A stretch of DNA of 64,000 nucleotides. Source: a virus. Made by a program: the position numbers and the translations under genes. Of this stretch, positions 1 through 64,000 are shown in pieces. The DNA lies in IMG/VR virus record IMGVR_UViG_3300000117_000009, positions 43,301-107,300 of that record. One strand, 5' to 3'. The notes under the pieces were generated by a model. The model was not told the origin of the DNA and did no database searches. It saw only the letters and a list, made by a program, of their open reading frames with translations. The first letter of the stretch is position 1. Every line of letters starts with the position of its first letter.

Positions 1-2
1 AT

Positions 3-1028
3 GGCATAAACTATACAAATGATATTAATACTATTTGTTCAAGCAACTATTTAAATCAATGCGGTTTGGAACTTGATTCCCCGGAGCCTAGCTTTTCTTG
101 TGAAGACTTAGGACTCGAATGCAATGCAGAAAATCAGTGCAAGAGGAAATTTAAAATTACATCTACCTACGATCCAGGCAGAGGCCACGTTTCAAAAGAA
201 AACTTTGTCGAAGTAAACGAGGAAGTTCATGACATACAACTTGTTGATACTGCTGTTATACTTCTGCTTGACTTTAGTGGTTCTATGCAAGGTAATAGAA
301 TAAATCAATTAAAAACAACTGTAAGACAATTTGTAAATGCTGATTATAATCTAAGCTATTCTGTCATTCTTTACAATGATAGTGTAATAACAGAGACATC
401 TATCGATAAAGGTCCGCAACATAAACAAAACGTTTTGTCTATTTTAAACACTCATAATGCAGGAGGAGGAACTAACTTTCTTTCTCCTCTGAGAAGTTCG
501 CTCTCTAAGATTACGAGTTCTGACTATGAATCTTATTATATTGTTTTAATTAGCGATGGCTCGCCGAATGAAGGCATTGAACCTTCGAGAAACTTTGTTG
601 AAAATAATATATTTAACATTAATCCAAACAACTGCAGACAAACAACTAGCCAGAATCCTTGTATAACGACTTATACATTAGGAGTAGATAATGCAAACGT
701 AGCAGCTTTGCAAAGTGTTAGTGGTAACGTATTAAATCAAAACTCTATTGATTACAACTATATTGTTAATACACAACAAGTTAATGGTGCATTTAATGCA
801 ATAATTGAAGAGATAATGTGCAAGATTGGTCCAGTTTTAGCAGAATATCCGGCAAACATATTTAATGGTTTAGACCTCCTTGAGGAAAACGTTGATTACA
901 CTTACAATGATGAAGAAAAAATATTTAAGTTCTACGATGCTGCACCTTTATATGCTTGCACTGAAATGTTAAATAGTAATGCACAAATTACTTTACGTTG
1001 GGGAAAGACTAAAATAAATGTCCAGTAA
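3..1028 (+). CDS. von Willebrand factor A (MIDAS) domain protein, Cys-rich flanks; 5'-truncated by window edge
   Basis: MIDAS motifs DFSGSM, GGTNF and ISDG. The frame is open from position 3, so the track start at 66 is probably internal. Confidence 0.8.
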   Translation, partial: GINYTNDINTICSSNYLNQCGLELDSPEPSFSCEDLGLECNAENQCKRKFKITSTYDPGRGHVSKENFVEVNEEVHDIQLVDTAVILLLDFSGSMQGNRINQLKTTVRQFVNADYNLSYSVILYNDSVITETSIDKGPQHKQNVLSILNTHNAGGGTNFLSPLRSSLSKITSSDYESYYIVLISDGSPNEGIEPSRNFVENNIFNINPNNCRQTTSQNPCITTYTLGVDNANVAALQSVSGNVLNQNSIDYNYIVNTQQVNGAFNAIIEEIMCKIGPVLAEYPANIFNGLDLLEENVDYTYNDEEKIFKFYDAAPLYACTEMLNSNAQITLRWGKTKINVQ

Positions 1029-1248
1029 GCATGAAAAAGAAATAAGACTAGTTTCACAGTTAAAAGAAGGTGACATGATTGACATGTTTTATTATGGTAA
1101 AAAAATAAAGAATAACTGCTTAATTGTAGAGATTATTCAAGATCATTATTTTGTAAAAGGTTTAATCGTCTATTTAAACGGCACTTCTAGAGAAACAATA
1201 GATTTAGAAAACAATGAGGGGCTTTGGGTTGAAAAGTCTAAAACTTAG
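1018..1248 (+). CDS. hypothetical protein
   Basis: 76 aa ORF overlapping the stop of the VWA gene. Confidence 0.6.
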   Translation: MSSKHEKEIRLVSQLKEGDMIDMFYYGKKIKNNCLIVEIIQDHYFVKGLIVYLNGTSRETIDLENNEGLWVEKSKT

Positions 1249-1259
1249 TATATTCCATG

Positions 1260-3443
1260 TTACTTTCCTGCGACAACATAATTGTATGCTCTAGATAAAT
1301 TCTTTTTTATTATATCACTCTTTGGGTGATGATTTTCTAAATAAGGCAAGCCGACTTTTATTAAATCAAACTCTTGCTCATCTTGATCTTCATCCCAGTC
1401 TTCCTCGTTCTCGCTATCCCAAGAATCTTCTATTAGATATTGAAAAATATTTACTTCTTTTTCTAATGTAACGCCTAAAACATCAAATATTTCGCGACTA
1501 AAGTTTACATTGTATACTAAACTTTTTATCGCCAATTTTGCGTAAAAACTAGACCGGCTATTATCTTCATAAGAGTTCAGGCCAAAATTAGCTAACTTAA
1601 GAACTGGTTTGATTAGTCGACAAAGCTCAATAAGTTCATCTTTACTAACAGTTCTATTATTAAAAAATTGAATTGATGAAATTATAATATTCTGAATTTC
1701 TTTCTTATCTTTCTGAAGTATGTCTTCATCGCCCAAAGAGCTTTTGATTTTCTCATGCATAATTTCACTAACAGGTGCATATACATTGTTTTTTATTTGT
1801 ATGTTTTCGTAGCCAAACTTATCAATCATTCTGTCACAAATATCTTTATCCAAAAACTTAGAGCCTGCTAGGTATAAGATTGCATTGCTGGTACCTGTCG
1901 AGATTTTTGGAACTTTAGTGTTATCTATAATGTCTAGCATTATTGATTTTGGCAAAGATGAGCTTTTTAAAAAATATGATATATTATTGTCTAAAGCAGA
2001 ATAAGTGTCAGCAAATTTTGATCCTCTCAATATCTCAGGCTTAATATTCTTTTCATAAAAACTTTCTATATATTCTTCACTGACTGTTTTGTTTTTATTA
2101 GATAACAACAAAGAAAAAATGGTACTCGAAAAGAAAGGTTTGTTTTCTAGATTGTTAAAGTTTTTGCATATAAACAAAGCTACATCTTTATTTTTAGTGC
2201 CAACAGCAGTATCTCTTACAAAACGAAGTAATTTATTGTTGTCCTTTATTTGATTTACTATAGACTTAAATGACTTTAGACTTAAGTTTTTAAAATCATA
2301 GCTATATGCTTCACTACCATATTCTGGTTGCCAATTAACTAAATCATTATCTACTAATCCTTTTAGTATTTCGTTAAATTTAGTTTTATGTTTACCTGTT
2401 TTATTCTTAAAGACATTTACGAAAGTCCCAATAGGTTTTATTGTATTACCTGAAAAGTCAAACGATACAGCCTGCTCAGGCTCGTTCCCATGAATAGTTG
2501 ACGTACCCGCGTCAGCAATACCTTGAATACCTACAGCTTTTAACAATATTGAATAATACTGTCCTCTACTTGTTTTATTTATTTCTGCGATAGCAGAAGA
2601 TATATTTCCTGCCGCTTCTTTTAAAATAACAAAAAACGAATATTGTTTGCTAACGTTTTTCGTGTGACGACCAAATCTTTTAAAACTCAATTTCATGTAT
2701 TCATACATTGCATCAGCAATTTCAAACTTATAAATATTAACTAAACTTTGTTTTTCATCAATTTTTTCTTCATCAACTTTACCGACTAAATGACTATATT
2801 TTTTAAAGATTGAGGTGAAATAATAATTGTCATATGAGGCATTGCTTTTAAGACTTTTAATGTCTTTTTCTAAGTCTTTATAGTCTTGCAAAACAGCATC
2901 TTCAGATTCTCTATGCGTAATTAAACCTGTTGAAAGTCGTATGCATTCTGCTATGTCATCAATTACAGCCTGCTTGCTTGTGTATTTGCCTGAAATTAAT
3001 TTTTGTTCTTCATTGTCTTTTGTAACATTGGCTGTTTTTGACTTGTCAATTCTGTATAAATGAAAAAAACTAGCATTAGTTGCAAAACTAGCGCTTGTTG
3101 GTGATCCAGAATTAACAAGATTTTCTAAGTTTGTCTGGTCTAAAGGGTAACCGTATATTCCATGAGGTGTATGGTATTTTACTTTTGGACTTACTTCAAA
3201 CTTTGGTATTTCAATATCACCAAACTTCTCTACGAATCTAATATATGTCGATGAATCTGCCGAAAGTATTAGCTCTTCTAAGACTCCTTCTAACGAAAGA
3301 CTTGTTTTATCTATTGTTTCAATCTTTGTCAATTCTCTTTGCTGATCAGCTGCTGATCCTTTGCGCGAGAGTCTTTCTGGCGAAGACATAATTTCTCTGC
3401 CTAGAGACTCTTTAATGTATTTTTTAAGTAGTCTAATTTTCAT
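1260..3443 (-). CDS. putative virion cargo protein with ADP-ribosyltransferase-like domain (family B)
   Basis: N-terminal tag LLKKYIKESL. Motifs SPKVKYHTPHGIYGYPL and GIADAGTSTIHGNEPEQAV are shared with 43191..44966. Confidence 0.5.
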   Translation of the reverse strand: MKIRLLKKYIKESLGREIMSSPERLSRKGSAADQQRELTKIETIDKTSLSLEGVLEELILSADSSTYIRFVEKFGDIEIPKFEVSPKVKYHTPHGIYGYPLDQTNLENLVNSGSPTSASFATNASFFHLYRIDKSKTANVTKDNEEQKLISGKYTSKQAVIDDIAECIRLSTGLITHRESEDAVLQDYKDLEKDIKSLKSNASYDNYYFTSIFKKYSHLVGKVDEEKIDEKQSLVNIYKFEIADAMYEYMKLSFKRFGRHTKNVSKQYSFFVILKEAAGNISSAIAEINKTSRGQYYSILLKAVGIQGIADAGTSTIHGNEPEQAVSFDFSGNTIKPIGTFVNVFKNKTGKHKTKFNEILKGLVDNDLVNWQPEYGSEAYSYDFKNLSLKSFKSIVNQIKDNNKLLRFVRDTAVGTKNKDVALFICKNFNNLENKPFFSSTIFSLLLSNKNKTVSEEYIESFYEKNIKPEILRGSKFADTYSALDNNISYFLKSSSLPKSIMLDIIDNTKVPKISTGTSNAILYLAGSKFLDKDICDRMIDKFGYENIQIKNNVYAPVSEIMHEKIKSSLGDEDILQKDKKEIQNIIISSIQFFNNRTVSKDELIELCRLIKPVLKLANFGLNSYEDNSRSSFYAKLAIKSLVYNVNFSREIFDVLGVTLEKEVNIFQYLIEDSWDSENEEDWDEDQDEQEFDLIKVGLPYLENHHPKSDIIKKNLSRAYNYVVAGK

Positions 3444-3489
3444 TATAAACCTTGTTTGTTTTAATAAATATTTTAATCACATCTAGATT

Positions 3490-6255
3490 TTAAGAAAGCA
3501 TTAAAGAAATGTATTTTTTAATTAGCGATTCATTTGATTCTTGCGGAGATTGAGGGTTTTGTTTTTGTTGAAGTAATTGTCTAGTATCACTAATTAATTT
3601 AAGCATAGATCCTTTACTGAACATTTTTTCTATATAATCTATTACAATTTCAATACCTTCTTCGGGTAAATATAAATTGGCGTCAGGTGCAAGTGTTACT
3701 GCATAATTGACGCTTTGATGTATTCCCTTAACAATTTTAAGAACTTGCATCTGACTCATCCCACTAAAAAACAATGATAGCTGACTAGAATTATTTGCAA
3801 CCTGTTCAAATAATTCGTTGTCACCTTCTGTATAATGTATTCTACCTAGATCTAAACTATTCATGTGAGATTCTGGTATTGTTTTTAGCAGAGCAATAGT
3901 CTCAAGATATTGTTCTACACCTTTCGTAGATCTTAACAAAAGCATTAAAAGATCATTAAAATGTTTTTTGTTGTTTGGCTTAATATCAATATAGCTAAAA
4001 CAAGCTTTACATAAAGAGATGAGAGACTGGAATGGTATCTTTATGTCATAACTAATCCGTCTTAAATACATATGGAGATTGCTAATATCTGGAGGAATAT
4101 CACCTGAAATTATTCCTGAAACCAATGCTTCAGCGTACTCTTTATTTTTTGTATCAATTTTTCTATTGTTTTTTAGTATTAATCGAGTTTCTGCAGGTGT
4201 CTGAGATTGTTTGAGTTCATCAATTAAAGGACTCCAGTTGTTTGCGACTTCAAACCTTTGATTAACAAACTGATGATATTTTTGGTTTGTAATTTGACTT
4301 TTAATGTTTTCATCGTTAATGTTTAATAAATTTTGTTCAACATTCTTTCTAGCTTTTGCGCCTAATCTATCGATGTCTTCAAAAATTATATCAATTATTT
4401 TATTTAAAAGATCAATTCTAACACTACTTATTGTTTGCGGCTGAAATAAGGAAAAAACACCGCGAGACATATTATCAATAGAACCAGCAATTTGTGCTGA
4501 AGAAATCGTATCAAGCTCTTTAAACAGAAACTGCTGAATTTCAGGTAATTCTGTAAAGTATTCTCTTTCCCAAGGAAGCATGCAAATAGTTGTTTTATAG
4601 TCTCTGTTTTTTGTTGGAAAGTAAAAAGAAAGCATTTTTACTAAAACATTGAGTATATCTTGGCCAGTAAGATTATCTAAGCGACTTCGATACCTTGCTA
4701 ATTGAGAAATTTGAGTTAATCCTACATTCATCATTAAGCGGTTATTGTCAAGCCTGTTTAGCTTATCTAGAGACTTTCTAGAAAATAACATATCATTTAC
4801 AGATGAGCTGCCGCTATATTGTATGTTACCAAAAACCAGCATGCCATAACTGACTTTGTCTGCGTTTTCTATGTAAATATCAACAAACTTTTCAAAGTCT
4901 TCTTTTGTTACACTTTGTTTGTTTATTGGAGAAGTTAGTATATCCAAAAATTTTGGAAAATAATAATTGACGTCATTGTCTGCAAAATAGTTTATTTTTT
5001 TGCAAAGTTCTGTTATTAAGTCTAAACATTCTAAGTGAATATTTTCTATATTACTCTTGTCAACCCTTAAAGCAAACATTGGATTGCCAGATGCACCAAC
5101 AGCTTTATTTATTTTGTTTTTTGTATTTGAAAACAAAACGTGGTTGATAAACATATTTTCTATTTGTAAGTTATCATTAACAACTAGATCATAGACCTTC
5201 TGTACAGTTTCGTATGTTAAATCAGCAGAATCAGCAACTTTATTGATTTCATTACACCAATAAAGTGTAGGTAAAAGTCCTTCTACTTTTTGAAGTTGAT
5301 CTTGCTTGAAGTCTTCTTCGTCAACATCGTTTTCTTGTGCAATATCGTTTAATGTTTCAAAGTCTATGTCTAATGCTAACTTTTGGTCTGGAAAAAAGCT
5401 TGCAATATTTGAATGCCATTCTACATCTTTGCCTACGACTCTTCCTAGTTCTACGACTTTTGCTTTTCTCTGCGGATTGTAAACAACACAAACCGGTCCA
5501 TCATGGTCACCTCTAAATATGATACCGTCTATAACAGAAGTTAAATATTTGTGTGTATAATTCCCCATGACATATCTAGTAAAATCAAAAGCAGAACCAG
5601 AAGTTAGTTGTTTATTGCTAGGATCATCGACTAAATAACTAGTCCCAGATATTCGTTGTGTCAATGAAGTGCAATGTTGTTTTAAGTCTTCTTTTGTTTT
5701 TGCAAACAATTCGTCTTTTACAAGAGAAGAAAACTTTTCATCAAACAACTTTTCTATCTGGTCTTCTATTTTCCATTTATCACCGTGAATTTGTTTAGCC
5801 AGATCTTCAAAAAATATAATATAGTTGCTGATGTCAACTTCAAATTTAAAACATATATCCCCATACAAATGAACAATAGAAGGGTTAAAGTCATAACATG
5901 TATATAATCCTGGGCCGTACATATCTCCGTGACCAGGTGTAAACCCAGTTCCCACTGTATATGGGTCTGATAGTAGTTCTGTAATTCCTTGAAGCTCTAT
6001 GTCACTTTTACTTTGCGTGGTTGTACCACTCCTGGCTTTGTCGTAAGTAACTCTATTGATAATGTTTCTAGCACGATCTTTGACTTTTCTTGGTTTACTA
6101 GGCTTAAAGGGCTTTTCTGTATCTTTTACATAAGATGAATAATCTTTAAACTTTTTTGAACCTGTTAAGTGATAAACTGAAAGTTTGTTTCCTTTTAGTT
6201 CTATTCCTTTATTTTCTTTAATGAGAAAATTTTCTTTTAAACTATACTTCGCCAT
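3490..6255 (-). CDS. putative virion cargo protein with PARP-like ADP-ribosyltransferase domain (family A)
   Basis: Motifs YHLT, GDMYGPGLYTCY...YG and DGIIF...GPVCVVY. Paralog of 45475 and 48234. Likely start is MAKYSLKE at 6255, after AAGG. Confidence 0.6.
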   Translation of the reverse strand: MAKYSLKENFLIKENKGIELKGNKLSVYHLTGSKKFKDYSSYVKDTEKPFKPSKPRKVKDRARNIINRVTYDKARSGTTTQSKSDIELQGITELLSDPYTVGTGFTPGHGDMYGPGLYTCYDFNPSIVHLYGDICFKFEVDISNYIIFFEDLAKQIHGDKWKIEDQIEKLFDEKFSSLVKDELFAKTKEDLKQHCTSLTQRISGTSYLVDDPSNKQLTSGSAFDFTRYVMGNYTHKYLTSVIDGIIFRGDHDGPVCVVYNPQRKAKVVELGRVVGKDVEWHSNIASFFPDQKLALDIDFETLNDIAQENDVDEEDFKQDQLQKVEGLLPTLYWCNEINKVADSADLTYETVQKVYDLVVNDNLQIENMFINHVLFSNTKNKINKAVGASGNPMFALRVDKSNIENIHLECLDLITELCKKINYFADNDVNYYFPKFLDILTSPINKQSVTKEDFEKFVDIYIENADKVSYGMLVFGNIQYSGSSSVNDMLFSRKSLDKLNRLDNNRLMMNVGLTQISQLARYRSRLDNLTGQDILNVLVKMLSFYFPTKNRDYKTTICMLPWEREYFTELPEIQQFLFKELDTISSAQIAGSIDNMSRGVFSLFQPQTISSVRIDLLNKIIDIIFEDIDRLGAKARKNVEQNLLNINDENIKSQITNQKYHQFVNQRFEVANNWSPLIDELKQSQTPAETRLILKNNRKIDTKNKEYAEALVSGIISGDIPPDISNLHMYLRRISYDIKIPFQSLISLCKACFSYIDIKPNNKKHFNDLLMLLLRSTKGVEQYLETIALLKTIPESHMNSLDLGRIHYTEGDNELFEQVANNSSQLSLFFSGMSQMQVLKIVKGIHQSVNYAVTLAPDANLYLPEEGIEIVIDYIEKMFSKGSMLKLISDTRQLLQQKQNPQSPQESNESLIKKYISLMLS

Positions 6256-6276
6256 TATAAACCTTGTTGTATCTTT

Positions 6277-6342
6277 TATGTGTAAATATAAATATAATGT
6301 TGATATAATAAATAAAAACAAGAAAGGTATATAATTTGTCTA
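6277..6342 (+). repeat. 66-bp direct repeat, copy 1 (duplicated promoter, RBS and first 7 nt of dnaE)
   Basis: Matches 7312..7377 at 64 of 66 positions. Confidence 0.95.
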
Positions 6343-6383
6343 AATGTCTGATTATTATAAGATCACAGATTTAGAAAAAATAA

Positions 6384-7289
6384 TTACACTATTCCTAATG
6401 TAATTGTTTTATTTTTGCTTAAAATCTTTTTTGTCAAGATATTACAAATATGTTTGTTGATTTGCTTTATTAGTGTTACAAGACTTTCAATATTAATAAA
6501 AGTCTCTTCTTTTAAGTAGTATGGATATTCATCTTTGGTTATAAAGTCTGCTAAATTAAAATTTTGTAAATCAATTTTTAATTTTTCAATATTCTGGTTT
6601 GATTTTTCAATATCGAAGACCTTGGTTTTTTCATCAAACTCTATAATAAAAAGATATAAAAACGCAAAAAGAGAAGGCTCGCTATCTTCAAAATCAAAAT
6701 AGTGTGGGTAATCTTTTGAAGAAAGAGCTTGCATTATAAATTCATGAAATAAATAAATATCGTTTTGTTCAAATTTAGTCTGTATGTTAAATTGTATTTC
6801 TTCTTCTAAATATACATGATATAGGTCGTGTATTGACCATATTGTATTACCAACGTGATCTTTGTTTATTTTTGATGATACATCTCCGAATTCTGGTACA
6901 ATAACAATATCTACTTCTGAAGATAATACAATCTGATTGTATTTTTTACTGTCAATAAGATCTACATCATTTAACGCGTTAGCAACTTTAGCTCTATTTT
7001 CTTTGTTGTTTTGTAAAACTATCTTTAAATTGTTGTTTTTATTTTTGTTTATACTTTTCATTATGTCTTTAAATAACGTGTTTTCTTTGTTACTTTTAGT
7101 TATAACATACGTAATAGGAAAGATAACGGGTCTTCTATCTCTCAGAGAATTAAAATCTACTCTTTTAGATTTGATATGTTTGCTAATTTTTTCACTAGGC
7201 AATCCTCTTTCTAAGATTGCTTTTTTAATAAAGTTTTGTTTCCACTCGATTAATAACTCTTTAAATTCTCTTCTACGCAACTTGCTCAT
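6384..7289 (-). CDS. hypothetical protein with HDxxH zincin-like motif, flanked by direct repeats
   Basis: WSIHDLYH motif, N-terminal LLIEWKQNFIKKAILE tag, ATG at 7289 after AAGGA. Confidence 0.6.
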   Translation of the reverse strand: MSKLRRREFKELLIEWKQNFIKKAILERGLPSEKISKHIKSKRVDFNSLRDRRPVIFPITYVITKSNKENTLFKDIMKSINKNKNNNLKIVLQNNKENRAKVANALNDVDLIDSKKYNQIVLSSEVDIVIVPEFGDVSSKINKDHVGNTIWSIHDLYHVYLEEEIQFNIQTKFEQNDIYLFHEFIMQALSSKDYPHYFDFEDSEPSLFAFLYLFIIEFDEKTKVFDIEKSNQNIEKLKIDLQNFNLADFITKDEYPYYLKEETFINIESLVTLIKQINKHICNILTKKILSKNKTITLGIV

Positions 7290-7311
7290 TTGCAATCCTT
7301 TGTAATATTAA

Positions 7312-7377
7312 TATGTGTAAATATAAATATAATATTGTTATAATAAATAAAAACAAGAAAGGTATATAATTTGTCTA
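7312..7377 (+). repeat. 66-bp direct repeat, copy 2 (dnaE promoter, RBS and start)
   Basis: Matches 6277..6342. Contains GTGTAA-N18-TATAAT, AAAGG and the TTG start. Confidence 0.95.
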
Positions 7378-10300
7378 TTGATTTAATAACTCCACCAGAC
7401 AGGTTTGTTTCTCTTCATTCACACTCAACTTTTAGCACTTTTGATGGATTAGGATACCCATCAGATCATATAGACTTTGTTCTTTCTGAATCTCAAGGAA
7501 TGGATGCCTGGGGACTAACAGATCATGGCAATGGTAACGGTCTTGCTCATGCACATTCTCATGCTGTTAAAATGCAAAAGGCAGGCAAAAACTTTCGTCA
7601 AGTTTACGGTGTAGAGTTTTATTTTGTCCCCTCACTAGATCAATGGACTGATGATTATGCTGCACATCGTCAAGCTATTAAAGACGCAAAGACAGCTGCT
7701 GCTGCTGAAAAGAAAGGCAAAGAAAATATTGTCATTGACGCTGATGATGAAAGTGGCGGACTAGTTATAGAGGACGAAGATGAATCTAAAAAAATCGACA
7801 TTCTCAAAGACGAGTGGAAACGCCGATACCACTTAGTCATCACAGCAAGAAACAGAAAAGGCCTTAATAATCTATTTACACTTGTAAAGAAGTCGTATAA
7901 AGACGGATTCTATAGATACCCACGTGTTGACTTTAAAATGATTAAAGAACATGGAGAAGGCCTTCATATATCAACTGCATGTTTAGGCGGCATCTACAGC
8001 AACCGTATTCTTCGCGGTGTTGCACATGACAAATCACGTGACGAAATTCAAAAAGATCTACAAAACCTATCAGACAGATTTACAGACGCTGTTGGTATTG
8101 AAAACTTTAAATTAGAACTACAATTCAATAAGCTTAATAAACAGCATGTTGTTAATGACTACCTCATAGAACATCACAAACTAACTGGCATTCCTCTTAT
8201 TTCAACAGCAGATTCTCACTACCCGAGTAATGATAAGTGGCAAGCGAGAGAGTTGTATAAGAAGCTTGGATGGTTAGGCAAGAAGGATGGCATGACGCTA
8301 CCTGCTTTTGAAGATCTTAAGTGTGAGTTGTATCCTAAGAATGCTCAACAAATGTGGGATGAATTCTTAGAAGGCTATAAAGAACACGACTTCTACAAAG
8401 GGAATGAGCAACTTGTTAAAGAGTCGATAGAAAGAACACACGACATTGTCTGGAATGACTTTGAAGATACTTGGATAGATGTAAGTGCTAAACTCCCAAC
8501 AATATCAATACCTAACAAGACACCTTTCAAACACCTGTCAGATCTAGTTAAGAATGCTTTGGTTAGCGAAGGGTTGCATACTAATAAAGAGTATGTAGAT
8601 AGAGCTAAGTATGAATTGTCTGACATTAAGTATCTTGGGCACGAAGCTTACTTCATTACAATGTATGAGATCTTTAAAAAAGCAGAAACAAAGACATTAT
8701 TTGGGCCTGCGCGCGGGAGTGGCGGAGGCTCGTTAGTTAACTACTTATTAGGCATTACACAGCTTGACCCTATTCCTTATAACTTGCTTTGGAGTAGATT
8801 TTTAGGTAGGCATCGTGTTTCTTGGCCTGATATTGACACAGACGCTGGTGATCGAGATGAACTCATCAATGCAGCAAAGGAATTGTATGGCGATGATGCT
8901 GTTATTCCAGTATCAAACTTTAATACGCTTAAACTTAAATCACTTGTAAAAGACATTGCAAAGTTTTATGATATTCCGTTTGACGAAGTAAACAAAGTAA
9001 CTGGGCCTCTTCAAGATCAAGTTATGCAAAAAGCAATGGACAAGAATCAAGAAAAGTCTGTATTCGTTCTTAAACATGAAGACTGTATGAAATACTCACC
9101 AGAGTATAATGAATTTATGACAGAATATCCTGAGGTCGCTGAACATGTTGAGACTTTGTTTATGCAGAATAGAGCTATCGGTAGACACGCAGGCGGTGTA
9201 ATAATAGCTGATGCTGATTCTCTTGCAGAGTCAATGCCAATTGTTGGTGTTCGTGGAGAACTACAAACTCCCTGGACAGAAGGCATGAACTTTAGAAATC
9301 TTGAAGATAATGGTTTTCTTAAGTTTGATTTCTTAGGCTTAACATTGCTTAAAGACGTAGAAAACTGCATCTATAGGATTCTCAAAAAGCAAGGAAATAA
9401 TAATCCTACATTCACAGATGCAAGAGCATTCTTTGATAAACATTTAAACTGTAGGTTTGTTAAACAAAATGATCCTAAAGTTTGGGAACATGTATACAAA
9501 GACGGAAAGTTTTGTGGAATATTTCAATTTACAGCGCCTGGTGCTAGAAACTTTGCAAAGGAAGCAGAACCTGATTCTATTGAAGAACTAGCAGCTTTAA
9601 CAGCTATATACAGACCCGGTCCACTTAAAGCAAATGTGCATAAGAAGTATGTTAAAGCAAAAAGAAACGCTTCAGAAATTAAGTATGATCACCCTATTAT
9701 TGAAAAGATATTAGGGCCTACGTTTAACTACGTAGTTTTTCAAGAGCAGTTTATGCTACTAGCACAGGAGCTAAGTGGATTTGACCCAGGCGAAGCTGAT
9801 AAGCTTAGAAAAACTCTGGTTAAGAAGTCACTAGATACACTTCATTCTAAAGGTTCAGAAAAAGCAATTGCTAGAGAAAAGTTTATCAAGGGTGCTAAAG
9901 AATTAAACGATGTTCCGGAGTCAGTATCATCTAAGTTATGGGAAGACATAGAAAATTTTGCTGTTTACGGCTTTAACAAGTCTCACGCAGTTGCATATGC
10001 TATTGGTTCATATTACGCAGCTTGGTTGCATACGCATCACGAGACTGAGTGGCTGGCTGCAATATTACAGTCTGAAAATGGTAATCCTAAAGGCATGTCA
10101 AAAGCCATTTCAGAGATTAAGTCGTTTGGGTATGAGATTGCTGCAATAGATATAAATCACTCTGAAGCAGAATGGGAATATTCTGAAGTGTTGAAAGCTT
10201 TTGTTCCGCCACTAACATCGCTCAAAGGAGTAGGAGATAAAGCTGTTGAAGAAGTATTTGCGAATAGACCATACAAAAATTTAAATACTCTATTTTATGA

Positions 10301-10946
10301 TGCAGAAGGAGTATGGAAACATTCCAAGTTAAACAAGACAGCTTTTTCTTCGCTAGCGAAGATGGAAGCATTTAAGTCTCTTGACGAGTTTAAAACTGAC
10401 GAATTGGATAATCACAAGCAACTCCATGATTTAATACTTGATAACTATACTACTCTCAAGAAAGGTTATTGGGGAATGACAAAAACTGCAGTAAAAAGAG
10501 CAAAAAAGAATCAAGAAGAAATTGTTCCAATTGTTGAAGATTTATTGACAAAGTATCGAGTTGTTTCTGACTGGAATAGATCAGAAAAAATTAGGAATTA
10601 TTTTGATCTCAGCAATGATGCAAGTGACGACCTCCTGTTTCCACCAAGTTTAATTAAAAAGTTAAACGACAAGCAAATCAACAGCGTCTTTGATATACCT
10701 GCAGGTGAAAGAGGAATTGGCTGGTTTACAGTGACAGAAGTTATTCATAAGACAACAAAAAACAACAAGGCGTTTATGCGATGGAAGTGTGTTGACTCAG
10801 ATAATCGTAGCGGATGGTTAAGAGTTTGGGGTAGTGTTGAAGATGGTGTTGAGTTTAGTACATGGCTTGCTGACGTAAAGAATGATGCTGGATGGGGTAT
10901 GTCATCTACACTTGCTAAACTTAAAAAGATTAATGCGTTTGATTAA
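7371..10946 (+). CDS. dnaE: DNA polymerase III alpha subunit
   Basis: PHP motifs HSHSTFSTFDG, TDHG and DSHY, plus RGSGGGSLV, PDIDTD, GRHAGG, KFDFLGL, YRPGP and FNKSHA. Confidence 0.97.
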   Translation: MSIDLITPPDRFVSLHSHSTFSTFDGLGYPSDHIDFVLSESQGMDAWGLTDHGNGNGLAHAHSHAVKMQKAGKNFRQVYGVEFYFVPSLDQWTDDYAAHRQAIKDAKTAAAAEKKGKENIVIDADDESGGLVIEDEDESKKIDILKDEWKRRYHLVITARNRKGLNNLFTLVKKSYKDGFYRYPRVDFKMIKEHGEGLHISTACLGGIYSNRILRGVAHDKSRDEIQKDLQNLSDRFTDAVGIENFKLELQFNKLNKQHVVNDYLIEHHKLTGIPLISTADSHYPSNDKWQARELYKKLGWLGKKDGMTLPAFEDLKCELYPKNAQQMWDEFLEGYKEHDFYKGNEQLVKESIERTHDIVWNDFEDTWIDVSAKLPTISIPNKTPFKHLSDLVKNALVSEGLHTNKEYVDRAKYELSDIKYLGHEAYFITMYEIFKKAETKTLFGPARGSGGGSLVNYLLGITQLDPIPYNLLWSRFLGRHRVSWPDIDTDAGDRDELINAAKELYGDDAVIPVSNFNTLKLKSLVKDIAKFYDIPFDEVNKVTGPLQDQVMQKAMDKNQEKSVFVLKHEDCMKYSPEYNEFMTEYPEVAEHVETLFMQNRAIGRHAGGVIIADADSLAESMPIVGVRGELQTPWTEGMNFRNLEDNGFLKFDFLGLTLLKDVENCIYRILKKQGNNNPTFTDARAFFDKHLNCRFVKQNDPKVWEHVYKDGKFCGIFQFTAPGARNFAKEAEPDSIEELAALTAIYRPGPLKANVHKKYVKAKRNASEIKYDHPIIEKILGPTFNYVVFQEQFMLLAQELSGFDPGEADKLRKTLVKKSLDTLHSKGSEKAIAREKFIKGAKELNDVPESVSSKLWEDIENFAVYGFNKSHAVAYAIGSYYAAWLHTHHETEWLAAILQSENGNPKGMSKAISEIKSFGYEIAAIDINHSEAEWEYSEVLKAFVPPLTSLKGVGDKAVEEVFANRPYKNLNTLFYDAEGVWKHSKLNKTAFSSLAKMEAFKSLDEFKTDELDNHKQLHDLILDNYTTLKKGYWGMTKTAVKRAKKNQEEIVPIVEDLLTKYRVVSDWNRSEKIRNYFDLSNDASDDLLFPPSLIKKLNDKQINSVFDIPAGERGIGWFTVTEVIHKTTKNNKAFMRWKCVDSDNRSGWLRVWGSVEDGVEFSTWLADVKNDAGWGMSSTLAKLKKINAFD

Positions 10947-10958
10947 ACGTATTAGATG

Positions 10959-11270
10959 CTAGAATGACATCATTTCTATAGGTGTTACTCCAAGCTTTAA
11001 TAGCTTTTCTTTATACATCGATTTAAATTTTAATTTCATCTCATGTCTTAGTTTATTGTCGTTTATTTCGTCTGCTTTTTGCATATTCAACCTGTACATT
11101 GCTAGTAAAGTTTCTTTATCTGCAGTTTCACTATTATTAGGTCCAGGCCCTAAAGCTTGAATAGGATCTGAACCCATGTGTCCATGACCACCTGACAGGT
11201 CGTCGCTATAGTGAGATTCTTTTATAGCACTTCTAATGATTGAGCGTAAACGTCTTTCTGTGATTTTCAT
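10959..11270 (-). CDS. small hypothetical protein with MKIT..LR.IIR..I.E leader
   Basis: Leader MKITERRLRSIIRSAIKE is nearly identical to that of 63564..63920. RBS AGGAG. Confidence 0.75.
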   Translation of the reverse strand: MKITERRLRSIIRSAIKESHYSDDLSGGHGHMGSDPIQALGPGPNNSETADKETLLAMYRLNMQKADEINDNKLRHEMKLKFKSMYKEKLLKLGVTPIEMMSF

Positions 11271-11352
11271 ATTTGTTTTCTCCTAAAATATGTTTTTAAA
11301 TATGATAAAATTTTATATTTTTATTTATAATATAAAATAAAAAAGGTTTTAA

Positions 11353-12243
11353 ATGAGATTTTTCAATATTAATATCGAAGGCCCTGATTGCAGTGGCAAA
11401 ACAACTTTATACAGTCAGCTGCACAAAGAAACTAATTTTAAATATAACATTCAAGACAGAAGTTGTATGTCTATGTTTGTTTATGCAAAGATGTATGGAA
11501 GAGAAGATGCATCACTTTGGTTTGATAAAATTTTAGACGACCTTAAGCGACTAGACACACTTTACATACTTCTTTTACCTTCAGAAAAAACAATTCTTAA
11601 TAGACTACAAAAAAGAGGCGATGATTTTCAAGATAAAGACAGCATTTTAAAAGTAAGAAGTTATTTTAGAAATATTGCAAAAATGGGTTTTGGTTCCTAT
11701 CCTAACGTTTTAGTTTTAGAAGAAGATGATTTAGAAACAAATATAAACAAAACATTACAGTTTATAAACGCTCTAAACGAAATGCCTGGTCAAGAACTAA
11801 TCAAGTCTTTAGTGTTTAGCAGTGGTAGAAATGAATTGATTGATGTACAATGTAAAGAAGAAGTTAATAGAAATCATTTGGATTTAACTGTATTAGACTT
11901 TCCTCAAGAAAAAGAGTATTACGAAAAAATTGAGTTTGAGTTTTTTAATAAAATTTTTAGAGAGTTTGTTGGACTAAACGAACGCAATCAAGCACAAAAG
12001 CATGATAGCAGAAGATTTATCTATACTAGTGATAGTTGTATATCAATGATTCACGTTTTATGGCGCCAAAATAAATTAAATGTATTGGCAACCCTAAGAT
12101 CTTCAAACGTATCAAAAACTTTATGGGCTGATTATGAATTTCTTAAGATACTTAGTGTTAAAACTGCCAAAGAAATGTCTTTACCTGAAGATTGTGTTAT
12201 AAAACTTACAGTTGATATTCGATCGGCACATATAGTACCTTAG
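11353..12243 (+). CDS. dNMP kinase fused to a minimal thymidylate synthase / dCMP hydroxymethylase-like domain
   Basis: P-loop EGPDCSGKTT and DRS. The C-terminal part has SRR, SCIS (catalytic Cys), RSSNV..LWADY and SAHI. Confidence 0.75.
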   Translation: MRFFNINIEGPDCSGKTTLYSQLHKETNFKYNIQDRSCMSMFVYAKMYGREDASLWFDKILDDLKRLDTLYILLLPSEKTILNRLQKRGDDFQDKDSILKVRSYFRNIAKMGFGSYPNVLVLEEDDLETNINKTLQFINALNEMPGQELIKSLVFSSGRNELIDVQCKEEVNRNHLDLTVLDFPQEKEYYEKIEFEFFNKIFREFVGLNERNQAQKHDSRRFIYTSDSCISMIHVLWRQNKLNVLATLRSSNVSKTLWADYEFLKILSVKTAKEMSLPEDCVIKLTVDIRSAHIVP

Positions 12244-12252
12244 AGAATTTTT

Positions 12253-12825
12253 ATGAACCCACAATTTATAATTTATACTGGCCCGATGTTTGGGTCAAAA
12301 ACAACAAGATTAATGTCTGATATCGATCGATCCTTATATAAAGGTCGTAAAGTAATAGCTTTCAAAGCTAAAAAAGACAATAGATATACAAAAGAAACAA
12401 TTAGTACACATACTGGTGCAACATATCCAGCATTTTGCATAAACCATGCTGAAGAGATATTGTGTTATGTAAACGAAGACATACATAATTCAAACACAAT
12501 AGTCGCTGTTGACGAAGCTTTTATGATTCAGGATATTGACTCTGTTTTGATTTCTTTATATCGTAAAGGTGTTAATATAATTGTGTCATCAATTCAATTA
12601 GACGCAAACGAGATACCTTTTGAGAACATAAAAAACATGATGCCTTGGGCGACAAAAATCGAAATTTGTCCAGCTGTCTGTACGATCTGTGACCAGGATG
12701 CATATTTTACAGAAGCTATGTTTGATATTAACAGTGCAACACAAGAAGAAAGAATTGGCTCGTTTGGAATGTATGAGCCAAGATGTGCAACCCACTACAC
12801 TAGTTTTAGAGAGACTAAAGATTGA
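12253..12825 (+). CDS. tdk: thymidine kinase
   Basis: GPMFGSKTT, VDEA, Zn-binding CTIC and YEPRC..H. Confidence 0.93.
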   Translation: MNPQFIIYTGPMFGSKTTRLMSDIDRSLYKGRKVIAFKAKKDNRYTKETISTHTGATYPAFCINHAEEILCYVNEDIHNSNTIVAVDEAFMIQDIDSVLISLYRKGVNIIVSSIQLDANEIPFENIKNMMPWATKIEICPAVCTICDQDAYFTEAMFDINSATQEERIGSFGMYEPRCATHYTSFRETKD

Positions 12826-13715
12826 AAAAAATTAATGTACCAATTATTCCGAAAGATTTAGGCACAAGGTTCAAGTCGTCAGATATCTGGTTTGTTTGTC
12901 AAACAAACAAATTTGTAAAATCAATTAGACCGCCAAAGTATTCTAGCTTATATAACGGTAAAGCTCATCAAAGATTTGAAGAAGCTTATAGAAAGCATAT
13001 TAAAAATTATCCTGACAATATGTCATTTGTAAAAGCAAGCCTCTTTAATGCGACTAACATTGTAACGCCTAAGCAGATCTTGTTAAATCAAGGTTACACT
13101 TACTATTTTAAACTTTTACCTGAGCAAATCGAAAAATGCCTATTTTCAGTCACTATAGATGGTGAAAATGCTTTAGTAAAAGGTATTCAGGGTTTTGCAG
13201 GAGTATATAAGGTATGGAATGAGAGAAAAGACACATGTACTGAAGTAACATCTTATAGTGACAAGCCAAGTGATAATATTGAAGTTATTATTCCATTTAA
13301 AGTTAAACCTCAATATTACATACCAGAAGTCAAAAAAAGGACTTTTTATCACGGAAGTTTACAAAGATTTAGTTCTTTAAACAAGTTTTCTTACGTAACA
13401 CCTTACAAAGAAGACGCGATTAAATTTGCAATACCTTGGTCATCAGACGAGTTGCTTATAAAAGACAGAGAAATGTCAGATTTAGGTCGGCCGCCTAAGT
13501 GCCTTTACTTTAAAAGAGATATAGAAATAGAAGATAGTAAAGTTTATTTATACGCTATAAAAGGTATTGACACAATTAGCTCTGGAACAAATACAGGAAA
13601 AATCTTTCCTTGGAATAGAATAACATTAAAAGAAGCGTCTGAAGAAGATAAAAGTCTTAAACTTGAAAAGAAGATTATGTCTTGGAAAAAAGTGTTATCA
13701 GCTATTAACATTTAA
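12822..13715 (+). CDS. hypothetical protein with C-terminal ART-like motif
   Basis: FYHGS...YVTPYKEDAIKFA resembles Arr-type ADP-ribosyltransferase motifs. Confidence 0.45.
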   Translation: MKKINVPIIPKDLGTRFKSSDIWFVCQTNKFVKSIRPPKYSSLYNGKAHQRFEEAYRKHIKNYPDNMSFVKASLFNATNIVTPKQILLNQGYTYYFKLLPEQIEKCLFSVTIDGENALVKGIQGFAGVYKVWNERKDTCTEVTSYSDKPSDNIEVIIPFKVKPQYYIPEVKKRTFYHGSLQRFSSLNKFSYVTPYKEDAIKFAIPWSSDELLIKDREMSDLGRPPKCLYFKRDIEIEDSKVYLYAIKGIDTISSGTNTGKIFPWNRITLKEASEEDKSLKLEKKIMSWKKVLSAINI

Positions 13716-14169
13716 CAGGCGTATATTCTATATTACTGTCATGTTTTTTTAGATCAATTCTAACTTGCTCTAACGTATCTTCCCTGTCATCCCAAAACTT
13801 AACGTAAGTTATATTATCATTTGCACATATTTCATCTAATATTACATGAGACTTATAAATTGGTGCTCTTTCTTTTCTGTAAGCAGACTTAAAGTAACAT
13901 TGATCAAAATCGTTTAAAGACATATTGTTTTGATTTAAAAGCTCTTCTGTTGACATTATATATTCAGATTTATTTGTTCTTGCTGTGCAAAGTATTACTC
14001 TTGTTTGAGAATTACCTAGAGAGTTTTGAAGTTCAGCAACAATATTTTCTATCCAATCTTCTTTTTTATGATCGTATAACGTCATATCAAAGTCATAAAT
14101 ATGTAATGTATTTATTGGTTCTTTTTTTATAATATACTTTATGTAGTTTTCCAGTAGTAAATTAGACAT
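13705..14169 (-). CDS. HAD-superfamily phosphatase (PNKP / RNA-repair phosphatase-like)
   Basis: YDFDMTL, CTAR, K and WDDR motifs. Likely start is MSNLLLENYIK at 14169, after GAGG. Confidence 0.8.
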   Translation of the reverse strand: MSNLLLENYIKYIIKKEPINTLHIYDFDMTLYDHKKEDWIENIVAELQNSLGNSQTRVILCTARTNKSEYIMSTEELLNQNNMSLNDFDQCYFKSAYRKERAPIYKSHVILDEICANDNITYVKFWDDREDTLEQVRIDLKKHDSNIEYTPVKC

Positions 14170-14188
14170 AAAACCTCGGAGTAATTTA

Positions 14189-14608
14189 ATGGTAGATATA
14201 AATAGGCCTTCATGGGACAAAATTTGGATGCAAATGGCAGAAACTATTGCTCAACGTAGCCATCACCCAACTTTTAAAGTAGGTGCACTTATAGTAACGT
14301 CAGATAATACGCAAGTTCTTTCCTTAGGATATAATGGTCGCGCAGCAGGAATGTCAAACGTACCTCAATCTGATGAACCTGGGTGTAGTGGTTTATTGCA
14401 TGCTGAAATTAATGCGTTGCTTAAACTTGACTATAATAATCCTAAAGATAAGGTAATGTACATTACACTAAGCCCTTGCGAAAATTGTGCAATGGCAATT
14501 ATAAATAGCGGCATAAAAAAAGTAGTGTACAAAGATGAGTATAGAGACATGTCAGGTGTAGATTTATTGAGAAAAGCAAATATTACTGTTAATAATATAT
14601 ATTTATAG
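14189..14608 (+). CDS. dCMP deaminase
   Basis: RPSWD, KVGA, GYNG, HAEINA and SPCENC. Confidence 0.93.
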   Translation: MVDINRPSWDKIWMQMAETIAQRSHHPTFKVGALIVTSDNTQVLSLGYNGRAAGMSNVPQSDEPGCSGLLHAEINALLKLDYNNPKDKVMYITLSPCENCAMAIINSGIKKVVYKDEYRDMSGVDLLRKANITVNNIYL

Positions 14609-14633
14609 TAAAACAATATATAAAGAGGAAAGT

Positions 14634-17600
14634 ATGCAACATAGTTTATCAAAAATGCTTTTTGAAGATCAAGATCCTGCAAAAGATCTTATGGTTGATA
14701 TTACTAAAGCACGTGCCGTTTTAAAAGAAAATCGTCATATATTAAAAGAAAACTACGATTATTCAGATGAAGAAATTAATTGTCTAATTGAATCAGGAAG
14801 GCTTGATGAGATTGTGCCTCTTTTGGCTGCAATTCCTGGCGCGTTAGCTACTGCAGGTAGAGTAGCAGGTGCTGCTGCAAACACTGGTATTAAAATTGCA
14901 GCCAATGCAGCAAAATCAACAGCACAAGCTGCAGCTACTGGTGTTAGAATTGCTGCTCAAACTACAGTAAAAGCTGCTAAAGAAGTAGGAAAGCAGGCAG
15001 GCAAAACAATTATAAAAAAAGGTAAAAATATGGCGGTTGATGCAGCATCTAATTTAAAAGATAAAATCTCTTCTGAAGAAGAAGAAGAAGAATCAACTAG
15101 TGAGGCTATAGAAGAAGCGTTAAAAACTTTTAGTTTAAAAGGTGTAAATATTTTAAATGAAGAAAATATTTCTTCTTCTGCAAGTCAAGGTGACAAAGAA
15201 GGTGATCAAAAAGATGCTGAAGAAGGTGATCAAAAAGATGCTGAAGAAACAAAAAAGTCTGACGAAGAGAAAAAGTCTGACGAAGAGAAAAAGTCTGACG
15301 AAGAGAAAAAAGTTGGTGATACATTAGACATTAGCGATTTAATAGCAGAAAAATCCATTTCACATGCAAATATAATTAAAATAGCTAAAAGATCATTGGA
15401 AAATATTAAAAATCAACAAAACATTGTTAATATGAGAAAAGAATTTTCTCGTTATGATATTGAAAATCTAAGTGAAGAGGAAACAGAAAAACTTAAAGAA
15501 TATATTGAAAAGCTACAAGACGATCATCCAGAAGGAATGATAGATAGATCAAACTTTAAAAGCTTTTTAACTAAGCCACACCCTCAACCTGTTATTGGAA
15601 AAGCCATTATTAATCCTTTACAAATGAGATCAGGAGCAGATCAAAAAATAGCAGTTGATCCAGCAGATATTAAATTTTATCAAAAAAATAAAATTATACC
15701 TTTCATGATTAATTATCAAACGCAAGAGGGTCTGCAGACATTATCAGGACACTCACAAAAAAATGATTATGTTGTTGTTTTTATTGCACCAGCATTTGGT
15801 GCTTTATTAAATGAAAAAGATGTAGAAACATATAAAGCTTTTTTCCCAAACTATTCAGCTGAAGTTAATTTAGGTGAAGGACATGTAGTAATAGACTGTG
15901 ATGAAATTGCTTTTATGTATGTTGATCCAGTAAAAGAATTGCCAAAGCTTCAAACTTCTTTTATGTCTAAAGCACAAGAAATATTAAATAGAACTGAGAC
16001 TAGGAAAAGTGATGGTAAACCTAGTGAACAAGCCGTTAGTCAAGAAACACAAGATTCTTCTAGCGGAAAAACAAACGAAAGTATTTATAACAAGTTTATC
16101 TATCAAGGTGGAATATCACAGCTTTTAAATGAAAAAAATTCTTCGCTAGATGTTTTAAAATTTGTAAACGTAGCTAAGAACGAAAAGCCTCAGGATTTTG
16201 ATGAAGCAAGCTATCAATCTAGCTGGGAAAATTCAATGCTTGCCGAAAAATCAATTAATGTTATAAGAGACAGTTATTCTTCTTATTTACAAGTTCAAAA
16301 AGAAGAATACGAAGAAAAACAAGATAAAGACTCTCAAGAAAAAGCTGGTATGATTGGTAACTTTATACAAGCAGGCGGGAATATAACAAAAGGTTCAACA
16401 CAAGCATTTGGTTTATATGCTACAATTGGTAGCATTCCAGGTATTGGCGCTATAGGTGCAGGTGCTGCAGGTACAGCAGCACTGACTATGCTGCCTTATG
16501 TTATAGGTCTTTCTGTAGCAATGCCTGCCTTAACTAAAGGTGCATCTCTAGGTGCAAAAGCTTACACTTCATTTACATCAAGAAAAAGAGAAAAAGAGTT
16601 AAACAAATCAGAGCTAGATGATCAAATAAAAATAGTTCTTAAGCAACAAACGCAAGACGTTGGTTTCAACAGTATAGGGGACGAAGTTCAGAAGCTTGAT
16701 ACAGTTTTTAGTAGTATAAAACAAAAATTTACTAATGAAAAATATTACGCTGAAGATGGAAAAGGCGTTGACTCTGACTCTGAAGACTATCATAAGATCT
16801 CGACACGAGACTTTATGAAAGTATGTAACAAAAAACAATTATCATTTACTGAAATTAGCGACTTTTCAGGGTCAGAAAAAAAACAATCGGTGTTTACTGA
16901 CTTTTTAATTGGTTGTAACAAAGCTTTAAATGTAATTGATATTGAAATTGACGAAGTTGCAGGTATGGAAATTCAGACAAAAACAGGTAAAGATAATTTA
17001 TTGCAACGCGAAATTGATTTTGATAACAAACCTATTTTGAAAGAAGTAGTTGAGACAATGATGAAAGAGGTTGAAAAATTTCCAGCAGTTACTTTTAGAG
17101 ATCGAATGATGAAATCAGGTATTATTGCTAGACTTAAGTTAGGCGAGCTAGAGGCAGCTCAAAAAATGATAGAAGATCTTCAATCGTCTAGGTGGTCTGC
17201 AAGGTCCGAAAAGGTTTTAAAACCAAAAGAAAACGAAACAGAAGAAGAAGTATTGTCAGATATGTCTGAATTTTTAAATATACCAAAAGAAAATATTGCA
17301 AACGAATTTGAGTCTTCAAGAATAATGCCTATTACAAGCAGTATGATTGAAGCAATAATTGCTCTTCAAAGTGTTGTTTATAAAAATATGCGTTTAAGCC
17401 TTTCCAAACCCTTAGACGAACAAAATTTTAAAATTGATCAAGATATAAAGATTGTTGACTCCATTGAAAAAGAAAAGCAAAATACAGTTATGTGGAATGG
17501 TGCTGAAAAAATTGCATATATGATTTTACCTAAAAATGATTTTGAAATTCCTAAAGGTTTGAATCTCAAAGGTGATAACGCTCAATCGTTTCAAGATTTA

Positions 17601-17879
17601 TATTACGTAATGCTGCATAATGTAATCATATGTACTTTTTCTGATGGTGATCCAGATGAATTTGAAACTGTTTTAAATTTTATCATCAATGACATTGATG
17701 ATAAAACAAATTTAAAAGCAATGGAAGCATTTGTTATGAACAATTATAAAACATTAATGACTGCAGCAGCAAACGTTAAGAGTAAACTTAAAATTGAAAA
17801 TAAAGAAGTTTTTTATAAAAATAGTCTAGCAAGACTTTTGTTTGAAATGTCATGCAGTGAACTAAACTTTAATAATTAA
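14634..17879 (+). CDS. large putative virion internal or ejection protein
   Basis: Tags SLSKMLFE, RLDE and SLARLLFE. Gly/Ala-rich hydrophobic segments and acidic repeats. Confidence 0.5.
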   Translation: MQHSLSKMLFEDQDPAKDLMVDITKARAVLKENRHILKENYDYSDEEINCLIESGRLDEIVPLLAAIPGALATAGRVAGAAANTGIKIAANAAKSTAQAAATGVRIAAQTTVKAAKEVGKQAGKTIIKKGKNMAVDAASNLKDKISSEEEEEESTSEAIEEALKTFSLKGVNILNEENISSSASQGDKEGDQKDAEEGDQKDAEETKKSDEEKKSDEEKKSDEEKKVGDTLDISDLIAEKSISHANIIKIAKRSLENIKNQQNIVNMRKEFSRYDIENLSEEETEKLKEYIEKLQDDHPEGMIDRSNFKSFLTKPHPQPVIGKAIINPLQMRSGADQKIAVDPADIKFYQKNKIIPFMINYQTQEGLQTLSGHSQKNDYVVVFIAPAFGALLNEKDVETYKAFFPNYSAEVNLGEGHVVIDCDEIAFMYVDPVKELPKLQTSFMSKAQEILNRTETRKSDGKPSEQAVSQETQDSSSGKTNESIYNKFIYQGGISQLLNEKNSSLDVLKFVNVAKNEKPQDFDEASYQSSWENSMLAEKSINVIRDSYSSYLQVQKEEYEEKQDKDSQEKAGMIGNFIQAGGNITKGSTQAFGLYATIGSIPGIGAIGAGAAGTAALTMLPYVIGLSVAMPALTKGASLGAKAYTSFTSRKREKELNKSELDDQIKIVLKQQTQDVGFNSIGDEVQKLDTVFSSIKQKFTNEKYYAEDGKGVDSDSEDYHKISTRDFMKVCNKKQLSFTEISDFSGSEKKQSVFTDFLIGCNKALNVIDIEIDEVAGMEIQTKTGKDNLLQREIDFDNKPILKEVVETMMKEVEKFPAVTFRDRMMKSGIIARLKLGELEAAQKMIEDLQSSRWSARSEKVLKPKENETEEEVLSDMSEFLNIPKENIANEFESSRIMPITSSMIEAIIALQSVVYKNMRLSLSKPLDEQNFKIDQDIKIVDSIEKEKQNTVMWNGAEKIAYMILPKNDFEIPKGLNLKGDNAQSFQDLYYVMLHNVIICTFSDGDPDEFETVLNFIINDIDDKTNLKAMEAFVMNNYKTLMTAAANVKSKLKIENKEVFYKNSLARLLFEMSCSELNFNN
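15198..15305 (+). repeat. in-frame tandem repeats: 2 x 24 bp (EGDQKDAE) and 3 x 18 bp (KKSDEE)
   Basis: gaaggtgatcaaaaagatgctgaa x2 at 15198-15245; aaaaagtctgacgaagag x3 at 15252-15305. Confidence 0.95.
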
Positions 17880-17922
17880 ACAGTACTTCTATAATTAGTG
17901 TGTATATTAGGAGATTAAAATT

Positions 17923-18471
17923 ATGAAACTTGACAGCAAGTTAATGCTAAAGCTTTTAAAAGAAGAATACGACAAAAGAATAAACTACTATCTTGGTGAA
18001 GTTGAAACTAGAGCTAAACATAGTCAAGAAGACGGTGAATTGGTGCAAAATGCGAGTGGCTTAAAAGTTAAAGATAGAGCAGGAAACGTGTTTGTAATTG
18101 ATAGACTTGAAGAGCCAGAAGGAGGTGAAATATTAGTTTATTTAATTCCTCCAGGTAGAGAAGATTCAAACTTAAAAATACAAACACCTTCAGCGCCTAT
18201 GAATGATGTTAGAGAGGATAATCTAAGCCAAACTTATAGCTCATTAGAAGTTAATGAAAAAGAAGAAAACGAAAAAGAAGGCAAAAGAAAAATCGATGAT
18301 AAAAAGCCCGATCCTATGAAAAGCGGAGAAATAATCAAGCCAAACCCAAAAGCTAAGACTAAAAAAAGCTTTGACATAAAATCAAATGTTGAAAGCATAG
18401 ACTCTTATGAAGAGGTTAACGGGAGAATAGTTATAACATTAAAACAACTAGATAAGGACTTTACACTATGA
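17923..18471 (+). CDS. hypothetical protein with LLKEE leader
   Basis: ORF with AGGAG RBS. Confidence 0.7.
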   Translation: MKLDSKLMLKLLKEEYDKRINYYLGEVETRAKHSQEDGELVQNASGLKVKDRAGNVFVIDRLEEPEGGEILVYLIPPGREDSNLKIQTPSAPMNDVREDNLSQTYSSLEVNEKEENEKEGKRKIDDKKPDPMKSGEIIKPNPKAKTKKSFDIKSNVESIDSYEEVNGRIVITLKQLDKDFTL

Positions 18472-19184
18472 ATAAACTAGAAGATATAATCAGTAAAGCT
18501 GTGAGTGATACTTTGCAAGAAAAAGGTGTTAACAATCATCATAATAAAAAGATAGAAAACCTTAATGAATCATATGTAACGCAAGTTGGAAGCTTTAATT
18601 TGCAAACTGAACTTCTTTCTTCAAAAACTAAAAAAGCACATCAACAACTTTTAAAAGGCTATGTAGAAACATTAAACAAAATTTCAGCAAGTTTAGACGG
18701 TGTTGACAAGTCTTCAGCAAACTTAAACATGTCTGCTTTTCGATCTCTTAAGATAGATGAAACATACAATCATAATGCTGCTTTTCTTCATGGTTTGTAT
18801 TTTGAAAACATTAGCGACTTAAGCAGTAATATTTCTGTTGACTCTTTGGCTTATATGCGACTTTCAAGAGACTTTGGCAGCTTTGATGCTTGGCAAGAAG
18901 ATTTTGTTGCTTGTTGCTTGTCAGCTAGAAACGGTTGGGCAATAACTGCATATAATACTCATTTGCAAAGATTTGTTAATACAGTTGTTGACTTACATAG
19001 TTTAAATGTAATGACTGGTATTTATCCAGTTATTATTATGGATTGTTGGGAACATAGCTATTATAGAGACTATTTAAAAGATAGAAAATCATATGTTTTT
19101 GGTATGATGAAAGAATTAAACTGGGAAGTAATAGAAAATAGAATTAAAAAAGCTGATGCGATAGCAAAAATAATTAAAGGTTAA
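18468..19184 (+). CDS. Fe/Mn superoxide dismutase with N-terminal extension
   Basis: Ligand motifs AHQQL, FLHGLYFEN and DCWEHSYYRDY, plus FGSFDAW. Confidence 0.88.
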   Translation: MNKLEDIISKAVSDTLQEKGVNNHHNKKIENLNESYVTQVGSFNLQTELLSSKTKKAHQQLLKGYVETLNKISASLDGVDKSSANLNMSAFRSLKIDETYNHNAAFLHGLYFENISDLSSNISVDSLAYMRLSRDFGSFDAWQEDFVACCLSARNGWAITAYNTHLQRFVNTVVDLHSLNVMTGIYPVIIMDCWEHSYYRDYLKDRKSYVFGMMKELNWEVIENRIKKADAIAKIIKG

Positions 19185-19187
19185 AAA

Positions 19188-20015
19188 ATGAAGAAGTCAT
19201 ATAGTAATAAAGTAACGCAAGGACTTAGAAAAAATAAAATTAATTTATCAATTTTATTCGAAGAAGATGACAAAGACGAAAAAAAAGGTGATGACACAGG
19301 TGATCTTTTTAGTGACGACAGCTTTAAAGATGATGAAAACAAAGAAGATAGTGCTGATGATGTCTCTAAAGATGATGCTGATCCTAAAGAAAAGCCTGAA
19401 GGTGATGAAAAAGATCCAGAGCAGGATACTGCAGAGCTGGATGAAGAAAATTTAAACAATCTTAGCGATCAAGTTTCTTATATGAAAAACTTTTTTGAAA
19501 AAATAAAAAAAGACGACGGCACGTCTTCAGTTGAAAACTATATTTCTTCAGCAGTTGCTTCAAACATTAATGCATCAGCACTAGCAAAATTAACAGCAAG
19601 TTTTTTACGTAAAGGAAAAAGCATTTCAAGTTTCTTAATGTTTGAAGAAAAAGCAGACAAAGAATTAGAAAAAGTTGAAGCTGAGCTGGATGATATTGAT
19701 CGAGTCCTTACTAAGGGTAGCGAAATTGTTGATAAATTCAAAAAGGGCAAAGATATTGACATACAAGGTTATGTTGACGCTGCTGTTAATGCTTATAAAA
19801 ACTTTGACAGCTTATTTGCAAAAGAATTAATTGTCAAACAAGCAACAATCAATGTTTTAATATTGAATAGTGGCGCAAAAGCTGAAATGAACATTAGAGA
19901 ATTTGAAGAGCTTTTTCATGAGGAGTTACATAAGCAATTCAATATTGAATACGAAGAGCATGCTTTAATAACACAAAAAAATGACACAGCTGCAGGAGCC
20001 AAGTCACAATCTTAA
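19188..20015 (+). CDS. acidic hypothetical protein
   Basis: D/E-rich region with tags LSILFEE and ISSFLMFEE. Confidence 0.7.
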   Translation: MKKSYSNKVTQGLRKNKINLSILFEEDDKDEKKGDDTGDLFSDDSFKDDENKEDSADDVSKDDADPKEKPEGDEKDPEQDTAELDEENLNNLSDQVSYMKNFFEKIKKDDGTSSVENYISSAVASNINASALAKLTASFLRKGKSISSFLMFEEKADKELEKVEAELDDIDRVLTKGSEIVDKFKKGKDIDIQGYVDAAVNAYKNFDSLFAKELIVKQATINVLILNSGAKAEMNIREFEELFHEELHKQFNIEYEEHALITQKNDTAAGAKSQS

Positions 20016-20030
20016 TTTAGAAACTATTTT

Positions 20031-20327
20031 ATGAGAAAAAACAATAAACAAGTAAATAAAATTGTCAACAATAAAACTGTCCATGTCGAGCTACCTGGGC
20101 AAGTTCATAAAAAACTCAGAGCACTATTATTTTTAAATGAGTTGTCAATGCAGAAATTTTTTACTTTAATGGCAGAAAAATATGTTTTAAACGACAATTA
20201 TTTACATGATTTAGTCAATAAAAGAGTTGATGAAATCAAAGAAAATAATTTAAATAAACTTAGAAATATAGACGAGAAAGACTTGTATGATGCTATTGAA
20301 GAAAATTCTCCCTTTAAAAGCAATTAA
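20031..20327 (+). CDS. possible ribbon-helix-helix DNA-binding protein
   Basis: TVHVELP..VHKKLR....ELSMQKFF pattern. Confidence 0.45.
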   Translation: MRKNNKQVNKIVNNKTVHVELPGQVHKKLRALLFLNELSMQKFFTLMAEKYVLNDNYLHDLVNKRVDEIKENNLNKLRNIDEKDLYDAIEENSPFKSN

Positions 20328-20574
20328 AAAAATAATAAATCAAAATATTGTTTTTAAAGACCAGATTGATAAACTTGAAGATGATCAAGTAAGAAGCAAT
20401 GTAGAAATTATTAATTTAAAAGAAAAAATTTTACTTCTTGAAAATCATAACAAACATGTTGTTGCAGATACTTTAATACTAGCACAAAATTTAGCAACAA
20501 TATATTCAGTACTTAACGAGCATAATGAAATCATAAAAGACACTGAAATAGTAAAAAAGATAACATATCACTAG
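20287..20574 (+). CDS. coiled-coil hypothetical protein
   Basis: Heptad-like ORF within the operon. Confidence 0.55.
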   Translation: MMLLKKILPLKAIKKIINQNIVFKDQIDKLEDDQVRSNVEIINLKEKILLLENHNKHVVADTLILAQNLATIYSVLNEHNEIIKDTEIVKKITYH

Positions 20575-20622
20575 CTTAATTGCATTCAATATAATATTTA
20601 TAAATAAAACGTAGGCGCAATT

Positions 20623-21039
20623 ATGAAATTAGTTAAAAAAGACGATCTTAGAAGATTAGCAAAGTATTCTTTGTTTGAAAACAATATTAATGAATTAAGA
20701 CTTCCTCTTGATCATGATATGGATGCTTATAAAAATAATTCAACAGGTGCACTTGATCAACCTGGGCCTCAAATTGACGGTGACGGTAATTATAAAAATA
20801 CATGGGAGTCTGAAGAAGAACTTCCTATATCTGCTGATGAATTGGTTAATAACCAGTCACTTATTAGAGTCGATTTAAATATTGACAATTTAAATAAAAA
20901 AAATATTGTTCCTACAAATGTAACAGAACTTTCTGCTTTAATACAGACTACTTTTAGAGACCTAGGACAAAACGACTTGAGTCAAAAAGAAATAGCAGTT
21001 ATCTGGAAACTTATATCAAAAATAACAAGTAAATTGTGA
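20623..21039 (+). CDS. hypothetical protein
   Basis: ORF with LRRLAKYSLFE and INE tags. Confidence 0.65.
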   Translation: MKLVKKDDLRRLAKYSLFENNINELRLPLDHDMDAYKNNSTGALDQPGPQIDGDGNYKNTWESEEELPISADELVNNQSLIRVDLNIDNLNKKNIVPTNVTELSALIQTTFRDLGQNDLSQKEIAVIWKLISKITSKL

Positions 21040-21045
21040 GAAATT

Positions 21046-24000
21046 ATGTCTAACAAACTATTAAAAAAAAGAGTTGAAAAACTTTTAGAGCTCAAGTCTA
21101 ATGAATATAAAAGAAAATATTTTTTATTATCAAAGTTTTCTGAAACTGATGTTAACTTTTGTAAAGAAAACTTTAATAAATTTAAATGTTACATAAAGAG
21201 TTTAAACGAGTCAGCAGGTAAATTTCCAAGTACCAAAGCAATTTTAAATCTTTATGAAAATCAAATATTTGTTGAAACAAAGTCTAAAGCAAAGTCGCAA
21301 AAAAATAGAATCAAAATTAAAAAAGAAGTTAATCTTTTTTACACTCAAGATATTGATAGCCATGAAAGTGTTTTAAATAGCTTACTTGAGGGAATAACAC
21401 TTAAAAATAAAAGGCTTGATAACAAACTAGAAGAAATAATTCTAGAGTCAAATTTAAGAAGCATAAGCTTGCTAACCGAAGCTTCGTATGCAAAAGGAAG
21501 TGTATTAGATCTTACTAATTTATTTACTGATATTAAAGATGTCCCAGCAGAAGATCTAGCTATGATTTCATCTGAAGATGATGACAGTTTTAATGATGTT
21601 GAAGATGATCAAGCAGATACTAGCGCTAGTAAGGTTGAAAGAACAACTAGTAAAGTTATTGATATATTTGCACCTATTACTGGTGGTAAAGATCCTAAAT
21701 CAGTTTCAAAAAAAGAGTTAGCTTCAATGCTAGGTTTTGAAGGAAATGGCAAATACAAGCCAGGTCAAGTAGGACCAGTGCTTTCAGGTTGGGACAAACT
21801 TGAAATGAATATTTTAAGTCAAATGTCACCTTATGGTAGAAGCAAAGGAATGTCAACTGTTGCTCAAAGAAAATTTTGGATTATAGAGTCTATTAAACTC
21901 TGTCTTATGCTTGAAAAGCAAGCTAACTATTTTTTAGGTTTATCTGATCAAGAGAAGTCTAGACTTACTCTTTCAAGCGATGAAAAAGTAAAAGTAGGAC
22001 AAGTCGTTTCAGAAATGAGACCAAGAGGAAGAAATTTAAGTGATAGTGAAATTAGAGAAATTACACAAAGACTCCAGAGCATTTTATTGCAAGGTGACTT
22101 TGACCTAGAAAGACAAGAAATTAAAGAATCAGATCTTGTTACTTTACTTAAAAAAGCATCTTACACTAAAGGAAGAAATATAGAGGCGTTAAAAGCAGAA
22201 CTTGACTTTATGTATCCTTTACATGATACAAGGCCTGACTTTGAAAAAGTACCGATGCAGTCTGATCAAGAACGAAAAGAAACACAAGACGAGGTCGAAA
22301 GTTACTTTGCACAAAAAGATGTTGAAACAAAAGAAACTTATGCCGATGAAATAGACGAAGAAACCGGTGAACCTCTTTACGCTGATGCTGAGCAGATTGA
22401 AAAGATTAAGTCACAAAATGCTGTTATTGTTAAAGACGAGTTAATTGATGAGATCATTAAGACACCAAGTATTAACATGACTGTAATAGAGTTTCAAGAA
22501 TTTATGAAGCAAGTTGACAAAGACGTCACAAGATTAAGACAGCTTTCTGATAAAACAAAAGACAAAGCAAATCCGGATATATTTAAAGAGTTTGAAACTG
22601 ATAGTGCAGGTAATATATTACCTGATATAGAAGCTATTCCTGATATTATTCCCACTGAAGGTTTAACTGAAGCTGAAAAGGAAGAAATGGCAGATATTAT
22701 TATTCGTCTAGGTCAAAAACAAAAAATATCAATTATTAATTTAGACAGACGAGGTGAAATTTACGACGAGCTCTGTGACAAAGCAGTTTCAGTAGATGAG
22801 TTTATTTCGTTTAGAAAAGGATACGGACTAGATAGTTCTGATAAGCCTATGTCTTGGGAAGACATTGCTCGAGCTTCATACGGCAAGTTTAGAGGCGGTC
22901 AAGCTAGCAGACAGTTTGGAGTTAAGACTTGGTTTAGAGGAATGTTTTATTCGCTTTCACCTGAAAGTAAGGCAAATATATATTCTTTCTTGGCAGAGAG
23001 ATGGTATGATAGACTAAAAGTTTTAGATCTTATTGATGATAAAGCTTTTGCAAGAATACCTTCGAAAACTGGAAATCCTGCAGAAGATAAAGCAGTTTCA
23101 GCTTCTAATCTTGAAAAACTTAAAGATGCAGGCAAGTATAAGAGATCAGATAAATTATCAGCCATATCAGATACATTAGAAATGGTTTCTAAATACACAC
23201 AGCCTAGATATGTTAAAAGGTATTTTGATACTGAAAGAGATGACAGCCTTGACCTTGCTATTCAAGAAAAACTTGAAAGTCTCAAACAATTAGCATCTAC
23301 AGTAGATGAGTATGATTCAGTCTTAAAACGACTTGAAGCTGAAGATCCTGACACAGCTGCATTTGCATTAATGGACACAATGTTTAACGGTAACTCAGGA
23401 TTTAGAATGTTTGCAACAGGTATGCTTAAAGAATATTATAACGATATAATTTGGCCAAGTGCTGAAGCTGAGCTTGCATATGCAGTTAAACAATACTTTG
23501 ACACACATTACAAAGGTAGTAATATTGGTAAAAGTTTAATGCAAGGCCAAAACTCTGACAGGGTTAAACCAGAAGAAGGTAAAGAGTTGTTTAATAAAAT
23601 AATATATCTTGTTATGCAAAGAACTGGTATACCTTCAACAGGCGATAGATTACCAAACGTTGGCGATGGTAGAGCATCTCAGATTGAATATTTTAAAGGC
23701 GAAGCTGATCCAAGAGGAGATTTTGCAAAAGCTGTCATGAAGTTTAATGCTAAAGGTCACACAAATAAGCTATACGGAAGAACAGGCTCTACATATAATC
23801 CACTTAATAGATCACCTTTTAGTGCAGACGACGTTGATATGCTTCTCACTGACATGTTTAATCCTAACGGAATTATTGGTCAATCTTATGAAAAGTTAAA
23901 AACATTAACAAGCGTTACAGAAGGTGATATTATTGCCTGGCTTGGTGATTATCCTGAAGCAAAAATTGATCAGGCAATAGTCTTAGGAATGTCAATGAGT

Positions 24001-24219
24001 GATTTCTATAGAAAGAATGATGTGGATCCAACAATCCTAGAAGTAATTGAAGGTTTAGGGAAAGATACTAAAAAAGCATTAGAAGATTACAAAAAACAAT
24101 TTAGAGGTTTATTGCTTGGAAAAGATTTTGCAGATTATTTAGATTATGAGTTTGGTTTTGAAACTTTAGATCCTAAATCAAAAGGCTCTTCTAATCCTGG
24201 CGGCAAGAATTTTCAGTGA
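21046..24219 (+). CDS. large hypothetical protein with multi-LxE N-terminal region
   Basis: 1057 aa. SLNE, SLLE, IILE and LLTE lie within the first ~145 aa. Confidence 0.7.
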   Translation: MSNKLLKKRVEKLLELKSNEYKRKYFLLSKFSETDVNFCKENFNKFKCYIKSLNESAGKFPSTKAILNLYENQIFVETKSKAKSQKNRIKIKKEVNLFYTQDIDSHESVLNSLLEGITLKNKRLDNKLEEIILESNLRSISLLTEASYAKGSVLDLTNLFTDIKDVPAEDLAMISSEDDDSFNDVEDDQADTSASKVERTTSKVIDIFAPITGGKDPKSVSKKELASMLGFEGNGKYKPGQVGPVLSGWDKLEMNILSQMSPYGRSKGMSTVAQRKFWIIESIKLCLMLEKQANYFLGLSDQEKSRLTLSSDEKVKVGQVVSEMRPRGRNLSDSEIREITQRLQSILLQGDFDLERQEIKESDLVTLLKKASYTKGRNIEALKAELDFMYPLHDTRPDFEKVPMQSDQERKETQDEVESYFAQKDVETKETYADEIDEETGEPLYADAEQIEKIKSQNAVIVKDELIDEIIKTPSINMTVIEFQEFMKQVDKDVTRLRQLSDKTKDKANPDIFKEFETDSAGNILPDIEAIPDIIPTEGLTEAEKEEMADIIIRLGQKQKISIINLDRRGEIYDELCDKAVSVDEFISFRKGYGLDSSDKPMSWEDIARASYGKFRGGQASRQFGVKTWFRGMFYSLSPESKANIYSFLAERWYDRLKVLDLIDDKAFARIPSKTGNPAEDKAVSASNLEKLKDAGKYKRSDKLSAISDTLEMVSKYTQPRYVKRYFDTERDDSLDLAIQEKLESLKQLASTVDEYDSVLKRLEAEDPDTAAFALMDTMFNGNSGFRMFATGMLKEYYNDIIWPSAEAELAYAVKQYFDTHYKGSNIGKSLMQGQNSDRVKPEEGKELFNKIIYLVMQRTGIPSTGDRLPNVGDGRASQIEYFKGEADPRGDFAKAVMKFNAKGHTNKLYGRTGSTYNPLNRSPFSADDVDMLLTDMFNPNGIIGQSYEKLKTLTSVTEGDIIAWLGDYPEAKIDQAIVLGMSMSDFYRKNDVDPTILEVIEGLGKDTKKALEDYKKQFRGLLLGKDFADYLDYEFGFETLDPKSKGSSNPGGKNFQ

Positions 24220-24227
24220 GATAAAAA

Positions 24228-24569
24228 ATGTATTTACAGGATATTATGACAAACTACTTAAATGAAACAAATACTTCAATAATGAACGACTTTAATCCAA
24301 TAAACCCTAAACAAAGTGACTGGTTGATTGAAGAAAAAAGAATTGTTAAAACATATACTTTTAAAGATAAAAAATTTCTTGAAGCATTTATAGTTGAACT
24401 TATTAAATATAATAGAGAAGCAAATGCTGTCATAGAGTTTAGAGTAAAAGAAAATAAGGTTGGCATAATAATTCACGCTACAGCACCCCAGTTATCAGAA
24501 ATTGAATTTGAAGCTAAGTCTGATGTTGTAAAAATTAAAAAGGATGTGATGTATTATTATGCAAAATAA
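24228..24569 (+). CDS. pterin-4a-carbinolamine dehydratase-like protein (degenerate)
   Basis: W...EKRIVKTYTF.D...F pattern and size fit the family, but the HHP motif is absent. Confidence 0.45.
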   Translation: MYLQDIMTNYLNETNTSIMNDFNPINPKQSDWLIEEKRIVKTYTFKDKKFLEAFIVELIKYNREANAVIEFRVKENKVGIIIHATAPQLSEIEFEAKSDVVKIKKDVMYYYAK

Positions 24570-24798
24570 TAACAACTTTTTTATAAGCGAAGAACTTTTA
24601 GATGTTTTTGATGAAAAGTCATTAATAGACAAAAAAGAAATAGATGAATTAGTTTATGAAATTAAGTCAGATAACATAAAATACAAATGCAAAGTAATTA
24701 AGTTCAAATCTTTAAAAAATCATAACAGAATTACTTTAAAGTCTAATTTTGATATCTTGTCATGTCTTTATTTAAAAAAAAAGTTAGTTTTGTTATAA
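24559..24798 (+). CDS. hypothetical protein, possibly extended by a -1 frameshift to 24926
   Basis: Ends just after an A9 run containing A_AAA_AAG. The -1 frame is open to 24926. Confidence 0.55.
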   Translation: MQNNNNFFISEELLDVFDEKSLIDKKEIDELVYEIKSDNIKYKCKVIKFKSLKNHNRITLKSNFDILSCLYLKKKLVLL

Positions 24799-24915
24799 GT
24801 AATAAAGACAATGTAATCGAAAAAATAGATATTGATTTTAATTTAAAAGGTTTGAATATTAAACGTAACAAAGATAATATTTATATTATAAAACTAAACT
24901 TGGAGAAAGTAAGCC

Positions 24916-25089
24916 ATGGAGTTTGAATTCGATAAATTTGTCAAAGATTTAGACAAAAGACAGGCAAATGATATAGAAAGACGTCGAGTTGCACGTCACA
25001 TTCAGGAAGAAGACGAGCGTCGTAGACTTCGAAACATGAATTATAACGAGAGATGGCAGAATAGAATTGTCTGGGAGGATAAGCAATGA
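24916..25089 (+). CDS. small hypothetical protein (57 aa, not in the ORF track)
   Basis: MEFEFDKFVKDLDKRQ...WEDKQ, with GGAG upstream and an ATGA overlap with the next gene. Confidence 0.7.
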   Translation: MEFEFDKFVKDLDKRQANDIERRRVARHIQEEDERRRLRNMNYNERWQNRIVWEDKQ

Positions 25090-25724
25090 GTCACGAAGTA
25101 ATTAGCATGTTTGAAGAAATACTATCGGAGGTTAACTGGGCTGAAGAGCGGGACGAACAAATTTCAAATGCTAGACGACTTGATCAACATGCTGCTGACA
25201 GTACTGAATCATCTGTAAAGGAAGATACAGACGAAGAAACTGGTGAAGAAGAACCTCTAGATGATAGTGAATCGGGTGATGATAAGGCAGCTCCTGGTGA
25301 ACTCAAAATAGAAGATGCTTTAGAGTATGTTAAGCTTAAAGGACTATTGAACCAATTTAGAGCATCACGATCTTTTAAAGATCCAGAAGTAAATGTTGAA
25401 CTTAAAAAATATTTTAAAAGACTTTCAAATGCAGAAAAAAAAGTTCTTTATGTACTTATAAAAGGTTTAACACAAGTAACCTTATTAGACATTTCTGGAA
25501 AAACTGCTTTTACACCAGCAGACAAATCTATTAATGTTGCAATATCAAGCTCAACGTCAGAAGAAAAAGATGCTTCTAAAGAAAGAGCACAACAGCTTAC
25601 AAAAGACGAAGAAGACGAAGAAGAAATTAACAAGATTACAAATACTCCTATAAATATTGGTGGTAACAATAGAAGCGATGAATCTTTACAGGAAATATAT
25701 AATATTGTAAAATCAAATGCCTAA
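25086..25724 (+). CDS. acidic hypothetical protein
   Basis: Tags MFEEILSE and ESLQEIY. Confidence 0.7.
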   Translation: MSHEVISMFEEILSEVNWAEERDEQISNARRLDQHAADSTESSVKEDTDEETGEEEPLDDSESGDDKAAPGELKIEDALEYVKLKGLLNQFRASRSFKDPEVNVELKKYFKRLSNAEKKVLYVLIKGLTQVTLLDISGKTAFTPADKSINVAISSSTSEEKDASKERAQQLTKDEEDEEEINKITNTPINIGGNNRSDESLQEIYNIVKSNA

Positions 25725-26697
25725 GCTAATATCTTTAGTCCAACCTTACGAAATTAAAAATATAAAAAACTTCCACCAGTTTCTTGTTTTTGCAAAAAAC
25801 TTAATTCGAATTATATGCACAAAAGGTTGTCAAGAAAAAGTTGATGGTGTACTTGTTCCTGTTAGATGGTCAAAAGAAAAAAAAGTTTGGGTTGTAGATA
25901 GAGGAACAAACCTTTTTAGAGACAAAGTAGGCGTTGATTTAAGCAATATTAAAACATATTACAGAGAAAACAGTGTTATGTATAACGCAGTGTCTTTTAT
26001 TTTAAACGCAGTTAACAGTTTACAAAATATAAATGTAATTGGTAAAGACTACGGTTTACTTAAAAACAGCAGTAAATTTATTGCATTTGAGTATGTAAAT
26101 CACAAAACAAACATTGTTGATTATGAAAAAGAATATGCTTATATATTAGGACTTTACCAGCGACATAATAAAAATAGAGATGTTTTTTACAATAAAAAGA
26201 AAACACAATCAACGCTACTTAGTCAAGACAAAGATTTTAAAGAAAAGTTTGTGAATGAAAATATAAACACGCCAGATTTTTTTAAACTCAATGCAAACTA
26301 TAGACAAGTTTATTTAGAATTTACAAGTGAAATACTAGAAAAGTACTTCAATAAAGAAAAAATTTCTTTTTACTATAAGGAAAACTATGCTTTAGAAAGT
26401 GTGTCGTCATTAAAAAAAATAAAAAAAGCTTATAGTTCGCAAAAAGATGTTTTATGTGATAAAAAACTTAATAGTCAAATGTTGAATGTTTATTTGAGTG
26501 TTTTTTTAGGAGATTTTTTAAAGAGAAAGTTAAGCATAAGTAATCAAGAAGGTGTTGTTATATACGATAGCGTATTAAAATCAAACGTTAAAATAGTAGG
26601 AAAATCTATATTACAAGAAAAAAAACAGTTTAAAAATAATTTATCAAACAATGAAAATGACTATAGTTCTTTCTATATGATCCCGAAAGCTTTTTAA
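25717..26697 (+). CDS. RNA-ligase / nucleotidyltransferase-like protein
   Basis: EKVDG (motif I), FEYV, EGVVI and VKIVG. Resembles the C-terminal domain of 37929..41426. Confidence 0.55.
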   Translation: MPKLISLVQPYEIKNIKNFHQFLVFAKNLIRIICTKGCQEKVDGVLVPVRWSKEKKVWVVDRGTNLFRDKVGVDLSNIKTYYRENSVMYNAVSFILNAVNSLQNINVIGKDYGLLKNSSKFIAFEYVNHKTNIVDYEKEYAYILGLYQRHNKNRDVFYNKKKTQSTLLSQDKDFKEKFVNENINTPDFFKLNANYRQVYLEFTSEILEKYFNKEKISFYYKENYALESVSSLKKIKKAYSSQKDVLCDKKLNSQMLNVYLSVFLGDFLKRKLSISNQEGVVIYDSVLKSNVKIVGKSILQEKKQFKNNLSNNENDYSSFYMIPKAF

Positions 26698-26967
26698 TTG
26701 TTTAATGATATCCACGAAGATCAGTTTCAAGAAATTACGTCTTTGGTAAAAGAGCTGACCGAGTTTTATTCAGGAGATGACTGGCTGCTTATTAAAAAGT
26801 ATATTTTAAGATATTCTAGACCTGAAACTCGTAAAAATTTTTCAACAAGAAATAGCAAAACTAAAAAGCACACGCTAAATAAATTTGAAATTAAATTAAT
26901 AAATTACTGTGAGTCTGAATATAATTTACTATTAAAGTTACATGACAAAGATAAACATTTTGAATGA
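26698..26967 (+). CDS. hypothetical protein
   Basis: ORF within the operon. Confidence 0.55.
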   Translation: MFNDIHEDQFQEITSLVKELTEFYSGDDWLLIKKYILRYSRPETRKNFSTRNSKTKKHTLNKFEIKLINYCESEYNLLLKLHDKDKHFE

Positions 26968-27268
26968 AAGGTTACTAATGAGCACTAAGTTTAATCAGCC
27001 TAGTATATTTTACGAAGAGACACCTGAAGGACTTTCTTCAGGCTTCCCTTTTATGGAAATACAAAAAAAAGAAACAATACCTGATGTTTTATTTATCGGT
27101 GCAGTGCAAGATACAGATGAAAGAATAGAAGATAGTAGTGATACTATAAAAGAAATTATTATGCAGAGCTACTACAACAGTGAAGCAATAAAAAAAGTAT
27201 TAGACGAAGAAACATACAATTCTTTAAAGCTATCACTTGGACTTAGAAAAGAGAAGAGTAATGTATAG
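26942..27268 (+). CDS. hypothetical protein
   Basis: ORF within the operon. Confidence 0.65.
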   Translation: MTKINILNERLLMSTKFNQPSIFYEETPEGLSSGFPFMEIQKKETIPDVLFIGAVQDTDERIEDSSDTIKEIIMQSYYNSEAIKKVLDEETYNSLKLSLGLRKEKSNV

Positions 27269-27692
27269 TGTTGGTCAAATAGTCTATTCTCTATTAGAAA
27301 ATAAAAAATTAATAATTCCTATTAAAATAGTCGAAGAAATAACTGTAAAAAATCTAGAGACAGAAATTACAACTTATAAAGTCTTAATTCCAAATAATAA
27401 AAAAGAAAAAGTTAATCTAGATAAATTTGACAATGTCTTTGACACAATCGATAAAGCATCAAGTTACATGATAGAAAATGCAAAAAAAGCAATTGATGAT
27501 TTAACTTTTAAAGCGTTAGAGCTAGAAGAAAAGTTTTTTTCTGTTAAAGATGAAAGTGTCACGTGCATAAATGATATTGAAAATGATAAAATTAATTTAG
27601 GCGACGGCACAGCGGCCGATGTCAATATAAATAATTTAAACCTACAAAATACAGTTAGTGAGAAACCAATTGAAGAAAGTGCTTCTGCTTGA
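27237..27692 (+). CDS. hypothetical protein
   Basis: ORF within the operon; the start is probably at MYSVGQIVY. Confidence 0.65.
   Translation: MDLEKRRVMYSVGQIVYSLLENKKLIIPIKIVEEITVKNLETEITTYKVLIPNNKKEKVNLDKFDNVFDTIDKASSYMIENAKKAIDDLTFKALELEEKFFSVKDESVTCINDIENDKINLGDGTAADVNINNLNLQNTVSEKPIEESASA
27563..27592 (+). promoter_or_regulatory. GTGCAT-N18-TAAAAT promoter-like site upstream of the exonuclease gene
   Basis: Matches the recurrent motif. Confidence 0.45.
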
Positions 27693-28479
27693 CGGTTATA
27701 ATTTAATTTATCGTGCTAGATATAGTGGAATGAATAAAGGCAAACATTCAGTAATATTTAATTTTTTTAGAGGATTAAGACCTTTAGTTGAAAAGTTTAA
27801 GCCAGATGTTTGTTATTTTGTTCTTGAAGGAAGACCTGTAAAAAGGCTTAATAATGATGCAAAATACAAAGCGCAAAGAGTATATAACAATGAAGATAAT
27901 TTTAGTGAGCAAAAAAAAGAAATTATTAGGATTTTAGCAGAGTACTTTCCTATTACGCTAGCAAGACACGAAAACTATGAATGTGATGATATTATTAATT
28001 ACCTAGCAAATGATTTGCATAAAGATGACATGTCAACAATAATATCTTCAGATACTGACTTTATTCAAAGTATTAATGAAAATAATCAACTTTATAACCC
28101 AGTCAAAAAAGATTTTATTCAAAAAACTGATTATGACTATGTAAGCTGGAAATCACTTGTAGGTGATAAATCTGACAATATTATGGGTTTTAAAGGGATT
28201 GGCAATAAGCGCGCTTTAAATTTAATATTGGATAAAGACAAATTTAAAGAGTTTCTCACTATCAAAGAGAATAAAGAAAAATTTAATAATAATATGTTCA
28301 TGATTAAATTTCACGAATTAAATGATGACATAAAAGATATTGTATTTAAAAGAAATTCTTTTCAAAATTGGGATCTTCTTAAAAAAGAATTTATAAATTT
28401 TGAGTTTAATTCTATAATAGGTAAAGAAAAAACATGGGAAAAGTATATAAATACTTTTGATCAATTAATTGAAAGGTAA
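27658..28479 (+). CDS. 5'-3' exonuclease / flap endonuclease (PolI N-terminal, T4 RNase H-like)
   Basis: LLDGYNL, YKAQR, ECDDII, SSDTDF and GDKSDNI.G..GIG.K. Confidence 0.92.
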   Translation: MRNQLKKVLLLDGYNLIYRARYSGMNKGKHSVIFNFFRGLRPLVEKFKPDVCYFVLEGRPVKRLNNDAKYKAQRVYNNEDNFSEQKKEIIRILAEYFPITLARHENYECDDIINYLANDLHKDDMSTIISSDTDFIQSINENNQLYNPVKKDFIQKTDYDYVSWKSLVGDKSDNIMGFKGIGNKRALNLILDKDKFKEFLTIKENKEKFNNNMFMIKFHELNDDIKDIVFKRNSFQNWDLLKKEFINFEFNSIIGKEKTWEKYINTFDQLIER

Positions 28480-28484
28480 ACTAA

Positions 28485-28706
28485 ATGTCTATTGAAGTTG
28501 TTTTACAAAACGAAGCGCTAACAAATCTAAGAAACAAAAGTATTATTACAGCAAATGAAGTCGCTGTAAGTGTAGGTGATCTATTTTACGCTAAAAATGT
28601 TTTGACTAATGAAAAAAGAGTTTTAGATAAGTCTGCTATTGAAAGTGTAATTAATTTATCAACTTTAAGTGAAAGCACAACAAATAAAACCTTACTGAAA
28701 GGGTGA
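28485..28706 (+). CDS. hypothetical protein
   Basis: ORF with an AAGG RBS. Confidence 0.65.
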   Translation: MSIEVVLQNEALTNLRNKSIITANEVAVSVGDLFYAKNVLTNEKRVLDKSAIESVINLSTLSESTTNKTLLKG

Positions 28707-28714
28707 AATTATAA

Positions 28715-37945: not shown

Positions 37946-40900
37946 AAATAGACTTTAAAGATCTTCTATTTGATTCCTGTTGAATAAACTTTTGTTTAAA
38001 GGTTGGAAATATGCCTTTTTTATCTCTATAAGCTGCACCTAAAATCTGATTTAACGGTGCAAACCCGCCAGTAACCTTTATTAAGTCGCCTTGATAATCA
38101 TAAACACCACCTTCAACGGTAGTTGCCACAATATCTGTAATGTCTTTGTCTATTACTTTATCTAGATGTGTTCTTAAACGATGCACTTCTGACTCCCAAT
38201 AGTTTTCTGGCTTTTCATTCATGTAATCAGTCAAGTCATTAATTGCAGTTTGAAGTTTGTCTCTAAGTAATTCGATATTCTTTTGATTTGTTTCATCTGA
38301 CATATAAGCAGACTTGACACCCTTCAATAAGTCGACGCCTAGATCAACAAAAACATCTTTAAACGGAGATATAATTCTTTGAACTTTCTTTAAAGCTTTG
38401 CTAGCGTTAGTTAGATCTAGACTTCTTAATCCTGCTGCATCACTCTTGATCAAAGAAGAAGTAAAATCTTTACTTTTAATCTTATTGCCTAGTCTGTCTT
38501 CTCCGTAAAGAACAAAGTCATATATTTTTTTCAAAGTTTCTCTGTCTAAATCAATACCTAATCCTTCGATTTCTTGCTTGATAATGTTTTCTATTCCTTC
38601 ACCTAGAGTAACATCTCCAGTTATTCCTAGTCTTAGAGTAACTTCTTTTACTCTTTCAACGTAATCTTCTATTTGAACACTTGTTAATTCATTTAGATTA
38701 ACTGTTCTATTTGATGCAAGAGTAAATCCGGCTGAAGATATTCCGCTATCCATTAGTCTTATTATTTTTTCTAATCGTTGGCCTTTGTTTGTGGAATGTA
38801 TTGTTTTTCTTCCATCAACATAATCAACAATACTGTGAAATACAATGTATTTTTCATCGTATACAATTTGATTTGGTTTGTCTGGATGCATTATTTCAAA
38901 GTTGATAAAGGATTTTGTTTCACCGTCTGGATGAAATGACTCTCTTATCTCCATTTCTGCAGCTGGACCAGCTGATTGTAACCATTGCTCAACGCCACGT
39001 TTGATTGCATTACCACCTTCAACAAAAGGTTTTTCTGCGCCGTGGCCTGTGAATTTTGCAACAAGATCATCGTGCGCCATATCTTCTTTGTTGCGAGCGA
39101 ACATAAGAGTACCGTCTTGCTCGACAGTAAAGAATAAGTTTTGGCCGTCGACTTTTTCTATAATCTTTTGTGAAGTACTATATTCTTTTATTCTGTCAAT
39201 AATTTGTCTTGGCGTCATATCTAATGCTTCATAAGGATGCATCATATGACCTGCTAAACCACCCTCACTAATTATTTTTTTTTTAAACAAATGTTTATAG
39301 GCTTCTTTTAAACTTTTGCCTGTGTATCTTTTGTGATCTTGCATACCTGCTATAGACTTATCTAAATTGCTAGAAGAAATTTCTGATAGTCTTTCATTAA
39401 AAGCTTTTAATATATTATTTTTATTTATTTTTTTTTGCGATGAAAAGTAAAAGTCTTGAGCGCTCTTTCGTTCGAGATTAGCTGCAGCTTCAAGATGTCT
39501 TAAGTTTTGTTCTTTACTTCTTCCTTCAAAAACAGACAAAAGAGATTGAGCTATATTTTTTTTGACTCTTGATTGGAGCCTCTGCGCTTGACTTTTAATA
39601 ATATCACTTATATAGTTATCTTTTAGACCCATTGATGCTTCAATACAGTCTGATATTATTTTTTTTAAGTTATAACTATTATCATTACTTATTTTACTTA
39701 TAATATTTATTATATCTAATTTGTCTTCTTCTACAATGTCACTGTTTTTAATTTCATCTATACATGAATCTAAATCATTTTTTATTTTATAGTAAGCTGC
39801 TACATGTTTTAAAGCAGCATTTAAAAATTTATTGTAGTTAACTAACTTAATATCTACTTCAAAGTTTCCGCTATAATCTAAGTTTGAAAGTTTTGTGCAT
39901 AAAAAAGAAAAATCCTTTATGTCATCTTTTATTTCACCGTATTGAACGCTTATTTCATCTGTTATATAGTCTTTGCTCTGTATCGAATTATTTCCTGGTA
40001 TATGTAATTTTTTGGCTTTAGACTTTCCATCGTCTGAAAGTATGAATTCATCATTGTTTTTTGAAAGAGTTAAAGAGCTTTGAGGTGAAGATATTTTATT
40101 TTTTGATTTATTTACATTTAAATAAAGACGACCTTCATTAGACATGTCTAATGAATATTCAATAGATGATAGTCCTAAAAATCTTAACTCAGTTGTTGCT
40201 GCTAAAGATTTAAGTGCTAAAACTGTATTAGATATATTTAGAATTGCAGAATTTTTTACGTTTGATCCAGTCTTAGACGTTATTATAGGATCAGAAGGTG
40301 TATATTGATTTGTGCACTTAAGGTCAAAAAGACCAAATTTAATTTCTTTAAAATTATTTTTTTGCCTTATAATAAAGTCAAAAGGTGACATCTTTGTCGG
40401 CAAGTATAAGTTGTGATTTGCAGCTGCACTGTATAATTCATCATCTTTTTCGTATTCAAAACATTCATAGTCACTTTTTGACACATCCAATATAGAAAGA
40501 TATTCATCTATTAAAGCGCTTACACTTGTGTCTATTATATTAGTATCAATAAGTTTTAAAGAATATAAAAATAATTGCTCCCACCAAGCATCACTTTTTT
40601 TAGTATTGTTTATTAAAATATTATACATGTAATTAGTTTGTTGCTTTAAAAGAATGTTTATTAAAATAATTGAAACTTTCTTTGAAGGCAAACTAATATC
40701 ACTACTATCTATTTCTGAAGGTATTGATTCCAAGTCACCTTCAGGTCTATCACTAATCATTTTATTTCTAACAGCATTATAAACTAAAAGTTCAAAATAA
40801 GGACCGAATGTTGTAGATAGACCTGCTTGGCCAGCTTGAAGAGCAGACTTAAAAGCGTCAATAACTTTATTTACAGCACTTGCAATCTCTAGTTCGTCAA

Positions 40901-41426
40901 TTTTATCTTGCCCGGGCTTAATTTTCATTGTTGATTTATTAACTAATTTTCTGTATAAAAACACAGTTATTGCGTTAATAAAGTCTGTTGGGTTGCTAGC
41001 ATTTACAATTGAAATTAAGAGATCGGATCCACCTCCGCGCGCTGGTGTAATATCATATTTATCGTCAAGATAATGTCCAAGTGCTTTTTTAGCTTCTGGA
41101 GGATTGACGCTACCTTTGAATTTTTTTATACCATCACTACTTAAAGCTTCATTTATAGTAATTGTCTTTTTAAGATCTTCTTCGTTTTGATTGATATGGT
41201 TATGAAAAGAAAAGTAAGCATTAACAATATCTTTTTTACTTGCAATAATGCTGATTGTTTTATTTTCATGAATTTTAAGGTCAAAACTTGTTTGTTCAGA
41301 AAGTATATTTCTTAAAGTAGTATTAATGATATTTAAGTCAGAAAACTCAGATGGTTGTGCATTTATTGTATTTAACTCTCTATATTCAAAAATATTTTTA
41401 TATTCGTTCTTAAGACTACACTTCAT
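37929..41426 (-). CDS. multidomain protein with possible PD-(D/E)xK region and C-terminal RNA-ligase-like domain
   Basis: SPFDFII...FDLK in the N-terminal half. After IISE come GGLAGHMMHPY, EKVDGQN, ARNK, NFEI, EGGVY and KVTG. Confidence 0.65.
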   Translation of the reverse strand: MKCSLKNEYKNIFEYRELNTINAQPSEFSDLNIINTTLRNILSEQTSFDLKIHENKTISIIASKKDIVNAYFSFHNHINQNEEDLKKTITINEALSSDGIKKFKGSVNPPEAKKALGHYLDDKYDITPARGGGSDLLISIVNASNPTDFINAITVFLYRKLVNKSTMKIKPGQDKIDELEIASAVNKVIDAFKSALQAGQAGLSTTFGPYFELLVYNAVRNKMISDRPEGDLESIPSEIDSSDISLPSKKVSIILINILLKQQTNYMYNILINNTKKSDAWWEQLFLYSLKLIDTNIIDTSVSALIDEYLSILDVSKSDYECFEYEKDDELYSAAANHNLYLPTKMSPFDFIIRQKNNFKEIKFGLFDLKCTNQYTPSDPIITSKTGSNVKNSAILNISNTVLALKSLAATTELRFLGLSSIEYSLDMSNEGRLYLNVNKSKNKISSPQSSLTLSKNNDEFILSDDGKSKAKKLHIPGNNSIQSKDYITDEISVQYGEIKDDIKDFSFLCTKLSNLDYSGNFEVDIKLVNYNKFLNAALKHVAAYYKIKNDLDSCIDEIKNSDIVEEDKLDIINIISKISNDNSYNLKKIISDCIEASMGLKDNYISDIIKSQAQRLQSRVKKNIAQSLLSVFEGRSKEQNLRHLEAAANLERKSAQDFYFSSQKKINKNNILKAFNERLSEISSSNLDKSIAGMQDHKRYTGKSLKEAYKHLFKKKIISEGGLAGHMMHPYEALDMTPRQIIDRIKEYSTSQKIIEKVDGQNLFFTVEQDGTLMFARNKEDMAHDDLVAKFTGHGAEKPFVEGGNAIKRGVEQWLQSAGPAAEMEIRESFHPDGETKSFINFEIMHPDKPNQIVYDEKYIVFHSIVDYVDGRKTIHSTNKGQRLEKIIRLMDSGISSAGFTLASNRTVNLNELTSVQIEDYVERVKEVTLRLGITGDVTLGEGIENIIKQEIEGLGIDLDRETLKKIYDFVLYGEDRLGNKIKSKDFTSSLIKSDAAGLRSLDLTNASKALKKVQRIISPFKDVFVDLGVDLLKGVKSAYMSDETNQKNIELLRDKLQTAINDLTDYMNEKPENYWESEVHRLRTHLDKVIDKDITDIVATTVEGGVYDYQGDLIKVTGGFAPLNQILGAAYRDKKGIFPTFKQKFIQQESNRRSLKSIFNLIF

Positions 41427-41788
41427 CGTTTACCACCCCAGTATTCTTTGGCAAGACCTTCGTTTATTAATTGTTTATTATAACTATTTTCGAACTCAGG
41501 TTTATCTTTTTCTAATTCCCAGATTGTTCCAAGCCACCTACCGAACTTGCCACGTTTAGCTGTATGTAATAACACCTTCTTATCAAGGATTCGCTCTCGC
41601 AACCAATCACGTGTTGCTAAACCCTTTTCTTTCTCGTCTAAGTCTTTAGTTCTAACTTCAGGTGTATCAATACCCACAAGTCTTACCTTGATTTTCACAG
41701 ATGTCTTAAACCCGAGGTCAACTACGGCAGTCACTGTGTCTCCATCATAAACTTTTACAATTTCAGCAATATAATAATATGGTTTCAT
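41423..41788 (-). CDS. thermonuclease (SNase-like)
   Basis: VYDGDT, RLVGIDTPE, GKFGRWLG and LINEGLA. Confidence 0.92.
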   Translation of the reverse strand: MKPYYYIAEIVKVYDGDTVTAVVDLGFKTSVKIKVRLVGIDTPEVRTKDLDEKEKGLATRDWLRERILDKKVLLHTAKRGKFGRWLGTIWELEKDKPEFENSYNKQLINEGLAKEYWGGKR

Positions 41789-41820
41789 TTACTATTCCTT
41801 TTAATATAAAAGTAATTATA

Positions 41821-42465
41821 TCACCACCATGTATATTTCTTTTTTCCACCTGTTAAATGTGGGTATCTTCCTGTTCTACATGCCCAATAACTTGCTGTTG
41901 TCTTGTCTTTTGTCAAATGACATCGATGACGAGCAGCAAATGATTTACGACGCTTTGGGTCACTTATACCAACAGGCATTCCTTTTGCGCCCCACTGAAC
42001 CTTTTTAATATTCCCTGTCTTGGGGTTTTTTACATATACATAAAACTTCTTAGAACCACCTCTTCTAGGCTTATTAAGATCTACTTTTTTTCCTTTATAA
42101 AGATTGCCACTCTTTTTCTTTTTTGTTGACTTCTTCTTTCTTCTTTTGCGTTTCTCTTCTAATATCTCTAAAGGAATACTTGGTTTTAAAGACTCGTCAC
42201 CTTCTAAAATTGGATAGTCTAACGGGACAAGACCACCATTGTAAAAGTCCCACTCACCAATAGATGTTTCGTTTATGTAATAACACTCAGCTGGATTTAA
42301 ATCATAAAGGCCTAGTTCACTTAAATCCCTTACTTCTCTAAATAAACTGAAGTATTTGGATGATCCAGGCCGATAAATGTTATTCTCTATTCCAATGTTT
42401 TCTATTAAATGAAACTGTAAACCTTCAGATAATATTTTTTTGTTTTCTAATAATAATTTATTCAT
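41821..42465 (-). CDS. protein with acidic N-terminus and highly basic C-terminal domain
   Basis: ILEE followed by KRKRRKKK, then KKFYVYVKNPKTG, SFAARHRC and YWAC. Confidence 0.8.
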   Translation of the reverse strand: MNKLLLENKKILSEGLQFHLIENIGIENNIYRPGSSKYFSLFREVRDLSELGLYDLNPAECYYINETSIGEWDFYNGGLVPLDYPILEGDESLKPSIPLEILEEKRKRRKKKSTKKKKSGNLYKGKKVDLNKPRRGGSKKFYVYVKNPKTGNIKKVQWGAKGMPVGISDPKRRKSFAARHRCHLTKDKTTASYWACRTGRYPHLTGGKKKYTWW

Positions 42466-42818
42466 TTTTTCTTTTTAGCTTTTGATTTTTTAACAATAGC
42501 CCAATCCTTCGAAGGTGTTGCTGAATTGACTCTTGCATGTGCCCATTGATGTTGTGACATACCTTTACGACTGCCACTCGTTGCCCAAGCTGCTAAGCCT
42601 CTTTTATATTCAGCGTAAACAGAACCTCTTGTTAGTCCTCTTTTGTCTGCCTTTTTATTTAAAGTTTCTTTTGTAGCAGCAGATAAGCCACCTGACGATG
42701 ACTTCTTAGCAGACTTTTTCTTAGTAGTACTTTTCTTCTTACCTTTTTTTCTACCTCTTTTAGCTTCATCTAACAATGCTTCTCTAATAAATTCTTCTAA
42801 TAATATCAAATCGTTCAT
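42462..42818 (-). CDS. small basic protein with acidic leader
   Basis: LLEEFIREALLDE followed by a K-rich tract, then YKRGLAAW...QWAHARVNS. Confidence 0.8.
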   Translation of the reverse strand: MNDLILLEEFIREALLDEAKRGRKKGKKKSTTKKKSAKKSSSGGLSAATKETLNKKADKRGLTRGSVYAEYKRGLAAWATSGSRKGMSQHQWAHARVNSATPSKDWAIVKKSKAKKKK

Positions 42819-42828
42819 TTATATTTTC

Positions 42829-43125
42829 CTATTTCTTGCTGTCATGCCTCGGAACGTTTTTGTAACCTTTTTTATTTCTTTCAGACTTTTCCATATTGTC
42901 TCTTATCTTGTAAGCTTTTTGTCTGTCAGAGGCTTTACTGCTTTTTGCTAGAGATGTTGCTCGGTCTAATTTTTTCTTTCTTTTACCTTTAGCTTTGTAT
43001 TGAGTTGGATATTTTTTCTTTGAAGCTTTCTTTTTTGATTTACTTTTTTTTTGCTTTCGTTTTTTTCTTGCCTCATCTAGTAAAGCTTCTTTAATAAATT
43101 CTTCTAGTATTAATAAATCTTGCAT
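42829..43125 (-). CDS. small protamine-like basic protein with acidic leader
   Basis: LILEEFIKEALLDE followed by a K/R-rich body. Confidence 0.8.
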   Translation of the reverse strand: MQDLLILEEFIKEALLDEARKKRKQKKSKSKKKASKKKYPTQYKAKGKRKKKLDRATSLAKSSKASDRQKAYKIRDNMEKSERNKKGYKNVPRHDSKK

Positions 43126-43190
43126 TGCTATTTCTCAAAAGTATTGTTTTATATAAAATAATTATTTCTTGCTTTTGCTTTTATTCATAC

Positions 43191-44966
43191 TTATTGATAT
43201 GAAGCTATTCCAGCTAGCTGTGATATTTCTTCGCAAATATTCATAAATACTTTAACCATTATAAAACTTGTTTTTTCTTCGTCGTCTGTAAGAGAATTCC
43301 ATTCTAAGTTTGCAGCGTAATCTTGAACTTTGTCAAGCGTTTTTATCATGTTGTTATAGGCAGATGCATCTTCAATCCTATAAATACTTTTGTTTCTATT
43401 CTTTGATAAAAACACTTGAATGTAAGTAAGACTGTTTTCAATTTTAGCTATTTTAGGCATTTCACTTTTTATTATTGTAAGTTGTTTTTTAATACTAGAA
43501 TTTAAAAATTTTTCTTTAATACCAATGTCAAATACTATTAATTTGCTACCATCTCTCTCAAGATACATGTTAAAATTAAAAATTTTGTTTGATGAGTGAA
43601 ACAATATAAAATCAAAAAATTTTGATTCTTTCTTAGTTAAATCTTTCCATGCTTTTTCTCTTAGCGCTTCTATAGAATTTTCTAATTTAACATCATCAAA
43701 AAGCTTTGTATCGAAAAGAGTCTCTAGTTGGGGATTCTTTTCAAGAATGTCAACTATTTTATTCATAGTTACAGAATTAAGTCTATTTTTCGACACATGA
43801 AAAATGTCAAAATCATTTATATTTGTTATTTTTGATTTGAAAATATTGTTATACGTGCCAATTAAAACAACATTTTCTTTTTTAGAAGAATTTAAGTAAA
43901 CTGCTTGAACAGGCTCGTTATCATGTAGTGTAGAAGAACCTTTGTCGTTTATGAATTCTATATCAATAGAATTTAGCAGCATTGTAAAAATAGGACCTTG
44001 TTGTTTTTCTCTCTGATTATTGATTTTGTTTACGTCAAAAACTTCTGAAGGCGGCTCATATGATGATGGCTCTGAAAATATGTCTGAAAGCATCCAGCAT
44101 GCAAAATATAAAATGTGAAAATCAGAAAGAGCTTTTTTCTCTCTTGCCTTGAAAAATCTATTTCTTGCTGATAAAGCTAACTCTTCTGTTAGACCTGACA
44201 CGTAATCAACAATTTTACTAACAACGCCAGCAGGGAAACTGTTACTGTTAAGACTCGTAATTAGACATAAATCTTTTATTAACTCATTTAATATTTTACC
44301 AAAAGATCCAGAATTGTCAAAAGAAATAGAACTGTTATAAGAAATTAGATTTTTATTTCGCTTAATTATTCTGTCGATTTTTTTGATTGTTTCACTTTTC
44401 CTGTAATTTGATTCTGATTTTGGAATGTTACTATCTATACTTTGTACATCACTTTGTTCTAGTCTGTTAGCAGATGAAAACATAATGTACGTATGAACAA
44501 TTGTTCTTAAGTCTTTTTTAAAATTACCTGTATAGTTGTTACTTCCATCACCTTCTATTTCTATAGATCGTACGCTGTTAGACCTTTTAAACATATGAAA
44601 ATAGGGTCTATTTAAAGCAAAGCTAGTGCCTCTTATTTTTGATTTCTCAACTATTTCTTTTAAAGATGATATGTTAAGAGGATAAGCATAATTTCCATGA
44701 GGAGTATCAAACGAAACTTTTGGACTTATTTCAAGCCTCGGGATGTTCTCGTCATATTCATCAACAAAAGATATAAAGCAGTTATCACCAACGTTTTCTA
44801 AAACTTTCAAAAGAGTTTCTTCGTGGTCTACATTCGTCATATTCAAACTATATGATGCAGCTTGTTGGTGTTGTGTCTCTCCTGTAATGTTTTGTGCAGG
44901 ATTAATGATTGCAGAAGATGCTGCTTCTTTTAGAAACTCTTTAATATACTTTTCTAACAAAATCAT
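43191..44966 (-). CDS. putative virion cargo protein with ART-like domain (family B)
   Basis: Leader LLEKYIKEFLKE. Motifs SPKVSFDTPHGNYAYPL and DKGSSTLHDNEPVQAV. Paralog of 1260..3443. Confidence 0.5.
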   Translation of the reverse strand: MILLEKYIKEFLKEAASSAIINPAQNITGETQHQQAASYSLNMTNVDHEETLLKVLENVGDNCFISFVDEYDENIPRLEISPKVSFDTPHGNYAYPLNISSLKEIVEKSKIRGTSFALNRPYFHMFKRSNSVRSIEIEGDGSNNYTGNFKKDLRTIVHTYIMFSSANRLEQSDVQSIDSNIPKSESNYRKSETIKKIDRIIKRNKNLISYNSSISFDNSGSFGKILNELIKDLCLITSLNSNSFPAGVVSKIVDYVSGLTEELALSARNRFFKAREKKALSDFHILYFACWMLSDIFSEPSSYEPPSEVFDVNKINNQREKQQGPIFTMLLNSIDIEFINDKGSSTLHDNEPVQAVYLNSSKKENVVLIGTYNNIFKSKITNINDFDIFHVSKNRLNSVTMNKIVDILEKNPQLETLFDTKLFDDVKLENSIEALREKAWKDLTKKESKFFDFILFHSSNKIFNFNMYLERDGSKLIVFDIGIKEKFLNSSIKKQLTIIKSEMPKIAKIENSLTYIQVFLSKNRNKSIYRIEDASAYNNMIKTLDKVQDYAANLEWNSLTDDEEKTSFIMVKVFMNICEEISQLAGIASYQ

Positions 44967-45184
44967 TTTTTAACCTTACTTAAATGTTTAGACATAACTT
45001 GCGTTGTTTTTCCTTTACCACTTCTAAGCCTAATGATTGACATTGGCCCCGGACCATCAGCTTCTACTACTTTGACAATTTTGCCTTTGTATACCGCTTT
45101 TTTTGCTTTCCTAAGCCATTTAGGCGGCTTGTTGCCTTCTGAAAGTATTATTTCAAGTATAAGATCTTTAAGTAATTCATTCAT
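44963..45184 (-). CDS. small basic protein (SH3-like) with leader
   Basis: LLKDLILEIILSE followed by a basic beta-rich body. Confidence 0.65.
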   Translation of the reverse strand: MNELLKDLILEIILSEGNKPPKWLRKAKKAVYKGKIVKVVEADGPGPMSIIRLRSGKGKTTQVMSKHLSKVKK

Positions 45185-45465
45185 TTGTATTTTCTCACAT
45201 TGATTATTAGATTTGTTCCGTTTTTATTAATTATTCGATGCCATGTTTCTTTAGGTATTTTAAAAATAGATTCTTTCTGCATTAACTGAGGCAGCTCATT
45301 TTCTATCTGGAGATACCAACCGTCACCTTCAACAACAAATACATCACGGTCTTCTTCGTCCATATGCCAGTTTAGGTCTTCTTCGATGAGTGTCGACATA
45401 AAATCACGTTGAATAAGTGTATATGTTTCTGTTTCTTCGATTATTTTCTCTTTAAATGGCAACAT
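45181..45465 (-). CDS. small cupin-fold protein
   Basis: WHMDEEDR...GDGW and IPKETWHRI. Confidence 0.75.
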   Translation of the reverse strand: MLPFKEKIIEETETYTLIQRDFMSTLIEEDLNWHMDEEDRDVFVVEGDGWYLQIENELPQLMQKESIFKIPKETWHRIINKNGTNLIINVRKYK

Positions 45466-45474
45466 AGTCTTTCC

Positions 45475-48237
45475 TTAAAAGCTATATACTTCTTTGAGTG
45501 AATTACCAAATATCTTTCTATGACTCAAATCTAACTCAGGTTCACTAATTTCTTGATTAACATTTCTCTGTGTCATTAAAGCATCAAGCTCTTTAAATAG
45601 CTTTACTGCTTTTTTTGTTTTACCCGAGTCGGTCTTTGTTCTTATTTCTTCCATAAGATAGCTATACCATGCATTGTCATTAGGGTCAATAACTTCTGAT
45701 AGGTCTATTTTACTAATCTCTGTATATTGATAATAATTACCACGTAAAAGCTCAACTTTGTTGCCTTTAAGCGACTCAACTAATCTGTAAACTGTTTTTT
45801 TGAAAAAACCATTGCTGCTATATTGGATAAACGCATCTAAAAGTTTTTTGCTTTGATAAAGGTTTTCAAATAAGCTTGAAGATAATCGAATTGAATTTAG
45901 TGGACTTCTGGAGTTTTTTTGAAGAACATCTATTATAATATCAACGCTGACACTTTGACTTATATGTTTATATGCTAAAAGTGAAACACTACTACTTCCA
46001 GAAGAGTTTGACAAGTGTCTTTGATCTTGCTCACTTAAAACTATGTCTTTAAGATCAATTAAATAGACAATTGTTTCCAATATATTATTTTTTAAATTAG
46101 AGAATTTAGGATTAGTTTTAATATTTTCTATGATAAGGCTGATAAGTCTTTCATGCCATTCTTTTGACTGTGACTTTAAATAATTATTGTTTAGTCCGTC
46201 GTTACACATGTAGTAATAATCAAAAAAGGTGCCTTGAGGTTTTGTTTTCTTTTCGAGATTAGCTATTGCCTTGTTAAATGCGTTTTCGACTTCACGGAAC
46301 ACTTCTGACTTGACAGAATTAAATTTTTCTACAGTCTCAGGATTATTTATACCAAATTTTTCAAAATATCCAGTGAGATAAGAGATCAGTAATTTTTTAT
46401 CACTGTCAGTTTCAGGAAGAGCAATTAATTCTTCTACAGCTTTTTCAATAATAGTATCAGACAAAGGATGCTCTACATTTTTAAAAGCATAAAAAAGTTC
46501 TCGTAAAACATTCGCATTGTGTTTCTTAATCATTACGTCAACAATATTACAAAATTTATCTATTACTTCTTTTGACTTATAATAATCTGCTTGTTTAAAT
46601 TCATTAGGTTTGTGTAGACCTACTGGTATCGACATTATTTTCAATGGGTGATCTGAAATTCGGTCAGTTAGATTTGTTATTTTATCTTTAGTATCTTGAT
46701 TGCCGTTTTCGTATAAATCAATTATCTCAATCCAGCCGGCTGTTTTTAATTTAAGATCAGTGCCGTATATATTGTCTAGTTCTTGAATTAATTGAACAAA
46801 CTCTTCAGACGCATTTGTATTTCTAATGTATACACTTGCTGATTCTAAAAAGCTAGCAGCTGCTCTACTATTATACTCAAACTTATCTATTTCTTTAAAG
46901 TATATTTTAAAAGCACCATAGACACCATCAACTAAAAAGTCATTAGAGAAATTAATACTTGACATTAAGTTTAAAATGTAACCTGTATTCCTTAACATTT
47001 CAGAAACTTCATCAATATTGTTTTTGCTCTTATAAAATTGATAAGCATCTTCTAAGATTTTTCCGTATTCCTGGAGAACTTTTTGGCTCAAACTATTAAA
47101 TTCTTTGAAGCTTTGTGTAAATTTACCTGTTCCAATTTCCCTATAAAATACGCCAAGTTCATCTTCGACATTATTACTTTTAACTTCTTCATAAAATTCT
47201 ACTAGCTTTTGAATTGTTTCTTCAGTATATCGAATGTTTTCAAGAGAAGCTAGAACATACCTGTATTTGGCATCATAAAATACTCTTTCATCTTCTTTCA
47301 TCTGTTCTTTTTCTTCGAGACTAGTGTTTTCATCTGCGACAGCATTCATTGTCTGAAAATCTAATTTGTTTCTTGCACGTCCGCCTACAAAGTCATTTAG
47401 ACTGTCATACCAGTCAACTTCTGCCTTTGCTGATCTTTTACTAAGTCTTCCTAACCCTACTAATCTAGCATCGTATTTCGGGTAAAAAGAAACGCAAACA
47501 GGACCGTCTCCTCTTCCAAGAAAAATAATGCCATCATATACTGCAGTTATAAGCTCTTTACCAAAAGCTTTCATCAAGGCATAACTAATTTGAGATGAAT
47601 GCGGTCTCATTTCGTTTATTGTTTGGTTTAGCTCAAATTTGTCAAATCCAACTCTATTAATAATTTTTAAAAACTTTTCTAAGCTTTCTTCATCTCTTGA
47701 TTTTCTTTTGTAAAGTTTTAATAGCTGGTCTTTGATTCTCCAGTCTTTACCGTGAACTTGCTTAGCTAAGTCTTCAAACGTTATTACAAAGTTACTTATA
47801 TCTATTTCAAAAGCAAGACATATATCTCCATAAGTTCTAGCAATACCTGGGTTGAATTTATAGCATGTATAGAGGCCTTTACCGTGGTGATCACCAAAGC
47901 CTGGGCTAAATCCACTAGTATCTGTATATGGATCATCTAACATGTCCATAATGACTTCTTCTTCTATGTCATATGAGTCTCTTGCAGAAACTCTATTGCT
48001 GTTTTTTAGATTTTTTAATATTCTTGATGCTCTAGAATCATCTGAACTTATTTCTTGCTTTGGATGTTTAATCAATGGATTTTTCATCTTGTCTTCTATA
48101 CTTGGATTATAATTAGCCCAATTTTGATGAGAAGTCAAGTGATAACATATTAATTTTCCATTTACGTAATTAACTTTTTGCGGATCCAAACTAGATATTT
48201 TTGATTCTGTTAATAGCCATCTTATACTGTTTTTCAT
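45475..48237 (-). CDS. putative virion cargo protein, PARP-like ART domain (family A)
   Basis: CYHLT, GDHHGKGLYTCY...YG and YDGIIF...GPVCVSFY. Tandem paralog of 48234..51071. Confidence 0.6.
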   Translation of the reverse strand: MKNSIRWLLTESKISSLDPQKVNYVNGKLICYHLTSHQNWANYNPSIEDKMKNPLIKHPKQEISSDDSRASRILKNLKNSNRVSARDSYDIEEEVIMDMLDDPYTDTSGFSPGFGDHHGKGLYTCYKFNPGIARTYGDICLAFEIDISNFVITFEDLAKQVHGKDWRIKDQLLKLYKRKSRDEESLEKFLKIINRVGFDKFELNQTINEMRPHSSQISYALMKAFGKELITAVYDGIIFLGRGDGPVCVSFYPKYDARLVGLGRLSKRSAKAEVDWYDSLNDFVGGRARNKLDFQTMNAVADENTSLEEKEQMKEDERVFYDAKYRYVLASLENIRYTEETIQKLVEFYEEVKSNNVEDELGVFYREIGTGKFTQSFKEFNSLSQKVLQEYGKILEDAYQFYKSKNNIDEVSEMLRNTGYILNLMSSINFSNDFLVDGVYGAFKIYFKEIDKFEYNSRAAASFLESASVYIRNTNASEEFVQLIQELDNIYGTDLKLKTAGWIEIIDLYENGNQDTKDKITNLTDRISDHPLKIMSIPVGLHKPNEFKQADYYKSKEVIDKFCNIVDVMIKKHNANVLRELFYAFKNVEHPLSDTIIEKAVEELIALPETDSDKKLLISYLTGYFEKFGINNPETVEKFNSVKSEVFREVENAFNKAIANLEKKTKPQGTFFDYYYMCNDGLNNNYLKSQSKEWHERLISLIIENIKTNPKFSNLKNNILETIVYLIDLKDIVLSEQDQRHLSNSSGSSSVSLLAYKHISQSVSVDIIIDVLQKNSRSPLNSIRLSSSLFENLYQSKKLLDAFIQYSSNGFFKKTVYRLVESLKGNKVELLRGNYYQYTEISKIDLSEVIDPNDNAWYSYLMEEIRTKTDSGKTKKAVKLFKELDALMTQRNVNQEISEPELDLSHRKIFGNSLKEVYSF

Positions 48238-51071
48238 TGTATTTTATTCCTTGTAATAGAATTATAAACTTCTTTTAAAGAATTACCAAATATCTTTCTA
48301 TGACTCAAGTCCAATTGTGGGTCTAAATCAGCGCTTGCCTGATCAATTGTAGATGTTTGCATTTTTGATTTTTTATCGTTAAGGCTTTTTTCAAGAGCAA
48401 CAACGGCTCGAGCAACGCCTCTTTTAGGCGACTTTTTAGCTCTACTAATGAAATATTCAAACCAAGCAATGTCGTCCATATTGACAGCTTCTGATATTTT
48501 GATCTGGTCGTCGACTCGATCTAGGTAAGGCAAAGTATTATAGATGTAAGCAAATACACCACTCTTTAGCATGCCACTATTACCCCACGTATGTGGAGGA
48601 TTAGGATTGCCAGCAAGCTCTGCATTGAGATTTAAGACGATCATCTTCATTAATCCTGGTCTAGCTACGTCACAAAAAAGATCTACAATTTTTCTGTGTT
48701 TATATAATAACCTATAGACTCCTGGACTATATTCAAAGCCTTTAAATGATAATCCAGCACCCATACCCCCTTTTTCAAGATCAGGGCCAAGTAGTTTAAT
48801 AAAGACATCTGGATCAATGTGTTTGTAGTTAGCAATATTATTTTTGCTGTCATAGTCTGACTTGCCAAACTTTCGTGTGAAGGCAAACTGTTCCTCTTTA
48901 GTTAGAGCAATATCATGACTCATTATAATTGCTAAAAGAAATGATGTCTCTGCTCTTCCTAATACTCTAAAGTTCATAGCAATAACGTTTTCCATGACTG
49001 CGCTGAATAGTTTTTTAAACCAATCTTTTGACTGTTTATTAAGATAAGAGATATGAGGCATTTCAAATTTAAATTCATCAATTTTATTTTTGAGCTGTCT
49101 ATTTGTTACTTGACCAAGTTTTAGTTTTTCAATAAATATCTCAATATTGATGCCTGCCTGTTCTATATCTTGAGATTCAAGCTTTTCAATTTGCAATGCT
49201 ACAGGATGAGAGCTTCCTAGCTTTCGTCTAATATATTCTATTGTGTTGACAAAGAAGGTTGCGTCTGACTCCTTTTTTATTTTATCCATGTTTTTTAGAA
49301 AAGATCTAGCTATAAATTCGTCTACTTTGTTTGATAAATAGTCAATGTCAGGCAGATTATTAAATAAAAGTCTAATGAAAGCAATCTCGTAATCAAAATC
49401 AGATCTTGTCTCAGTAAGCCTATCGATTATTTTTTCTAATAATTCGTTTGCTTCTTTAAAGTTTTGAGAGGCTACATCTTCCCAATAAACTTGTGTTCTT
49501 CCAGACTGAGCTAGATTGCTAGCTATTAAGGACACTACCTTGTTTTTATTGTTTTCGTCTGCAGTTGAATAAAAATTTAATATTTTTTCTGCATTACTCT
49601 CCATTGTTACAATATTAGGGCCAAACTCATAAAGCTTTTTATCTACAAGACTCTGTATTTCAGGACTTACAGTATTTATCTTTAAATACTCATCAATGTT
49701 ATAAGTAAAACTTTTTATTGACCATGAATCTTTTTTAAAAGTTTTTTCGTTAAAGCAATAAGCTATTGCTGCTTTTAAGAAAAAGTCTGAAGTCTTTTGA
49801 TTATTTTTATTATATTCTCCAAGGACTGCATTGTAATAGCTTGAGCCTATAGGTTTATTTTTGCTGGTGTAATATTTAATAACTTCATCATTTAATTTAT
49901 TAAATTTTTCATTTTTAATTGTTTTAGAGTCAAAAGGATATCTAGAATTTTTAAAAGCTTTTAGGAAAAACTCGAGCTTGTTATTGTCACCTGAAAATTT
50001 TATGTCATCATAAAGCTTAAACAAAGTGTCAATTGCGTAGCTTTGTTTTTCTTGAGTTTCAGCAAATTCGTTGTTATTAAAAAAGCTTGTAATCTCTACA
50101 TAATCAGCATCAAAAGGTGGACGATCTTCTGATTTCATAGCAGACTTTTCAACAGAATCTGTTGTTTCTTCTGCGACAGAGTTCATTGTCTGGAAATCTA
50201 ATTTGTTTCTTGCGCGACCGCCAAGAAAACCATCTAAGCTATCATACCAATCAACAACTTCTGGTCTATCTTCGTTTAGTCTTCCTAACCCTACTAATCT
50301 AGCATCGTATTTCGGGTAAAAAGAACAACAAACAGGACCGTCTCCTCTTCCAAATAAAATTACACCGTCGTAAACAGAAGTTATGTGTATCTTGCTAAAA
50401 CTTCGCATTAATATCAAGCTTATACTTGCTGTTCTATCAGAAGAACTGTGAATGGATTTAGGCATTTTTAATTCATCGTCAGATATTTCTGATAGGATTT
50501 CTTTATACTTTTGTATACTAGAAGGACTCCGATCTTCTAATTGATAGATCTTTAATAATTGATCTTTTATTGTCCAACTATCACCATGAACTTGTTTAGC
50601 TAAATCTTCAAATGTTATTATGAAATTGCTTATATCTATTTCAAATACTAAACATATATTACCATAAGTGCTAGCAATCCTTGGATTGAACTTGTAACAA
50701 GTGTAAAGGCCTTTTCCATGATAATCTCCGTAACCTGCAGAGAACCCACTAGTATCTGTATATGGATCATCAATCATATCCATAATGACTTCTTCTTCTA
50801 CGTCATAAGAATCTCTTACAGAAACTCTATTGCTATCTTTTAGATTTTTTAATATCCTTACAGCTCTAGAATCATCTTTACTTCGTTCTTGCTTTGGATG
50901 CTTAATTAATGGATTATCAAGCTTATCAGCTATTTGTGGATTGTAAGAAGCCCATTTTTGATGTGAAGTTAAATGATAACATATTAATTTTCCATCTACA
51001 AAATTAATTTTATTTGTATCTAGGTTAGATATCTTTGATTCTGTTAATAACCATCTTATACTGTTTTTCAT
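48234..51071 (-). CDS. putative virion cargo protein, PARP-like ART domain (family A)
   Basis: CYHLT, GDYHGKGLYTCY...YG and YDGVIL...GPVCCSFY. Shares N- and C-termini with 45475..48237. Confidence 0.6.
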   Translation of the reverse strand: MKNSIRWLLTESKISNLDTNKINFVDGKLICYHLTSHQKWASYNPQIADKLDNPLIKHPKQERSKDDSRAVRILKNLKDSNRVSVRDSYDVEEEVIMDMIDDPYTDTSGFSAGYGDYHGKGLYTCYKFNPRIASTYGNICLVFEIDISNFIITFEDLAKQVHGDSWTIKDQLLKIYQLEDRSPSSIQKYKEILSEISDDELKMPKSIHSSSDRTASISLILMRSFSKIHITSVYDGVILFGRGDGPVCCSFYPKYDARLVGLGRLNEDRPEVVDWYDSLDGFLGGRARNKLDFQTMNSVAEETTDSVEKSAMKSEDRPPFDADYVEITSFFNNNEFAETQEKQSYAIDTLFKLYDDIKFSGDNNKLEFFLKAFKNSRYPFDSKTIKNEKFNKLNDEVIKYYTSKNKPIGSSYYNAVLGEYNKNNQKTSDFFLKAAIAYCFNEKTFKKDSWSIKSFTYNIDEYLKINTVSPEIQSLVDKKLYEFGPNIVTMESNAEKILNFYSTADENNKNKVVSLIASNLAQSGRTQVYWEDVASQNFKEANELLEKIIDRLTETRSDFDYEIAFIRLLFNNLPDIDYLSNKVDEFIARSFLKNMDKIKKESDATFFVNTIEYIRRKLGSSHPVALQIEKLESQDIEQAGINIEIFIEKLKLGQVTNRQLKNKIDEFKFEMPHISYLNKQSKDWFKKLFSAVMENVIAMNFRVLGRAETSFLLAIIMSHDIALTKEEQFAFTRKFGKSDYDSKNNIANYKHIDPDVFIKLLGPDLEKGGMGAGLSFKGFEYSPGVYRLLYKHRKIVDLFCDVARPGLMKMIVLNLNAELAGNPNPPHTWGNSGMLKSGVFAYIYNTLPYLDRVDDQIKISEAVNMDDIAWFEYFISRAKKSPKRGVARAVVALEKSLNDKKSKMQTSTIDQASADLDPQLDLSHRKIFGNSLKEVYNSITRNKIQ

Positions 51072-51162
51072 TTATTTACAAGCCCCTGTTATAAAATTGT
51101 CGTGTATTTGTGTAATAAATATGAATATTATTATATAAAATATAATAAAAAGGTGTAATATT

Positions 51163-52083
51163 ATGAATAGATTTGGATATGCGTGCATCAATATGGAACT
51201 ACGAGAAAAAGGTATATTCAATTCTAGGACAATGCGTAAAGCTACTTTTCTATCAAAAGGCTTGCCACACGCTTCTAAGTTGGTTCTTCAAAACGTAAAA
51301 GATATGCTTCCAATATTTAACTGGAATTATAAGAACAATGTCAAGGTATTTCGTTTGTCCTCAGAAATTACTCCTTGGGCAAGTGAATATGAGCTACATG
51401 AGCTTCCAGACTACGAAGAAATATGTCACTATCTCAAAATGGCTGGCGATTATACTAAAGTTATTGGCCAGCGAATTTCTTTCCACCCAGGACAGTTTAA
51501 TTGCCTTGCGTCTGAAAAGGGTTATGTTGTAGAAAATTGTATAAAGGATCTAGAAATTCATGGAAAGTTATTTGATTTGATGGGTTTAGACCAGAATCAT
51601 TGGTCAAAGATCAATATACACTTAGGTTCTACATGCGGTGGCAATCTACAACTGGCTGCAGACAACTTTAATAAAAACTTTCAAAGACTATCACCTTCAG
51701 TCCAATCAAGATTAACTGTTGAGAATGACGATAAAGCAGCAATGTTTAGCTCAAAGTTCTTATATGAAAATATTTACAAGGTAAATAAAGTACCTATTGT
51801 ATTTGATGCACATCATTTTACTTTAGGCCCACAAGATGCACCTTACAAAGAGTCTTTTGATATGGCATATGACTCTTGGCCGTCTACAATTCGTCCAACG
51901 TGTCATCATTCTAATGGTAAAAAAGAGTTTGAAGATCCAACAATAAGGTCAGCAGCAGCACATTCAGACTATTACTACAAGCCGTTTGATAGTTGTGGTA
52001 AATCAGTTGATATTATGCTAGAAGCTAAATGCAAAGAAAAAGCTCTAATGAAATACAGAAAAGATTTTTTAAATGATAAGTAA
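51163..52083 (+). CDS. uvsE: UV DNA damage endonuclease
   Basis: GYACIN, FRLSS, SFHPGQF, NIH.G, ENDD, FDAHH, HSDY and MLEAK.KE. Confidence 0.95.
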   Translation: MNRFGYACINMELREKGIFNSRTMRKATFLSKGLPHASKLVLQNVKDMLPIFNWNYKNNVKVFRLSSEITPWASEYELHELPDYEEICHYLKMAGDYTKVIGQRISFHPGQFNCLASEKGYVVENCIKDLEIHGKLFDLMGLDQNHWSKINIHLGSTCGGNLQLAADNFNKNFQRLSPSVQSRLTVENDDKAAMFSSKFLYENIYKVNKVPIVFDAHHFTLGPQDAPYKESFDMAYDSWPSTIRPTCHHSNGKKEFEDPTIRSAAAHSDYYYKPFDSCGKSVDIMLEAKCKEKALMKYRKDFLNDK

Positions 52084-52090
52084 CTCTTTG

Positions 52091-52119
52091 GTGTAAATAA
52101 AAAATTATTTTTATACACT
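52091..52119 (+). promoter_or_regulatory. GTGTAA-N17-TACACT promoter upstream of the purine operon
   Basis: Matches the recurrent motif. Confidence 0.5.
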
Positions 52120-52140
52120 AATACTATAAAGAGGGATTAA

Positions 52141-53202
52141 ATGAGAATTAATAATAAAGAAGTATTAAGTTTTGATGATGTAATATTAGAACCACAATAC
52201 TCAGATCTAATAACACGAAAAGACATAAACACTTCAGTGACAGTTAGATACTCTGAAAAGAGTTTAGGATTTAAAATACCAATCATCAGTTCACCTATGT
52301 CAACAGTTACAGAAGCGCATATGTCTAACGCAATGATTAGTCAGGGCGGTTTAGGTATTATCCATAGGTATAATACAATCGACTTTCAGACAAAGCTCTT
52401 AGGATATGTCAATCATAGAGATTATAGGGCAGCTGCAATTGGCGTAACTGGAGATTATAAAGAAAGACTGTCTGAACTTGTAAATAATGATCTAAATATT
52501 GTCTGTATTGATATTGCGCATGGTGATCATATTCTTATGGAAAACGCAATAGAATTCATCAGAAATGAATATCCGCATCTATTTGTTATAGCAGGAAACG
52601 TTGCTACAGGACATGCATATAAAAGACTGGCAATGGCAGGTGCACATGCAGTCAGAACATCTGTAGGTAGCGGAAGTATTTGTACAACAAGAATACAAAC
52701 GGGTCATGGTATACCAACATTCCAAGCAGTTCTTGATTGTTGGGAAGCTAGACAAGAATATTTAGATAGCGGAAATGATTATCCGACGCCTTACATTATT
52801 GCAGATGGAGGAATTAAAAATAGCGGTGATATTGTTAAGTCATTGGCAGCTGGTGCAGACTTTGTTATGCTTGGTTCTATGTTGAGTGGTACAAGAGAAA
52901 CGCCAGGCAAAGTAATATTTCAGGATGGCAAAAAAATTAAACGTTATAATGGAATGGCTTCAAAAGCAGCACAGAAAAGCTGGAAAGGTACCTATAGTTC
53001 AATTGAAGGAGTTGCTTCTTTTGTTCCATATAAAGGGACGACTTCAAAAGTAGTCAATGAAATAATGTCAAACGTAAGAAGCGGAATGTCTTATAGCGGA
53101 GCAAACACATTACAAGATCTTACAAATAATGCAGTGTTTCGAAAACAAACATCTTCTTCACATATAGAAGGTAATCCACATATATTTAACAGGAATAAAT
53201 AA
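52141..53202 (+). CDS. IMPDH/GMP reductase family protein, no CBS domain; probably GMP reductase
   Basis: LSFDDV, SSPM, GIIHR, DIAHG, GNVAT, GSGSICTTR and ADGGI. The flap YNGMAS..AQKSWKGTYSSIEG lacks the Arg-Tyr dyad. Confidence 0.9.
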   Translation: MRINNKEVLSFDDVILEPQYSDLITRKDINTSVTVRYSEKSLGFKIPIISSPMSTVTEAHMSNAMISQGGLGIIHRYNTIDFQTKLLGYVNHRDYRAAAIGVTGDYKERLSELVNNDLNIVCIDIAHGDHILMENAIEFIRNEYPHLFVIAGNVATGHAYKRLAMAGAHAVRTSVGSGSICTTRIQTGHGIPTFQAVLDCWEARQEYLDSGNDYPTPYIIADGGIKNSGDIVKSLAAGADFVMLGSMLSGTRETPGKVIFQDGKKIKRYNGMASKAAQKSWKGTYSSIEGVASFVPYKGTTSKVVNEIMSNVRSGMSYSGANTLQDLTNNAVFRKQTSSSHIEGNPHIFNRNK

Positions 53203-54428
53203 TGCCAACAAAAATAGTTTTAGGTCTCCAGCATGGTGACGAAGGAAAAGGTAGAGTAGTTGATGATCTTGTCCAGACTTGGGCTGACGTAGTTGTTAGA
53301 TTTCAAGGCGGAGGTAACGCAGGACATACAGTCTATGATGAGGCTGGAAATAAATTTGTAACACATATACTACCTGTAGGTGTTTTAAACAAGACAAAAT
53401 TCAATATGATTGCAAAAGGTTGCGTTGTAAATATTGTTGATCTATACAGAGAAATAAAATCTCTAAATGTAAAACCTGATAATCTATTAGTATCAGGTTT
53501 ATGTCCCACAATTGAGCCAGTACATCTTGCAAAAGACAGAGTAAAGTATCAAGGCAAATTAGGCACAACTGGCAGAGGAATTGGTCCTGCATATTCAGAC
53601 TTCTATGCAAGAGATTCAGTTTTATTTAAAGACGTAATTAATAAACCAAGTGAGTCATTACCTAAAATACAAGAAAAGTTTTTTGACTACCAAACATATC
53701 TTGCAGAAACTTATATGGTCGACAAAGACGAAGATATCCATTCTTTAATTGAAAAAAACTTTGAAACATTTAATGACTGGATAAAGGAGTACTATGATGC
53801 TGCGGAATACTTAAAACCTTTTTTACTAAAAAAAGAAAATATGATACAAGATCTTTATAACAAAGATTTAAATATTCTTTTAGAAGGTGCTCAAGGAAGT
53901 GGTCTATGTATAAACTCTGAAAACTATCCAGATGTAACATCATCAGCACCTTCGGTTGGTGAAGCTTTAAGCTCTACAGGATTGAATCATAAACAAATAG
54001 ACGAAGTAATAGGTGTTATTAAGTCTTACAAGACTAAAGTAGGATCTGGCGAATTTCCTTCACAGACTTTTAGCAGTTACGCAGAAACGCTAGCTGAAGT
54101 CGGAAAAGAGTACGGGGCGACTACTGGCCGTCCTAGAAAATGTGGATGGCTTGATTTAGACGAAGTAAAAAACGCAGTAGTTGAAAATGGAGTTACTCAC
54201 TTATGTGTAACAAAAACTGATGTCATGACTCATATCGAAGAGCCTATGTATTATGTAGACAAGATGTTTTTTAAAACGCCTAAAATTAATAATGTTGTTA
54301 TAGAAGACGAAGGCTTTAAGACGCTAATTTCTAATATCTCTATACATACTGGCGTTGATAATATATCATTTACTACTGGCCCAAAAAGAGGAGAAGTAGT
54401 TTGGTATACAGAATTTATTAATAACTAA
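53202..54428 (+). CDS. purA: adenylosuccinate synthetase
   Basis: GDEGKG, GGGNAGHT, GTTGRGIGPAY, EGAQG and GATTGRPRKCGWLD. Confidence 0.96.
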   Translation: MPTKIVLGLQHGDEGKGRVVDDLVQTWADVVVRFQGGGNAGHTVYDEAGNKFVTHILPVGVLNKTKFNMIAKGCVVNIVDLYREIKSLNVKPDNLLVSGLCPTIEPVHLAKDRVKYQGKLGTTGRGIGPAYSDFYARDSVLFKDVINKPSESLPKIQEKFFDYQTYLAETYMVDKDEDIHSLIEKNFETFNDWIKEYYDAAEYLKPFLLKKENMIQDLYNKDLNILLEGAQGSGLCINSENYPDVTSSAPSVGEALSSTGLNHKQIDEVIGVIKSYKTKVGSGEFPSQTFSSYAETLAEVGKEYGATTGRPRKCGWLDLDEVKNAVVENGVTHLCVTKTDVMTHIEEPMYYVDKMFFKTPKINNVVIEDEGFKTLISNISIHTGVDNISFTTGPKRGEVVWYTEFINN

Positions 54429-54437
54429 AGGATTAAA

Positions 54438-55616
54438 ATGATACCACGGTATAAGATACAAGAAATACATGATGTTTGGAAAACTAACAACAAGCTTGAG
54501 ACTTGGCTAAAAGTAGAGCTTGCTCATCTAGAATCTTTAGCAAGAAATATAACTGACAAAACTCTTACAATTGACGAGCTAAATACTATTAAGAATAATG
54601 CGTCAATTGATATTGACCGATGGAAAGAAATAGAATCAGAAACTAGACACGACGTTCAAGCTTTTGTACAGATGATAGAAGAATCTATTCCTGGAAATGT
54701 TGGGCGATGGATTCATTACGGCCTGACGTCTTCAGATATAATTGATACTTCACTAGTTTTAATGTGCAAAGATTCGCTAACAGTAATTGAAAAATATTGT
54801 GGTATGGCTTTGTTTGACTTGACTAAGCTTATCAAATCTGAAAAAGCGAGTAAAAGAATATTGTCAAGAACTCATGGAAAAGCTGCAGAAATACAAACTT
54901 ACCGTGAAGTTTTTATTAGATGGATTGCAGGTCTTAGGCGAGGATTTGATGCGATTAGATTGGCTAAGACTTCTCTTAAATATGGAAAGCTTTCCGGCCC
55001 GTCAGGAAATCATACTACTAATTGTTTAATGAACGAAACTAATGCATTAAGAACTTTAAACTTATATCCTATGACATGCTCACAAATTATTCCAAGAGAC
55101 TATTTCTTAGATTATTTTTATGCTATTCTTAAAGTTGTTTTGGCTGTAGAAAAAATTGCTTATGATATTCGAATATACAGTATTGACGGCGTCAATGAAA
55201 TGTCTGAACCTTTTAGAAAAGGTCAGAAAGGTTCTAGTGCTATGCCTCACAAGAAAAATCCAATATTAACAGAAAATATTTGTGGCTTGTCAAGACTTTA
55301 TAAATCTTATATGCACACTGCAATTGAAAATTGCTTGACACTCCTTGAAAGAGATATCTCACACTCAGCTTCTGAAAGAATTATTTTTAAAGACTCAGCA
55401 CACATTGCTTGTTTTATACTTCAAAGGATAACAAATGTATTCAAAGACTTAAATATAAACAGCAGTATTGCGGAATACAACGTATCAGTTTTTGAGCAAG
55501 CAACATCAAGCCAAGATATTATGAACGATAAAATCAAAAAAGGATTTAGTAGAAAAGACTCACATGATGATTCCCAAAATAAAGTAGAAAACAATAGTTT
55601 TTTAAATTCTTATTGA
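54438..55616 (+). CDS. purB: adenylosuccinate lyase
   Basis: TRHDV, HYGLTSSD, RTHG and GSSAMPHKKNP. Confidence 0.95.
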   Translation: MIPRYKIQEIHDVWKTNNKLETWLKVELAHLESLARNITDKTLTIDELNTIKNNASIDIDRWKEIESETRHDVQAFVQMIEESIPGNVGRWIHYGLTSSDIIDTSLVLMCKDSLTVIEKYCGMALFDLTKLIKSEKASKRILSRTHGKAAEIQTYREVFIRWIAGLRRGFDAIRLAKTSLKYGKLSGPSGNHTTNCLMNETNALRTLNLYPMTCSQIIPRDYFLDYFYAILKVVLAVEKIAYDIRIYSIDGVNEMSEPFRKGQKGSSAMPHKKNPILTENICGLSRLYKSYMHTAIENCLTLLERDISHSASERIIFKDSAHIACFILQRITNVFKDLNINSSIAEYNVSVFEQATSSQDIMNDKIKKGFSRKDSHDDSQNKVENNSFLNSY

Positions 55617-55647
55617 TATTTATAATAAATAAAAGTTTAGGAATACC

Positions 55648-56121
55648 ATGAACGAAAGAAAATTAATAAGAGAATTTTTAGATTTTGCTGCTTGTGAAGA
55701 ACACCAAGACGACATGCAAGACTATAGTTTAAATAGCATGAAATTAGATACAAGTCACTCAGATAACGATTTAGATCCTAACGGAGATGGAAACATTACG
55801 CCTGAAGATCTTTACTCTCATTTTGACTTAAATAATAACGGACAAGTTACAACGCAAGAATATGTTGATCATATCAAATTTCACTGCGCACACCCTGAGT
55901 CTTTAGAACATTACAGTAATGCAAGAGAACAGTCAATACACAGCGTACCTTGTAAAGATTCATATGATAATTGCTCACAACATTTAATGGGTTGTCCTGA
56001 CGATATTGATAAATTTCTTAAGCCTATGATGGACTGTACTGGTTCAACGTGTAGAGAATCTTCTACTAAAGCTTTACTTGACGTATTGCAATCACTTATT
56101 AATTGTGGTGTTTTTGGTTAA
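55648..56121 (+). CDS. EF-hand protein with Cys-rich C-terminus
   Basis: Loops DPNGDGNITPED and DLNNNGQVTTQE. Leader KLIREFL. Confidence 0.75.
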   Translation: MNERKLIREFLDFAACEEHQDDMQDYSLNSMKLDTSHSDNDLDPNGDGNITPEDLYSHFDLNNNGQVTTQEYVDHIKFHCAHPESLEHYSNAREQSIHSVPCKDSYDNCSQHLMGCPDDIDKFLKPMMDCTGSTCRESSTKALLDVLQSLINCGVFG

Positions 56122-56128
56122 ACATTAA

Positions 56129-56157
56129 GTGTAAAATTTATAAAATAATAATAAAAT
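56129..56157 (+). promoter_or_regulatory. GTGTAA-N17-TAAAAT promoter
   Basis: Matches the recurrent motif. Confidence 0.55.
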
Positions 56158-56173
56158 AACACGAAAGAAAACA

Positions 56174-56371
56174 ATGATTAAAATAGGTGACAAAGTTTAT
56201 TATTATCAAACAATGAATAAAATTGGAACAGTAGTCAACATTATAACAGAAAGAAATAATCAATTAACTGTTGGAGGAACTACTGGAGCGAAAGTATTTG
56301 TAGAAGTAAAATATTCTGAAGATGATGTTGTAATTTATAAAAGAGGAGATATACAAAAAAGCTTTGATTAA
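56174..56371 (+). CDS. small SH3/KOW-like hypothetical protein
   Basis: IKIGDKV...GTVV pattern. Confidence 0.6.
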   Translation: MIKIGDKVYYYQTMNKIGTVVNIITERNNQLTVGGTTGAKVFVEVKYSEDDVVIYKRGDIQKSFD

Positions 56372-56873
56372 TTTTTTATTAGCTTTAAGTTTACAATATA
56401 GTTTTTGTCAAGAAGTTTACGAAAAACTGTCAGGACATAACTACACTGAAGAAGGAATTGCAGTTTGTTCTTTGTTGATAGAAGATGCAAAAAAGCAGGA
56501 CTTAAATATTGCAATAACATTAGCAACAGCATGGGAAGAATCTAGATTTACACAGCAGGATAAACCTACTAAATTTAAATGTTTTGGCCCGCTACAAATC
56601 AAGTATCAGTATTGGTGTCCTAATCGCAAAGGAAAAATATCAGTTACAAAAGCTGACGGTTTAATAACAAATTGCGATCCTTATTCACACGGCGTAAGAG
56701 CACTAAAATACTACATTAGAAAATTTAAACCTCTTACGAAAGCACTTTGCTATTATAATAATTCTAAAAAATGTAAAAAGTCTTACAAATCAGGTTACGT
56801 CAAAGGAGTCTTAAAGCATCTAAAGAAAATTAAATTAATAATAGCAAAAGAAAAATATAAATCCCTTAAGTAA
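56364..56873 (+). CDS. lytic transglycosylase (SLT-like) with signal peptide
   Basis: AWEESRF, GPLQI and ALCYYN, with a hydrophobic N-terminus. Confidence 0.75.
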   Translation: MINFLLALSLQYSFCQEVYEKLSGHNYTEEGIAVCSLLIEDAKKQDLNIAITLATAWEESRFTQQDKPTKFKCFGPLQIKYQYWCPNRKGKISVTKADGLITNCDPYSHGVRALKYYIRKFKPLTKALCYYNNSKKCKKSYKSGYVKGVLKHLKKIKLIIAKEKYKSLK

Positions 56874-56880
56874 CACATAC

Positions 56881-56910
56881 GTGCAATATTGTTAATTTTA
56901 ATATTATAAT
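56881..56910 (+). promoter_or_regulatory. GTGCAA-N18-TATAAT promoter
   Basis: Matches the recurrent motif and is followed by GGAGG. Confidence 0.65.
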
Positions 56911-56915
56911 ATTGT

Positions 56916-57398
56916 ATGGAGGTTAAAATGCTATCTAATCAATATAAAAAATACTTTTATGTATTAACACACTACCTTGAAACAAATAATAATATAAAGA
57001 TAATTCAAAAGCCAGGTGCTGAAGATGCTTGGTATCCTATGCTAAATATAATCTATATTAATCAAAATCTTCAATATCGCGAAAGACTTTTTACACTTTT
57101 ACATGAAGCAGGCCATGCATTTATTGATAATGAAATGAGACACAAGGATGTTCTTTGTTTTAATAAAAATACTCCACACAAGATTCGGTCTAAAAAGAGT
57201 TATGTACATACGCTTAACGAAGAAATACTTGCTTGGAATTACGGAAAACAATTGGCAAAAAACCTTAAGCTTAAGATAAATTACATGCAATTAGAAGAAT
57301 ATATGACTGATTGTATTATGTCTTATGTAAGAAGTGGTTTGAAGTCTATCTACGGAGATGAAATTAAATCTGACATTATTTATACACGATATGTGTAG
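56916..57398 (+). CDS. HExxH metallopeptidase (ImmA/IrrE-like)
   Basis: FTLLHEAGH and EEILAW. Confidence 0.78.
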   Translation: MEVKMLSNQYKKYFYVLTHYLETNNNIKIIQKPGAEDAWYPMLNIIYINQNLQYRERLFTLLHEAGHAFIDNEMRHKDVLCFNKNTPHKIRSKKSYVHTLNEEILAWNYGKQLAKNLKLKINYMQLEEYMTDCIMSYVRSGLKSIYGDEIKSDIIYTRYV

Positions 57399-57421
57399 AT
57401 TGTTATAAATTTATATATAAT
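57393..57421 (+). promoter_or_regulatory. GTGTAG-N17-TATAAT promoter
   Basis: Matches the recurrent motif and is followed by AGGAGG. Confidence 0.55.
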
Positions 57422-57440
57422 ACTTGTATAGGAGGATAAT

Positions 57441-57773
57441 ATGCCACTTTCGAGAAAGCAACTCAAAGAGTTAAAAGAGAAGATGGTGAAGTCGGACCAG
57501 AATGCTTTAAGTAATATAAAGAAAAATAGAGGTCCGACTACTAAAAAAATAAAGCAGACAATTAAAAAAGACGGTTTTGAAAACAAAAAGTCTATTGTTC
57601 GTTGGAACTATGAAGTTAATGATTTAGTTAAGATTACTTACGACGTAAATTTAATCGGTCTTATTGTTTCTGACTTTGAATACTTTTCTAGGCGTGTAGA
57701 AAAAAATTGTTTTTTTATTCTTGTTGATAACGCTGTCAAACAAATTGATGGAAGATATTTACGTCGGCTATAA
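57441..57773 (+). CDS. hypothetical protein
   Basis: ORF with a strong AGGAGG RBS. Confidence 0.75.
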   Translation: MPLSRKQLKELKEKMVKSDQNALSNIKKNRGPTTKKIKQTIKKDGFENKKSIVRWNYEVNDLVKITYDVNLIGLIVSDFEYFSRRVEKNCFFILVDNAVKQIDGRYLRRL

Positions 57774-57780
57774 CTCTTAA

Positions 57781-57820
57781 GTGTAAATAAGAAAAACAAT
57801 AAATTATAATATAAAGTAAT
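57781..57820 (+). promoter_or_regulatory. GTGTAA-N18-TATAAT promoter; near-duplicate of 58954..58993
   Basis: 37 of 40 positions match the promoter upstream of the MoxR gene. Confidence 0.8.
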
Positions 57821-57857
57821 TAAATTAACCTTGACCTTTTAAAGGATAAATTAAAAA

Positions 57858-58607
57858 ATGAAACTTAACGTAAAAAGAGATGACATTACTTTTGGCACCA
57901 ACATTCTTGACCTTCGCGTCCCAAGTAAGCTTCGTGAACGTTATCCTTGCGGCATTGATTATTTAGATGCAGCATTTGGAGGAGAAGGTTTTACACCTTC
58001 AACTATTTCTTTGTTTACTGGTGAGCCTGGAGCAGGCAAAACAACACTAATGTTAACATTGGCAAATGCTTTGACTTCACAAGGTTATGTATGTTTATTT
58101 AATACTGCAGAGGAAAGCTTATATCAAGTAAAACTAACTTGTGAAAGACTTGAACTTTCTTCTGGCTTTATTGCTGGACAAGAATCATATGTTCCAAGGC
58201 TTATTAAGAATTGTGATATGTTACGCAAGAAATATCCTAAGAAACCTTTGTTTTTAATTGTTGATTCTCTTCAAACACTTAATGACGGAAAATACGGCGA
58301 AGATCATACAAACAGTCAATCAGCAGTTAGAGCACTCCAGATTCTGACTGATTATGCTAAAGAGCATTATATCAACGTTATTTGTATTGGACAGGTTAAT
58401 AAAAGTGGTAACATGGCTGGATCTCAAAAGTTAAAGCATATGGTTGATGCTATGCTTCATCTATCTATTGAGAGAAAAGATGAAGACTTTAAAGGACTTC
58501 GAGTTTTAGAAACTGTTAAAAATCGATTTGGAGGTGCCGGCTGGACTTTCTTCTTAGACTTAAAGAAAGAAGGATTTAACGAAGTAGCAAGAGTAGGAGT
58601 TAAGTAA
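57858..58607 (+). CDS. RadA/Sms-like RecA-family ATPase (no Zn finger or Lon-like domain)
   Basis: GEPGAGKTT, AEES..QV, IVDSLQ, HMVDA and KNRFG. Confidence 0.88.
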   Translation: MKLNVKRDDITFGTNILDLRVPSKLRERYPCGIDYLDAAFGGEGFTPSTISLFTGEPGAGKTTLMLTLANALTSQGYVCLFNTAEESLYQVKLTCERLELSSGFIAGQESYVPRLIKNCDMLRKKYPKKPLFLIVDSLQTLNDGKYGEDHTNSQSAVRALQILTDYAKEHYINVICIGQVNKSGNMAGSQKLKHMVDAMLHLSIERKDEDFKGLRVLETVKNRFGGAGWTFFLDLKKEGFNEVARVGVK

Positions 58608-58609
58608 GT

Positions 58610-58945
58610 ATGGTTCAAGCATTAGCAGCTTATGTTTTTGCTGCAACATTGACATTTTTACAACAAAACCTACAGTTTATTGATGAATACTATAAAAGCA
58701 AACAAGACTGGATTGTCATATTTTTTAGCCTTCCTATTGCATATGGTTATCTTTATGCTTGGACTTATTTTGTCAACAATTTCAATGGTTCAGTTTGGTC
58801 TGCAAGGTTCATGTTTTTTGGTCTTTCCTATCTTGTCTATCCAATTCTAACTTATGTATGTTTAGGTGAAACACCTTTTACTCTTAAGACAGCACTCTGT
58901 ACAGCACTCAGTGTATTGATATTAGTTATACAATACAAATTTTAA
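58610..58945 (+). CDS. small membrane protein (about 4 TM, SMR/DMT-like)
   Basis: Four hydrophobic segments and an LGE motif. Confidence 0.65.
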   Translation: MVQALAAYVFAATLTFLQQNLQFIDEYYKSKQDWIVIFFSLPIAYGYLYAWTYFVNNFNGSVWSARFMFFGLSYLVYPILTYVCLGETPFTLKTALCTALSVLILVIQYKF

Positions 58946-58953
58946 TCTCATAT

Positions 58954-58993
58954 GTGTAAATAAGTAAAACAATAAATTATAATATATTGTAAT
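58954..58993 (+). promoter_or_regulatory. GTGTAA-N18-TATAAT promoter
   Basis: Near-duplicate of 57781..57820. Confidence 0.8.
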
Positions 58994-59030
58994 CATTAAT
59001 CATTAATCCTAATTTAAAGGACAAATTATT

Positions 59031-60113
59031 TTGAATATTAAAAGCTTTCTAAAAATTGTTAAGAATCTTCCTCCACATCATGCTGTTCTTATGAGAGCTA
59101 GTACAGGTGTTGGTAAATCATCGCTTGTTGCACAGATTGCTGAAGAAGTAGATTTGCCTCTTATTGATGTACGCGCTTCAATCATGTCCGAAGGTGACAC
59201 ACAAGGTTATCCTGATATTGAAGGTATGAAAGAAAAGGGTATTATGACTTTCTGTATGCCGGCTTGGTTTGTAAGAGCTTGTAAAGAACCAGTTGTTTTA
59301 TTTCTTGACGAATTTAATCGAGGTTTGCCCGCAGTTCAACAATCTTTCTTTCAAATAGTATTGGATAGGCAGTTAGGCAATGATGAAAACGGCATGCCTT
59401 ATAACATACATCCTGAAACTCGTATTTTTGCTGCTATTAATCACGGCAACGAATATGATGTTAACGAAATGGATCCTGCATTATTAAGAAGATTCTGGGC
59501 TATTGATCTCAAACCATCAAAAGATGACTGGATTAATTGGGCTAAGTCTAAAAACGTTGACAATCTTATTGTTGAGTTTCTTAGAACAAGATCTTCACAC
59601 TTATTTGTCAATTTAGAAAAAGTCAAGCCAGGTAACGTTTTCCCGACTCCAGCATCATGGGCAAGATTCGATGAGGTACTTAAATATGTAGGTGCAAACC
59701 TTATGGAAGATCGAAATAGCTTCGATATATTTAACACAGCAATCGGTTTTATTGGGCAAGAAGCTGCAGTTGAATTTGCTGATTTTGTAAAAAAATACGA
59801 AGTTGTAGTTACTCCTGAAGAACTTCTTAAGAGCTTTAAGAATTGTGAACACAAGCTTAAGACGATGTCTAACGACAGAGTTAATTCTCTTATTGAAAGA
59901 TTAGGCGAACATTCTGCTTCAAACAATTGGACAGTTACACAAGCAAAAAATGCAGCTAAGCTTGGCAAGATGATATCTGAAGAAATGATGATTCACTTCT
60001 GGTCTAAAGTTACTGGAGGTAAAAATATTGACTCAATTCAAAAGTTCCACAAGGAAATCGGGCAATATGTAGTTGAGATTGTTAATAGTAACCGTGACCT
60101 GTTAAGCAAATAA
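59031..60113 (+). CDS. MoxR-like AAA+ ATPase
   Basis: STGVGKS, LFLDEFNR, AAIN, DPALLRRF and PTPASW. Confidence 0.9.
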   Translation: MNIKSFLKIVKNLPPHHAVLMRASTGVGKSSLVAQIAEEVDLPLIDVRASIMSEGDTQGYPDIEGMKEKGIMTFCMPAWFVRACKEPVVLFLDEFNRGLPAVQQSFFQIVLDRQLGNDENGMPYNIHPETRIFAAINHGNEYDVNEMDPALLRRFWAIDLKPSKDDWINWAKSKNVDNLIVEFLRTRSSHLFVNLEKVKPGNVFPTPASWARFDEVLKYVGANLMEDRNSFDIFNTAIGFIGQEAAVEFADFVKKYEVVVTPEELLKSFKNCEHKLKTMSNDRVNSLIERLGEHSASNNWTVTQAKNAAKLGKMISEEMMIHFWSKVTGGKNIDSIQKFHKEIGQYVVEIVNSNRDLLSK

Positions 60114-60123
60114 GGTAAGTACA

Positions 60124-61401
60124 ATGGCTAAAAATAATAATAATAACATGCTCAAAAAAAGAAATGCTACTAAAAGAGAAATTGAAAACTTTGATCTAAC
60201 TTCTCACTTAGTAAGTTTTCTTTGGAATGAACCTTTTTACAGTAGAATTCTTAGATCTTTAAACAAAGAAGAAACATCTGAAATTCCTACAGCAGGTGTA
60301 ACATGTATCGATGGTGACATTACACTATATTGGAATAGAGAGTTTTTAGCCAGTCTTAACCCAGCACAGGTTCAAGGTTTACTTAAACATGAATGTTTGC
60401 ACCTAGTATTTGGGCATACAACAGATCGGCGCAGAGATCCACATATTATCTGGAATTACGGCACAGACTTAGCAATAAACTCAACTATACCTGAACATGA
60501 ATTACCAGAAGGCGGTCTAATACCCGGCAAGTCTCTTACTCTTGACAACAGTCAAAGAGAAAACATGACAGACAAAGAAATTGAGAGTTTTGAAAAGCTG
60601 TCAAATTTAATTGCTAGTATGCCTAGAAATAAAACATCTGAATATTACTTCGAAAAGCTCATGAGCGATCCAGACATTAAAGATTTAATTGAGCAAAGTC
60701 AATCTGAACTTCGTATTGGTTTTGATGATCATGATGGTTGGGACGAAATGTCTTGTGAAGGAAAAGAAATGATGCAAGGCAAAATCAAAGAAATTGTTAA
60801 GGAAGCAGCAGCTGAAGCAGAAAATAGAAACTGGGGATCTGTGTCTGCTGAAACAAGATCTGAAATTTATAAAATGCTTTCTAACAAAATCCAGTGGCAG
60901 TCTTTGCTAAAGAGATTCTGCGGTTTTACAAAGAAAGATGAACGTAGGTCTTCAATTAGAAAGCTTCATAGAAAATATCCAGGAGTACATCCAGGTGCTA
61001 AAAAGATATATCGACCAATGATTGCAGTTTACGTTGATGAAAGTGGATCTGTGTCTGATAAAGAACTATCAGCATTCTATGCTGAATTGGATAATCTTTC
61101 AAGAAACACAGACTTCTTCTTATATAAGTTTGATCATACAGTTGATGATAAAAACGGTTTTCTTTGGAAGAAAAACAGAAGGCCAGAAGTTAAACGTACT
61201 TTAACAGGAGGTACATGTTTTGATGCTGTTACAAAACATGCAATTAAAAATAAGAAAAAGTTTGATGGATATCTTGTCCTAACAGATGGCGGTGCAGCTA
61301 AACCAAGACAATCAGGAAGACTTAAGAGATGTTATATATTAGCTAAAAAATGTAAATTAGCATTCGACAAAGACCCTTCAGATGTTGTAATAAACATGTA
61401 A
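60124..61401 (+). CDS. metallopeptidase-VWA domain protein (MoxR partner)
   Basis: LKHECLH, WN.GTDLAIN, VDESGS, GGT.F and LTDG. Confidence 0.88.
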   Translation: MAKNNNNNMLKKRNATKREIENFDLTSHLVSFLWNEPFYSRILRSLNKEETSEIPTAGVTCIDGDITLYWNREFLASLNPAQVQGLLKHECLHLVFGHTTDRRRDPHIIWNYGTDLAINSTIPEHELPEGGLIPGKSLTLDNSQRENMTDKEIESFEKLSNLIASMPRNKTSEYYFEKLMSDPDIKDLIEQSQSELRIGFDDHDGWDEMSCEGKEMMQGKIKEIVKEAAAEAENRNWGSVSAETRSEIYKMLSNKIQWQSLLKRFCGFTKKDERRSSIRKLHRKYPGVHPGAKKIYRPMIAVYVDESGSVSDKELSAFYAELDNLSRNTDFFLYKFDHTVDDKNGFLWKKNRRPEVKRTLTGGTCFDAVTKHAIKNKKKFDGYLVLTDGGAAKPRQSGRLKRCYILAKKCKLAFDKDPSDVVINM

Positions 61402-61424
61402 ACTATTTTATAAAAGAGAGAATT

Positions 61425-61589
61425 ATGTTATATAATTTCAATAAGGAAACATTTAAATTTGTTAAAGAAAACGGCAAAGTTAAATTATATCATAAAGCCC
61501 AGAATAAGTGGTCGCAAGGCTGGACTTATATTGGAAAGTACAACAATACGCAAAAAGCAGAATCAGCTGCAAGACAATATACAAATTAA
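61425..61589 (+). CDS. small hypothetical protein (54 aa, not in the ORF track)
   Basis: MLYNFNKETFK...ARQYTN fills the gap, with GAGAG upstream. Confidence 0.6.
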   Translation: MLYNFNKETFKFVKENGKVKLYHKAQNKWSQGWTYIGKYNNTQKAESAARQYTN

Positions 61590-61603
61590 AAGGATTAAAA
61601 ATT

Positions 61604-61828
61604 ATGATGCGTTATAAGATGACTATTGATAGACATGGACTTGGTGAATATGAAAAGAGCGTTGTAGACTATGTCTTTGAGTCTTCATCACCTAAAGATG
61701 CTTTAAGAAGAGTTGAGGCTGTATATGAAAGATGTCACAAGAGCAACAAAAGAATTCCTTATAACTCAAAAATCTTTCTAGAGGCAGTAGCAATTTCAGC
61801 TGAAACTGACTTAAGCAATATAAAATAG
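61604..61828 (+). CDS. hypothetical protein
   Basis: Likely start MMRYK after AAGGA, rather than the GTG at 61508. Confidence 0.65.
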   Translation: MMRYKMTIDRHGLGEYEKSVVDYVFESSSPKDALRRVEAVYERCHKSNKRIPYNSKIFLEAVAISAETDLSNIK

Positions 61829-61835
61829 GCTATAC

Positions 61836-62036
61836 ATGCTATATTACATAGGAATTATTTTTATATTACTATTTAATGTAGCAATATTATACGATCAAAC
61901 ACAACACAATGAAGATTTATATAGATCTAATTTTTCTTTATTTCTTTGTGTGCTGACTTTTTTTTGTTTGATTGAACTTTTATTTTTCACGCTAATTTAT
62001 ATCTTTATAACAAACTTTATAGGTGTATTGTCATGA
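61836..62036 (+). CDS. small 2-TM membrane protein
   Basis: Two hydrophobic segments. Confidence 0.6.
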   Translation: MLYYIGIIFILLFNVAILYDQTQHNEDLYRSNFSLFLCVLTFFCLIELLFFTLIYIFITNFIGVLS

Positions 62037-63325
62037 TAGATAAGTTTAATAATTTTATTGCTGAAATGAATTCTTCGACTTCAACAAACGATAAAATTGA
62101 TATCATAAGAGTTGCTGATAGAGATATTAGAAAAATACTGTATTATACGTATAATAGTTACATGCAATATTATATCACACCAAAGCTTTTAGAAAAAAGA
62201 AAGGACTTAGTAAATAATCATACTCAATTTAAAACTATTTTTGAGCTGCTTGATTCATTAAATGCAAGATTGATTACTGGTCACAAGTCTATAGAAGAAG
62301 TAAACGGTTTTATTTTTAATAACCCAGAATACAAGACTTTAATGGACTTAATCCTCGATAGAAATCTTAAAGTAAGAGCATCAGTAAAATTAATTAATAA
62401 AGCAATTACAAATTTGATACCTACTTTCAATGTAGCATTAGCTAACAAGTATGATGAAAAAACAAAAAAGAAAGTAGATTTTAAGAAAGATGTTTGGTAT
62501 GTATCAAGAAAACTCGATGGTGTTCGCTGCCTTATTGTTGTGGACGAAAAAGGAAAGACAAAATCATTCTCCAGAGCAGGAAAACAATTTCATACGCTAT
62601 CCTTGGTAGAAGAAGAAATTAAAAAGCTAGGTGTAAAAAACGTTGTTTATGACGGAGAAATGTGTATTGTAGATAAAAACGGTGATGAAGACTTTCAAAG
62701 TATTATGAAAGAAATTGGTAGAAAAGACCATGTTATAAAAGACGGTCTTTTTCAAATATTTGATTTTATACCAACAGAAATTTTTAAAAAAGGAGAATCA
62801 CAGACAGGCACTTTTTCGCAAAGAGTTTTTGCTTTGCAAAGTTTAATGTTAGGAAGTACACATAAGTACTTAGACTTTTTAAACCAAGCACCTGTTACTT
62901 CTTTTAAAGAGCTAGACGAGTTAATTGTTGAAGCAAATAAAAAAGGTTGGGAAGGTTTAATGCTTAGAAAAAACTCAACTTATAAAGGTAAAAGATCAAA
63001 TGATATTTTAAAAGTAAAAACGTTTTATGACGCTGAGTACAAAGTTGTCAACACATTTTCAGGTCCACTAAGATACATTAAAGAAGGCGTTGAAGTCGAA
63101 GAAGAAATGTTAAGTGGCGTTGCTATCGAACATAAAGGTAATATCGTAAGAGTAGGTAGCGGATTTAGCATTGACCAGAGAAAACATTTATTTAAAAACC
63201 CACAAGATATTTTAGAAAAAACAATAACTGTTCAGTATTTTGAAGAGTCTAAAAACCAAAATGGCAACTATTCTTTAAGATTTCCAGTAATAAAGGTTAT
63301 CCATGGTAATGAAAGAAAATTTTAA
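62033..63325 (+). CDS. ATP-dependent DNA ligase
   Basis: RKLDGVR, YDGE, FD, EGLMLR and LKVK, with an OB-fold VGSGF...LRFP. Confidence 0.95.
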   Translation: MIDKFNNFIAEMNSSTSTNDKIDIIRVADRDIRKILYYTYNSYMQYYITPKLLEKRKDLVNNHTQFKTIFELLDSLNARLITGHKSIEEVNGFIFNNPEYKTLMDLILDRNLKVRASVKLINKAITNLIPTFNVALANKYDEKTKKKVDFKKDVWYVSRKLDGVRCLIVVDEKGKTKSFSRAGKQFHTLSLVEEEIKKLGVKNVVYDGEMCIVDKNGDEDFQSIMKEIGRKDHVIKDGLFQIFDFIPTEIFKKGESQTGTFSQRVFALQSLMLGSTHKYLDFLNQAPVTSFKELDELIVEANKKGWEGLMLRKNSTYKGKRSNDILKVKTFYDAEYKVVNTFSGPLRYIKEGVEVEEEMLSGVAIEHKGNIVRVGSGFSIDQRKHLFKNPQDILEKTITVQYFEESKNQNGNYSLRFPVIKVIHGNERKF

Positions 63326-63515
63326 AACAAATGAAAGTTTATCTGGTAAGTTGTGCGATTTTAGAGGACATATAGTTTTAGTAGTTAAAAAGCTTAAATC
63401 ATCATTTAACATACATGATGATAATCTAGAAATGCCGCAAAGATACGAAGTCATGTTTAACGATGGATCTATTGATGTTGTTTCTATTAATTCTCTAAAG
63501 CTAATGAGACAATAA
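63303..63515 (+). CDS. hypothetical protein
   Basis: ORF overlapping the ligase end. Confidence 0.55.
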   Translation: MVMKENFKTNESLSGKLCDFRGHIVLVVKKLKSSFNIHDDNLEMPQRYEVMFNDGSIDVVSINSLKLMRQ

Positions 63516-63563
63516 GGTTTTTAGATATATATATACTATATACATTTAAAGCGTGGAGTTAGC

Positions 63564-63920
63564 ATGAAAATTACCGAAAGTAAACTAAGAAATATTATCA
63601 GAAGCGTTATCGCAGAAAACATAGGCGACCTCGACATAACAGCAGACCCTGGCTTGCCAGAATTTCAAGATACACATGACCCAAGTCATAAAGATTTTGA
63701 TCATGCAAGCTCTGCAGAAGAACATCCATTTCTTGACATTTTTTCGCAAATGTGTTCATCTTGGATGACCTCTGACGCTATGTTAAGAAAACAAATTGAG
63801 AATGCTGCACAGTCTCTGTTAGATGAGTCTGAAAAGGATGTTGCAACATTTAGAAGGTGTCTTAAAAACACATGTGCCCCAGAGTCATTAGACGCTATCT
63901 TACCTAGAGACTTTTATTGA
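63564..63920 (+). CDS. small protein with MKIT..LR.IIR..I.E leader
   Basis: MKITESKLRNIIRSVIAE, with a GGAG RBS. Confidence 0.75.
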   Translation: MKITESKLRNIIRSVIAENIGDLDITADPGLPEFQDTHDPSHKDFDHASSAEEHPFLDIFSQMCSSWMTSDAMLRKQIENAAQSLLDESEKDVATFRRCLKNTCAPESLDAILPRDFY

Positions 63921-63946
63921 TAGTAAAAAAAATCTAAGTCGCGTCT

Positions 63947-63972
63947 AAAGCCAGCTTATTGCTGGTTTTTTT
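63947..63972 (+). terminator. rho-independent terminator
   Basis: gccagc-ttatt-gctggt hairpin followed by a T-run. Confidence 0.75.
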
Positions 63973-64000
63973 GTATTTGCAAAAAGACTGGCAGATTTGA

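What the first reader, a model, noticed from the sequence alone, without database searches (positions are those of the whole stretch)
1260..63920. Portable L/I-x-E tags on ~25 unrelated proteins: a putative capsid-cargo addressing and processing system
Seen: unrelated ORFs share short amphipathic tags. One class is LLKKYIKESL (3443), LLEKYIKEFLKE (44966), LLEEFIREALLDE (42818), LEEFIKEALLDE (43125), LLENYIK (14169), LRSIIRSAIKE (11270), LRNIIRSVIAE (63564), ILVESWKNFIKE (37307), LLIEWKQNFIKKAILE (7289) and C-terminal NESLIKKYISL (3490). A second class is SLSKMLFE and SLARLLFE (both ends of 14634), SIRWLLTE and NSLKEVY (both ends of 45475 and 48234), and SLKNEY, SLKEAY..IISE and SLKSIF (start, middle and end of 37929). 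Composition often changes sharply after the final E. Core enzymes (DnaE, ligase, PurA/B, UvsE) lack such tags. Known: T4 gp21 prohead protease cuts after L/I-x-E, and T4 internal proteins use a short cleaved capsid-targeting leader. Inference: a modular tag loads many different enzymes into the head for injection, and it can sit at either terminus or internally.
Basis: partly seen in the sequence, partly recalled or inferred. Interest (0 to 1): 0.8.

Follow-up and report, generated by a model that had tools for sequence, protein, structure and literature searches.

The report
Shared capsid-loading leaders on phage proteins
About twenty mostly unrelated proteins of this uncultured marine giant phage start with short helical leaders that end in the cutting motif of a T4-type head protease. 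This looks like an enlarged version of phage T4's signal for loading proteins into the capsid and then clipping the signal off, but nobody has measured packaging or cutting.

Summary
The window is part of a 107-kb fragment (about 42% complete) of an AT-rich marine myovirus. All quoted strings are present.

**N-terminal tags are real.**
- 23 of 109 proteins carry hydrophobic-x-x-hydrophobic-[L/I]-x-E in their first 25 residues. Shuffled controls give 5.1±2.1 (z 8.5).
- The same excess appears in complete relatives G001 (z 7.9) and G004 (z 10) and in T4 (z 4.1, hitting IPII, IPIII, gp24, Alt, gp68).
- Two phages without a T4-type protease show none, nor do variants with E changed to D or K.
- Tagged bodies are almost all unrelated by BLAST.
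- Homologous bodies carry different leaders or none.

**Protease.** The fragment lacks the head genes. Its syntenic complete relative encodes a gp21-type protease, portal and capsid protein.

**Internal tag.** The tag inside the 1165-aa protein sits exactly at a module boundary before an RNA-ligase-like enzyme. In a stand-alone homologue the same tag is N-terminal.

**C-terminal motifs.** They are conserved in homologues but lack the Glu and are not statistically enriched. Their role is open.

**Verdict.** This is a probable expanded T4-type capsid-targeting system. Packaging and cleavage are inferred. The scan found the same thing before on other phage DNA.

The parts
3408..3443 (-). Leader MKIRLLKKYIKE of the 727-aa ORFan (1260-3443), class A (LLxx[YF]I[KR]E)
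   Evidence: The N-terminal ~130 aa are paralogous to the 591-aa protein.
6214..6255 (-). Leader MAKYSLKENFLIKE of the 921-aa ART-like protein (3490-6255), class D (SLK type)
   Evidence: The same leader is on homologues P0164-P0170.
3493..3528 (-). C-terminal motif SLIKKYISLMLS of the same protein. It is leader-like but has no final Glu.
   Evidence: It is conserved as ..ES.L[KR].YIK..LS-stop in homologues of 34-40% identity.
7209..7289 (-). Leader MSKLRRREFKELLIEWKQNFIKKAILE of the 301-aa ORFan, class C (LLxEWxxF[IL])
   Evidence: Only these ~21 residues match an otherwise unrelated 102-aa protein of G001.
11217..11270 (-). Leader MKITERRLRSIIRSAIKE of the 103-aa protein, class B (MKIT..LR.II)
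   Evidence: The G001 orthologue keeps it. About 25 G004 genes carry this class.
14119..14169 (-). Leader MSNLLLENYIKYIIKKE of the 154-aa HAD phosphatase (PF10307). It lies ahead of the DxDxT motif.
   Evidence: The orthologue in G001 is also tagged.
14634..14666 (+). Leader MQHSLSKMLFE of the 1081-aa ORFan, class D
17823..17846 (+). C-terminal SLARLLFE of the same protein, similar to its own leader
   Evidence: score 5.7. No homologue was found to test conservation.
17923..17964 (+). Leader-like start MKLDSKLMLKLLKE (182 aa)
   Evidence: [IL]LKEEY is conserved in G001.
24228..24266 (+). Leader-like start MYLQDIMTNYLNE (113 aa)
   Evidence: YLNE|T is conserved in G001.
25086..25130 (+). Leader-like start MSHEVISMFEEILSE (212 aa)
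   Evidence: EIL[SN]E is conserved in G001.
37307..37354 (+). Leader MKTNILVESWKNFIKE of the 212-aa cytidylyltransferase-like protein, class C
   Evidence: The L004 orthologue keeps it.
41385..41426 (-). Leader MKCSLKNEYKNIFE of the 1165-aa two-module protein (37929-41426), class D
   Evidence: It is the only part of the N-terminal 700 aa shared with the L004 homologue.
39261..39314 (-). Internal leader SLKEAYKHLFKKKIISE (aa 705-722), at the exact start of the conserved RNA-ligase-like module
   Evidence: Homology to L004 begins here. Distant homologues start M-GGLAGHM. P0133 has this motif as its N-terminal leader, and P0150 has a different leader. pLDDT is below 50 in the model.
37929..39260 (-). 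RNA-ligase-like nucleotidyltransferase module (aa 723-1165), a putative cargo enzyme
   Evidence: Invariant KxDG. Model pLDDT 87. Top fold hits are T4 Rnl1, T4 Rnl2, Trl1 and archaeal RNA ligases, probability 0.96-1.0.
37932..37961 (-). C-terminal SLKSIFNLIF of that module
   Evidence: It is conserved in homologues of >=54% identity. It lies outside the confident fold.
42400..42465 (-). Leader-like start MNKLLLE...HLIE (214 aa)
   Evidence: It is conserved in G001 and L004.
42765..42818 (-). Leader MNDLILLEEFIREALLDE of the 118-aa basic DUF5824 protein, class A
   Evidence: It is nearly invariant in 120 homologues. DUF5824 bodies in other phages carry class B or other leaders.
43072..43125 (-). 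Leader MQDLLILEEFIKEALLDE of the 98-aa Lys-rich protein, class A
   Evidence: Codons differ at 7 of 13 identical residues compared with the neighbouring gene.
44925..44966 (-). Leader MILLEKYIKEFLKE of the 591-aa ORFan. It has the same register as T4 MKTYQEFIAE (L4, Y7, I8, E10).
   Evidence: top score 19.4. The L004 orthologue keeps L-x-E|AAS.
45137..45184 (-). Leader MNELLKDLILEIILSE of the 73-aa protein
   Evidence: I[LI][SE]E|GNKPPKW is conserved in G001.
48205..48237 (-). Leader MKNSIRWLLTE of the 920-aa ART-like protein (45475-48237)
   Evidence: It is conserved on P0153-P0161.
45478..45501 (-). C-terminal SLKEVYSF of the 920-aa protein
   Evidence: It is conserved in L004.
51039..51071 (-). 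Leader MKNSIRWLLTE of the 945-aa paralogue (48234-51071). SLKEVY lies near its C-terminus at 48264-48281.
55648..55674 (+). Leader MNERKLIRE of the 157-aa EF-hand protein
   Evidence: It is identical in G001 and L004 orthologues.
63564..63617 (+). Leader MKITESKLRNIIRSVIAE of the 118-aa protein, class B
   Evidence: score 17.5

Best explanation
The N-terminal tags are capsid-targeting and processing leaders of the T4 type.

**Proposed mechanism**
1. A 9-27-residue amphipathic helix docks the newly made protein onto the scaffolding core of the assembling prohead. The helix has hydrophobic residues at -6 and -3 relative to the final Glu.
2. The lineage's gp21-type (Peptidase S77) prohead protease then cuts after [L/I]-x-E. 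This frees the mature protein inside the capsid.
3. The mature protein is expelled with the DNA at infection.

**Leader classes.** At least four classes are used (LLxx[YF]I[KR]E, MKIT..LR.II..E, LLxEWxxF[IL]xE, and an SLK type).

**Internal leader.** In the 1165-aa protein an internal leader precedes an RNA-ligase-like module. If it is cut, that protein is a two-part polyprotein.

**Shown here**
- The motif, its strict N-terminal position and its statistical excess.
- Its specificity for [LI]-x-E.
- Its conservation under protein-level selection.
- Swapping of leaders among homologous bodies.
- The protease, portal and capsid genes in a syntenic complete relative.

**Inferred:** docking, cleavage, packaging and injection.
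For: **Pattern identity with T4.** The pattern matches the T4 CTS MKTYQEFIAE. In T4, residues 4 and 7 target and residues 8 and 10 direct processing.

**Enrichment**

| Genome | S77 protease | z |
|---|---|---|
| G000 (this contig) | head module missing | 8.5 |
| G001 | yes | 7.9 |
| G004 (GC 0.42) | yes | 10.0 |
| T4 | yes | 4.1 |
| Staphylococcus phage K | no | 1.8 |
| SPO1 | no | 1.0 |

- In T4 the pattern recovers IPII, IPIII, gp24, Alt and gp68.
- Variants with E changed to D or K, or [LI] changed to [SAG], show no enrichment in the three marine genomes.

**Protease and head module**
- G001 shares 84 of 109 proteins in collinear order.
- It has portal, S77 protease and capsid protein.
- The conserved GEL.HP and SSRG motifs are present, and [LI]-x-E ends at residue 9 as in T4 gp21.
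- The proteins around the G001 protease have [LI]-x-E densities of 4.0-4.7 per 100 aa, against 1.42 genome-wide. This fits a scaffold that is chopped up. The capsid protein has four such sites in its first 59 residues.

**Portability**
- Tagged bodies fall into 21 BLAST clusters out of 23.
- DUF5824 bodies carry different leaders in phages of GC 0.26-0.57.
- The ART-like domain carries three leader classes.
- The RNA-ligase-like module occurs with no leader, with two different leaders, or behind a large extra module.

**Selection.** Identical leader residues use different codons in about half of cases, so selection acts on the peptide.

**Cross-genome check.** A matrix trained on other genomes finds this genome's N-termini.
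Against: - There are no proteomic or experimental data.
- This contig has no S77 protease. Its head module lies off the fragment.
- About 5 of the 23 hits are expected by chance.
- Some leaders lose the first Glu in orthologues (YIKE becomes YIKN in L004, though a second L-x-E is kept).
- The HAD leader's only exact cut motif is LLE at residue 7.
- C-terminal motifs lack a Glu and are not enriched.
- The cultured relative HTVC008M has the protease but only a weak excess (z 2.1). An S77 protease alone therefore does not predict expansion.
- Only two protease-negative control genomes were tested.
Confidence: 0.7

Rival explanations
1. The leaders dock the proteins onto some other common partner in the infected cell. 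The partner might be the phage ClpP (as an N-terminal degron), the phage GroEL, the membrane or the nucleoid. They would have nothing to do with the capsid.
For: A ClpP gene (PF00574, 83 bits) lies at contig 32516-33118, directly upstream of two tagged genes. A GroEL homologue is in the window. Amphipathic N-terminal helices serve many targeting roles.
Against: - The enrichment is specific for [LI]-x-E and disappears with D or K at that position.
- The same regex recovers the known T4 capsid-targeted proteins.
- Head-module proteins of G001 are the richest in the motif.
- No ClpX-type recognition motif is evident.
Confidence: 0.15
2. The shared termini are mainly recombination joints. Short conserved sequences at gene and module borders would let cassettes be swapped between phages, as proposed for the polymorphic ip loci of T-even phages. 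The peptides themselves would have little function. C-terminal copies would be relics of the next cassette's leader.
For: - Tagged large genes are absent from the syntenic relative G001 and sit in variable regions.
- The homology break in w37929 falls exactly at the motif.
- The C-terminal motifs look like the first 10-12 residues of leaders without the cut site.
- w3490's C-terminal LIKKYIS lies 46 nt before the next gene's LLKKYIKE.
Against: - Codons at identical leader residues differ in about half of cases, so conservation is at the peptide level.
- The leader of the DUF5824 protein is nearly invariant in 120 homologues.
- The final Glu is specifically required.
- This reading can coexist with the targeting function rather than replace it.
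Confidence: 0.1
3. Chance and composition. In a 31% G+C genome, K/I/L/E/N-rich N-termini produce look-alike amphipathic strings.
For: The generic [LI]-x-E motif is common, at 1.4 per 100 aa.
Against: - Shuffled N-termini give 5.1+-2.1 against 23 observed.
- Staphylococcus phage K, at 30% G+C, shows no excess.
- G004, at 42% G+C, shows the strongest excess.
- DUF5824 homologues in phages of up to 57% G+C have such leaders.
Confidence: 0.03

Closest known systems
Phage T4 capsid targeting sequence (CTS) on internal proteins IPI-III and Alt, removed by prohead protease gp21 (PMC9026906, PMC8442874, PMC3012670)
   Same: - A short N-terminal leader sits on unrelated, non-essential, fast-evolving proteins.
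- The residue pattern is the same: hydrophobic at -6 and -3, [LI] at -2, Glu at the end.
- The protease family in the lineage is gp21-type.
- Small, very basic cargo proteins are present (the 98- and 118-aa proteins), as are ADP-ribosyltransferase-like cargo candidates, compared with Alt.
   Different: - About 20 carriers lie on 107 kb (roughly one gene in five), against about six in T4.
- There are at least four leader classes instead of one.
- Carriers reach 1165 aa and include enzyme folds not known as T4 cargo (RNA-ligase-like, HAD phosphatase, nucleotidyltransferase-like).
- One leader is internal, at a module junction.
- Nothing has been shown experimentally.
Polymorphic ip loci of T-even phages (CTS-like leaders on variable basic proteins; cited in PMC9026906)
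   Same: A conserved leader sits on otherwise unrelated proteins in variable genome regions. Homologous bodies carry swapped leaders.
   Different: Here the scale is genome-wide, in a distant marine jumbo lineage, with several leader classes.
Propeptides of phiKZ, 201phi2-1 and SPN3US head and ejection proteins, cut by a gp21-related protease (PMC5694885, PMC10052503)
   Same: Giant phages that pack many proteins. Identical N-termini occur on diverged paralogues. There are multiple cut sites per propeptide.
   Different: Their motif is S/A/G-x-E, which is not enriched here. Most of their propeptides are over 100 residues long.
Polyvalent proteins of phages and conjugative elements (ART-PolyVal, PF18760, as the Atlas clusters name that domain)
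   Same: Large multi-module proteins with an ART-like head, thought to enter the host with the DNA.
   Different: The ART assignment here rests on weak fold matches only. Pfam does not match.

Membership tests
T4-type capsid targeting / prohead-protease propeptide system | Short (about 10-20 aa) N-terminal leader shared by otherwise unrelated proteins | tested here: met
   23 of 109 proteins carry it. Their bodies fall into 21 BLAST clusters. Leaders are 9-27 aa long.
T4-type capsid targeting / prohead-protease propeptide system | Leader has hydrophobic residues at the T4 positions 4 and 7 and ends in [L/I]-x-E, the gp21 cut motif | tested here: met
   The pattern is enriched at z 8.5. D, K and [SAG] variants are not enriched. 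T4's own CTS proteins are recovered.
T4-type capsid targeting / prohead-protease propeptide system | The genome encodes a gp21-type (Peptidase S77) prohead protease with a T4-like portal and capsid protein | tested here: inconclusive
   It is absent from this 42%-complete contig, which starts at the tail sheath. It is present in the syntenic complete relative G001 and in G003 and G004. The His and Ser motifs are conserved.
T4-type capsid targeting / prohead-protease propeptide system | The leader is necessary and sufficient to place a protein in the prohead | not testable with these tools
   This needs a reporter-packaging experiment.
T4-type capsid targeting / prohead-protease propeptide system | The leader is removed after the Glu in mature virions | not testable with these tools
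   This needs virion mass spectrometry or N-terminal sequencing.
phiKZ-type propeptides | Cleavage motif S/A/G-x-E at the propeptide end | tested here: not met
   Phi..Phi[SAG].E is not enriched at N-termini (z -0.5 in G000, -0.4 in G001, -0.8 in G004).
ADP-ribosyltransferase fold (cargo body of w3490, w45475 and w48234) | ART fold with NAD-binding His and Tyr motifs | tested here: inconclusive
   - The model has pLDDT 74.6.
- Foldseek gave no match at E <= 0.001. Its weak top rows include the anti-CRISPR 6kyf, a PE-like toxin, NatT and MbcT.
- In VIA-align, most of the top 30 rows are PARP or toxin ART domains, but Z is only 4.0-4.5.
- Y32-H33 and G119...Y123 (GKGLY in the consensus) are invariant.
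- Pfam gives nothing, and the Atlas score of 0.88 is only a lead.
ATP-dependent RNA ligase / nucleotidyltransferase (cargo module of w37929) | KxDG motif I lysine and the ligase adenylyltransferase fold | tested here: met
   K56, D58 and G59 are invariant in 25 sequences. The model has pLDDT 87. Top hits are T4 Rnl1, T4 Rnl2, Trl1 and archaeal RNA ligases at probability 0.96-1.0, although TM is low (~0.2). Activity was not tested.

The most novel reading that the evidence does not exclude
The leaders form a multi-class address code, and sequence alone defines a large, swappable injected arsenal in abundant marine giant phages.
- Different classes could set copy number, location in the head, or order of exit.
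- Internal leaders would make polyproteins that the head protease cuts into separate enzymes.
- The cargo would include an RNA-repair kit (RNA-ligase-like module, HAD/PNKP-type phosphatase, nucleotidyltransferase) and ART-like enzymes.
- These would arrive with the DNA and could pre-empt tRNA-cutting and other early host defences.
- The C-terminal leader-like helices would be a second, uncleaved docking signal.
Probability: 0.25. Interest if true: 0.8.

Novelty: new variant of a known kind. Interest (0 to 1): 0.62.

Why it matters
If the leaders work as in T4, the proteins that a phage carries into the cell could be read directly from uncultured genomes. That set is the least predictable and most defence-relevant part of a virion. 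It would apply to a lineage whose close homologues are frequent in marine metagenome data.

It would show that T4's one-leader system has been expanded to several leader classes and to large enzymes and polyproteins. It would also give ready-made tags for loading foreign proteins into capsids.

I found no paper describing these leader strings or capsid-targeting leaders in marine phages. The scan has flagged the same phenomenon in several other uncultured phage genomes.

Tried and rejected
- **Pfam and PHROGs on the tagged bodies.** Most are ORFans.
- **PDB sequence search.** Nothing useful came from the ART-like protein or the ligase module.
- **Promoter analysis.** An ATATTTATA box lies upstream of several tagged genes and some structural genes, and a GTGTAAAT...TATAAT box upstream of replication genes. 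Tagged genes were not significantly enriched for the first box (6/36 against 26/268 in G001). In divergent intergenic regions the two boxes partly overlap as reverse complements. Expression timing was therefore left undecided.
- **C-terminal enrichment of [LI]-x-E.** None found.
- **SLK..[FY]..[LI]F motif.** It occurs 4 times where my back-of-envelope residue-frequency estimate gives about 0.2. The regex is post hoc and three copies are in one protein.
- **Homologues of the 1081-aa protein,** sought to test its two-ended motif. None in IMG/VR.
- **Close cultured relatives.** None for the 591-aa protein. DnaE has only distant matches. DUF5824 occurs in pelagiphage HTVC008M and Methylophilales phage Melnitz. 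HTVC008M has the S77 protease but only a weak leader excess (z 2.1).
- **DNA ligase 'FIAE' start.** Rejected as chance, because the relative has FILK.
- **Composition jump after the Glu.** Small.
Full report
**What the window is.** The window is bases 43301-107300 of a single 107.3-kb IMG/VR contig. CheckV rates it 42% complete. G+C is about 31%, and no tRNA genes were found.

The contig starts with tail sheath, tube and baseplate genes. It continues with replication and nucleotide-metabolism genes: DnaE, GroEL, a sigma factor, PurA/B, a UV endonuclease and ligase. The head module is missing. No close cultured relative exists in the phage collection.

I ran a test that uses no predefined motif. 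It takes the best ungapped BLOSUM62 10-mer score between the first 30 residues of all non-paralogous protein pairs.

| Score threshold | N-termini | Internal windows | Shuffled N-termini | C-termini |
|---|---|---|---|---|
| >=28 | 34 pairs | 11.5±3.3 | 12.4±4.4 | 13 |
| >=31 | 13 pairs | 3.0±1.7 | – | 2 |

C-terminal windows are therefore at background.

The top pairs share one pattern: hydrophobic-x-x-hydrophobic-[L/I]-x-Glu. This pattern lies within the first 25 residues of 23 of 109 proteins. Shuffled N-termini give 5.1±2.1, and the internal rate predicts 4.3.

A position matrix trained only on two other genomes, then scanned over every position of this genome, places N-terminal sites at 12 of its 15 best hits.

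**Controls.** The same count in five other genomes:

| Genome | S77 protease | Proteins with pattern | z |
|---|---|---|---|
| G001 (complete relative) | yes | 36/304 | 7.9 |
| G004 (complete, 284 kb, 42% G+C) | yes | 38/357 | 10.0 |
| T4 | yes | 20/265 | 4.1 |
| Staphylococcus phage K (30% G+C) | no | 13/239 | 1.8 |
| SPO1 | no | 7/196 | 1.0 |

- Replacing the Glu by Asp or Lys, or [LI] by [SAG] (the phiKZ motif), removes the excess in the three marine genomes.
- In T4 the pattern picks out IPII, IPIII, gp24, Alt and gp68, which are known protease substrates.
- Composition and chance are thus excluded for the N-terminal class.
- About five of the 23 hits should still be false. GuaB, thioredoxin and DNA ligase are likely ones.

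**Are the carriers unrelated?** Mostly. Without their first 30 residues, the 23 carriers fall into 21 BLAST clusters. In G004, 38 carriers fall into 35 clusters.

There are exceptions. The 727- and 591-aa proteins share residues ~40-130. The three ~930-aa proteins share their first ~330 residues.

**Conservation and portability.**
- Orthologues in L004 (54% identity) and G001 keep the leaders.
- The leader of the 118-aa DUF5824 protein is almost invariant in 120 metagenomic homologues.
- The same DUF5824 body carries quite different leaders in phages of 26-57% G+C. These include the MKIT..LR.II class, which in this window sits on two non-DUF5824 proteins.
- The leader of the 301-aa protein is the only part that matches a 102-aa protein elsewhere in G001.
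- The ART-like domain family occurs with three different leader classes.
- Where leader residues are identical between genes, the codons differ in about half of cases. Selection therefore acts on the peptide, not on a DNA repeat.

**The protease.** This contig has no Peptidase S77 gene.
- G001 is complete at 239.5 kb with terminal repeats. It shares 84 of 109 proteins in collinear order.
- It encodes a T4-type portal, an S77 protease and a capsid protein.
- G003 and G004 also have the protease.
- The protease keeps the GEL.HP and SSRG motifs. Like T4 gp21, it has [LI]-x-E ending at residue 9.
- In G001 the proteins flanking the protease have 4.0-4.7 [LI]-x-E sites per 100 residues, against 1.42 genome-wide. 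They rank among the top eight of all G001 proteins of 90 residues or more.
- The capsid protein has four such sites in its first 59 residues.
- This matches T4, where scaffold proteins are cut into small pieces and a propeptide is removed from the capsid protein.

**Comparison with T4.** The T4 capsid targeting sequence is MKTYQEFIAE. Residues 4 and 7 matter for targeting, and residues 8 and 10 for processing. The 591-aa protein starts MILLEKYIKE, with L4, Y7, I8 and E10 in the same register. The other leaders keep the same spacing at slightly different lengths.

**Internal and C-terminal motifs.** The 1165-aa protein is the clearest case.
- Its homology to the L004 homologue (68% over 463 residues) begins exactly at the internal SLKEAY...IISE motif and runs to the end.
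- The ~700 residues before it are unrelated, apart from the first ~11.
- Distant homologues of the conserved module start M-GGLAGHM, immediately after the predicted cut.
- One homologue has the motif as its own N-terminal leader, and another has a different leader.
- In the structure model the motif is disordered and the module is confident.

So an internal leader at a module boundary is real.

The C-terminal motifs are conserved in homologues:
- SLKSIF..IF on this module.
- SLKEVY on the ART-like proteins.
- ..LIKKYIS.. on w3490.

They lack a Glu, and C-termini show no statistical excess. Their role is open. They could be an uncleaved docking helix or a relic of the next cassette's leader. 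T4 Alt is processed at both ends, so a two-ended arrangement has precedent.

**What the cargo is.**
- *RNA-ligase-like module.* It has an invariant KxDG motif and folds like RNA ligases (T4 Rnl1, T4 Rnl2, Trl1). In other phages it is fused to a cytidylyltransferase-like domain that resembles the neighbouring tagged gene.
- *HAD phosphatase.* The 154-aa carrier belongs to an RNA-repair family.
- *ART-like paralogues.* The three ~930-aa proteins have a head domain whose weak fold matches are almost all ADP-ribosyltransferases. This is a lead, not proof.
- *Small basic carriers.* Two are small and very basic, like T4 internal proteins.
- One copy of each window carrier listed in parts comes to about 8,400 residues by my addition (lengths), roughly 0.9 MDa, which would easily fit in a capsid.

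**Rivals.**
- A non-capsid docking role (ClpP degron or chaperonin) is not excluded. It does not explain the Glu specificity or the T4 control.
- A pure recombination-joint reading is contradicted by the codon data. It may still explain the C-terminal relics and the variable location of the carriers.

**Limits.**
- Gene starts were set by a simple rule. Errors there would dilute the signal, not create it.
- Only two protease-negative genomes were used.
- The cultured pelagiphage HTVC008M has the protease but only a weak excess.
- Timing of expression could not be settled.
- Packaging, cleavage and injection remain inferences.

**Novelty.** The T4 mechanism is textbook. The scale, the several leader classes, the large enzymatic cargo and the internal leader are not described in the papers I could search. 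The scan has reported the same phenomenon in other uncultured phage genomes, and my analysis reached the same reading independently on this DNA.

Noticed in passing
window 6256-6330 and 7290-7370 (minus strand): The regions upstream of the 921-aa and 301-aa tagged genes share a near-identical ~60-nt sequence (…AATTATATACCTTTCTTGTTTTTATTTATTATA…TATATTTATATTTACAC…). This looks like a duplicated promoter or regulatory region.
   Followed up: partly
window, upstream of 7371, 28715, 30580, 51163, 52141, 56174 and 57858: A GTGTAA(A/T)T box 45-77 nt before the start codon, often with TATAAT downstream, precedes replication and nucleotide-metabolism genes (DnaE, GroEL, sigma factor, UV endonuclease, GuaB, a RecA-like gene). 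It is a candidate early or middle promoter class. Among the 23 regex-tagged genes only GuaB, a likely chance hit, has it.
   Followed up: partly
window 37307-37945 (+) and 37929-39260 (-): The tagged cytidylyltransferase-like gene and the RNA-ligase-like module are convergent neighbours that overlap by 17 nt. In other phages both domains appear to be in one protein (P0143 named cytidyltransferase-like; P0151 with PF01467). This suggests a functional pair.
   Followed up: partly
contig 32516-33118 (outside the window; L003:2516-3118): A ClpP-family protease (PF00574) is conserved in G001 and G004, separate from the S77 head protease. It is directly followed by two leader-bearing ORFans.
   Followed up: partly
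G004 (L082-L096), about 270-284 kb and 218-229 kb: There are two gene arrays. About 25 genes start M[KR]ITKRQLRRII[KR]EE, with the Glu at residue 14. About 9 genes start MxLLREYIRxLLxE. Almost all have unrelated bodies.
   Followed up: partly
contig 22261-23904 (L002:8261-9904) versus G001 76973-77200: A 547-aa tagged protein here corresponds to a 75-aa protein in G001 that shares only the leader and the Gly-rich stretch. The long form also has an SLKESFNFLF motif at residue 84.
   Followed up: no
G001 48286-51081 and 67387-68445 versus window 7371-10946 and contig 29410-31215: In G001 the best matches to DnaE and to the 601-aa gene at contig 29410-31215 are shorter ORFs with different N-termini. 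These genes may be split or interrupted there by an intein, intron or homing element.
   Followed up: no
T4 (L058) 18966-19130: T4 gp61.1 (54 aa) starts MKTFKEFIKE, very close to the CTS MKTYQEFIAE. It turned up in the positive-control scan.
   Followed up: no
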